Source: an uncultured Deferribacteres bacterium
GTDB taxonomy: Bacteria > Zhuqueibacterota > Zhuqueibacteria > Zhuqueibacterales > Geothermadaptataceae
DNA: 43,177 bases
Reading direction: 5' to 3'
Assembly: GCA_964014485.1 (NCBI GenBank)
Contig: CAXHAT010000049.1
Coordinates: 1 to 43,177 of the forward strand
Shown: in pieces, positions 1 to 43,177 of the stretch
How the letters are laid out: each line of letters begins with the position of its first letter
How positions within the stretch are numbered: the stretch's first letter is position 1
Notes under the pieces: generated by a model
What the model saw: the letters and a program-made list of their open reading frames with translations, nothing else
The model's database searches: none
What the model was told of the DNA's origin: nothing
Program-made: the position numbers and the translations under genes

Positions 1-75
1 GCCGCTGGATTCCCGCGCAGGCGGGAATCCAGCGGCGTTGCAGGCTTTATAGATTCCCGCCTGCGCGGGAATGAC
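1..75. repeat. REP-like palindromic element (ATTCCCGC..GCGGGAAT family), possibly truncated at window edge
   Basis: 1-36 is a perfect 16-bp stem (gccgctggattcccgc-gcag-gcgggaatccagcggc); second hairpin gattcccgcctgcgcgggaatgac at 52-75; lies just downstream of the TRAP large subunit gene. Confidence 0.85.
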
Positions 76-120
76 TTTTGGCGTTTTGAGCGCAGTCTGA
101 CGGTTTATAATTATTCCAAG

Positions 121-1416
121 TTAAAACCCGAACCATTTAGGCAGCGCCAGCGTGATCGCCGGGAACCAGGTGACGACCAATAGCGCCAAAAGCATAGCGC
201 CGTACAATGGCAGCAACGGCCGAACGATGCTTGTAATCGGCACTTTCGCCACGCCGCACCCGACAAAAAGCACGGTGCCGACCGGCGGCGTGCAGAGACC
301 GATGCACAAATTCAACACCATCAAAATACCGAAATGAATCGGATCAATGCCCATCGCCACAGCGACCGGCAGGAAAATCGGGGTAAAAATCAGAATCGCC
401 GGGGTCATGTCCATGAACGTGCCGACCGATAGCAGGATGAGGTTGATCAGCAACAGAATCACGATTTCATTGTCGCTGACGGCCAGAAGAATACGGCTGA
501 CATTCTGCGGGATGTTTTCATAAGAGAGCACCCACGAAAGCGCCATCGAAGTACCGATCAGCAGCATGACGACGGAAGTTGTCGTCGCGGAATCAAGCAG
601 AATCTTCGGTAATTGCGAGGGCTTGACTTCGCGATAAACCAACATCGCCAAAATCAACGCATAAACAACCGCGATGGCCGCCGCCTCGGTCGCGGTGAAA
701 ATCCCTGCAACGATGCCGCCGATGACGATGATAATCAAGGTTAGGCTCAAAATCGCATCGCCGAAGCGTCGGAAAACTTCTTTTAACGCTACGCGCTCGT
801 CTCTGCCGTAACCCTTACGGTAGGCGATAAATCCGGCGACGGTCATCAATGAAACGCCCAAAACAATGCCCGGCAAGTAACCGGCGATGAAGAGCGCGGC
901 AATGGAAACGCCGCCGCTAGCGAGCGAATAAACGATGAGTACGTTGCTCGGCGGAATGATGAGACCAGTGGTCGCAGAAGTGACGTTGACGGCGGCGCTG
1001 TAACTCGCGTCATAGCCGTTTTCGACCATTTTGGGATGCATGAAGGAACCAATCGCGGCGGCGGAGGCGATGGCCGAGCCGGAAATGGCGCCAAATAACA
1101 TCGCGGAAATGATATTCACGAATGCCAGTCCGCCGGGGAAAAAACCGATCACCGAACGCGCAAACGCAATCAACCGTCGCGCCAGCCCGCCCTGGCTCAT
1201 GAGGTTGCCGGACAACACGAAAAAGGGAATCGCCAGCAGCGTGAAGCTGTCGAGACCAGTCGCAATACGCTGAGCGATGGTGCTCGCGGCTGGCGTCATG
1301 TCCATGTTCGCAAGCATGGTCAAGCACGTCGCCAGAGCGATGCAAAAAGCCACCGGCACGTTTAGAAAAAGAAGAATGACAAAGCTCACAATAAGAATGA
1401 GCACATCGGTTCCCAT
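121..1416 (-). CDS. dctM: TRAP transporter large permease subunit (DctM family)
   Basis: Highly hydrophobic; motifs LLAIPFF, GAISGSA, IIPPSNVLIVY, FTATEAAA, TPPVG. Start moved from 1521 to ATG at 1416 (MGTDVLIL..., RBS GGGAGG) because the upstream extension translates a repeat array. Confidence 0.93.
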   Translation of the reverse strand: MGTDVLILIVSFVILLFLNVPVAFCIALATCLTMLANMDMTPAASTIAQRIATGLDSFTLLAIPFFVLSGNLMSQGGLARRLIAFARSVIGFFPGGLAFVNIISAMLFGAISGSAIASAAAIGSFMHPKMVENGYDASYSAAVNVTSATTGLIIPPSNVLIVYSLASGGVSIAALFIAGYLPGIVLGVSLMTVAGFIAYRKGYGRDERVALKEVFRRFGDAILSLTLIIIVIGGIVAGIFTATEAAAIAVVYALILAMLVYREVKPSQLPKILLDSATTTSVVMLLIGTSMALSWVLSYENIPQNVSRILLAVSDNEIVILLLINLILLSVGTFMDMTPAILIFTPIFLPVAVAMGIDPIHFGILMVLNLCIGLCTPPVGTVLFVGCGVAKVPITSIVRPLLPLYGAMLLALLVVTWFPAITLALPKWFGF

Positions 1417-1447
1417 AAAGGGTCCCTCCCTCTGAAAGAATTCAACA

Positions 1448-1605
1448 GGAGTGATGGATTGTTGGAATTTTGGATTAATGGAGTATTGGATTTTTGGAGT
1501 ACTGAACCAGGGATCCACCAACCCAACAAATCCACGACTACATCATTCCATGACTCCAGTATTCCAACACTCCATCATTCCACCACTCCAAAATTCCATC
1601 AATCC
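1448..1605. repeat. Head-to-head array of degenerate 8-bp repeats (GGANNNNT x7, then inverted ANNNNTCC x~9)
   Basis: ggagtgat ggattgtt ggaatttt ggattaat ggagtatt ggattttt ggagtact, centre near gggatcc, then ...cattcc atgactcc agtattcc aacactcc atcattcc accactcc aaaattcc atcaatcc. Confidence 0.9.
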
Positions 1606-2081
1606 GTCGCTCCCTGCTCTTGCGGTTGGCGCATCGCGTCAAGAGCATAGACAATAAACAGCACGCCGCTCAAAGGCAGCACGGTGTAGATGTAGCCAAT
1701 CGGCACCTGAAACGCGGCGGAAAGCTGGTTCAGTTTGAGCGTGACATAAACCAGGCGTGCGCCGCCGTAAATGCAAACAACAATCGCAAAAGCAATCACG
1801 GCGCTATTGATGACGATGTTCAACACCGCCCTCGATTTGCCGGTAAATTTGCGCGCCAAAATATCGATGCCCAAGTGCGCCTTTCTGTGCAGCGCATAGG
1901 TCGCGCCGAGTAAACTGATCCAAATCAGCAGATACGAGGCGAGTTCTTCGGTGTATGAGCTCGGGCTGTTGAGCAAGTAGCGCGTCGCCACCTGCCAAGT
2001 CACCGTGATCACCATGACAGCCATCAAAAAGATTAGAACTTTTTCGAGAACAGCGTCGATGGTTTTAACAAGTCTATCCAT
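1599..2081 (-). CDS. dctQ: TRAP transporter small permease subunit (DctQ family)
   Basis: Four TM segments; QVATRY..SSYTEELASYLLIW..LGATYALHRKAHLGID; start placed at MDRLVK. Confidence 0.9.
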   Translation of the reverse strand: MDRLVKTIDAVLEKVLIFLMAVMVITVTWQVATRYLLNSPSSYTEELASYLLIWISLLGATYALHRKAHLGIDILARKFTGKSRAVLNIVINSAVIAFAIVVCIYGGARLVYVTLKLNQLSAAFQVPIGYIYTVLPLSGVLFIVYALDAMRQPQEQGATD

Positions 2082-2082
2082 T

Positions 2083-3105
2083 CTAAAACCCGCCTTCCGC
2101 ACTTTCGTTTAACGTTGAATCAGGCGGCAAGCTTATGATGCGCTTCGCCCATTCGCCTAATTCCGTACCTTCAAGTTCGTCGTAGATCGGCTTGACGGCT
2201 TCGAAAAACGGCGCTTTGTCCGGCTGAATCACAGTGACGCCCGCCGCTTTGACCGCGTCGAGCGCTTCCTGCGTCATCTCCGCCCACAATCGGCGCTGGT
2301 ATTCGACCGATTCGGCGACGGCCTGATCCAGCCATGCTTGTTGTTGCTCTGAAAGCTTGTTCCAGGCGTGCGTGCTGATGAGCATGACGTCCGGCGGTGC
2401 GGAGTGTTCGTCCAGTACGAAGTATTTGCACAATTCGAAAAAGCGTTTTTGGAAAAAGTTGGGCGGGTTGTTTTCGGCGCCGTCAACAACGCCTTGCTGC
2501 AGGGCGGAATAAAGCTCGCTGTAGGCCAGCGGCGTCGCATTACCGCCGAGCAGATTGATCGAGCGAATGGAGAGATTGCTGCGCATCACGCGAATTTTGA
2601 GGCCGTCCAGATCTTTCGGAGCGTTCACTTCGCGCTCGCGAATAAAAAAACTGCGAAAACCGGCGTCGTAATAACACAAGCCGCGCAGCCAGAAAGGCTC
2701 GCCTTGCAAAAGAATTTCCTTACCAATTTCGCCGTTGAAAACCTGCCAGTAATGATCATCGTCTCGGAACAAGTACGGCAGGCTGTACACGCCCATCGCG
2801 GGGACGAAGTTTTCGACGACGCTGGAAGAGACTTTGGTAATATCCAGCGAACCGAGCTGCAATAACTCCAGGCACTCGCGTTCATTTCCCAACTGACCGC
2901 TTGGATAAATATCGACCTGAATCGTGCCGCCGGAGAGTTCCTCCAGACGTTGCCCCATAAATGCCATCGACTTATGCACCGGAGTGTCAAGATCGAGAAT
3001 GTGCGCAAGCCGAATTGTTTGCACTTCGCGCTCGCCTTCGCAACCAGCCAAGATCGCAAGCGCCAGGAAAGCAAGAAATGCGCGTTTTAATTTCATGTTG
3101 ATCAT
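2083..3105 (-). CDS. dctP: TRAP transporter substrate-binding protein (DctP family), probable lipoprotein
   Basis: Lipobox-like ILAGC; IYPSGQLGNE, DLDGLKIRV, ELYSALQQGVVDGAEN. Confidence 0.93.
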   Translation of the reverse strand: MINMKLKRAFLAFLALAILAGCEGEREVQTIRLAHILDLDTPVHKSMAFMGQRLEELSGGTIQVDIYPSGQLGNERECLELLQLGSLDITKVSSSVVENFVPAMGVYSLPYLFRDDDHYWQVFNGEIGKEILLQGEPFWLRGLCYYDAGFRSFFIREREVNAPKDLDGLKIRVMRSNLSIRSINLLGGNATPLAYSELYSALQQGVVDGAENNPPNFFQKRFFELCKYFVLDEHSAPPDVMLISTHAWNKLSEQQQAWLDQAVAESVEYQRRLWAEMTQEALDAVKAAGVTVIQPDKAPFFEAVKPIYDELEGTELGEWAKRIISLPPDSTLNESAEGGF

Positions 3106-3473
3106 TTTTCAGCGCCCAAAAAATCTTCCCGAATCGGCGTAAAAACATCAATGAGTGCGCCGTCTTCCAAAGCGACGAGACCGTGCTCAACATTTGCCGG
3201 CACCATAAAACTGTCGCCCGTTTCCAGCGTTTCTTTCTCGCCGCCAATTTCCACTTCAAAGCGTCCGCCTTCGACAAACGTTACTTGCCGGTGCGGGTGG
3301 CTGTGTTTCGCGCCGACCGCGCCGCTTTTGAAAAAGATGCGCACCATCATAATGTCGTCGTTGTAGCCAAGAATTTTGCGATGAACGCCTTCGTCTAGCT
3401 TTTCCAAAATAATCCCCTCACTTTTTACAAAAATCTTCGACTGCGGCAAAACGCGACTCCAGGTGTTTTTCAT
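3102..3473 (-). CDS. kdgF: KdgF-like cupin (unsaturated uronate linearisation)
   Basis: Cupin motifs HSHPHRQVTFV and FMVPANVEHG; C-terminal DVFTPIREDFL typical of KdgF; alginate context. Confidence 0.85.
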   Translation of the reverse strand: MKNTWSRVLPQSKIFVKSEGIILEKLDEGVHRKILGYNDDIMMVRIFFKSGAVGAKHSHPHRQVTFVEGGRFEVEIGGEKETLETGDSFMVPANVEHGLVALEDGALIDVFTPIREDFLGAEK

Positions 3474-3580
3474 GGAATGATGATGGAGTATTGGATTAAT
3501 GGATTGTTGGGCTGGTGGAATAATGGACTATTTTAGCTCCAAAAATCCAGCGTTCCATCAATCCAAGAATCCAACATTCC
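3474..3580. repeat. Second head-to-head array of degenerate 8-bp repeats
   Basis: ggaatgat..ggagtatt ggattaat ggattgtt gggctggt ggaataat ggactatt, then ttagctcc aaaaatcc agcgttcc atcaatcc aagaatcc aacattcc; fills most of the SDR-kdgF gap. Confidence 0.88.
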
Positions 3581-3589
3581 ATTTTTCCG

Positions 3590-4345
3590 TTAAATGAAAT
3601 ACAATCCGCTGTTAATTTCCAGAGATTCGCCGTTGACATATGCCGCCGCATCTGAAGCAAGATAAGCCACGGCTTCGGCAACGTCTTCAGATGTGCCTTC
3701 GCGTTCGCTCAAGGTCATGCTTGCCACCTTTTCACGCACAGCGTCAGGGGTGAAATCGTCATGAAATTTCGTCGCAATCATGCCGGGCGCGACGTTGTTG
3801 ACGCGAATTTTGCGCGGCTTCAGTTCCTTCGCCAAGCCGCGTGTAAAAGTTAGAATCGCGCCTTTGGAGGTGGCGTAGGCCACTGCGCCGCCTCCGCCGC
3901 CGTCTCGCGCCGCAAGCGATCCAATATTGACGATGGCGCCGCCGTCCGGCATATGCGCCAGCGTCGCTTTGGTGACAAGAAACGTGCTTTTCAAGTTCAC
4001 GTCCATGACCGCGTCCCAAAAAGCTTCTTCCATTTCGTCAATTCGTTTTCTCCCAAGCAAGCCGCCGGTGTTATTCACGAGAATGTGAATCTTATCACCG
4101 AAAGCTTTCACGGTTTCACCGACAAGCTTTTGCGCGCCTTCCCATTTGGTCAAATCCGCTTGGATTGCTACAGCCCTGCCGTCCGAACTTTCAATTCTTG
4201 AAACGACTTCTTGTGCGCCCGCCGCGCTGGAATGGTAATTTACCGCCACAAAAGCGCCCTCTCGAGCCAGCTTCACTGCGATAGCCCCGCCAATATCTCG
4301 CCCGCCGCCCGTCACAATCGCTACTTTGCCATTAAACACGCCCAC
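3590..4345 (-). CDS. SDR family oxidoreductase, probable DEH (4-deoxy-L-erythro-5-hexoseulose uronate) reductase
   Basis: TGGGRDIG nucleotide-binding motif, NNTGG, catalytic YATSK; GTG start with GGAGG RBS; between PL17 lyase and kdgF. Confidence 0.82.
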   Translation of the reverse strand: MGVFNGKVAIVTGGGRDIGGAIAVKLAREGAFVAVNYHSSAAGAQEVVSRIESSDGRAVAIQADLTKWEGAQKLVGETVKAFGDKIHILVNNTGGLLGRKRIDEMEEAFWDAVMDVNLKSTFLVTKATLAHMPDGGAIVNIGSLAARDGGGGGAVAYATSKGAILTFTRGLAKELKPRKIRVNNVAPGMIATKFHDDFTPDAVREKVASMTLSEREGTSEDVAEAVAYLASDAAAYVNGESLEINSGLYFI

Positions 4346-4378
4346 GAGTCAATCCTCCTGTTTTTTGCTTTTGAGTTC

Positions 4379-4397
4379 TCAGGGTTCGGAACCCTGA
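4379..4397. repeat. Short REP-like hairpin
   Basis: tcagggttc-g-gaaccctga, 9-bp perfect inverted repeat in the lyase-SDR intergenic region. Confidence 0.55.
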
Positions 4398-4553
4398 CGA
4401 AACTGTCAAAAAACCCAGAGTTGTCATGCTGTAAGCACCTTTTTTGATATAGCCCTTGAACTTCAAGCGTAACCCGTTCCGGGCGATAACAAAGATTCTT
4501 TCAGAATGACAAGCTGAAGACATTTCAACAGTCTCGGCAAGGCCATTTTTTTA

Positions 4554-6743
4554 TCACCTTCGTTCAAACATATAATTTCCTGTCCACGAATAGCGTTTGC
4601 CGCTAAAATTCGCCTCATGCGATTTCGCCCGAGACGCTTCATCGTTGTTTACGCCGACCGTCCAGCGTAAATCATTTTTGCCAGTGATTTCGACCACTGT
4701 CACATCATCATTGTGGCCTACCACGCGCACGCTTTCGATAAATCCGCGCGCTCGAACAGACTTTTCCCGAGCTTCGTTAAAATAACCGTGCGGCTCAATT
4801 ACAGCGGCAATCACGAAATCTTCCGCACGATTGCGCACAACAAACAACGGCTCGGAGCGCAAGTTGAAATTCGGATCATTGGCGCCGGTGCGCCCAAAAA
4901 TGACGTTCGTCTGTTCCGCCGCTGAAGTCACGATGGAATAATAACGATGACCATCCAGCCAAGTCATTTTAAACGGAAAACCAGCTTTCCCCTCGCCGGT
5001 TTTCCAAATATGCTGATAGCCCGCCTTTTCGCCCAACGGCTTTTGTTCGTCGGCATTCGCGGCGAACTCAAGATTCGTGCTAATGAGTTGGCCGTTGTGA
5101 TGGATCGGATAATCGTACTGATGCTCGGAATCGCTCTTCAAACGAAAAACGTCGATCACCGACGGAAAGTCCAGACGCTCGTCTTGCAGCAAAAACATGG
5201 TGCGCTGCATTTCCACGCCGGGATAGTGATCGCGCGATTTCGCGCTCACCACCTGAACGTCCGCATTGTCGCTCTCAAAGAAATGGCGCATCCCCGAAAC
5301 CTTGTCCGCGGCTTTGCGATTCGCATTATTCTGCGACGCTTCATCGACAACAACCGTGTTGTGCGCGATGGTCTGTTTGGCGTAAGAATCATTCTCCGGC
5401 AAGTAGCGGCCGCCAAATTTTGGTTCGATGTTGATCCAGCGGCCGAAACCGTAGTCGCGAATGACTTCGCGCCCCTGATCGAAAAACGAAAAATGCAATT
5501 TGTCAAAATGACCGTGTCCCTCGCCGTGAACGCCGTACTTCATCAGCAGCATGGACATGTCGTCGCCTTCGCCCATGCGTAAAATGCCGAGACCGCCGCG
5601 TTTGCCGTCGTGACCGTCATTAAATTCCACGCTTTTCCAGCGCAAAACAGGTTCTTCTTTCACTTCGGTGAAAGCTTTCGCGACAAGCAGTCCGGCGGGG
5701 CTGAGAAAAACGTCTTGTTGAATGCTGGAAATCGCGAGCAAATTCGGGTCGGCGCCGTAGCGTTGGTATGCGATATTGTGTGCGATGAGCGGGCCTGGCG
5801 CTTTAATATCCATGGTGCGAGAAGCGTCGTTGATGGGCGGAAAAACGCCGTTGGGGAAAATGGTTTGCGCGGTGGTATAAAAAACTTTTTTCAGAATCGA
5901 ATTGCGGTGTTCGAAAATTTTGACTTCGGGACGATTGCGCTCGACCGCTTCAGCAAAAAGAAAAAACGGGCGCAGGGCGTAGCGAATGTAGTACGGGCCT
6001 TCCATGTAGTAACCGTCCGGCGAAAACAGCAAATCGAGCTGCGCCAGAAACCCGCCCTTGCCGTCTTTTTCCGTGCCATGAAGCGCCTTGTCGACCAAAT
6101 CGCCGTCGCGCAAGACGAAGCCGATCATGCCGACTGCCGCCGTCGTCCATGTGCCGTGATTATGAATGCTGTTGAACTGCTCGGCGTGCTCCACCGAAAA
6201 CAACGCCGCCATCGGGCGGAAAATATTCTTCTCAAACCGGGCGCGATCCGCCGCCGACAGCCAGCTATAAACGCAATCGTAAGCTTGGCTGGCATAGACC
6301 AGCCAAACGGCTTCATTCAAAGTTTGATGAAAAAGTCGACCAGGCTTCTGCTTCTTTGACAGGGGGTGCGGGCCGAGCTTCGGATACATTTCGGCGTACT
6401 TGCTCAACATATCACGCACAAACGTGGCGTATTTCTCTTCGCCGGTGATCGCGAAAAGCACGCCCGCCTTCTGCATTTCGCGGTAGTTTTCCTTGTGCCG
6501 TTCGTGCGCATATCCGCCCGCTTCGCCCGGCGGCGGCACTTCCATTGGTCGGTCGAGTACGGCGTCAATCGTTTTTTTTGTTTGTTGGAAAGAAGCGTCG
6601 AAAAGGGGGTGCTTGCCGAGCGCCGAGCGCATTGCGGCGGCTTCATTTTGGGTAAGAATTAAGGATGGCCGATTATTGGCGTATGCAAGGCAAGTTGTCG
6701 CGACGATGGTGAAGCAGATGATGAAGATCGACTGTTTCTTCAT
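4554..6743 (-). CDS. Oligo-alginate lyase, polysaccharide lyase family 17 (alginate lyase + heparinase II/III-like domains)
   Basis: Signal peptide; PL17 motifs GGYAHERHKENY, LFHQTLNEAVW, IHNHGTW, DGYYMEGPYY, GHGHFDKL, YAKQTIAHNT. Confidence 0.92.
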   Translation of the reverse strand: MKKQSIFIICFTIVATTCLAYANNRPSLILTQNEAAAMRSALGKHPLFDASFQQTKKTIDAVLDRPMEVPPPGEAGGYAHERHKENYREMQKAGVLFAITGEEKYATFVRDMLSKYAEMYPKLGPHPLSKKQKPGRLFHQTLNEAVWLVYASQAYDCVYSWLSAADRARFEKNIFRPMAALFSVEHAEQFNSIHNHGTWTTAAVGMIGFVLRDGDLVDKALHGTEKDGKGGFLAQLDLLFSPDGYYMEGPYYIRYALRPFFLFAEAVERNRPEVKIFEHRNSILKKVFYTTAQTIFPNGVFPPINDASRTMDIKAPGPLIAHNIAYQRYGADPNLLAISSIQQDVFLSPAGLLVAKAFTEVKEEPVLRWKSVEFNDGHDGKRGGLGILRMGEGDDMSMLLMKYGVHGEGHGHFDKLHFSFFDQGREVIRDYGFGRWINIEPKFGGRYLPENDSYAKQTIAHNTVVVDEASQNNANRKAADKVSGMRHFFESDNADVQVVSAKSRDHYPGVEMQRTMFLLQDERLDFPSVIDVFRLKSDSEHQYDYPIHHNGQLISTNLEFAANADEQKPLGEKAGYQHIWKTGEGKAGFPFKMTWLDGHRYYSIVTSAAEQTNVIFGRTGANDPNFNLRSEPLFVVRNRAEDFVIAAVIEPHGYFNEAREKSVRARGFIESVRVVGHNDDVTVVEITGKNDLRWTVGVNNDEASRAKSHEANFSGKRYSWTGNYMFERR

Positions 6744-6768
6744 GAAAAGCTCTGCGTTAAAAATGTGA

Positions 6769-6795
6769 CTGACGTTGGACGTCAGATGTCATACA
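6769..6795. promoter_or_regulatory. Candidate tandem FadR/GntR operator upstream of the PL17 gene
   Basis: ctgacgt-tgg-acgtcag (7-3-7 palindrome) overlapping agatgtcataca; both fit the FadR-subfamily GT-N3-AC core; the 12-mer is the exact reverse complement of 7655-7666. Confidence 0.6.
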
Positions 6796-6902
6796 CTTTT
6801 GCGGTGCAAAAAAAACACAGTCTCTGATCCGCCCGAAACACTTCTCATCGCCATCATCTTGGCTAAAAGCAAGCGTCTCCAACGATCAAAAGACCGTCAT
6901 AT

Positions 6903-7631
6903 TTAATTTAGCATTTGCTCATCTAAATGCTGAAACAATGATTGCATATCCTTTTCAGCCGCTTTCAGATGGGCCGTCATGGCGTCGAACGCCCCGGGAG
7001 CGTCCTGCCGTTGGATACGTTCAAATATCGCCTTGTGATGATCGTATGCGGAACTGCCTTTTATTTTCAAATCTTCAACGATCAACACTTTGACTTTATA
7101 AAAAATGCTGAAAACCGGGTCCATCATAATCGGGATAATCGGATTTTCAGTGGCTCGTGCAATATTGAGATGGAAATCCACGTCAAGCTTGGCCAACTCA
7201 TCCGCTTTCATTTCGTGGTCGCGAAAACTTTCGAGATTACGTTCAAGAATTGCAAGTGCTTCATCAGAACGATTTTGTGCAGCCAGTCTTGCATTTTCCG
7301 GTTCAACCATGCGGCGAACATGCGTCAAGTGCAAAACGTAATTCTTGTCAAAATTGAGATCAAGATAGATGCTCATTTGCCGACTGGCGTGGTCGGTCGT
7401 GAAATTATTGATGAATACGCCGCTGCCCTTGCGAATCGAAACCAGACCGCGCGCGCTCAGCATTTGCAACGCTTCACGAAGCGCCGTACGACTGACCCCG
7501 AACATCGCGCCAAGCTCTTTTTCCGTCGGCAGTTTTTCCCCGGCAACCAGCTTCTTCTCGCGGATCGCATTCTCTATTTTCTGCTCGATTTCCTGGCTAA
7601 GCGTGCGGTTAGCACCAATTCTTTCAAACAT
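6903..7631 (-). CDS. FadR/GntR family transcriptional regulator
   Basis: wHTH GEKLPTEKELGAMFGVSRTALREAL plus FCD domain (DVDFHLNIARATEN, HKAIFE, MTAHL). Confidence 0.95.
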   Translation of the reverse strand: MFERIGANRTLSQEIEQKIENAIREKKLVAGEKLPTEKELGAMFGVSRTALREALQMLSARGLVSIRKGSGVFINNFTTDHASRQMSIYLDLNFDKNYVLHLTHVRRMVEPENARLAAQNRSDEALAILERNLESFRDHEMKADELAKLDVDFHLNIARATENPIIPIMMDPVFSIFYKVKVLIVEDLKIKGSSAYDHHKAIFERIQRQDAPGAFDAMTAHLKAAEKDMQSLFQHLDEQMLN

Positions 7632-7654
7632 AGTCGTTCAAAATCGATGAAATT

Positions 7655-7666
7655 TGTATGACATCT
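7655..7666. promoter_or_regulatory. Candidate autoregulatory FadR/GntR operator
   Basis: tgtatgacatct, ~25 bp upstream of the regulator start; exact inverted copy of 6784-6795. Confidence 0.6.
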
Positions 7667-7875
7667 TGCAAGAAGATATATTATTATAACCATTTGTCAA
7701 GGGGTTTTTCACAAAAATTTTGCACTGAAACAATGCATCAAATCGTGCCAGCATCCAAACATTTCGTGCAAAAAACTTGAACTCTTACCAAAAGCCAAAT
7801 AGTCGATAAACTCTTTTAACTCGAACCGGACTGAAACTGAAGAATGATGAGCGTTTGGTTTTTTTTTGTTTAGAT

Positions 7876-7886
7876 ATGTAAGACAT
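7876..7886. promoter_or_regulatory. Third candidate operator in the divergent gntR/eCIS intergenic region
   Basis: atgt-aag-acat palindrome; tgtaagacat differs by one base from tgtatgacat. Confidence 0.35.
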
Positions 7887-8065
7887 TGAAAATACATTGA
7901 GCCATTGCCAGAGCTTGACTCCGAAAGCCGGTTCACAACAGGCCAAGCATTCAATCAATAGATTGTTTCGAAAGCCTCAATTATTCGGCGCCCTACTCCT
8001 GATTTAATCTTTCGATTGACGCTTCAAGATGACAAGTTTCACTAACGCAACCCCAGTGTTTCTTC

Positions 8066-8641
8066 ATGATCGATGAAGTGCTCGTTTTTCTAAAAAATTA
8101 CCTGAACGCCTATCTGAATAGCAGAGCCGGAATAACTTCGGGCGTTTCCGCCGAGGACAAAGTCGTTTTTATCGACGGCGATAAAATGGATCCCATCCAC
8201 TTTAAACTTGGCGCCGTCACCGCTCTCCTTGTCAATGTTGAGGAAGAACGCGTTCTGCGACCTGCAGAACCTTACACAGCCAACTTGAGCTCGCGCAAAG
8301 TCAAAGTGCAGCCGGAAATCCGAATGAATCTCTACGTGCTTTTCGTAGCACGATTCAAAGAGTATAAAGAAGGGCTGCGTTACCTCTCCATGATCATCCA
8401 ATATTTCCAAAACCGACGCGTGCTTGAACACCAGAATGCGCCCGAGCTGAGTGATCGCATTGATCGGCTCGTCATTGAACTGAAAACCCTTCCCCTCGCC
8501 CAGCAGAACGAATTGTGGAACGCACTGAGAACGGCTTACCATCCGTCGGTTTTGTATAAAGTGAATATGGCAGTTTTCCGGGATGAAGACGCCATGGAAA
8601 TGCCTGAGATTTCGGAAACAAGGATGTCTTTAACCGAATGA
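8066..8641 (+). CDS. eCIS cap/terminator protein (Pvc16/Afp16 N-terminal domain, DUF4255)
   Basis: LLVNVEEER, NLYVLF, YKEGLRYLSMIIQYFQ, QQNELWNALRTAYHPSVLYKV; first gene of the eCIS cluster. Confidence 0.88.
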   Translation: MIDEVLVFLKNYLNAYLNSRAGITSGVSAEDKVVFIDGDKMDPIHFKLGAVTALLVNVEEERVLRPAEPYTANLSSRKVKVQPEIRMNLYVLFVARFKEYKEGLRYLSMIIQYFQNRRVLEHQNAPELSDRIDRLVIELKTLPLAQQNELWNALRTAYHPSVLYKVNMAVFRDEDAMEMPEISETRMSLTE

Positions 8642-9705
8642 AATTTGCGCCTTTCTTTAGCCTGAAATTGACGCACAGTTATTTCTCCGAGGATCAGCGC
8701 CCGAATTTCCAGATAGTCGCTCTTCCGGAAACAAATCGAGCGCTGAAAAACCACAAATGTACATTAAAGCTCGCTCCCGGTGAACTGCGCGTATTTGTTC
8801 AAGTCAAGGATGACGGCGCGCCTTTTATCCCGCTCAACCTGGACGCCACTCTCCGTTTTTTCATCATTTCCAACGATCCAATTTTTGCGCTTGTGACCGA
8901 TTTGGCTGCGTTTCAGCAAGCGCCTGCGCCGTTGTTCACCAACGCAGGCTTGGGTTCAGGGAATCCGGCGTCTCTAAAACTGATTTCCGAGCAGGCGCGT
9001 GCGAAGGAGCAATTCGAAGTTCAAAACCCGGCGCAGAGTGAAAAATTCATTTTAAGCGGACGCCCCCTGCCAGATTTGGTTGAAAATGATTTTTCCGTCG
9101 TTGGGTTAGGCGATGCATCATCGCTGACTGATTTCAATGCTTTGACAAAAACTTTTACCGTCGATTCGACAAGCGCTCAAAAAAATGACGTTTTCACTGT
9201 TGAATACGCAACGTCGCCAGAGCGGCCCAAAGGCGTTTTTGCCAAAGTCGAAATTCACAATAACGATTCTCTGCCCTCCCCTTCCGACGGACCGGGAGAA
9301 TTTCACATTGCCTTCGAGGCCAAAGCCGCGCGCTGGGCGTATTATCTTGTTTCCGACGCTTCCGGTTCAAAATTTTCAGTGCAAGATCAGGGCGCGGAAT
9401 CCGTCGCTTTCGGTGAGCAGCATCGCAGAAATCTTCAGAATGATCCGGATCCGTCTGATCCGATCGCGAACATGCTGGCCAACAAGTTCCCCGATTTGGA
9501 GCGCTGGCGTTTTCTTTCCGACGAACCTGTCGTTTGCAGCCGGAAAGTGCGGAAATCCATCCAGCTCTTGCAAGACGGCAGCCAGGCGTTGGCGGCGCTT
9601 CCCAATCCCGCGTTACAAAATTTTTCTCGTTTAAATGTCCCAGAAAACGGCGGCGTTCAAAAGGAGAACGTGCTGTATCAGATCGTCAAACACCTTACCA
9701 ATTAA
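8638..9705 (+). CDS. eCIS-associated hypothetical protein (possible cap adaptor, Alg16B-like)
   Basis: ATGA overlap with the DUF4255 gene; LKLTHSYF N-terminus, WAYYLV and LPNP motifs resemble the gene following DUF4255 in Bacteroidota-type eCIS; role inferred from position. Confidence 0.6.
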   Translation: MKFAPFFSLKLTHSYFSEDQRPNFQIVALPETNRALKNHKCTLKLAPGELRVFVQVKDDGAPFIPLNLDATLRFFIISNDPIFALVTDLAAFQQAPAPLFTNAGLGSGNPASLKLISEQARAKEQFEVQNPAQSEKFILSGRPLPDLVENDFSVVGLGDASSLTDFNALTKTFTVDSTSAQKNDVFTVEYATSPERPKGVFAKVEIHNNDSLPSPSDGPGEFHIAFEAKAARWAYYLVSDASGSKFSVQDQGAESVAFGEQHRRNLQNDPDPSDPIANMLANKFPDLERWRFLSDEPVVCSRKVRKSIQLLQDGSQALAALPNPALQNFSRLNVPENGGVQKENVLYQIVKHLTN

Positions 9706-9732
9706 CTTTCAGCCAAGAGGAGAAGAAGCATT

Positions 9733-11436
9733 ATGGCAAGTTACAAGACTCCGGGCGTGTATGTAGAAGAAATTTCAACGCTGCCGCCAAGCGTCGCACA
9801 GGTTGCGACGGCGATTCCGGCGTTTATCGGCTGCACGGTCAACGGCCCTTCAGCGGACGACGGAACTGTTGAGCCGAAAATCGCACGCGTTTCGTCAATG
9901 CTCGAATTCGAATCAATTTTTGGCAAAGCGAATCCTTCGAGTTTTACTGTAAAAACGCAGGCCGTGGAAGATCAGGAAAATGTGAGCGAAATCGTATCGG
10001 TCAATCGTAACGCGCCCAATTTCGACTATATGCTTTATTACGGCATGAACATGTTTTTCAGCAATGGCGGCGGCGCTTGTTACGTCGTCTCCGTTGGTAA
10101 TTTCAGCTCATCGCCGGGCAAGCAGCAGTTTCTGGGCGGCTTGGCGGCGGTTGAAAAGGAAGACGAGCCGACGTTGCTTGTTTTTACCGAAGCGACCAAT
10201 CTTTCGTCGGCGGATTATTACGCTGTCTGTCAGGAAGCGCTCAAACAATGCAATAAACTCGGCGACCGTTTCGCTATCCTGGATGTTTTGGATGCGGAAG
10301 GCGACGGCGCCAATTTAGGCAAAGATTTTCGTGATAACATCGGCACAAATTATCTGAAATACGGCGCGGCCTACTACCCGTCGCTCAACACAGCGTTGAA
10401 TTTTCAATATGACGAAAACGACGTTAGCATCGAATCTTCGGAAAGCTCCGGCGACGCAGTCTGGGAAAAAGCGTTTGACGACAAGACCAGCGGCGGCAAC
10501 GGCGTTGTAATCAGTTTTTCCGGCGCCGAGGGCGATACGCCGGAAGTCAAGATCATCGGCGGAACATCTGGCGACGACGTCACATTTGAGTTTTCTGACC
10601 GGCAACTAACCGTTCGAAACGCCTCCGGGAAAACCGGCGCGCAAGTTGTCGCGGCATGGAGCAACGTAACAGACGGCCAGGGTTTCGACGTTTCACCAGG
10701 CGGCGACGGCAGCGGCGAACTCAACCACACCAACAATGCTTTTGTTGCTTTAGAAGAGCAATCAGGGGCGGCTTCTTCGGAAACATTGGCTTCAATTCGC
10801 GATACAAACACGTCCCTTTACAATCAAATCAAGGCGGCGCTGACAAGCCAACGCGTCACTATGCCGCCGAGCGCAACCGTCGCCGGAGTTTATGCGAGCG
10901 TTGACAACAATCGCGGCGTTTGGAAAGCCCCCGCCAATGTGAGTCTGGCTTCGGTGATCGGGCCGACCCAAAAGATCACGCACGAACAGCAGGAAAACCT
11001 GAACATCGATCCAACGGCGGGCAAATCGATCAACGCGATTCGTGCGTTTGCAGGCAAAGGTACGCTCGTTTGGGGCGCTCGTACGCTGGCGGGCAACGAC
11101 AATGAGTGGCGCTACATTTCAGTGCGGCGGCTCTTCAACATGATCGAGGAATCGACGAAAAAATCGACGTCTTTTGCCGTTTTCGAGCCTAACGACGCAA
11201 CGACGTGGCTCAAAGTCAAAGCTATGGTTGAAAGCTATCTTTACGGACTCTGGGAACAAGGCGCTTTGGCCGGATCAACGCCGGAAGCGGCTTATTTTGT
11301 TAATGTCGGCTTGGGCAAAACAATGACCCAGCAAGACGTTCTGGAAGGCCGCATGATCGTTGAAACCGGCGTCGCGGCGGTTCGACCGGCGGAGTTCATT
11401 ATCCTGCGATTCATGCACAAACTACAAGAAGCATAG
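9733..11436 (+). CDS. Contractile tail sheath protein
   Basis: YKTPGVYVEEI, TAIPAFIG, FFSNGGGACY, GVWKAPAN, VWGARTL, WRYISVRR, FEPND, VRPAEFIILR. Confidence 0.96.
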   Translation: MASYKTPGVYVEEISTLPPSVAQVATAIPAFIGCTVNGPSADDGTVEPKIARVSSMLEFESIFGKANPSSFTVKTQAVEDQENVSEIVSVNRNAPNFDYMLYYGMNMFFSNGGGACYVVSVGNFSSSPGKQQFLGGLAAVEKEDEPTLLVFTEATNLSSADYYAVCQEALKQCNKLGDRFAILDVLDAEGDGANLGKDFRDNIGTNYLKYGAAYYPSLNTALNFQYDENDVSIESSESSGDAVWEKAFDDKTSGGNGVVISFSGAEGDTPEVKIIGGTSGDDVTFEFSDRQLTVRNASGKTGAQVVAAWSNVTDGQGFDVSPGGDGSGELNHTNNAFVALEEQSGAASSETLASIRDTNTSLYNQIKAALTSQRVTMPPSATVAGVYASVDNNRGVWKAPANVSLASVIGPTQKITHEQQENLNIDPTAGKSINAIRAFAGKGTLVWGARTLAGNDNEWRYISVRRLFNMIEESTKKSTSFAVFEPNDATTWLKVKAMVESYLYGLWEQGALAGSTPEAAYFVNVGLGKTMTQQDVLEGRMIVETGVAAVRPAEFIILRFMHKLQEA

Positions 11437-11567
11437 ATTTCTACGGAATGACGGAAATCGACTGGAGAATGTCCGATTTGCATGTTTGACGTTTCATCGA
11501 GTTGAAACATCAATCGCTCAACCTCTCCCCCGCTCCGTCATAGAAAATAAAACAATGGAGAAAAGTT

Positions 11568-12041
11568 ATGGCTGTCAGCACAGACGATATTAAGACCGCC
11601 TACCCGTTGCCGGTTTATAATTACCGCGTCGAGCTTGCGGGCGAATCAGTCGCATTTTCCGAGGTTTCCGGACTAACTGTGAATTACGCGACAACCACAT
11701 ATAAAGAAAGCCCCGTTGAAAGCGGAATGACTGGGCCGCGAGTCATGCACATGCCCGCGCAGAGCGAAGCCGTCAGCATCACTCTGAAAAAAGGCATGGT
11801 TCGAGGCAAAAGCATTCCGGTGCTTTACAAATGGATCAGCGGCACGCAAATAAACCTGATCGAAAAAAAAGACGTCTACGTCCGACTCATGGATGAAAGC
11901 GGAACGCCAGTCGTGAGCTGGAAGGTCGTTAACGCCTTTCCGACAAAGCTGGAAGCGCCCGGTTTCGACACGAATTCCAACGACGCAGCCATTGAAAGCA
12001 TGGAGCTTATGGCGGATGCTGTGTACATCGAGGAAAACTAA
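11568..12041 (+). CDS. Tail tube protein (T4 gp19-like, Afp1/5 family)
   Basis: YPLPVYNYRV, FSEVSGL, ITLKKG, WKVVNAFPTKL, AIESMEL. Confidence 0.93.
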   Translation: MAVSTDDIKTAYPLPVYNYRVELAGESVAFSEVSGLTVNYATTTYKESPVESGMTGPRVMHMPAQSEAVSITLKKGMVRGKSIPVLYKWISGTQINLIEKKDVYVRLMDESGTPVVSWKVVNAFPTKLEAPGFDTNSNDAAIESMELMADAVYIEEN

Positions 12042-12520
12042 TGGCGCAAACGATTAGCGACATTAAGTCCGCGTATCCGCTACCAGCGTACAATTATCGC
12101 GTGACTGTCCTCTCCGGCGGCGATTCGCCCGTTGTTAGTTTTGCCGAAATTTCAGGTCTGCAATTGAATTATGAACCCGTGACTTATAAACACGGCCTGA
12201 GTTTTCTAATGGGCGCTAAGATAATTCCGGGCATGAAGCAGCCGATCAAGCTTACGTTGAAACGCGGGGTGGTGAAAAGCCGCGATTTTCTGCATAGCTG
12301 GCTGCACAAAACCTACACCGAGCCGTTTTACACCGCCAAGAAAAGGGATATCGTCATCGATCTTTGCGACGAAAACGGAGATTCAGTGGTGAGATGGACG
12401 GTGCAAGGCGCAATGCCGACGCAACTGGACGCGCCTGCTTTCAACGCGGACGGAAATGAAGTTGCGATAGAATCGATGGAGTTGGTCGCCCATGGTTTGA
12501 AGGTTGACTACGATCCGTAA
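12041..12520 (+). CDS. Tail tube protein (gp19-like), second paralog
   Basis: YPLPAYNYRV, FAEISGL, LTLKRG, VAIESMEL; TAATG overlap with the previous gene. Confidence 0.92.
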   Translation: MAQTISDIKSAYPLPAYNYRVTVLSGGDSPVVSFAEISGLQLNYEPVTYKHGLSFLMGAKIIPGMKQPIKLTLKRGVVKSRDFLHSWLHKTYTEPFYTAKKRDIVIDLCDENGDSVVRWTVQGAMPTQLDAPAFNADGNEVAIESMELVAHGLKVDYDP

Positions 12521-12637
12521 CGTCGCGCTCTTTTTTGACCGCTAGTCAACAGCTTGCTGCTACTCGTTTTTTTGGCAGGACATTACTTTTGTGCATCGTC
12601 ATAATACCCCAAAATCGTATTCCAGGAGAATTTAAAA

Positions 12638-13111
12638 ATGGAGCTTCCCGGGCCGCTGCCGGTTGTGGGGAACCCGCCCCTCGGGTTTCGGTTTAGCGTC
12701 ACGTTTCTAACCGGCGGCGTTGTGCCAAACCCGATTGATATTTTGTTTAAAAAGGTTTCTGGACTCTCAACCACGGTTGAAACGGACAGCGTCGAAGAGG
12801 GCGGTCAGAGCATTTACACACAAAAGCTCCCAAAGAAAATCCAGCATGACAATTTAGTTTTGGAGCGTGGCGTCGTCGTCGGATCGCCGTTGGTCGTCGA
12901 GTTTAACGCGGCGATGTCGCTGTTCAAATTTTCGCCTTCGAGCGTTTTGGTTGTGCTTCTTGATAACACTAACCTGCCTGCCGCGAGCTGGATGTTCCTG
13001 AAGGCTTTTCCTGTAAAATGGAGCGTGTCGGATCTTGACGCCGCTTCCAATGAAGTCGTTATCGAAACGATGGAATTAAGCTATCAACGTATGACAATTC
13101 TTAGGGTTTAG
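12638..13111 (+). CDS. Tail tube protein (gp19-like, Afp5-type)
   Basis: PPLGFRFSV, FKKVSGL, EEGGQ, NLVLERG, AFPVKWSVSDL, IETMELSY. Confidence 0.92.
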   Translation: MELPGPLPVVGNPPLGFRFSVTFLTGGVVPNPIDILFKKVSGLSTTVETDSVEEGGQSIYTQKLPKKIQHDNLVLERGVVVGSPLVVEFNAAMSLFKFSPSSVLVVLLDNTNLPAASWMFLKAFPVKWSVSDLDAASNEVVIETMELSYQRMTILRV

Positions 13112-13113
13112 CT

Positions 13114-13281
13114 ATGCCGGTAGAAATCAAAGAGCTGGTAATCCGCGCTTCAACAACGTTGGACGGCGAAAACAACGGGAAATCGCAGCAAATTCAAAGC
13201 GCGCCCGCGGACAATGAAGCCATCGTTCAAGAATGCGTGAAGCAAGTTTTGAGGATTCTCAAGAAAAAGAAGGAGCGTTAG
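13114..13281 (+). CDS. Small eCIS protein (DUF5908 / Afp6-Alg6 plug-like), 55 aa, not in ORF track
   Basis: Hand translation MPVEIKELVIRASTTLDGENNGKSQQIQSAPADNEAIVQECVKQVLRILKKKKER*; fills the gap between tube and LysM genes. Confidence 0.85.
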   Translation: MPVEIKELVIRASTTLDGENNGKSQQIQSAPADNEAIVQECVKQVLRILKKKKER

Positions 13282-13995
13282 ATGGGGCTGCTTGACAGCA
13301 TGAAATTGCAGAAGCTGACGATCAAGGCTTACAAGAAACGAACGCGTTCCGCAACGGACTTGATCGGCTCCTTTGAAGCAATGTTTAATCCCGCTTCGTT
13401 TTCTCAAAAATATGAAATCGAATACGGCAAAAACCAGGGATATAACAGCACCAACAAAGAGGTCAACTACGCTCGCAGCAAGCCCCGCGACTTAAATCTC
13501 AAGCTCATTCTCGACGGCACGGGCGTAACGGAAATGGGCGTTGCGAAAATCGGCGGCGTTAAGACGGTCTCTGAGCGCGTTAAAGCGTTCATCGATCTGA
13601 CTTTCCGCATGAACGGAGATATTCATGAGCCCAATTTCCTGGTGGTCGAGTGGGGCGGCAAAGAAGACGGCGGCCTGATTTTTTCCTGCAGATTGGCGCG
13701 CGTCAACGTGACCTACACCAGTTTCAATCGGGACGGATCGCCGTTGCGCGCGGAGTTGGACGTCAACCTGATTTCGGACAAAGACGCAAAGAAACGCATG
13801 GCCGAAGACGGGAAAAATTCGCCGGATTTGACGCACCACCGCCTCGTCAAAAGTGGCGACACGCTCCCTCTGCTGACCAAAGAAGTTTACGGCACGTCGC
13901 AATATTATTTGCGCGTTGCGCAATTCAACAAGCTCGATAATTTTAGAAATCTTACGCCCGGCCAGGAATTATACTTCCCGCCGTTGGAACAATGA
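13282..13995 (+). CDS. CIS tube-initiator protein with LysM domain (Afp7-like)
   Basis: MFNPASFS, LILDGTG, HEPNFLVVEWG, FNRDGSPLRA; C-terminal LysM-like VKSGDTLPLL...LTPGQELYFP. Confidence 0.9.
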   Translation: MGLLDSMKLQKLTIKAYKKRTRSATDLIGSFEAMFNPASFSQKYEIEYGKNQGYNSTNKEVNYARSKPRDLNLKLILDGTGVTEMGVAKIGGVKTVSERVKAFIDLTFRMNGDIHEPNFLVVEWGGKEDGGLIFSCRLARVNVTYTSFNRDGSPLRAELDVNLISDKDAKKRMAEDGKNSPDLTHHRLVKSGDTLPLLTKEVYGTSQYYLRVAQFNKLDNFRNLTPGQELYFPPLEQ

Positions 13996-15635
13996 GCGTC
14001 GTTACAGCCACTATTTTGAGCGCCGGGAAAAAGATGGACCCGGTTTTTGAGCTGGTTTCCGTCGATGTGAGCCATGAAGTGAATCGAATTCCTCACGCAC
14101 AAATTGTTTTCTTGGACGGTGATGCGGCGCAACAAAAATTCACCATCAGCGATGACGCGTTTTTTGAGCCGGGCAAGGAAATTGAAATCAAGGTGCGCTA
14201 CGAAGACGCGCCGGAGAAAGAGACGACCGTGTTCAAAGGCTTGGTCGTAGGTCTGGGAGTTCAAGCGGGCGATTTTGGTTCGCTGCTCACGGTTGAACTC
14301 AAGGCCGCGGCGGTTAAATTGGCGCACGGCAGGAAAAGCGAAATTTTTCGTAAAAAAACTGATGATCAAATTATCAGCGACGTCATCGGCAACGCCGGTT
14401 TGAAAAAAGGCAAAATCGAAACAACAAAAACGAAGCACCCGGAGTTGGTGCAATATTATTGCTCAGACTGGGATTTCATACTTTCACGCGCCGACGCGCA
14501 AGGTTTGCTGATCATCGTTGAAGACGATCAGGTTTCGCTAGCCAAAATCGCCGTCACGGGTTCACCAAAATTTACCTTCGAATTCGGCCTGAGCGAAATC
14601 TATGATTTTGAAATTGAAGCTGACGCGGAGGGGCAATTACAGACGGTGGAAAGCGTGGCCTGGGACGTGAAAACGCAGAAAGTAACCAAAGCAGCCAAAG
14701 GCGCGGAGTTCAATTTATCGCAAGGCAATCTCAAGGGCGGCGCTATTGCAAAAAACCTTGGCGTCTCCCCGGTTACGCTTACAGGCTCCGGCCCGCTTGA
14801 CCCCAAGGAATTGCAAGCCTGGTCGGACGGAGCGATGACGAGAAGTCGCATGTCTCTTTTGCGAGGACGCATTGCCGTGCCCGGCGTCGGAAAAATAAAG
14901 CTTCTGGACGTCATCGAAATTGCCGGAGTCGGCAAGCGTTTCAACGGCAAAACATTGGTCACCGGCGTCCGACACCAAGTTGACCAGAACGGCTGGAAAA
15001 CGGACGTTCAGTTTGGCTTAGCCGCCGCGCCTTTTGCCGAGCGCCGGGATATTGTTGATGTTCCGGCGGCAGGCTTGCTTCCGGCGGTCAACGGTCTGCA
15101 AATCGGCGTGGTCGATAAGTTTGAAGAAGACCCTGACAAAGAGTTTCGGGTCAAAGTCATTCTTCCGGCGATTGACGAAAAGCAAGGCGCGGTCTGGGCT
15201 CGTTTGGGGGCTCCGGACGCCGGGAAGGGACGCGGCTATTTCTTCCGCCCTGAGCCGGGCGATGAAGTGATCCTCGGCTTTATCAATGACGATCCGCGCT
15301 ATGCCGTGATTCTTGGCGCACTCTACGGCTCGAAAAATACGCCGCCGGATGCTGTTTCGAAGCTCACGCAAGACAACGTGGACAAAGCGATTGTCTCCAA
15401 AACCGGCTCCGCCATCCGGTTTCTTGATGATAAAAAATCGGCGATCTTTATTGAAACGCCGGAAGCGAACAAGATTATTTTTGATGACGACGCTCAATCG
15501 ATTGAAATTGCTGATCAGCACGGCAACGAGGTCAAAATGAGCAAGGACGGCGTGGTCATTAAAAGCGCTAAAGATTTAACCATCGACGCTCGAGGCAACG
15601 TCGAAATCAAAGGTTCAAAGGTTGACATAAAATGA
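13992..15635 (+). CDS. VgrG-like spike/hub protein (Afp8-like)
   Basis: HEVNRIPHA, VQYYCSDWDF, gp5 OB-fold VWARL..AGKGRGYFFRPEPGDEVILGF..DPRY; C-terminal beta-repeat. Confidence 0.93.
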   Translation: MSVVTATILSAGKKMDPVFELVSVDVSHEVNRIPHAQIVFLDGDAAQQKFTISDDAFFEPGKEIEIKVRYEDAPEKETTVFKGLVVGLGVQAGDFGSLLTVELKAAAVKLAHGRKSEIFRKKTDDQIISDVIGNAGLKKGKIETTKTKHPELVQYYCSDWDFILSRADAQGLLIIVEDDQVSLAKIAVTGSPKFTFEFGLSEIYDFEIEADAEGQLQTVESVAWDVKTQKVTKAAKGAEFNLSQGNLKGGAIAKNLGVSPVTLTGSGPLDPKELQAWSDGAMTRSRMSLLRGRIAVPGVGKIKLLDVIEIAGVGKRFNGKTLVTGVRHQVDQNGWKTDVQFGLAAAPFAERRDIVDVPAAGLLPAVNGLQIGVVDKFEEDPDKEFRVKVILPAIDEKQGAVWARLGAPDAGKGRGYFFRPEPGDEVILGFINDDPRYAVILGALYGSKNTPPDAVSKLTQDNVDKAIVSKTGSAIRFLDDKKSAIFIETPEANKIIFDDDAQSIEIADQHGNEVKMSKDGVVIKSAKDLTIDARGNVEIKGSKVDIK

Positions 15636-16036
15636 AAGAGTCGTTTTTAGGAACCGGGTGGTCTTTTCCGCCGACGTTTACCAAGGGCGGCGCAGGCGTG
15701 GCCATGGTTTCAGACGTCGAGGATATTCAGCAGAGCTTGCAAATTTTGCTTTCCACCCGCCTCGGCGAACGGGTGATGCAAGATGAATTCGGCTGCGATT
15801 TGCAGCACTTACTTTTCGAAGAGATTGACCAGGGTTTGGTCAACACCATCACCGCAATGGTCACCGACGCGATCCTTTACCATGAGCCGCGCATTAAATT
15901 GAATGAACTTGACGTTTCACAAGACGCCGATGAACCGGGCTTGCTGCTGATTAGTATCGATTATACTGTTCGCAGTAAGAACTCACGCTTTAATATGGTG
16001 TACCCGTTTTACATCAACGAAGCAGTTGCACCGTGA
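15632..16036 (+). CDS. Baseplate wedge/sheath initiator, gp25-like (Afp9)
   Basis: FLGTGWSFPP, DIQQSLQILLSTRLGERVM, HEPRI, NMVYPFY. Confidence 0.93.
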   Translation: MKESFLGTGWSFPPTFTKGGAGVAMVSDVEDIQQSLQILLSTRLGERVMQDEFGCDLQHLLFEEIDQGLVNTITAMVTDAILYHEPRIKLNELDVSQDADEPGLLLISIDYTVRSKNSRFNMVYPFYINEAVAP

Positions 16037-16049
16037 GCAACATTGAAAA

Positions 16050-16484
16050 ATGCCTGATTTTATTTTGATTGAAGGCGACAAAGCGAATTTTCTGCCTAAT
16101 TTCGGCGCTGCGGTCGTGGTGGTCAAACCCGGCGATTTGAAGGGCAGCGGGCCGGGAACGCTGAACGGCAAAAAACTTTGCGTTGACGGCGATGAAAAAG
16201 ACGTCTCCGTGCCCGGCTGCACATACATGACGCCGCAGTATTCCATTCCCGGAACGGGAACGCTCAAAATCAACGCACTCGCCGGAAATCAGAAAGCGAA
16301 AAAAACGAATACCGGCGGCAAAGCCGTGCTTTTGAAAGGCGGGCAATTTACGGCGAAATTCGAAGTACAAAGTCCGGCAAAACAGCCTCCGCCGGGGCCG
16401 GGCTCGCCCATACCTGATCCGTCGCCGCAGTACTCGGGCAATGGGATGTTCATGACGACAAACACAAAATTTCAAGGGAGTTAG
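16050..16484 (+). CDS. CIS spike tip protein (Afp10/Pvc10 PAAR-like)
   Basis: Small Gly/Pro-rich beta protein (KKLCVDGDE, YSIPGTGTLKI, VLLKG) next to spike and gp25. Confidence 0.75.
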   Translation: MPDFILIEGDKANFLPNFGAAVVVVKPGDLKGSGPGTLNGKKLCVDGDEKDVSVPGCTYMTPQYSIPGTGTLKINALAGNQKAKKTNTGGKAVLLKGGQFTAKFEVQSPAKQPPPGPGSPIPDPSPQYSGNGMFMTTNTKFQGS

Positions 16485-16493
16485 AGGTACATT

Positions 16494-17963
16494 TTGTTCA
16501 ACAAATTTATTTTTGGAACTCTCAAGTTTACCATACTGAAAGCTTCGTTCTTAAACGTCTTTGCTTTTATCGTGATCGCCTCGTCCTCGAACGCGTTGCA
16601 AGGACAAGCGAACTCTCAAAAAAAAGCGCTCGCGCGATTGGGCGATTTGAGCTCGTCGTTTCAAACGCTGACGGAGACGGTCGGCCCTTCCGTCGTTCAG
16701 ATTTTTTCTACAAGCTTTGAGCCTGGTCGCGGGATTGTCGCCACGACTTCGAATTTGATCGAAAAAGAACGCGGCAGCGGGTCAGGCGTCATTCTCTCTC
16801 CCGACGGTTACATCATCACAAACGCCCATGTTGTCGAAGGAGCGCGCCGCATACAGGTGATGCTTCCCATAACGGCGGCGGTGCGCGGTGAGCGCCGATC
16901 GATTCTCAAACCAACCGGAGATCTAACAGGCGCACAAATCGTTGGGCTCGACCGCGAAACCGACCTCGCCGTGCTCAAAGTGGAACGAACAAACCTGAGC
17001 TATCTGGATTTGGGCGATTCAGACGAATTACGCCAGGGACAAGTTGTGCTGGCGTTCGGCAGTCCGTTAGGCTTGGAAAATTCCGTTTCCATGGGCGTGG
17101 TCAGCGCCGTCGCTCGGCAATTGCAAGCCGACGCGCCGATGGTTTATATCCAGACAGACGCTACGATCAATCCCGGCAACAGCGGCGGCCCGCTGGTCAA
17201 CTCCAGGGGCGAAGTTATTGGAATTAATACGATGATCTTTTCACAATCCGGCGGCAGCGACGGGATTGGCTTTGCGGTTCCGAGTAACATTGTCCGCAAC
17301 ATCTTCACGCAAATTCGCGCAACCGGTCGGGTTCGTCGCGGACATATCGGCGTTAACGCGCAGACCATCACGTCAGTCCTTGCGCATGGCCTCGGTCTGG
17401 CGAAAGATTGGGGCGTTGTGCTGGGCGACGTTTATCCGGGAAGCCCGGCGAGCATCAGCGGTTTGAAAAACGGCGACATAGTTTTGAGCTTAGACGGCAA
17501 GGTGATGGAGAACGCTCGGCAGTTCAACGTAAATCTCTACCGCAAGGCCGTCGATGAAACAGCTCTGGTTGAAATTCTCAGAAGCGGCGAAACGAAAAAA
17601 ATAACCGTGCGCGTTGCGGAAAGAGACGACGATCCCGGGCGCTTCAACGCTTTCATTGACCCGGACAGAAATCTCATTCCGCTCCTGGGCGTGCTCGCGC
17701 TCGATCTCAATCGCGAAATTTTGACCATGCTCCCTCGCTTGAGAATTCCGGGCGGCGTATTGGTCGCCGCTCGATCGGCGGACGCGCTTTCCTTACAAAA
17801 CGGTCTGCTGCCCGGCGACGTCATTCACGCGTTGAATAATAAAAATGTGCTCAATATTTCTACCTTGAAATCCATGCTCGCCGAAGCCAAATCCGGCGAC
17901 TCTATTGTTTTACAGATTGAGCGCCTCGGACGATTGAGTTACGTCGGTTTTGAGATGGAGTAA
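16494..17963 (+). CDS. HtrA/DegP-family serine protease with two PDZ domains
   Basis: Signal-like N-terminus; GSGVI, TNAHVV (His), DLAVLKV (Asp), INPGNSGGPL (Ser); two PDZ-like segments; TTG start with GAGG RBS 9 bp after the tip gene. Confidence 0.93.
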   Translation: MFNKFIFGTLKFTILKASFLNVFAFIVIASSSNALQGQANSQKKALARLGDLSSSFQTLTETVGPSVVQIFSTSFEPGRGIVATTSNLIEKERGSGSGVILSPDGYIITNAHVVEGARRIQVMLPITAAVRGERRSILKPTGDLTGAQIVGLDRETDLAVLKVERTNLSYLDLGDSDELRQGQVVLAFGSPLGLENSVSMGVVSAVARQLQADAPMVYIQTDATINPGNSGGPLVNSRGEVIGINTMIFSQSGGSDGIGFAVPSNIVRNIFTQIRATGRVRRGHIGVNAQTITSVLAHGLGLAKDWGVVLGDVYPGSPASISGLKNGDIVLSLDGKVMENARQFNVNLYRKAVDETALVEILRSGETKKITVRVAERDDDPGRFNAFIDPDRNLIPLLGVLALDLNREILTMLPRLRIPGGVLVAARSADALSLQNGLLPGDVIHALNNKNVLNISTLKSMLAEAKSGDSIVLQIERLGRLSYVGFEME

Positions 17964-17973
17964 CTTCTACTAT

Positions 17974-18153
17974 AACGTTAAGTCCGCCTCAGAACGGTTG
18001 TGCAAGACACACTGAAGTGTGAACTACAAACGACAGGGCGTACTTCTACCCTGAACGTCAAAAAAGCCCTGTCGTTTGTAGTTCAGCTTTCAAGCTGTTT
18101 TTCAAGTGTCATGCGTGTGAAATGTGCTGGTTTTTTGAGGCTAACTTAACGTT
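17974..18153. mobile_element. MITE/REP-composite element
   Basis: Terminal inverted repeats aacgttaagtccgcctca / tgaggctaacttaacgtt (16/18); internal perfect 20-bp stem tgaactacaaacgacagggc (18020-18039) / gccctgtcgtttgtagttca (18066-18085). Confidence 0.7.
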
Positions 18154-18221
18154 GTATTACAAGGCAGAACGGAAGTAACTGGTGTAAGCCCGGCAGGGTT
18201 AGAATTATTCAGAACAAGCAC

Positions 18222-18519
18222 TAACCCGACATTCCGCACACAAGAATTGGAAATGGAAATAATTTCTTCATCTCATTAACACCGTCCTTCAGGGCGGTGA
18301 CAAGAGCGTCCTTCCACCCTTCTCCCCCGCCGCGCAAGCTCGGCGTGGGAAAAGAAAAGTGTGATTTTACCAAAACCCCGGCTTAAAAGCCGGGGCTAAT
18401 GAGAGGCAAAATCTCATCAGGCGCAAAAGAAGTCTTGCAGCCGCACTAAAATTGTCGAAAAAGCGCTTTTTCAACAAATGATTTCAAATGCGACGATTGA
18501 CGTGCGGAATGTCGGCTAA
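18222..18519. mobile_element. Second MITE/REP-composite element
   Basis: Terminal inverted repeats ccgacattccgcac (18226-18239) / gtgcggaatgtcgg (18502-18515); internal hairpins caccgtccttcagggcggtg and ccccggcttaaaagccgggg bracketed by tctcatta/taatgaga. Confidence 0.7.
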
Positions 18520-18546
18520 CCTTTAAAACCTTGTAAATAAACCCAA

Positions 18547-21500
18547 GTGAAGACGTTTTTACAACGCGACGGCGTCAGCCAATTCGCAAGGCGTTTAACG
18601 GCGCTCGATCCTGAATACGCTCCCATCGACGAGCGTACGTTCAAGGATTTGCTCGCTTTCGCCCGCGAACTGGCCAAAGAATTGAATTATTTTGGCGTAG
18701 AAAACGGTCAGATTTCGGTGCAAAGCGACTGGAGCGCTTTTCTCAACGAAGACGCCGATCTCGATGAAATCGTCGCGTACATGCAGAATCCGGAGAAGTT
18801 TTCAGCAGAGCAAGCGGCGCCTTGGTCACGGCCGCATTTTGCACTTTTCCTCTCGTTCCTGCATCTGTTGCGTCACGCTCAAGATCAACTGAACGGTCTC
18901 ACCAAAAAACACCTCGATTTCTACTACCGGCAAGTGCTGGGCATGACCAAAAAGCAAGCACTGCCCGATCAAGTGAACGTGCTGATCGACCTGGCCCCGA
19001 ACGTCGAGCAATTCGAACTGCTTGAAGGCACGCTGCTAAATGCAGGCGTTGACAGCAGCGGGCGGGACTTGCTCTACAAAACCGACCGCACTTTTGTCGC
19101 CAACCAGGCGCAGGTGGCGAAGCTCAGCTCAATCTTCGCGGAAAAGGAAGTGACCGGAATCCGTGAAGCTCGCGAACTTTATGACGGCCCGAAAGAAGAA
19201 GCTTTTGTCGAAATGCTCAAGATCGCTCTCGGCGCGCCATTGCCGGGAGAATTATTGCCGAGCTATCGCGAAGATGATGAAAAGCCGGTCGACTACGCGC
19301 AACTGTTGTTGCTTAACGATCTCGCCAACTTTGTTCCGGAAGACCTTTACCTCAGCTTTCCAGATTTTCGCGAGATGATGCGTCTCAAAAAACAACGCGA
19401 CGAAGCGCATGACGAATGGACGGCGATCAATCAGTTTTTGGAAAAAGCCGGACAAACGAGAGAGCCGGAATTTGTTTTAGAGCCTGCAGATCCGCGAGAT
19501 TTTGACGCCAACCTGTTGAAAGCGCTGGGCAACCCGAGCGAGGAGGAATTCAGCAGCCTGTTCGACGGTATTCCAGAGATCAAGACGATTTACGACGCTT
19601 ACAATTTGCGCAATCGTTCCGATATTCGTCCCGCCTTGAAGGAGCGCATCCAGGAACGTCTGTTTTTAGGGATCGATGATTTCACTGAAATGATGCACTT
19701 CAAAGTGCGCATCGACAATGAATGGTCGGAAGTCAATCGCATCTTGACGGAAGCGGCGAGAACGCAGCGCAAAAACCCGCAGTTTTCGCTAAAAATCACC
19801 GAACCTTCGGCGTTCGACGACAACTTGAAAAAGGCGGTGGGCGCGGATATTTTCACCAAATTGGAAGCGCGCAGCAAGACGAAAACGCTGCGAGATTACT
19901 GCGATGAAGTCGCATACTTGGAAGGCTACTTTTTTATGCCCGTCGAGCACTTTGTCTTCATCATGTCAGTCGTCGGAAGAGAGCAGCCTTTATCGCAAGA
20001 GTGGGATCACGTCTACAAAATACTGGCTGAGGCGCACAAGCAAAAAGTCTTCTCGAATCGGCGCGAGATGTTGCGGCAAAAGAATCGGGACGAGGGCTTT
20101 GAGAACATGCTGGCTTTCGCGGTCGGAGATGACGGACGACAAGCGGAACTGCCGCCGTTGCAGCTTTTGCTCGAACACATCAAAAACGCCGCTAACGCGC
20201 GCTTTCTTGAGGACATTGAAGCCAAAGTCAAAAAAATCGCCGATGGCGAGACCGAAATCGAAATATCGGACGATGAATGGGAAAAAACTTACCGCATCGT
20301 CGAGCTTGCACAGCGCAGTTTAGAAAATCTTGAGGAGCCAACGGCGCAAAAAGAAGAATGGCGCAACCTTTACGCATTTGCAGATGCAACGGCCGCCGCC
20401 GTCTCTCTCGAAATTGAAAATGACGACCAAAATGCGCGGTGGAAAACGTTTGGGCACGGCCAACCCGTCGTGGCAGCAGAGACTCCCCCGCCCCCGGAAT
20501 TCGGCTTTGGCCTCTGCTCCCCGATCCTGACGCTCAATGAAGGCAAACGGACGATTACTTTGACTTTAGGCTTTGAAAGTGAGCAGTTTGACGCTGAAAA
20601 AATCGAGGCTCTCTGGCAGGATGAAACGCCGGGACCTTTTCGAATTGAAATTTCAACGGCGGAGGGCTGGGCAGCGGCGAGTCAAGTCGAATTTGCAATC
20701 GGCGACTATTCAGCCTTGAGCAGCACTGACGAGCTTGAAGAACCGCTGCAGGCATTGCAATTCAAACTCACTTTCCCGGAAGACGTTCCCCCGTTGACCC
20801 CGCCGGACGATCAAGCTCAAATCGCGTCAGACCATCCCGTGCTCAGAATTATGTTGCGCCAAATTTGGCAGCCGCACGGGGATTCAGGCGTTAGCGGGCG
20901 CTATATAACGCAATATCGCGCATTCAAGGATTTGGTGCTCAAAAGGGCGCGGATCAAAGTCGAAGCCTCGGGAATCCTGCCGTCTCAGGCGCAAAACGAT
21001 GAGTCGTCATTGGATGCGAGTAAGCCGTTTGAACCGTTTGGTGTAAGTCCTGCTGTTGGGTCGCGCTTGCTTTTGGGGCACCCGGAACTGGCGGCGAAAA
21101 AGCTCGACGCCCTGAATTTTACTTTAGAATGGATGAACGCCCCGGAAAGTTTTGTCGATCATTATGTAAATTATAGCGCCGTTCCCGAAGGGACTCAATT
21201 TACAAGCCGGATCAGCCTCATCGAAAAACGTCTCGACCGCGAAATCCGCGAAAAAGAGCCTTTGTTCGCAGCCAAGAATCCGAACGAGCTCCACACAATC
21301 TCCTTGCAGGATATTGCAGCAAAAACCAAAAGTCACAGAGCCGCAGAGCCTTCCATTGAAGCAGGTGATCTGCTGCAGTGGAGCCGTTACTTGCAATTTG
21401 AGTTGAATACGCCTGATTTTCAGCATGACGCCTATCCGGCAATCGTGGCGCAAAAATCCGTCGAATTTGCGGCCAAGATTGCAAACAAGGAAACTGTCGA

Positions 21501-22947
21501 TCCTAAAGATTACCAAGTCGCTCCGCCGTACACGCCCAAACTGAAGAAATTGACTTTTTCCTATACGTCGTCTCTTGAGATCGTTATGGAAGACCGCCAG
21601 CCAGGCGAAGGGCTGGACAGAATGTACCACATCCACCCTTTCGGTTATTGTGAACTTCGGCCTGAGGACGAGACGGGAAAAAGTCATTTTATGCCGCAGT
21701 TCAATTTCGAAGGCGAACTTTACATTGGCGTCAGAAATGTTCAGGCGCCCCAGAATTTATCGCTTTTGTTTCAAATGGCGGAGGGCAGCGCCGATCCGGA
21801 TATTGAGCCGGAACCGGTGCAATGGAGCCGCCTCGACGGCGACCACTGGGTAAGCATGGAAAACGGCGTACTGGAAGACGCCACAAGAGGCTTGATCAAC
21901 TCCGGCGTGATTTTATTCGACCTAAAGCCCGCACAACCGAGCACACTTTTTCCAAACGATCTTTACTGGCTGAGAGCAGCGATTCCGCGCAAATCAAGCA
22001 GCGTTTGCGACGCTGTGGCCATCCATGCACAAGCCGTCTCAGCAACTTTTGTCGACCATGACAATGCACCGGATCATTTAGATTCGCCATTGCCGGCAGA
22101 GAGCATTTCCGACCTTGCCGATCCTTTGCCTGAGATCGGCGGCGTACGCCAACCTTACACTTCTTTCGGCGGCAAACCGGCGGAATCGGACGCTTTTTTT
22201 TACACGCGTATTAGCGAACGTTTGCGCCATAAGCGCCGCGCCCTTTCGATTTGGGATTACGAGCACATGATCCTGGATCAATTTCCTGAGATTTACAAAG
22301 CCAAGTGCCTTCCGGCCAGCCCCGAGCGTCCCGGAAACGTGGAAGTGATCGTGATTCCTGAAATTCGGAACAAACTCCCTTTCAATCCATTCGAGCCCAA
22401 AGCGCCGACGAACATGTTGGCGGATATTGAAACTTATTTGTCGAAAAACGTGCCGGGATTTGTGTCTGTGAATGTGAAAAACGCCCGCTACATTCCGGTC
22501 AAAATTCGCGTCGGCGTGCGCTTTCTGCCAAGAAAGAACGAGGGTTTTTACAAGCAGCGATTGAACGACTCGCTGAACCGTTTCCTTTCGCCCTGGGCTT
22601 ACGACGAAGGCGCGGACGTCGTTATCGGCGGCAGAGTCTACGCTAATGTCATCATAAATTTCATCGAAGAACAGTCGTACGTTGATTATGTCGCGCAAAT
22701 AAAACTGTTTCACAGCGAAGACGGCGGGGCGACTTTTAAGCTCGCTCTGCCTCAAGAAGATTCGTCGGGCTACTGGCTCGAAACCGCTCGTCCGGACGAA
22801 GTGCTGGCGGCGGCGCGCAGTCATGAAATCGATATTATTTCCGAGAGCGGTTATGAAGACGAGAATTTCACCGGCGTGAATCATATGAAAATTGAGCTCG
22901 ATTTCATCGTCGGCGAAGATCGGGAGCAGACCGTTGTTGCAGCGTGA
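18547..22947 (+). CDS. Baseplate J/gp6-like protein (Afp11-like), 1466 aa with large helical insertion
   Basis: PHFALFLSFL, HLDFYYRQVL, WKTFG, FEPFG, YHIHPFG, GELYIG, SFGGKPAESD..FYTRISERLRHK.RAL.IWDYE, FLSPWAY. Confidence 0.92.
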   Translation: MKTFLQRDGVSQFARRLTALDPEYAPIDERTFKDLLAFARELAKELNYFGVENGQISVQSDWSAFLNEDADLDEIVAYMQNPEKFSAEQAAPWSRPHFALFLSFLHLLRHAQDQLNGLTKKHLDFYYRQVLGMTKKQALPDQVNVLIDLAPNVEQFELLEGTLLNAGVDSSGRDLLYKTDRTFVANQAQVAKLSSIFAEKEVTGIREARELYDGPKEEAFVEMLKIALGAPLPGELLPSYREDDEKPVDYAQLLLLNDLANFVPEDLYLSFPDFREMMRLKKQRDEAHDEWTAINQFLEKAGQTREPEFVLEPADPRDFDANLLKALGNPSEEEFSSLFDGIPEIKTIYDAYNLRNRSDIRPALKERIQERLFLGIDDFTEMMHFKVRIDNEWSEVNRILTEAARTQRKNPQFSLKITEPSAFDDNLKKAVGADIFTKLEARSKTKTLRDYCDEVAYLEGYFFMPVEHFVFIMSVVGREQPLSQEWDHVYKILAEAHKQKVFSNRREMLRQKNRDEGFENMLAFAVGDDGRQAELPPLQLLLEHIKNAANARFLEDIEAKVKKIADGETEIEISDDEWEKTYRIVELAQRSLENLEEPTAQKEEWRNLYAFADATAAAVSLEIENDDQNARWKTFGHGQPVVAAETPPPPEFGFGLCSPILTLNEGKRTITLTLGFESEQFDAEKIEALWQDETPGPFRIEISTAEGWAAASQVEFAIGDYSALSSTDELEEPLQALQFKLTFPEDVPPLTPPDDQAQIASDHPVLRIMLRQIWQPHGDSGVSGRYITQYRAFKDLVLKRARIKVEASGILPSQAQNDESSLDASKPFEPFGVSPAVGSRLLLGHPELAAKKLDALNFTLEWMNAPESFVDHYVNYSAVPEGTQFTSRISLIEKRLDREIREKEPLFAAKNPNELHTISLQDIAAKTKSHRAAEPSIEAGDLLQWSRYLQFELNTPDFQHDAYPAIVAQKSVEFAAKIANKETVDPKDYQVAPPYTPKLKKLTFSYTSSLEIVMEDRQPGEGLDRMYHIHPFGYCELRPEDETGKSHFMPQFNFEGELYIGVRNVQAPQNLSLLFQMAEGSADPDIEPEPVQWSRLDGDHWVSMENGVLEDATRGLINSGVILFDLKPAQPSTLFPNDLYWLRAAIPRKSSSVCDAVAIHAQAVSATFVDHDNAPDHLDSPLPAESISDLADPLPEIGGVRQPYTSFGGKPAESDAFFYTRISERLRHKRRALSIWDYEHMILDQFPEIYKAKCLPASPERPGNVEVIVIPEIRNKLPFNPFEPKAPTNMLADIETYLSKNVPGFVSVNVKNARYIPVKIRVGVRFLPRKNEGFYKQRLNDSLNRFLSPWAYDEGADVVIGGRVYANVIINFIEEQSYVDYVAQIKLFHSEDGGATFKLALPQEDSSGYWLETARPDEVLAAARSHEIDIISESGYEDENFTGVNHMKIELDFIVGEDREQTVVAA

Positions 22948-22994
22948 AAATGATACAAACCTTAAATCGCTCGCATTTTTAAAGAGGGTAAGCA

Positions 22995-24608
22995 ATGGAT
23001 GTGAAAACGAGAAGTCGGGATGAGCTGAAGGGATATTTTGTTAAAAACAGTATTCCAACCGAAGGCAATTTCGCCGATCTGATCGACGGCATGATCAATC
23101 AAAAAGACGACGGTCTAATCAAGCAATCGGGCGCGCCGCTAAGCCTGGAAGCCGTTGGCGATGACGCCAGTACAAAGAACGCGATCAACTTTTATCGAAA
23201 GCTCGTCGATGAGAATCCCGATTGGACGATCAACCTCAACCCGCGCAGCGACGCCGCCAAGCCGGAGACGGCGAAACTTGGCTTTAACATTAGCGACGGC
23301 GACGGCAACAGCAGACTTTTCATCGATCGCGCCAGCGGCAATCTTGGCGTTGGTACAATCGAAGCTCCAGCGAAACTGACCGTCAACGGCGATCTCAAAG
23401 CTTTATCGAACGCTTCCGGCGAGCGCAGTTTGGCGATGGAAGCGCCGGCGGACGGCAAACATCGCGAAGATCCGGAAAATGAAGACGATTTCAAAACCGG
23501 ACTTGTTTACCGAGCGATGCAAAACCCCGCGTCTGGCGCGCCAATCTTTCAAATCAGAAGCTCAGGCCAGGCCGTACGCCTTTTCGCTGATCATGACGGT
23601 TGGACGGGCAGTCGTCACAATTCGGCGTGGTTCGGCGGCACGAAGGACAATCATTTCGCAGCGCGTCTTGGGATAGGCACATCGGAGCCAAAAGAAAAGT
23701 TGGAGGTGTTCGGAAATATTCTCGCCAACGGCCATGTAAAAGCCACCGGCAGTGTTTATACGGCGAATCGCCCGCTGGCTTATGAAAATTATGAGATTTA
23801 TCTAAGAGGTTCGGCATACGAATCGACAGAAGGCAACAACACTTGGCTGAAAATCGGCAATGTATCCATGGACATGCGGACCAACCGCAGCCTTAACACT
23901 GTTGTGTTGAACCCTGACGGCACTTACAAAAACAAAGCGAATCATGACGTATACGGCAATGCAGATCGATGGAACAATTGGGCGGACTGGATCAATGCAA
24001 ACGCCGCTGACGGCGATGTTGTAGCCGTCGGGACTTTTGACGCCATCAATAATCCGCCCTCTGGCGGATCTGCTGAGGCGTTTTTAAAAACCATCGGGGC
24101 CGGGCAAGCATTTCAGGCGGCGCGGACGGGGGTACGCTCGCCATATGCCTTGTTGTTTATTAAAGGCCGCTTGGGCGTCATCGAATCGGCGCAGCCTTAC
24201 AAGGGGCCAAACGCTCACATAAAGACGACGTACTATGATCTACAGAAAAGCGGCGGTTGGACGCAGGAATGGGGACGGCAAGGCGCCTATAAAGTCGGCA
24301 CAGTCCCAGGCAATGCCGCGTGGCATCGAATATTGACGAAGTTGAACGGCCATCACGCCTATGAACTCATTGCAGACATCGGTCAGTCCGGACGGCATGG
24401 CCTCACCCATGCGATTGCAGTTACAACATATGGAGCCTTTGGCGGGCATAGCCGCGGAGGAATCACCAAGACGCGCGGAGACTACAACAACGGAAGAATA
24501 GACGTTCGATGGACAGGCTCAACCTATGATTTCAATCTGGAAATTAGAACGGAAGTGGCGTACAGCTCAGGCGTCAACATCACATACCGCCTTATTAAGC
24601 TTTGGTAG
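22995..24608 (+). CDS. eCIS tail fibre/adhesin (Afp13-like) with ILEI/GG-lectin-like domain
   Basis: Baseplate-anchor N-terminus RDELKGYF...PTEGNFADLID; fibre repeats GNLGVGT..PAKLTVNG and LGIGTSEPKEKLEVFG; central ILEI-like domain; C-terminal WHRIL...RWTG...IKLW domain. Confidence 0.82.
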   Translation: MDVKTRSRDELKGYFVKNSIPTEGNFADLIDGMINQKDDGLIKQSGAPLSLEAVGDDASTKNAINFYRKLVDENPDWTINLNPRSDAAKPETAKLGFNISDGDGNSRLFIDRASGNLGVGTIEAPAKLTVNGDLKALSNASGERSLAMEAPADGKHREDPENEDDFKTGLVYRAMQNPASGAPIFQIRSSGQAVRLFADHDGWTGSRHNSAWFGGTKDNHFAARLGIGTSEPKEKLEVFGNILANGHVKATGSVYTANRPLAYENYEIYLRGSAYESTEGNNTWLKIGNVSMDMRTNRSLNTVVLNPDGTYKNKANHDVYGNADRWNNWADWINANAADGDVVAVGTFDAINNPPSGGSAEAFLKTIGAGQAFQAARTGVRSPYALLFIKGRLGVIESAQPYKGPNAHIKTTYYDLQKSGGWTQEWGRQGAYKVGTVPGNAAWHRILTKLNGHHAYELIADIGQSGRHGLTHAIAVTTYGAFGGHSRGGITKTRGDYNNGRIDVRWTGSTYDFNLEIRTEVAYSSGVNITYRLIKLW

Positions 24609-24675
24609 AAACGCAGAAATCAAAACCACTCAATGTTGGTTAGCTTCTGAGCAAGTTCGCCCCAAAGAGCGTTGT

Positions 24676-24703
24676 GTAGGGGCGCATTGAAATACGCCTC
24701 TAC
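24676..24703. repeat. GTAG-type REP hairpin
   Basis: gtaggggcgcattgaaatacgcctctac, imperfect palindrome starting GTAG and ending CTAC. Confidence 0.65.
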
Positions 24704-24721
24704 CAGACTCCTTCTCGGAGT

Positions 24722-24843
24722 GGGGCTGTCCAAAAACATGGTTTCTGAACGCAAGGCGTGCACCACATGCAGGGGTTCAAAATTTTGAACCCCTACGACA
24801 TGTTGTGTAGCGCATCAAAAATATTATGTTTTGAGACAACCCC
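24722..24843. mobile_element. MITE-like element enclosing a REP palindrome
   Basis: Inverted ends ggggctgtccaaaaacat / atgttttgagacaacccc (15/18); internal perfect 24-bp palindrome aggggttcaaaattttgaacccct (24771-24794). Confidence 0.6.
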
Positions 24844-24956
24844 CAGGGACAGCAGACACGCTCAAATGCTGAAGCGTTTGACTCTGGAGTTACTCGATTA
24901 AAATCTCAGGCGTACTGGTTAGCCGGATCGCTGCAAAAACGTAAACGCGTAATTTT

Positions 24957-27068
24957 ATGCCTTCATCACCCACAATTCCAACATCGCCGCCTGAACATCC
25001 GGCCATGGATTATGATTTCCTTCGGAAGGAAGGAATTCGCCACCTGGAGCGGTTAGCAGGAAGGCTGTGGACGGATTTTAACGCCCACGATCCGGGCGTG
25101 ACCATTCTCGAACAAATATGCTACGCCATCACCGATTTGGCTTACCGCGCCAATCACGAAATATCCGATCTGCTCGCTAAAAAGGGTGAAGAATCATTTG
25201 CCGATTTGTACGGCCCGGCTCAAATCATGACCACGAGCCCGGTGACGGAAACCGATCTGCGCAAACTCGTCATCGATATTCCCGGCGTAAAAAACGCTTG
25301 GGTCGAGCGGATTGAAAACGATTGGGAAAAAGTCGACGACAGTCCGATTCCGATTTATTTCAATCCAGACCAAAACACGCTCAATCTTGAGGGCGAGTCG
25401 CTTGCGGCGGAACCGGTCTATTTAAAAGGTCTGTACCGTGTGATTTTCGAACTCTCCGACTTGCTCTACCTCGATGGAACGGAAAAGGACAAAGAAGCCG
25501 TGCGCACCAAAGTTGTGCAGCGCCTGCACGAAAATCGCGCGCTTTGCCAGGATTTCTCCGAGATCGTTCGTCTCGATTCGCAAGGCGTCCAGGTACATGC
25601 GCGCATCGAAATCGCAGCGGTTGATAACGCCGAGGATATACTGTTAGAAATCTATCAACGCATCGCTGACCACATCTCGCCGCCGATACGTTTTCTGACA
25701 ATCCACGAAATGCTGGACTCGGGTAAGCGCATGGATGAAATATTTGACGGCCCCTTGCTCGAGCACGGGTTTATCAATGATGACGCACTCGCTGTTTCGC
25801 AACGAAAAACCGTTCTTCACACCTCGGATTTTATTCGCGAAATCATGGATGTCGATGGAGTCATGGCGGTACGGGACGTTCAAATTTCTACGGGAGCCGG
25901 AAAAGCGGCGTGGTCTCTTAAGCTTGACCCAAAACGCACTCCGCGACTGGATTTGGAAGGATCGTCCCTGAGCCTTGAAAGAAACAGACTGCCCGTGAGC
26001 GTGGACAAAACTCAGGTCGAGCGCGACTGGAACGCGGTGCTTCGAAAAAGAATTGACTTCAAGCCTCCAGCGGAAGATCTGGAAATTAAACCGCCTGTCG
26101 GCCAGGATCGCAATCTCGACGCTTACTATTCAATTCAACACCAACTCCCGGCGACTTATGGCGTCGGGCATAACGGTCTCTCTGCTTCCGCTTCACCGGA
26201 ACGCAAGGCTCAGGCGCAACAACTCAAAGCCTACCTCCTTTTCTTTGATCAAATATTGGCGCAATATTTTTCTCAACTATCGCACGTGCGCAGCTTGTTT
26301 TCTTTTTCCGAAAGCGCTCGACAAACGTATTTTGCCCAAGCCATCGACGACCCGACGCTTGCCCTGGACGACGTTTATCGGCAAGACTTCGACGCGTACG
26401 CACTCAGATTACAGGAAATAACTGAAAATCCGTATGAATCTGGTCAAAAGCCGGATTCTCTCCGTCGGAACAAATTCCTGAATCACATGCTCGCCAGGTT
26501 CGCTGAACAATTCACCGACTATTCTCTGGTCATTTTCAACGTTTTGTCGAAGAGCGGCGCTTCCGCACCCGAAAAGTTAATGCGGGACAAACAACGGTTT
26601 TTGCAAGATTATCCGAAAATCAGCAGCGCACGCGGCGGAGCGTTTAATTATCTTTCGGAAGAAGGCCTGGATAACCGTTCCGGCCTGAAAGAACGAATCA
26701 GCCGCAAGCTAGGCGTCGGCGTCTCTGAGGGAAATTCGCAAACAAATGAAAGCGAAGAGTTTTATCTTGTTGAACATATTTTATTGCGTCCCATGGCGCA
26801 AGACATACAGCAGAAAGTTCCGTTTCTGGCAAAACCGCAATACCAGGATCCGTGGTCATTTCAAGTGAGCTTCGTCTTTCCGGACTGGCCGGTGCGCTAC
26901 GCCGACGCCGGATTCCGCACATTCATCGAACGCGTCGTCCGCGAAGAAACGCCCGCGCACCTTGTCGCTCACATTCACTGGCTGGATCAAGCAGAAATGA
27001 CGACCTTCAAAGTCGACTATCAACAATGGCTCAAACATCGACGCGAGTTTTGGTTGAGCGCGATGTAG
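24957..27068 (+). CDS. Baseplate protein (Afp12-like)
   Basis: WTDFNAHDPGVTILE..CYAITDLAYR, DLRKLVID, IFDGPLLEHGFI, YYSIQHQLPATYG, QLKAYLLFFDQ, FYLVEHILLRP, REETPAH. Confidence 0.9.
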   Translation: MPSSPTIPTSPPEHPAMDYDFLRKEGIRHLERLAGRLWTDFNAHDPGVTILEQICYAITDLAYRANHEISDLLAKKGEESFADLYGPAQIMTTSPVTETDLRKLVIDIPGVKNAWVERIENDWEKVDDSPIPIYFNPDQNTLNLEGESLAAEPVYLKGLYRVIFELSDLLYLDGTEKDKEAVRTKVVQRLHENRALCQDFSEIVRLDSQGVQVHARIEIAAVDNAEDILLEIYQRIADHISPPIRFLTIHEMLDSGKRMDEIFDGPLLEHGFINDDALAVSQRKTVLHTSDFIREIMDVDGVMAVRDVQISTGAGKAAWSLKLDPKRTPRLDLEGSSLSLERNRLPVSVDKTQVERDWNAVLRKRIDFKPPAEDLEIKPPVGQDRNLDAYYSIQHQLPATYGVGHNGLSASASPERKAQAQQLKAYLLFFDQILAQYFSQLSHVRSLFSFSESARQTYFAQAIDDPTLALDDVYRQDFDAYALRLQEITENPYESGQKPDSLRRNKFLNHMLARFAEQFTDYSLVIFNVLSKSGASAPEKLMRDKQRFLQDYPKISSARGGAFNYLSEEGLDNRSGLKERISRKLGVGVSEGNSQTNESEEFYLVEHILLRPMAQDIQQKVPFLAKPQYQDPWSFQVSFVFPDWPVRYADAGFRTFIERVVREETPAHLVAHIHWLDQAEMTTFKVDYQQWLKHRREFWLSAM

Positions 27069-27224
27069 CAAGACCGCCGCGAACGTCATCGCACGGATCG
27101 CATTCGAAGCAATCGTCGAGCTTTGAGCTTAAATTGATTAACATAGACGAAACCTTCGAAACACCTTGGATTATCGTCAGCTCAAAAACATTCGATCACG
27201 TTTTTTAACCAAGTACGTCAAATA

Positions 27225-29240
27225 ATGAGCGCTACGACGCATCTTCAAACCCGCGATTCGCGAGATAGAATGATAGACTCTTTGAAGCTCGGGGAGTCCT
27301 ATCCGCTGCGCGATTTGCCTGTGCCGAACGAAAAGCTAAAAGTGCCGCATGAAACGCCCGCGACAATTTCCATTCAGCATAGCCAGCAAAACGTTTTGTA
27401 CCAACTCTACCAATCCGGCGCTGTTGTTGAACGAATAATTGACGGCCAAAAAACGCCGGTGCAGGCGGCGGGCGACGGCGGAGCGATTCAGCTTGAGACC
27501 GACAAAATTATCGAAGACGTTACTTTCGATATTCTTGCTGTGAAACAAGCCACTTCCCGCCAAGCATGGCTGCATCAAACGGCGACAGTCAAGGTCGGCT
27601 TAAATACAGCGCTGCCTGCGCGAATCCGGTTATTTGGTCTCGATCTCGCATTTGAAACGAAACTGACGGAAGGCGTTGTCCAAGGCGACTTGAGGCAGGA
27701 ATTTCTCAATCGCGAAGTTTTTGTTGCCGAACATGCGCGCATTTTCAGCGAAAACCAGCGTTGGCGGATTGTACAAGAAAACGGTCTAAGCTACGTCATT
27801 CGCCTGGAATCCGATCGACTTGGCGTTTACGCCTTCCTGGACCAGACCGCCGAGAGTCCAGGTGACGAAGCGCCGCGTTTGATCAATTACGGCGCGAAGG
27901 TGGAAGTGCAAATTGACAATAGCCAGGAAGGCGTGGTTTATCAACTTGTCTCAATCGAAAACGGCCAGGAAAGCGTTCTTTCCGAGTCTGACATGATTGG
28001 AGACTTGCACAATATTACGTTGGTCTCAAAGCGAATTTTTGAAGATGTCGACGTTTATATTCGTGCGACTAAAAACTTCGGTTCAGGGGATCGGGCGGAG
28101 CAAAAAGAACTGCTCGACGCAATTTTGCCGCTCAAGGTGCGCGCCAACTCCAAGACATTGGTCGCCGTCGATCACGAACCGATTTTCGATTTCGACGCCT
28201 CGGGCACGATCAAAATTCCCGATTCGCAAAGCAGCGTGAATTACCAGGTTTTTATGCGCGAGATTTCCGACCGCGAGTTTGTCCACGGTTCCGCGCCTGA
28301 AGAATCTGTCATCAAAACGCCGGTCGAAAACCAGCCGGACGTGCAGGTGGAAAAGCCCGCAAGGACGGACGTTTGGTCAAAAAACGATTTTACTGCCGCT
28401 GGAGAGCCCAAGCAAGGCAACGACGGCGACTTGCGGCTGTCTTTGCCAGATTTGCAAGCGGATCACTTGGTCATCGTAAAGGCAAGCAAAGACCACGATT
28501 CCGGCGGCGCGGTTATTTCTTCCGCCTTGCAATTAGAGCAAGCGGTCGTTGTGCTTGTCCGGCCAAATCCAATGCCGAGCCTGAGACTTGAGACCGAAAT
28601 TGTCGATGGCAAAACCGGCGGGCAATTGCATATTTTTGACGGCGATCCCGGAATTTTCTATCAATTTAGCGCCGCTCCTGAAAACAAGAAAATTGAGCCG
28701 CCGGTCTATTTTCACAAACGCGACGAAATCAATCCTGCTCATAACAAAGGCTTGTCGCAGCTCAAAATCGGCGTGGATTTTGTCGTGCCGCGCACAGCCT
28801 CGCCGGCGGAAACAAATGAAAGTCCGACCCAGACAGCCCCCGAACCGCCCGTTCTCGAAACAGAAAAGTTGGCCGCCAATACGGAATTGCACATTAAGGC
28901 GATGAAAGCGCAGACGCTCGTCGAGAACGACTTGAGCAAAACTGCAATCATCGCCGAACTACCTGAAATCGCTCTCCAGGACGATGAAATCGAGACCGGC
29001 GCGACAACGAAGATTCTGGTGAAGTCCAGCGTAATTGGAGAAAAATATGAGCCGTTTCTCAACGGGCAATCATTTAAACGCGCCCGCAACGGCAACGGCG
29101 CTGATCTTTCCTTCAACACCGATCCAATAACCGAAGATACGGAATTCGAAGTGCGCGTCACACAAATCGCCCCGCCCGGCTTCCCGGTGATGCGTATTGT
29201 TAAGGTTATTGCAAAAATTCGTTTGGAAGACCAGACGTAA
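27225..29240 (+). CDS. eCIS accessory protein with ~5 Ig-like beta repeats
   Basis: Recurrent motif SQxxVxYQ...G(N/D)GxxLxL...xxDxxxxVxA; within eCIS operon; no signal peptide. Confidence 0.7.
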   Translation: MSATTHLQTRDSRDRMIDSLKLGESYPLRDLPVPNEKLKVPHETPATISIQHSQQNVLYQLYQSGAVVERIIDGQKTPVQAAGDGGAIQLETDKIIEDVTFDILAVKQATSRQAWLHQTATVKVGLNTALPARIRLFGLDLAFETKLTEGVVQGDLRQEFLNREVFVAEHARIFSENQRWRIVQENGLSYVIRLESDRLGVYAFLDQTAESPGDEAPRLINYGAKVEVQIDNSQEGVVYQLVSIENGQESVLSESDMIGDLHNITLVSKRIFEDVDVYIRATKNFGSGDRAEQKELLDAILPLKVRANSKTLVAVDHEPIFDFDASGTIKIPDSQSSVNYQVFMREISDREFVHGSAPEESVIKTPVENQPDVQVEKPARTDVWSKNDFTAAGEPKQGNDGDLRLSLPDLQADHLVIVKASKDHDSGGAVISSALQLEQAVVVLVRPNPMPSLRLETEIVDGKTGGQLHIFDGDPGIFYQFSAAPENKKIEPPVYFHKRDEINPAHNKGLSQLKIGVDFVVPRTASPAETNESPTQTAPEPPVLETEKLAANTELHIKAMKAQTLVENDLSKTAIIAELPEIALQDDEIETGATTKILVKSSVIGEKYEPFLNGQSFKRARNGNGADLSFNTDPITEDTEFEVRVTQIAPPGFPVMRIVKVIAKIRLEDQT

Positions 29241-29255
29241 CGCACTTTTTAAATA

Positions 29256-31034
29256 ATGACGATGAACTCGCAAAGACATGTCATAAAGCGCCAGGTGATT
29301 GAATTGAGCATTCCCGGAAATGCTCAGGCGCACGAATTGCAAAACGAAGTGAGCCGCATCTATCGGCGGAAAATAATTCCGCTTATTGACCAGTTTTGTA
29401 GCGAGTTGAGCGCCCCGGATCGATTGCATCGAATTGATTCGCTCGAGATTGATCTCGGCGCTGTTGATGCAAATCGTCTTGAATCTGATTTATTGCTCAG
29501 CCTGAACGACGCCCTGCCCAAGGCGCTGCAAGCCCAAATTGCCGCCCAAGAAAAGCCGGACAATGCTTCTCAAACTCCTCAGGCAAAATTGCAATCTCAA
29601 CTGGAGTTGCTCTATTTCTTTCTCCGCACCGGGGCCCTTCCCTGGTGGGCCGACGCTTCGGAACCGCGATTGTTGGAAAATTGTCTGGATTTTTTAATCC
29701 TTAATTCGCCGAGACGACTGACAGAAGCTTTGCGATCTATGGCGCGGGAAGGCAATGTTTTTCAAAGATTCGCTAACCATTTTTCTGACGATTCAATCTC
29801 ACGCGTCGTCCAGCTCATGGCCCCGGCGCTCAAACCGCCGAAAGGCGTCAACGCGGCGGAGTTATTGAGGATACTGCAAGAATCGAAAATCGGAATCGCT
29901 CGGGACAAATTCTGGCCAACCCTGCTTCGCGTCGCCGGTCTCGAAGGCCGGTCAGAAGTTTCCACGAAGGCGCTCACGCAGTCGGCGCTGACGCATGTCG
30001 CCGCCGTTAGCGGCGCAACTTATCACTCCCTAGTCACTTCCGCCGCTGATACGCTTAAAAGCTTGAAAATGGAGATCGGAGAATCCCTTCAGAACGTTTT
30101 ATTTGATCTCGCCCAATCCGCTGGCTCCGATGATAAAAAATCAGGGCAAGAACCTGTCGTTCAAACTTCATCTAAAACTTTCAGAGAACGGCTCTTGGCA
30201 GACTCATCGGAAATCCTTTCCGAATTTTGGGCGATTTTGATGGAAACGGTTCAGAATTTTCCAAACCAGATTCGAAATCCAATCCTGAATTTACTCAAAG
30301 AGTCCGAAACACCGCACAAAAAAACGGAGCGAATTTTAGCGTTGCTGGCAGAGTCGCTGCCAGCCGTTTCACTGCCGTCGGAAAAGCGCCGCCAAATGAT
30401 CGCCGCATTGCAGGAACTAATTGCAGCCAAAATTCGCCCGGAAGAATCCCGTGCGGTTATCCAGGCGATTGAGCCAGATTCGGATCATCAAGGCGGAGAA
30501 GTCGACCCGCTCGATGATTTGGAGTTCAGCGACGGCGATGAATTATATGTTTCGAACGCCGGATTGGTCATTCTTGCGCCGTTCTTGAGCCGCTTTTTTA
30601 GTCGCGTGGATTATCTTGAAAAAGGGCAATTTAAAGACGAGAAATCACAACAGCGCGCCGCCGGACTCCTGCAACTCCTCGCGTCTGGAGAATCTGAATT
30701 TCCAGAGTACTTGCTGCCGCTCAACAAAGCGCTTTGCGGGATTCATTTAACAGACCTCGTCCTTTTTGAGTCGATCCTGACAGATTTGGAAGCAAAGGAA
30801 TGTGAAAAATTTCTTGAAGCGATTATTGCACAAGCGCCTATTTTGAAGGAAATGTCGATTGACGGACTGCGCGGAACTTTTCTCTTACGAGAAGGCGTTT
30901 TGCGCACGCGTGACGGCGCCTGGCTCCTGCAAGTTGAAAGAAAAACGCACGACATCGTTCTGGATCGTTTTCCCTGGAGTTGGGAGTGGATTAAATTGCC
31001 GTGGATGGAAAAAACACTCCGCGTGGAATGGTGA
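29256..31034 (+). CDS. Contractile injection system tape measure protein (Afp14-like)
   Basis: HVIKRQVIEL, IDSLEIDLG, FLRTGALPWW; C-terminal YVSNAGLVILAPFL, LPLNKALCG, LRGTFLLREG, DRFPWS..IKLPWM..VEW. Confidence 0.9.
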   Translation: MTMNSQRHVIKRQVIELSIPGNAQAHELQNEVSRIYRRKIIPLIDQFCSELSAPDRLHRIDSLEIDLGAVDANRLESDLLLSLNDALPKALQAQIAAQEKPDNASQTPQAKLQSQLELLYFFLRTGALPWWADASEPRLLENCLDFLILNSPRRLTEALRSMAREGNVFQRFANHFSDDSISRVVQLMAPALKPPKGVNAAELLRILQESKIGIARDKFWPTLLRVAGLEGRSEVSTKALTQSALTHVAAVSGATYHSLVTSAADTLKSLKMEIGESLQNVLFDLAQSAGSDDKKSGQEPVVQTSSKTFRERLLADSSEILSEFWAILMETVQNFPNQIRNPILNLLKESETPHKKTERILALLAESLPAVSLPSEKRRQMIAALQELIAAKIRPEESRAVIQAIEPDSDHQGGEVDPLDDLEFSDGDELYVSNAGLVILAPFLSRFFSRVDYLEKGQFKDEKSQQRAAGLLQLLASGESEFPEYLLPLNKALCGIHLTDLVLFESILTDLEAKECEKFLEAIIAQAPILKEMSIDGLRGTFLLREGVLRTRDGAWLLQVERKTHDIVLDRFPWSWEWIKLPWMEKTLRVEW

Positions 31035-32383
31035 TGGAAAACAGAATTCAACAAAATGCGCGCGATCTGGAACAAGAACTGGCATGGCTGGCGCGTGTTC
31101 TCGACGCTCGTTTCAAGCTTTACTTTGGCCAGGAATGCGAACACCAACACATTTCCGAAATTTCGCCGCCTGATCTGAAAGACTCGAAATCACAGTATGC
31201 GCAATTCACACGGCATTACAAATTCGGGTTTGCTGAGCGCCTGGCAGTAATTCTCAGCCTGACGCCCCACATTCGCCCGCAATTATTGGACGTTTTTTTC
31301 GTTAAGAACAAAACCTTCGATCGCAAATTCACGGAATTTGGCGGCGTACGCTCTAACTCGGAGGGTGATTTTCACCCAACCGGCGAAACGCTGCTTTTTG
31401 TTTTGGCCGCCAACGATCTCGAAGCCCGTTTTGAATTGCAAGCGTTGTTTGATCCGGAGCATTTTTTCACCAAGCATAACATTCTCAGGCTTGAACCTTC
31501 TCCCACTGATTTTTCACCGCTGAAGTCGCCGTTGAAAATCTCTGAAGAATACCTAAGCTTGTTCACCATTGGACATTCGCACCGCCCGACTTTCGGCGCC
31601 AATTTTCCAGCGCAATTTATTGAGACGAGACGGACTTGGGATGACTTGGTGCTGCATCCCGGCACTTTGGAACAAATTGACGAAATCAGAACGTGGGTTG
31701 AGCACAACGAAACGCTGATGCGCGACTGGGAAATGGCGCCCAAGCTGCGCCCCGGCTATCGCAGTCTATTTTACGGCCCGCCCGGAACCGGGAAAACCAT
31801 GACGGCCTGTCTTTTGGGAAAATCGACCGGACGCGAAGTGTACAAGATCGATTTATCGATGGTCGTCTCGAAATATATTGGCGAGACGGAGAAGAATCTG
31901 GCCAAAGTATTCGATCAGGCGCAGCACAAACACTGGATTTTGTTTTTCGACGAAGCGGACGCCTTGTTTGGCAAACGCACACTGACAAAAGACGCGCACG
32001 ACCGCTACGCCAACCAGGAAGTTTCTTTCCTATTGCAGCGCATCGAAACGTTTGACGGCATCGCGATTCTTTCCTCAAACTTGCGCGAAAACCTTGACGA
32101 CGCTTTTGCGCGCCGCTTCGAGTCGCTCATTTATTTTCCGATACCTAATCAAGAAGATCGCTTGCGCCTTTGGAAGCAGGGATTCTCGCCCAAAATAGAA
32201 CTCGAATCATCGCTTGATCTCGAAAAGATCGCGCAAGATTACGAACTTTCCGGCGGATCGATTATGAACGTGGTCAGCTATGCTTCGTTGCAAGCGCTCA
32301 AAAACGGGGCTTCCGCGGTGGCGGCCAAAGATGTTTTACGCGGGATTCGTCGGGAGTTCGCCAAGGAAGGCAGAGAAATATAA
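31034..32383 (+). CDS. AAA+ ATPase (Afp15/Pvc15-like)
   Basis: Walker A GPPGTGKT, Walker B LFFDEADALFGKR, DRYANQEVSFLLQRIE; start moved to ATG 31034 (TGATG overlap). Confidence 0.94.
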   Translation: MENRIQQNARDLEQELAWLARVLDARFKLYFGQECEHQHISEISPPDLKDSKSQYAQFTRHYKFGFAERLAVILSLTPHIRPQLLDVFFVKNKTFDRKFTEFGGVRSNSEGDFHPTGETLLFVLAANDLEARFELQALFDPEHFFTKHNILRLEPSPTDFSPLKSPLKISEEYLSLFTIGHSHRPTFGANFPAQFIETRRTWDDLVLHPGTLEQIDEIRTWVEHNETLMRDWEMAPKLRPGYRSLFYGPPGTGKTMTACLLGKSTGREVYKIDLSMVVSKYIGETEKNLAKVFDQAQHKHWILFFDEADALFGKRTLTKDAHDRYANQEVSFLLQRIETFDGIAILSSNLRENLDDAFARRFESLIYFPIPNQEDRLRLWKQGFSPKIELESSLDLEKIAQDYELSGGSIMNVVSYASLQALKNGASAVAAKDVLRGIRREFAKEGREI

Positions 32384-32445
32384 ACCTTGCTCATTTGGCA
32401 AGATCGTTTTAAAAAACTGGCATGAAAAAACGACGGTAAAGGCTT

Positions 32446-34131
32446 ATGAATCGTACATCAAAAGAACAAAAATCTAGATGTCTGGCAACGGATGCGATAC
32501 GCTCAAACAAATCCGCAAGCCACAATGCCGCTGCAATCGCTCCGCCAAAATACAACCTGGAATTTGCAGACGCATCTGTTCAAAACGGTTTATCGGCGGT
32601 TCAAATGCAAGGTCAAGAAACGAAGGGCATCAGCGGTTTTGAGTGCGTTACTGTTGAGCATGCATTTGTTCAGGGCAAATCTGCGGCACAGACGAAGGAC
32701 GATTCCGAGAACATTCATAAAATCGCGGCGAAGGGCGTTCAGGGTACGGGCGGAAAGCTGCCGCATTTGAATCAAATCCAGAAGTCTTTTGGGCGTTTTA
32801 ACGTGAGTCAAGTTCAAGCCTACACTGGTCGGCAGAGCCGGGAATCGGCAAGCGCAATGGGCGCTCAGGCTTATGCGTCGGGCAACAAAGTGGCGTTTAG
32901 AAGCGCTAACCCTAATTTGGCGACAGCGGCGCATGAAGCCGCACATGTTGTACAACAACGTCGAGGTGTACATTTGAAGTACGGCGTCGGCAAAGTCGGA
33001 GACGTCTATGAACAACATGCAGATAGTGTGGCTGATTTGGTGGTTCGAGGTCACAGTGCAGAACCGTTGCTAGCGCGTGCACCGAATCAGCCGGTTTCTC
33101 CACAAGGCGATCGGGCTGTTCAAAAAACGCCGATACAATTTTTGACAGGTACGCCGGTTTATATTCCAAAATCCCAAACTGCACAACTCGCTGGAATTCC
33201 TGATAAGGGCAGCGGTATTTATCCGAACAAGGTCTTTCATTACAACCAAGCCAATCAAGTCACAGACAATATGGTTTCATCAACTCTGTCGCTTCCCGAT
33301 GTCCCGGGGTACGCCACAAAGCCAGGACACCAAGCGGCGCGTCAAAGGGACCTCAAAGAATACATTCTTCAAATTGACCATATCGTTCCAAAATCAAAAG
33401 GAGGCGGCAATACAAACAAGAATGGGCAGATATTGAACGCCAAGGAAAACAGAGACAAGTCATCTAACTATCCTCCAGATGATATATCAGGCGCGAGTGG
33501 CGTCAAAATATTTGTTCCAAAGCATAACCTGGTCCTGGATACAAACGCCCCTAAACAAGCGGTTTCGCTCCCCAATGGACTTAAATTGCCTACGCCAGTA
33601 AAGCTAAAATTATGGCAAGCAGATGACTATGGGTTAAATTATTGGAGAAATGTTCCCGCCCACACGAACTATCCATATAAGTTTAAATTGACAGTAGAGC
33701 AGACAATTAAGCTTGGCGATACTTGGCAGATAACCAAAGACATGCTACCATCCGGTCTTCCCAAGAACCTTATGATTTCTGCTGAACAGGCAGAAGCTTT
33801 AGGCTTCGAAAAAAAGTCCGGGAAACTTATCGCGAACACATTTATTCCTGTTGATCAAACAATCACTTTTACGGCGAATCAGGTTAAATTTATAATTGAT
33901 AACAACTTAAGCGCCAAGGGAGAACTTTCTTTTTATCCTCGAAGCGTCGACAGCTCTACGGCGCCAAATGTTGACCTGACAATCACCAAGGAGCAAATTA
34001 AAAAATTTGATCCTGACAGTACGGTAACCTTGGCTCAAAATACACAACTTAATAAAAACCTGTGGGTAGATCGTGATATTGCCTTTAATCTGGGGCTTGC
34101 TCCTGAAATGAAATACCCAATATTAGGATAG
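32446..34131 (+). CDS. DUF4157 (eCIS core, HExxH) domain protein with HNH nuclease motif; candidate eCIS effector
   Basis: LPHLNQIQKSFG..GAQAYASGNKVAF..AAHEAAHVVQQ..YEQHADSVAD; HNH-like IDHIVPKSKGGGNTNKNGQILNAKENRDK (~33373-33459). Confidence 0.85.
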   Translation: MNRTSKEQKSRCLATDAIRSNKSASHNAAAIAPPKYNLEFADASVQNGLSAVQMQGQETKGISGFECVTVEHAFVQGKSAAQTKDDSENIHKIAAKGVQGTGGKLPHLNQIQKSFGRFNVSQVQAYTGRQSRESASAMGAQAYASGNKVAFRSANPNLATAAHEAAHVVQQRRGVHLKYGVGKVGDVYEQHADSVADLVVRGHSAEPLLARAPNQPVSPQGDRAVQKTPIQFLTGTPVYIPKSQTAQLAGIPDKGSGIYPNKVFHYNQANQVTDNMVSSTLSLPDVPGYATKPGHQAARQRDLKEYILQIDHIVPKSKGGGNTNKNGQILNAKENRDKSSNYPPDDISGASGVKIFVPKHNLVLDTNAPKQAVSLPNGLKLPTPVKLKLWQADDYGLNYWRNVPAHTNYPYKFKLTVEQTIKLGDTWQITKDMLPSGLPKNLMISAEQAEALGFEKKSGKLIANTFIPVDQTITFTANQVKFIIDNNLSAKGELSFYPRSVDSSTAPNVDLTITKEQIKKFDPDSTVTLAQNTQLNKNLWVDRDIAFNLGLAPEMKYPILG

Positions 34132-34149
34132 TAGTGTGTTAGCCAGGAA

Positions 34150-34183
34150 ACTTGAAACTGATGTTGCAACATCAGTTTCAAGT
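34150..34183. repeat. Perfect 34-bp palindrome
   Basis: acttgaaactgatgttg|caacatcagtttcaagt, no loop; 19 bp after the effector stop. Confidence 0.9.
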
Positions 34184-34218
34184 GAAAGATTAAAAATCAC
34201 AACTCAAGCAAAAATCCA

Positions 34219-34449
34219 ATGAAAGACAAACTTCAAGAACGCCTGAAAGAACTCAAAGCGGAATTCGAAGCTGGACAAAAAATGATGGCGGATTTGCGGG
34301 AAAAGCAGAGAAACCTCCAGGAAACGTTGCTGCGAATCAGTGGAGCGATTCAGGTTCTTGAAGAAGAGCTGTCCGCTGACAAGGACGGGACGGAGACAAA
34401 GCCTCTCCAGGCGACCAAAAACCAGCAAAGCTCCGCCGAGCTTCCGTAG
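34219..34449 (+). CDS. Small coiled-coil protein at the eCIS locus end
   Basis: 76 aa heptad pattern, LQETLLRISGAIQVLEEEL; same strand as eCIS genes. Confidence 0.75.
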   Translation: MKDKLQERLKELKAEFEAGQKMMADLREKQRNLQETLLRISGAIQVLEEELSADKDGTETKPLQATKNQQSSAELP

Positions 34450-34719
34450 AAAATCCCGGCGCGACCAACATTGATGCTCGATAAGGTTCTTGCGTTGACA
34501 ATTAGCTTCTCAGCCCTTCCTTGTCATAGCTTTGGACGATTTTCCAACCGCTTTGAATTTCCCTGCGTCAGAAAAGAGCGCATGAGCGCAAGAATCGCAC
34601 TCCCCCACCCTTCCGACAAATATACAACCTGGGATTTGAAACCTTTTTCAGACTTTTTCCTAAAAGCGTAGGATACTCAATCGCTCTTCTTCGTTCTCAA
34701 GAATCAATCAGGTACCCCC

Positions 34720-35308
34720 ATCAAAAGCGCCATCACAAAAACAGCCGTCCCGGCGTTTCTATTTTATTTCGCTTCATTTAACTTTGGCCAGAGTTTGGAA
34801 CCACTTTACGAACACTTGTCCATCGTAAACGGTCTCCCGGACGATAATATTCTACACATTATTCAAGACCCCGCAGCTTCATTTGGCTTGGCTCTTACAG
34901 CGGCGGGCTAAGCAGATGCAGGGAATAGCCTCTAACTCAGGCGCTATTGCATGTGATATCATGACGCCTAAAAAGGACGGTTATGAAGTCTGCCGTACTT
35001 TGAAACAGGACAAAAAGACCTCCCATATTCCAATCATTTTGTTGACGGCGAGAGCACCCATCAAGCGGAATTTTAACAAGACCAGACGGTAATTTCAGCG
35101 TAAAGTGCGGGCGTTGACCGACCAAACGCCTTCGCAATTCATCCGAGCCATGCGTCTGGAGCACGCCAAAAAATTAATCGAAAGCAACGCCGGTTCTATT
35201 ACTGAAATCGCGTTTCAGACCGGTTTCAATAATCTCTCCTATTTCGCCAGATCGTTCAAAGAGCGCTTCGGCGCCCCGCCCTCCGCATTGGAAAAACAAT
35301 CCATATAG
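34720..35308 (+). pseudogene. Collapsed hybrid two-component system (Reg_prop sensor / receiver / AraC HTH remnants)
   Basis: YEHLSIVNGLPDDNILHIIQD + frameshift + FIWLGSYSGGLSR (~34807-34917); receiver fragment CDIMTPKKDGYEVCRTLK..HIPIILLTAR; AraC fragment TPSQFIRAMRLEHAKKL..ITEIAFQTGFNNLSYFARSFKERFG; 5' boundary approximate. Confidence 0.82.
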
Positions 35309-35541
35309 TCTGAATTCTTCATAACAAGAAAATCCGCCAACCTTTATTCACCTGCCTAAATTGTGCGTTCATAAGTTCAATTCGGCGATTCGCAGATTTA
35401 CAAAAAACTTCTCCGCCATGCGGCGTTTCTTATAACTGATGTTACGCGCTTACCAATAATGCATGCTGTAGATTGGTTTTCAATCGAATCGAATATTGCA
35501 ATTGAAAATGAAGCTGTCTGCCCCCAAAAACGTTTCTCAAG

Positions 35542-35634
35542 GTCATTCCTGCGCAGGCAGGAATCCAGGGGCAGTGCACCATTTTCTGGATTCCTACCGG
35601 AGTTTATCCTCGCGCAGGCGGGGACAGGAATGAC
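35542..35634. repeat. REP-like palindromic element, same family as 1-75
   Basis: gtcattcctgcgcaggcaggaatccag ... ctggattcct[accggagtttatcctcgcgcaggcggggac]aggaatgac. Confidence 0.8.
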
Positions 35635-35739
35635 TCGTAGAGCAAAGCTTTTAGTCAAATGCCATAGCATTGGTCAGCCGTGTAAGATCAGTTATCAACG
35701 TTTCCAAATCAAATCCCAATTGAAAAGAAGGAGAGAGTT

Positions 35740-36516
35740 ATGAGAAATCGTATTGTTTTTTTTCTGACGTTTGTCGTCGCCACTGGATGCTTCGCGCAGA
35801 AGAGCAAGGACATGTTAGAATTAAAAGCCAAAGTCATGGACGTAGGTTTGCGCTCGGACAGCCTTGGGCTCGTTGCCGTGCAAAATGAGTTGGAGCCTTT
35901 CATCAAAAACAAGAAATTCGCGGCCCTGGCGCACTACTACACCGCTTTTGCAAAATGGCAATTGAGCTTTCTCGTCACCGATCGCGACGCATTGCTCAAA
36001 CTTGGCAACGACGGGCTGGCGCACTTGGAAAAAGCCAAAACGCTCAAAAAAAACTTCGCTGACGCTTACGCATTGTCCTACTTTTGCCACTCGCCCCTAT
36101 TTCGCGTTTACAAGCAAGAACAAGACTGGGCGCGCATTGGAGAGCTGGCGCCAAAATCGGATGCAATGTATCAAAAAGCGCTCGAGTTAGAACCCAAAAA
36201 TCCGCGCGCAATGCTGGCAAACGCGATGGATCTGTTTTTTACACCGGAAAATAGGGGCGGCAGTCAACCAAAAGCCATTGCGCTTTACAAACAAGCCCTC
36301 GCTATTCTCGAAAAGCAACCGAGCAATGAAAGTATACAGCCGGATTGGGGGCTTGCCATTGGGTACGGTTGGTTAGGACAAGCTTATCTCAACTTGCAGC
36401 CTGCGGAGCTGGAAAAAGCCAAAGCCGCCTGCGAAAAATCATTGGCGGTTGCGCCCGAACTTGCGTTCGTGAAATATATGCTCTTGCCCCGCGTCGAAGC
36501 GCAATTGAAACAATAA
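35740..36516 (+). CDS. Secreted TPR-like repeat protein
   Basis: Signal peptide; helical repeats ALAHYYTAF, FADAYAL, YQKALELEPKNPRA, YGWLGQAY; RBS AAGGAG. Confidence 0.8.
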   Translation: MRNRIVFFLTFVVATGCFAQKSKDMLELKAKVMDVGLRSDSLGLVAVQNELEPFIKNKKFAALAHYYTAFAKWQLSFLVTDRDALLKLGNDGLAHLEKAKTLKKNFADAYALSYFCHSPLFRVYKQEQDWARIGELAPKSDAMYQKALELEPKNPRAMLANAMDLFFTPENRGGSQPKAIALYKQALAILEKQPSNESIQPDWGLAIGYGWLGQAYLNLQPAELEKAKAACEKSLAVAPELAFVKYMLLPRVEAQLKQ

Positions 36517-36600
36517 TGGAAACGGTTCCGGGCTGTTCAGAGAAACGCCGCTTCCGCCCTGATTTTTCTGCAGCCAGATCAACAACGAAAAGGAAAAATT

Positions 36601-37485
36601 ATGCTAAACGTTTCCATGCGAAAACGCTTACTACTTGCCGTCGTTCTGGCGTTCGGCGCACCGGTTTCAGCGCACAGCCAGTCAAACACGCAGGGCGCAG
36701 TTCCGTCGGGTTACGACAAAACAACCGTAACGCCGCATTTTGTCATTGCTTGGAACCAGGATGAGACGGCTCCTTTGGATATGGCGGCGTTTCAGGCTTT
36801 GGCGGAAACGTTGTTTGTTCGCATGAGTCAATTTTTGGGAAAAGAACGAACGCCAGCCAAAAAACTCGTTCTTATTCTGGACGGCGACGCGAGACTCCCG
36901 AATTGGCGCTACAAAACGCCGCACGTCGATGGTTCCGGACGCATTGTCGTCTATCATTATCCCGGGCGCGGCTATATCGGCGAGCTCGCGCACGAAATGG
37001 CGCACGCCTTTAGAGCGTCGTTTCGCAGAGCTTGGGACGGATTTATTGAAGAAGGCTTTGCCGAATTCGTGGCGACAATCGTGCATCCGGAAGTTGAAGG
37101 ATTTCCGCGTTACGGCTATCCGCTGACGGTTGTCGCAGGGCATTGGCTGGCCAGTGAAGCAGACATTCCTTTGGAAAAATTAAGAAATCAGCACGGCACA
37201 TTGAACTTGCGCTGTAAATTTCAATCTTATCCTCTGCGCGCAGCGTTTTTTCACTATTTGAATGAAAGATTCGGCAAAGCGGCGGTATTTCGGCTCGTCT
37301 ATTCATACGCCAACGGGCGTGATCAAATATTTCAAAAAACGTTCGGCGAAAATTTCGATCAATTGGCCGCGAAATGGCGAGAAGACCTTTTGACAAAATT
37401 CCACAGCTTCCCGGAAGCGGAAAAGCTGGCAAAAACATACCGCAAAGAAACACCGATCCAATACTGGCCGCCATGTAATGAATAG
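36601..37485 (+). CDS. Secreted gluzincin (peptidase MA-like) metalloprotease
   Basis: Signal peptide; AHEMAH followed by FIEEGFAEF. Confidence 0.75.
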   Translation: MLNVSMRKRLLLAVVLAFGAPVSAHSQSNTQGAVPSGYDKTTVTPHFVIAWNQDETAPLDMAAFQALAETLFVRMSQFLGKERTPAKKLVLILDGDARLPNWRYKTPHVDGSGRIVVYHYPGRGYIGELAHEMAHAFRASFRRAWDGFIEEGFAEFVATIVHPEVEGFPRYGYPLTVVAGHWLASEADIPLEKLRNQHGTLNLRCKFQSYPLRAAFFHYLNERFGKAAVFRLVYSYANGRDQIFQKTFGENFDQLAAKWREDLLTKFHSFPEAEKLAKTYRKETPIQYWPPCNE

Positions 37486-37527
37486 CGATACTTTTCATTT
37501 CGTCACGTCGGAACCGATTGAATAAAT

Positions 37528-38586
37528 ATGGCCGGCATAAGAAGCCAAAAGCGCGACTTTACGATTATCTCATGTTTCAGCCTGTACAGTTTTCTGTCAC
37601 AATGGATCATGTATCGCAGCCAATTCGACGTTGAATTGACTGCTGCGCTGAAAACGGCGATCCACCAAACGTTGACCCCGATTCCGCTCCTTGTCCTTGC
37701 GCTCTTCTTCGTTCGAAAACTGCCGTTCGTTAACAAAAACAGAGTTCGTTTTTTTGCCGTTCACATTATTCTCGCCGGCTTGTACAGCGTGTTTACCGAA
37801 ATCATTTATTTTAGCGTCATGGCGGCGCTGAACGGGACGGCGCAAGCAGAGCAAGCGCTTCACTACGCGCTCCAGAACTGGCTGATCGCTTCGATGTTTG
37901 ATAATTTTACCGAGTATGCGCTCATCGTCAGCGTCGGCTATCTTTTTATTTATATTGATCGTTTAAAATCGCAATCCGAAATTGAAAAATCGCTGCGAAA
38001 AGAGCTAAAAATCGCGCAATTGGACGCATTGAAAAGTCAGCTCAATCCGCATTTTTTATTCAATTCGTTGCACAACATTCACGCGCTGATTAAAGCGGAT
38101 CCCAAGAACGCCCGCAAAATCGTTCTTCTGTTGTCGGAGTATTTGCGCAAAGTACTGCAACTGCAGAATCATCATTTCATCACCATCGAAGAAGAGCTGG
38201 AGCAAGCCGAGCGTTATTTGAAAATCGAAAAAATTCGTTTTGGCGAACGGTTGGACGCCACCGTTAAGAACGAGATTGAGCGGGAATGCTACATCCCGAC
38301 ACTATTGCTGCAACCGATTATTGAAAACGCCGTCAAGCACGGCGTTTCGCAAAGCAAGAATCTCTGTCGTGTTGAAATTCGTTTGAGAGAAACAAGCGGA
38401 CGCGTGGAGATTTCTGTCTACAATGACACAATCGCCGCTTCCCCGCCAACTGGACACGCTATTGGTTTGAAAAATCTTGAGAAGCGGCTAAAAACCAATT
38501 TTCACAAAAATTATAATCTCGAGATTGATAACCAAAACGGCTTTCGCATCAAAGTCGCGTTTCCTGTTATCGAAGCGTTGGAATGA
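37528..38586 (+). CDS. LytS/YehU-type sensor histidine kinase
   Basis: N-terminal TM helices; LKSQLNPHFLFNSLHNI, YLKIEKIRFGERL, LLQPIIENAVKHG, IGLKNLEKRL. Confidence 0.93.
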   Translation: MAGIRSQKRDFTIISCFSLYSFLSQWIMYRSQFDVELTAALKTAIHQTLTPIPLLVLALFFVRKLPFVNKNRVRFFAVHIILAGLYSVFTEIIYFSVMAALNGTAQAEQALHYALQNWLIASMFDNFTEYALIVSVGYLFIYIDRLKSQSEIEKSLRKELKIAQLDALKSQLNPHFLFNSLHNIHALIKADPKNARKIVLLLSEYLRKVLQLQNHHFITIEEELEQAERYLKIEKIRFGERLDATVKNEIERECYIPTLLLQPIIENAVKHGVSQSKNLCRVEIRLRETSGRVEISVYNDTIAASPPTGHAIGLKNLEKRLKTNFHKNYNLEIDNQNGFRIKVAFPVIEALE

Positions 38587-38652
38587 AAATTCAAGCGTCG
38601 CGATCAGAACGACGTGAAAGTAAACCAAAAGAGCAACGCCCTTGTTTTGCTC

Positions 38653-38888
38653 AGAAGCTGTTTTAAAAGTCCCGCGGGGACGGTCGAAAGTAGCCCGGAA
38701 GTTCACTTCCGGGGAAGATAACGTTTTGTTTTTTGTCGAGTCCCGTCAGGGACGGTTGAAATTCTATCGCGTTTCCAGCCTCAATCGTCCCTGGCGGGAC
38801 TTGAAATCATAGGAGGCCATTAGTTCCAGGCGATAAATCGCCTGGCTATTATCAAGCATCCCTCTACGGGACTTTTAAAACAGCCTCT
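38653..38888. mobile_element. MITE-like palindromic element between kinase and response regulator
   Basis: 22-bp TIRs agaagctgttttaaaagtcccg / cgggacttttaaaacagcctct (21/22); internal hairpins cccggaagttcacttccggg, agtcccgtcagggacggttga/tcaatcgtccctggcgggact, ccaggcgataaatcgcctgg. Confidence 0.75.
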
Positions 38889-38942
38889 TAGCGCCGGACA
38901 TGAAAAAGAAGAAACCCCAAGTCCTAAACAACGACAGCCATC

Positions 38943-39683
38943 ATGATAGCTCTTCTCGTCGACGACGAACCCAATGCACGCACTCTGCTTAAAGAATATA
39001 TCGCCGACCTTGGCTATGATTTCGAGGTTCTTGAGGCGGAAAACGCTTATTCCGCGCGTGAAATTTTAGACGCTCATCCGGTTGACATTCTTTTTCTCGA
39101 TATTGGCCTCCCGGAAAAAAGCGGCATGGAGATGATCCTGGAAAAGCGTACGTCCGCACACGTTATTTTCACAACAGCGTATCAAGAATTCGCCGTGCAA
39201 GCTTTCGAAATTCACGCCGTCGATTACTTGCTAAAGCCTTTCGGAAAAGAACGTTTTAAAGACGCAGTCGAGCGCGTTTTGCAGCACGAAAAGCAGGATT
39301 TGCAAACCATCGTTCGGCAGACATTGCAGCAAATCCAAAGCACGGGAAAATATCTCGAACGAATCTCCGTGCGCAGCGGCGGCGCCCTTGCGATCATCAA
39401 AGTTGATGATATTGCCGCCATCGAAGCGTCGCTGGATTATTGCAATATCGTGAAAAACGACGGACGAACATTTTTAGACGCCCACAAAATGCACTATTTC
39501 GAGAAGTTCCTCAATCCGGCGCAATTCGTACGCATCCATCGTTCGACAATTATAAATCTGGATTATATCGCATCAGCCAAAAGGGACGGTTCCGAAAGGT
39601 TGACTGTGAAAATGCAAAACGGCAAGCGCTATACGGCCAGCCGAGCCGGTTGGAAAAAACTCAAGAATATTGGCGCGGAATAA
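38943..39683 (+). CDS. LytTR family response regulator
   Basis: LLVDDE, FLDIGLP, IFTTAY..FAVQAFE..AVDYLLKPF; LytTR FVRIHRSTIIN. Confidence 0.95.
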   Translation: MIALLVDDEPNARTLLKEYIADLGYDFEVLEAENAYSAREILDAHPVDILFLDIGLPEKSGMEMILEKRTSAHVIFTTAYQEFAVQAFEIHAVDYLLKPFGKERFKDAVERVLQHEKQDLQTIVRQTLQQIQSTGKYLERISVRSGGALAIIKVDDIAAIEASLDYCNIVKNDGRTFLDAHKMHYFEKFLNPAQFVRIHRSTIINLDYIASAKRDGSERLTVKMQNGKRYTASRAGWKKLKNIGAE

Positions 39684-39748
39684 ATTCCGGGCAATCATGA
39701 ACCAGACGGGTACAGGTGTTGTGGCAAAGCGTATCCGCCCTACTGCCT

Positions 39749-40606
39749 TCAGCGACGTTTTTCGCTATGCGCCAGGTTGGCGCCGTCGTTTTCAACCATT
39801 TTCAGAATTTGAAGCAATTCTCCCAAATCGGACACGACCATATCCGGCTGAATTTGTGAAGCTTCCAACTCGCTTGCCGAAGTTGCTCCGGAAAGCACAA
39901 GAATGCTAAAAACCCCGTTCGAAACGCCGGCCTGAATATCCGTCGACAATCTGTCGCCGATAATCGCCATTTGGGAAGGCTCGACCCCGGCCAGATTTAT
40001 CATGTAATCGACCATTTCCGTATGAGGCTTACCGATATATTTCGGCTTCACGCCTGTGGCGGCAGTGATGGCCTCGCTTATCGCGCCGCAATCGATCAAT
40101 AACTCGTCGTTTGGCATCGGACAGTTCAAATCCGGGTGAGTGGCGATAAAAGATACGCCGGATCGGATATGACGACAAGCGGCGTTCAAGCTTTCATAAG
40201 TCATTGTTTTATCAAACCCCAAAACGACATAAGCAGGGGCTGCTGAAGTCGTCTCAAAGCCGTTCTTCTCAAAATCAGCATGCAATTTTGGCGTGCCAAG
40301 CAAAAAAATGTTTCGCTCCGGCCCGCATTGTTTGAGATAACGGATCGTTGCGTCGCCGGAGGTAAAAACCTGTCCTGGCTCAAGGGGGACGCCCATTTTT
40401 CGGAGTTTTTCGAAATAATCCGCTCCGCTGACCGAACTGTTGTTTGTGGCGAAAATATACGTGCGCCGGTGGCTGCGCAGCCAGTTCAAGAATGGAATTG
40501 TGGCGGGAAAGAGCTCATCTCCGAGATAGATCGTTCCGTCCATGTCCAGGACAAAACAGCGGGTTTTTGCAAGCGTTTCTAAAACTTCAGGTGAAATATC
40601 GCGCAT
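39749..40606 (-). CDS. HAD-IIA family hydrolase (NagD-like)
   Basis: DMDGTIY, TNNS, ATHPD, IGKP, IGDRLSTDI; start placed at MRDISPE. Confidence 0.92.
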   Translation of the reverse strand: MRDISPEVLETLAKTRCFVLDMDGTIYLGDELFPATIPFLNWLRSHRRTYIFATNNSSVSGADYFEKLRKMGVPLEPGQVFTSGDATIRYLKQCGPERNIFLLGTPKLHADFEKNGFETTSAAPAYVVLGFDKTMTYESLNAACRHIRSGVSFIATHPDLNCPMPNDELLIDCGAISEAITAATGVKPKYIGKPHTEMVDYMINLAGVEPSQMAIIGDRLSTDIQAGVSNGVFSILVLSGATSASELEASQIQPDMVVSDLGELLQILKMVENDGANLAHSEKRR

Positions 40607-40865
40607 TTTATCGGCGGCTCGTGTTTGTTCATTCCCTTCAAGAATTAAGCCTGTGATCTCAGGCGATCCATACGCCAATCTATTACAAGCGAAGCTATGA
40701 GGGGAACACTAAACGACCAGAGCACAGCCAAAATCTAGCTTAAGCATGCACGCGCATAAGCAACCTTCACACACTCGGACACTATCGGCTGCGGGTTGGA
40801 GAAATGGGGGGAGAAAAAGGAGGTCTCTTCTCGCAGCGTTGCCTTGAATTCTGAACGCCTCTTTT

Positions 40866-40893
40866 GTAGAGACGCGATGCATCGCGTCTCTAC
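40866..40893. repeat. GTAG-type REP, perfect 28-bp palindrome
   Basis: gtagagacgcgatg|catcgcgtctctac, immediately downstream of the 40902 stop. Confidence 0.88.
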
Positions 40894-40901
40894 CATCGGC
40901 C

Positions 40902-42893
40902 TTATTTCATAAGAAGCAACTTTTTCTGCGCGGTGAATTGTTGACCGACTTTAATCGTGTAGAGATAAAGTCCGCTGGCAACGCGAGCGCCGGAATCGTC
41001 GCGCGCGTCCCAAGTCACGCGGTGTGCGCCGGGAGCGTAATCGCCGGAAGCCAACGTGCGCACGAGCTGCCCCGCGCTGTTGTAAATGCTCAGTGAAACA
41101 GTGCCCGCATCGATCAGATCAAACTGAATCGTCGTGGTTGGGTTGAACGGATTGGGGTAGTTTTGATGCAGGGCGAAGGCTTGCGGTAAAGTCTGATCAC
41201 TGGTGACTGAAGCCTGATCACTGGACACTGTCTTCGGCGCATCGCAGCGATCCAATGCATCACAATAATCTTCCCAAGCCTTGCAATAATCCTTGATCGC
41301 GTCGCCGAAGTAGGGGCCGTCGGGGTCATTGTATTCTTCGTCGCCGTCGGAGAGATCATTGTCGCCGTCTTCCATGTCGTCGGCCATTTTGCCGGTCGGG
41401 TTGGAATCGCAATCAAACGCTTCGTCCCGCTTTTCCGTGGCGATCAAACGAGCGAGATCGGCGAGGGTGGACGCAATCGCATCGGTGTCGGCGTGTTCCT
41501 CGCGCGCTTCTTCCAGGGCTTCAGCCGCATCGCGCATGGCGTCAAGCATGTCTTTGATTTCGCCTTCTTCGGCAAAGTCACAGGCTTCGCCAAGCGCTTC
41601 TTTGGCGTCGCCAAGAGGATCAATGGCGTCTTCGGGGGTTTGGGAATCGTCGATCAGTGCCTGAACGGCGTCGGATTGTTCACCAAGAATGTCCTTGTTG
41701 GATTTGACTGTGATGACGACTTCGTCCATATCGGTTCCGCCGTTACCATCGTCTACTGTTAATTCAAGCGTGTGCGTGCCGACACTGAGAGAAACGGTGG
41801 GGTTGACGCCGGTTGCAATCGTGGTTGCGCCTTCTTTCCAGGTATAGGTGAGCGGATCGCTGTCCGGATCGCTGGAGCCGGAACCGTCGAGTGTGACGTC
41901 AGCGGAGCCGCTCGGCCCCCAAACAACCTGATCCGGCCCGGCGTCTGCAGTCGGCGGTTGGTTGCACCCGCTCGACGAGCCCATCGCCCAAAGTACGCCG
42001 TCGATGAAAAGCTGCTGGACGTTGGCGTCGAATAGTGTAGTTAGACCAGCGTAGTTTCCAGCATGGTGAAAGCCAACAATACGACCAGCGCCAAATTCCC
42101 GCACGGCAACGGCGTCATTTCCTTGTTGATCCGTCATCAAAACCGTCGCCGGGTTTGTGGAAAATGGATGTATGTAACCTGTGTTGTAGGATGAATTAAA
42201 ACTAAAACTCGACGGCACGTTCGCGAGAATCGGGTGTCCGGCCTGTGCAGCAGTCTCTGTCACCGTTATTGTGCCTCCTGAGCCGGATACGCGATCAAAC
42301 AAAATCAGATCGCGCATCGCGGTCATCTGGCCGCGACCTACTTGATAAGCATTCCATTCGCTGCTGAGAAATCCGCCGCCGGCTTGAACGTAGGCCGCCA
42401 AAGCGTTCTGGCCTGCAACCGGCATTTCGTCCTCGAAGGTCGTTCCGTTGAGATGAATCACAGCGTCGAAAGCACAAGGCGCCGGGTTGGTTCCGTCATA
42501 GCTGTCTTCCCGGGTCGCACTCAGGGTGACGGTCATGCCGGCGCTCTCCAGGGCGGACTTCAAAGCCTGTGTACCGTCGGTGATGATGTCCCAAATGATG
42601 AGAACGCTGGTTGCGGATTGCAGCGCTTGTCCGCCGGAGCGGCTTTTGGCGAGCTGCACGGCGTTGCTGCCGGATTGCGCGCTTTGGGTTTTGGCAAGTT
42701 CGGCGGCAAGCTGTCTCTCAGCCGCGGTCATTTCCCTGGGATGGACGTCATTGTCCTGGGCCGCCGCCTGAATCCGGGGCGCCGGAGCGGCTGGGTTGGT
42801 TTTGCCGGATTGGGCCAAGCCTGTCGCCAGGCCAAAAGCGAGCGTGAAGCTCAGGAAAGTCATGAGCGTTTTCACAGGTTTACAAATAGACAT
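40902..42893 (-). CDS. Secreted multidomain protein: GATase1/ThuA-like domain + PKD + acidic helical domain + FlgD-Ig/T9SS-type C-terminal domain
   Basis: Signal peptide; GQNALAAYVQAGGGF, HPILANVP, FGAGRIV; NQPPTADAGPDQ..LDGSGSSDPD..LTVDDG; FALHQNYPNPFNPTT..SGLYLY; start at MSICK with RBS GAAGGAG. Confidence 0.82.
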   Translation of the reverse strand: MSICKPVKTLMTFLSFTLAFGLATGLAQSGKTNPAAPAPRIQAAAQDNDVHPREMTAAERQLAAELAKTQSAQSGSNAVQLAKSRSGGQALQSATSVLIIWDIITDGTQALKSALESAGMTVTLSATREDSYDGTNPAPCAFDAVIHLNGTTFEDEMPVAGQNALAAYVQAGGGFLSSEWNAYQVGRGQMTAMRDLILFDRVSGSGGTITVTETAAQAGHPILANVPSSFSFNSSYNTGYIHPFSTNPATVLMTDQQGNDAVAVREFGAGRIVGFHHAGNYAGLTTLFDANVQQLFIDGVLWAMGSSSGCNQPPTADAGPDQVVWGPSGSADVTLDGSGSSDPDSDPLTYTWKEGATTIATGVNPTVSLSVGTHTLELTVDDGNGGTDMDEVVITVKSNKDILGEQSDAVQALIDDSQTPEDAIDPLGDAKEALGEACDFAEEGEIKDMLDAMRDAAEALEEAREEHADTDAIASTLADLARLIATEKRDEAFDCDSNPTGKMADDMEDGDNDLSDGDEEYNDPDGPYFGDAIKDYCKAWEDYCDALDRCDAPKTVSSDQASVTSDQTLPQAFALHQNYPNPFNPTTTIQFDLIDAGTVSLSIYNSAGQLVRTLASGDYAPGAHRVTWDARDDSGARVASGLYLYTIKVGQQFTAQKKLLLMK

Positions 42894-43017
42894 GTTATAC
42901 TCCTTCAATTAGGTCGAGACGGTTTTATGAATTTTAAAAATCAGCAAAAATTGCGGTCATCGGCCAAGCCAAACTCAAGGCGGGATCAATTGCTCTTTTC
43001 CGTTCATGATTCTTTAT

Positions 43018-43077
43018 GGTGAATGGTGAATCGTAAATTCACGATATTTGCCGTTTATTCACGATTCACGATTTACG
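43018..43077. repeat. Head-to-head degenerate 7-bp repeat array
   Basis: ggtgaat ggtgaat cgtaaat, then inverted attcacg ... attcacg attcacg atttacg. Confidence 0.7.
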
Positions 43078-43085
43078 CTTGCCGC

Positions 43086-43177
43086 CTACTTCATCAGCAA
43101 GAGCTTCTTCTGCGCGGTGAACTGCTGGCCGACTTTGATCGTGTAGAGATAAAGTCCGCTGGCCACGCGAGCGCCGG
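43086..43177 (-). CDS. 3' end of another secreted protein with FlgD-Ig/T9SS-type C-terminal domain (partial)
   Basis: Hand translation ...GARVASGLYLYTIKVGQQFTAQKKLLLMK*, identical to the C-terminus of 40902-42893. Confidence 0.88.
   Translation of the reverse strand, partial: GARVASGLYLYTIKVGQQFTAQKKLLLMK

Follow-up and report, generated by a model that had tools for sequence, protein, structure and literature searches.

The window, an entire contig of 43,177 bases, carried a contractile injection system (CIS) locus with an HtrA-type protease gene and mobile repeats in its middle. We read it, at a probability of roughly 80%, as a complete CIS of the AlgoCIS/MAC/tCIS branch (clade Ib), gained by horizontal transfer, with the HtrA gene not being part of the machine. 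The system belongs to a type already described, and the odd central protease gene is a one-off insertion that does not make a new kind of system.

Core genes of the cluster

The co-oriented cluster (8066-34131, + strand, as are all its genes) encoded every core CIS part, as recognized by Pfam, profile and structure searches. These were a cap, a cap-adaptor-like protein, a sheath, three tubes, a DUF5908 plug, a LysM tube initiator, a VgrG spike, gp25, a spike tip, a cage-type Alg11, Alg12, a tape measure, an AAA+ ATPase and a DUF4157-HNH cargo. Fourteen of the 18 cluster ORFs had Pfam matches. The four Pfam-negative ORFs were assigned as Alg12/Cis12, a cap-adaptor-like protein, a modular fibre and a tandem Ig-like protein. 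All CIS reading frames (19/19) were open and full length when compared with relatives. The parts listed by an earlier sequence-only reading were all recovered in place, in one orientation.

The cap, or tail terminator (8066..8641, 191 aa, Afp16/Alg16A-like; Pfam Pvc16_N, E 1.5e-29), was short and single-domain, like the AlgoCIS Alg16A as described in PMC8894135 (197 aa). The next gene, in the Alg16B/Cis16B position (8638..9705, 355 aa), gave no match in Pfam, NCBIfam or PHROG. Residues 7-89 of its product weakly matched the SalCis16b cap 9r9n_C (E 1.5e-3), and the closest loci (L002, L004, L008, L010 and L012) and the kin genome G140 keep a gene of 25-41% identity in this position. On this match and this position we call it cap-adaptor-like. 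It was missing from the earlier parts list.

The sheath (9733..11436, 567 aa; Pfam Phage_sheath_1 and 1C) had as best solved relatives those of AlgoCIS (7adz, E 2.5e-139), tCIS (All3325, 1.1e-133) and SalCIS (1e-112). Three tube genes followed (11568-12041, 12041-12520 and 12638-13111; Pfam Phage_T4_gp19, E ~4e-32, 6e-28 and 5e-31). The 55-aa Afp6/Alg6-like plug (13114..13281) matched DUF5908 over 55/55 residues (E 1.1e-17) and was 42-56% identical in the closest related loci. The Afp7/Alg7-like tube initiator (13282..13995; Pfam CIS_tube, E 2.7e-46) had a weak LysM match at its C-terminus (residues 186-234). For the VgrG/Afp8-like central spike (13992..15635; Pfam Phage_base_V and Phage_GPD), the solved relatives were from tCIS (All3320, E 3.5e-119), AlgoCIS (7aef_q, 2e-118) and SalCIS (2.9e-112). 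A gp25-like sheath initiator (15632..16036; Pfam GPW_gp25, E 6.4e-25) and a PAAR-like spike tip in the Afp10/Alg10 position (16050..16484; Pfam CIS_spike_tip, E 1.3e-55) completed this half. The tip reached 92% identity in metagenome loci.

In the second half we found the Afp11/Alg11/Cis11-like wedge with a cage extension (18547..22947, 1466 aa; Pfam Baseplate_J at residues 1182-1358). Its residues 630-1433 aligned to residues 257-1035 of the AlgoCIS Alg11 (7aeb_G, E 1.6e-123), spanning cage domain IV as delimited in PMC8894135 (residues 278-643); the match to tCIS All3317 was of E 1.2e-119. The Afp12/Alg12/Cis12-like wedge (24957..27068) was a short form of 703 aa, matching tCIS All3315 (E 3.6e-121) and AlgoCIS Alg12 (E 3.8e-112). 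The alignment stopped near query residue 608 (target residues 605-610), so that the protein lacks most of the long lateral or extension part found in Alg12 (933 aa) and in Cis12 (1335 aa). The Afp14-like tape measure (29256..31034, 592 aa) matched Pfam CIS_TMP (E 4.6e-111). The Afp15/Alg15-like AAA+ ATPase (31001..32383; Pfam AAA, E 2.7e-27) had both its Walker A (GPPGTGKT259) and Walker B (ILFFDE313) motifs.

Relatives in clade Ib and variable modules

The closest solved systems were AlgoCIS, Anabaena tCIS and SalCIS, all within or near clade Ib, and the sheath, spike, Alg11 and Alg12 matched their chains with E-values between 1e-112 and 1e-139. Overall, the nearest relatives were uncharacterised clade Ib loci from MAGs, and the five closest loci and G140 had the same gene order as the window. 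The Anaerolineales locus L002 was 41-88% identical to the window from cap to Alg11. G140 was 33-76% identical from cap to ATPase, with an identical order that included the Ig-repeat protein. The sequence-only reading had inferred a Bacteroidota-like order, and the order indeed matched clade Ib, first described in Bacteroidota and cyanobacteria.

In the spike tree, the window, G140 and an Anaerolineales MAG grouped together within a clade of 14 rows (SH-aLRT 100) which mixed Chloroflexota, Acidobacteriota, Pseudomonadota, Bacteroidota and SAR324. CIS_TMP was found in 4 of the 167 genomes of the phylum, and those four were split over two spike clades. We counted the taxonomic mixture and the rarity of CIS_TMP in the phylum in favor of horizontal transfer. 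The same genome had three further CIS loci.

AlgoCIS, the clade Ib eCIS of Algoriphagus machipongonensis (PDB 7adz/7aeb/7aef), as described in PMC8894135, has the same order from cap to ATPase. Common to both were the short cap, a gene in the cap-adaptor position, the small DUF5908 plug, the LysM tube initiator, a long Alg11 with the alignment covering the cage domain, Alg12, an Ig-type protein placed after Alg12 and ahead of the tape measure, and a DUF4157 cargo with a disordered N-terminus. An Algoriphagus-type spike was ~38% identical to that of the window, and the spike tree put the two in different main clades. Compared with AlgoCIS, the window had a longer Alg11 (1466 vs 1050 aa, with ~370 extra N-terminal residues), a shorter Alg12 (703 vs 933 aa), an extra fibre gene between Alg11 and Alg12, one HNH cargo gene instead of Cgo1 and Cgo2, and the HtrA gene and repeats after the tip gene.

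The fibre (22995..24608, 537 aa, tCIS Cis13 position) combined a conserved N-terminal anchor with a lectin-type C-terminal region. Its N-terminal ~130-190 aa were 50-67% identical to proteins with differing C-terminal domains, among them Peptidase_S74, Collar, C1q, Laminin_G_3 and ILEI. Profile searches matched it to a Bdellovibrio fibre (8ond, E 1.1e-17). In the fibre model (mean pLDDT 69.5), residues ~255-420 resembled the folds of the POMGnT1 stem and FAM3C/ILEI/PANDER (target-normalised TM 0.62-0.68, E 1.7e-5 to 4e-4), and the lectin-like character proposed earlier was thus borne out at the level of fold.

The protein in the Alg19/Cis19 position (27225..29240, 671 aa) was likewise, as had been proposed, a string of Ig/FN3-like domains. 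Its AlphaFold model (mean pLDDT 86.1) consisted of all-beta repeats, and structure matches were to generic Ig/FN3/macroglobulin folds only (best Z 9.0). None of its 76 homologues had a function name, and no sequence link to solved chains was detected, profile search included. An orthologue sat at the same position in G140 (34% identity). It shared position and general fold with Alg19/Cis19, with no further link detected, and is a candidate second fibre or crown.

The last gene (32446..34131) encoded the candidate cargo, with DUF4157 and HNH domains as the earlier reading had it (Pfam eCIS_core E 5.3e-13, HNH_4 1.2e-5, HNH 2.5e-4; PHROG match to HNH endonuclease). A low-complexity N-terminus was followed by DUF4157 with HEAAH163, the HNH motif (residues 302-343) and a C-terminal part of 210 aa, which had no match in the searches made. 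No immunity gene for the HNH cargo was evident. This architecture is that described for AlgoCIS Cgo1/Cgo2. For AlgoCIS cargo, an N-terminal loading sequence and dependence on Alg15 have been reported. Nucleases make up ~3% of the predicted DUF4157-linked eCIS toxins (EATs) described in PMC8213781 and PMC11297309; main-text passages on EATs there do not name the HNH type, which the window cargo carries.

Swappable fibres and DUF4157-toxin fusions are among the variable eCIS modules on record (PMC12923769, PMC8213781 and PMC11297309). The lectin-like fibre, the Ig-repeat protein and the nuclease cargo are known variable modules of such systems. The sequence-only reading had joined them with HtrA and the neighboring alginate genes into an atypical accessory set and a possible undescribed variant. 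These fibres and toxin fusions being documented, and HtrA having no counterpart in related loci (see below), the set neither forms a coherent variant nor amounts to an undescribed one. The alginate operon noted by that reading was confirmed: upstream of the cluster lay genes for an alginate lyase, a cupin, an SDR, a TRAP transporter and GntR, which are simply neighbors. One gene flanking the cluster had a T9SS sorting domain, the only feature of the window that points towards the KSB1/Calditrichota-like host suggested earlier.

HtrA and mobile repeats in the tip-Alg11 spacer

Between tip and Alg11, the window had a gene for an HtrA/DegP-type serine protease (16494..17963, + strand; Pfam Trypsin_2, E 1.1e-35, and PDZ_2 in two stretches). 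It scored 371 bits against TIGR02037, under the 416-bit cut-off, and its motifs were intact (TNAHV109, DLAVL157 and GNSGG228). The gene ran in the direction of the tip gene and began 9 nt past the stop codon of the latter, and GAGG stood ahead of its start; one transcript would therefore cover it and the first half of the operon.

No HtrA homologue was found in 80 genome CIS loci, many of them short or cut, in 55 metagenome CIS loci, or in the three kin clusters (G140, G141 and G092). In L002, Alg11 directly followed the tip. Alg11 lay ~20-65 nt after the tip in 9/10 genome loci with a tip match, and it started 6-158 nt after the tip in 36 of the 46 metagenome loci in which 300 nt or more followed the tip; the other 10 had no Alg11 N-terminal match under the criterion used. 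HtrA orthologues (53-60% identity) came from three further families within the class, and none of the 12 loci fetched had CIS genes within ~9 kb.

The 583 bp between HtrA and Alg11 (17964-18546) contained two multi-copy repeats. One was a short palindromic, REP-like repeat (18004..18102; ~75 blastn matches genome-wide, on both strands), with a terminator-like hairpin and T run at 18084-18097. The other was a MITE-like element of 290 bp (18226..18515), bounded by terminal inverted repeats of 14 bp (ends CCGACATTCCGCAC and GTGCGGAATGTCGG) and flanked on either side by a 5-bp duplication, CTAAC. The genome had 18 full-length copies of it (76-93% identity) and many partial copies at contig ends. 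Depth was 68-211 within the MITE and ~5 outside. No short contig piece spanned the MITE interior, so the join of the HtrA side to the Alg11 side rests on the assemblies. Given its absence from the related loci and the mobile repeats beside it, HtrA looks like a strain-specific insertion; only in this lineage would it, with the 583 bp of repeat DNA, have entered the short spacer between tip and Alg11.

Both the MITE and the REP hairpin, which a T run follows, could interrupt transcription into the second half of the cluster. A look through RNA runs found none that contained the stretch. Taken further, the locus could be decaying, HtrA, hairpin repeat and MITE having split the operon so that the sheath/tube half is no longer co-expressed with the half for baseplate, fibre, tape measure, ATPase and cargo. 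The repeats fit such a split, and the three other CIS loci could make this one dispensable. We nevertheless consider decay unlikely, since all frames are open with catalytic and Walker motifs intact, G140 tolerates a different, 516-nt palindromic insert in the same spacer, and a promoter can come from a MITE.

Probable mode of action and rival roles

Judging from characterised relatives, particles would be built in the cytoplasm upon a baseplate. This would comprise the spike, tip, plug, LysM initiator and gp25 and the Alg11/Alg12 wedges, with the long Alg11 forming a cage around the spike. The tape measure would set tube and sheath length, and cap and cap adaptor would shut the distal end. 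The AAA+ ATPase may take hold of the disordered N-terminus of the DUF4157-HNH protein and thread the protein into the tube lumen. Cell lysis would then free the particles, and the two fibre-type proteins would bind the target, one by its ILEI/PANDER-type lectin-like domain and the other by its chain of Ig-like domains. Contraction of the sheath would then push the nuclease cargo into the cell so bound.

The missing anchors point to an extracellular mode: no CIS protein of the cluster had a TM-like segment in the hydropathy scan. A system that works within the producer or at its surface and releases no free particles, in the manner of T6SSiv or of the thylakoid-anchored tCIS, seems quite unlikely to us. 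Both modes occur within clade Ib, and the anchoring parts of the cell-bound T6SSiv and tCIS are only partly known. For the tCIS of Anabaena PCC 7120 (PDB 7b5h; PMC8894136), the scores of spike, Cis11, Cis12 and sheath equalled the AlgoCIS level. It also shares with the window a fibre-like gene between Cis11 and Cis12, the window fibre giving a weak N-terminal match to Cis13 (All3316, E 1e-3). Against a cell-bound system, the window fibre lacks the Cis13 transmembrane helix (highest 19-residue hydropathy 0.78), the Cis12 extension (residues 610-1100) is missing, and two fibre-type proteins with binding-type folds suit free particles better. Other differences from tCIS are the lack of any thylakoid sign in the host and the globular lectin-type C-terminus of the fibre.

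HtrA might instead be a recruited accessory, a co-expressed exported protease which aids release through the envelope, processes a part of the machine (the linker of the LysM initiator, for example) or matures cargo. Its spacing after the tip, its strand, the intact catalytic motifs and the two PDZ domains would agree with this. The Alg7 linker of AlgoCIS is reported as cleaved, the protease not being known in that account, and proteases account for ~2% of predicted eCIS toxins in the figures of PMC11297309. Another CIS locus of the same genome (C160) had a gene for an M4 peptidase of secreted type among those for its tubes. We regard recruitment as improbable: HtrA is not conserved across the related loci, its orthologues are ordinary chromosomal genes, and mobile repeats flank it. 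Its residues 12-30, the sole strongly hydrophobic segment of the cluster, form a signal-peptide-like N-terminus that points to the periplasm, while the cytoplasm is where CIS particles are put together. It is without the disordered N-terminus typical of loaded cargo, and none of the papers listed by a literature search concerned a link between HtrA and contractile injection.

The structural genes share ancestry with phage tails. A prophage tail module or R-type tailocin has next to no probability, because eCIS-specific families were present (CIS_TMP, CIS_tube, CIS_spike_tip, Pvc16_N, eCIS_core and the AAA+ ATPase) and neither integrase nor lysis genes, tRNA or the head-morphogenesis genes that the earlier reading had named as marks of a prophage tail were on the 43-kb contig, to which this absence applies. 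In agreement with that reading, capsid, portal, terminase and T6SS membrane families had no match among the 31 larger window ORFs (Pfam) or the 10 proteins compared with PHROGs.

Downstream of the cargo, a coiled-coil ORF of 76 aa (34219..34449, + strand), with weak coiled-coil Pfam matches only, is at most a candidate member of the system. Contig C3 has a copy with 64% identity (65718-65918), ~3 kb past another CIS locus.

Gene content and class of the injection system

The cluster at 8066–34131 held 19 contractile injection system (CIS) reading frames and one HtrA-type protease gene, arranged head to tail on the + strand of the window, itself an entire contig (43,177 bases) from an 8.4-Mb genome (465 contigs, 97% complete). 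Pfam families were assigned to 14 of the 18 larger ORFs: a Pvc16_N cap, a sheath, three gp19-type tubes, a CIS_tube initiator, a VgrG-type spike, gp25, a CIS_spike_tip, the HtrA-type protease, a Baseplate_J protein (1466 aa), a CIS_TMP tape measure (E 4.6e-111), an AAA ATPase, and an eCIS_core (DUF4157) protein carrying an HNH domain. A 55-aa ORF (13114–13281), situated after the tubes and before the LysM initiator, was recognized as the plug by a DUF5908 match (E 1.1e-17), DUF5908 being reported as the plug family of AlgoCIS. Within 8066–32383, and all on the + strand, was the core set of extracellular CISs (eCISs), namely sheath, tube, initiator, spike, gp25, the Afp11/12 wedge proteins, tape measure, AAA+ ATPase and cap. 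The Walker motifs, the HEAAH motif, the DH...N of the HNH domain and the HtrA triad were all intact.

Genes for phage heads, portals, terminases or replication were found neither among 31 ORFs searched with Pfam nor among 10 proteins searched with PHROGs, within the 43-kb contig, and the window had no tRNA. The sequence-only reading, which had proposed a complete eCIS-type gene set lacking head genes, was borne out: all core families were there, and the 43-kb contig gave no capsid, portal or terminase match. Its description of the accessory set as “atypical” did not hold, the parts being expected variable modules of such systems or, for HtrA, a one-off insertion. AlgoCIS has been described with a cap adaptor, a plug, a cage, Alg19 and a DUF4157 cargo (PMC8894135). 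The system is well preserved and belongs to a known kind, and these findings leave the understanding of such systems unchanged.

The sheath, spike, Alg11-like and Alg12-like proteins were closest to those of AlgoCIS, the Anabaena thylakoid-anchored system (tCIS) and SalCIS, with PVC/Afp much more distant. The 1466-aa Alg11-like wedge protein (18547–22947) aligned over residues 630–1433 to Alg11 residues 257–1035 (E 1.6e-123). The alignment spanned cage domain IV, placed at Alg11 residues 278–643 (PMC8894135), and the protein would thus be predicted to form a cage. Its N-terminal region exceeds that of AlgoCIS Alg11 by about 370 residues, and is equally long in the closest related loci. In translation, the first ~630 residues (18547–20440) displayed four loosely repeated “EW...” helical motifs. 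The Alg12/Cis12-like protein (24957–27068; 703 aa) matched AlgoCIS with E 3.8e-112 and tCIS (All3315) with E 3.6e-121, and ended where the long lateral part of Alg12/Cis12 begins. At 8638–9705, beside the short cap, there was a gene in the position of the AlgoCIS and tCIS cap adaptors (Alg16B/Cis16B), and relatives keep it there; its one match was a weak one to SalCis16b (E 1.5e-3).

Fibres, candidate cargo and proposed mode of action

The product of 22995–24608 (537 aa) was 50–67% identical to many proteins over its N-terminal 130–190 residues. The C-termini of these relatives carried Peptidase_S74, Collar, C1q, Laminin_G or ILEI domains, and such a common N-terminus with differing C-terminal domains is typical of modular fibres. 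Profile searches matched it to Bdellovibrio fibres (E 1.1e-17) and, weakly, to tCIS Cis13 (E 1e-3). Tail fibres of eCISs have been reported as modular, with conserved N-terminal baseplate-anchor domains of five types, eBAP1–5 (PMC12923769), a concept that the conserved N-terminus and swapped C-termini fit. In a structural model of moderate quality (pLDDT 69.5), the best-modelled part resembled the carbohydrate-binding POMGnT1 stem and FAM3C/ILEI (TMt 0.62–0.68).

The protein encoded at 27225–29240 was predicted to be a chain of Ig/FN3-like sandwiches (pLDDT 86). It had 76 homologues, all unnamed, including a 34% identical orthologue at the same place in the kin genome G140. Against solved chains, neither the single sequence nor a 53-row profile gave a match at E up to 1, and Foldseek and VIA returned generic Ig/FN3 matches, with no AlgoCIS or tCIS chain listed. 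By its position after Alg12 and its tandem Ig-like fold it is a candidate counterpart of Alg19, described as an AlgoCIS fibre with Ig-like folds (PMC8894135). This conserved family at the Alg19 position, the lectin-like fibre head of ILEI/PANDER type and the DUF4157–HNH cargo are natural parts possibly useful for the retargeting of particles.

The cargo candidate (32446–34131, +) combined an eCIS_core domain (E 5.3e-13; HEAAH163) with HNH_4 (E 1.2e-5). By a crude count, 60% of its residues 1–105 were disorder-promoting. At the beginning of the gene (32446–32605), the call in another database begins at residue 54, leaving uncertain where the protein really starts and hence how long its disordered N-terminus is. 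For the C-terminal 217 residues there was no PDB sequence match and no usable Atlas match. The layout is the same as that of Cgo1 and Cgo2, which AlgoCIS carries as cargo. In a preprint on AlgoCIS, the disordered N-terminus of the cargo is described as its signal for loading, a step that needs the AAA+ protein Alg15, and the tape measure as setting the length. DUF4157 has been reported to mark eCISs and to be linked to 3′ toxins (PMC8213781), and nucleases and proteases both occur among predicted eCIS toxins (PMC11297309). Just after the cargo gene, we noted a 76-aa coiled-coil ORF (34219–34449), of which a 64% identical copy lay elsewhere in the genome (contig C3:65691–65918), ~3 kb beyond a further CIS locus and near a serine recombinase gene.

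The tCIS has been reported to be anchored by a C-terminal transmembrane helix of Cis13 and an extension of Cis12 at residues 610–1100 (PMC8894136). The 537-aa fibre had no such helix (top 19-residue hydropathy 0.78, and <1.6 in every CIS protein), and the 703-aa protein had no such extension, its alignment to All3315 stopping at residue 610. We consider cell-bound action improbable. Because the tCIS anchors are missing, two fibre-type proteins have binding folds and the cargo is like Cgo1/Cgo2, we infer from the gene products that the system would be a released particle injecting a nuclease.

The HtrA gene and the tip–Alg11 spacer

The HtrA gene (16494–17963) starts 9 nt past the stop codon of the spike-tip gene (16050–16484); after it come 583 bases without coding sequence. 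Its product had the features of HtrA/DegP, with a Trypsin_2 domain (E 1.1e-35) followed by two stretches of PDZ_2, the triad motifs and a hydrophobic N-terminus resembling an export signal; its TIGR02037 score of 371 bits was below the cut-off of 416 bits. The gap after HtrA contained a REP-like palindrome (18004–18102) and a 290-bp MITE-like element (18226–18515) with 14-bp inverted ends and a 5-bp duplication, CTAAC, at both flanks. This 290-bp repeat occurred at ~38 other places in the genome, with 18 copies in full and many in part; they frequently lay at the ends of contigs, so that the element probably breaks the assembly. Short public DNA contigs from one study bridged the junctions tip–HtrA, HtrA stop, left flank–MITE and MITE–Alg11, and none of them spanned the MITE interior. 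Among public RNA runs, none was listed as containing 15600–19600.

HtrA homologues were found in none of the 80 genome loci related by their spike (of which many were short), in none of the 55 tip-related metagenome loci, and not in the clusters of the kin genomes G140, G141 and G092. The tip gene was directly followed by Alg11 in nine of the ten genome loci with a tip match, and in 36 of the 46 metagenome loci whose downstream sequence was long enough; in the remaining 10, the criterion used gave no match to the Alg11 N-terminus. Orthologues of HtrA (53–60% identical) belonged to three further families within the class, and the protein's own family and order had paralogues of ~40% only. In all 12 orthologue loci fetched, CIS genes were lacking within ~9 kb. 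The top identity in a large protein database was at most 61%, and the named neighbours came from several phyla, so that no donor can be named. These results argue for HtrA being a passenger insertion, with a probability of about 0.8.

A role of HtrA recruited into the system finds a parallel in a second protease gene inside a CIS cluster of the same genome (contig C160:2368–5328); set against the loci lacking HtrA, such a role is unlikely. Also improbable is a more specific version, in which the exported protease would be made with the first half of the operon and would either loosen the envelope for release or process some component of the baseplate, with the MITE as a separate promoter for the half with baseplate, fibre and cargo. 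This, if true, would make it the first eCIS operon coupled to a protease and split into two units. A promoter scan gave no sigma-70-type site in 15900–18800, the sigma-70 model being uninformative for such an organism. We found no link of HtrA or KSB1 to contractile injection systems in the literature, the supplements of which may list such loci.

Where the window has the HtrA gene, the spacer in G140 (on its contig C3) carried another insert, palindromic, 516 nt in length and bearing long inverted repeats. The tip–Alg11 spacer thus appears to tolerate insertions, of 2 kb in the window and 516 nt in the relative, which offers a practical hint for engineering.

Relatives and genomic surroundings

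CISs have been reported in MAGs across 14 bacterial phyla (PMC12210884). In a quick IQ-TREE analysis of the spike, with 78 rows made up of the window and 77 relatives of ≥90% coverage, the window grouped with an Anaerolineales MAG and G140, inside a 14-row clade (support 100) mixing five phylum labels. The sister clade comprised Algoriphagus-type and Bacteroidales systems, and also the clusters of G141 and G092. Because of these placements and the presence of CIS_TMP in 4 of the 167 species genomes of the phylum, we conclude that the cluster was acquired horizontally, at least twice in the phylum. The results show movement of the cluster between phyla and add one more complete system of clade Ib (the AlgoCIS/MAC/tCIS branch) for a poorly sampled, uncultured phylum.

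The same genome had three more CIS loci of another lineage, at C3:77741–93037, at C12:33–28785, and at C117:174–11547 plus C160:122–18241, the last two looking like halves of one locus. Their ATPase carries a winged-helix domain at its N-terminus, their spike is divided between separate GPD and base_V genes, and a Tail_P2_I protein is present; compared with the window, their sheaths were ~43% and their ATPases ~45% identical. The protease on C160, encoded among CIS tube genes, was a thermolysin-type (M4) peptidase of 986 aa that has FTP/PepSY propeptide domains.

The genes flanking the cluster were ordinary. Those upstream, on the other strand, were for an alginate lyase, a cupin, an SDR, a TRAP transporter and a GntR regulator. 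On the downstream side, the products were a LytTR two-component pair, a HAD hydrolase and a T9SS-tagged ThuA/PKD protein. When we looked for an empty insertion site, just one of the order's 28 other genomes had an orthologue of the alginate lyase, and this lay on a contig of 4.6 kb. Just beyond the cluster (34795–35308) lay a broken hybrid two-component regulator, of which a receiver fragment and an AraC-type HTH (E 8.5e-19) remained, read in separate frames; the site where the island landed may have been a region for polysaccharide utilisation. Between the kinase and regulator genes of the LytTR system, an Acido-Lenti-1 RNA motif was detected at 38668–38713 (−), with 40.2 bits (gathering score 37).
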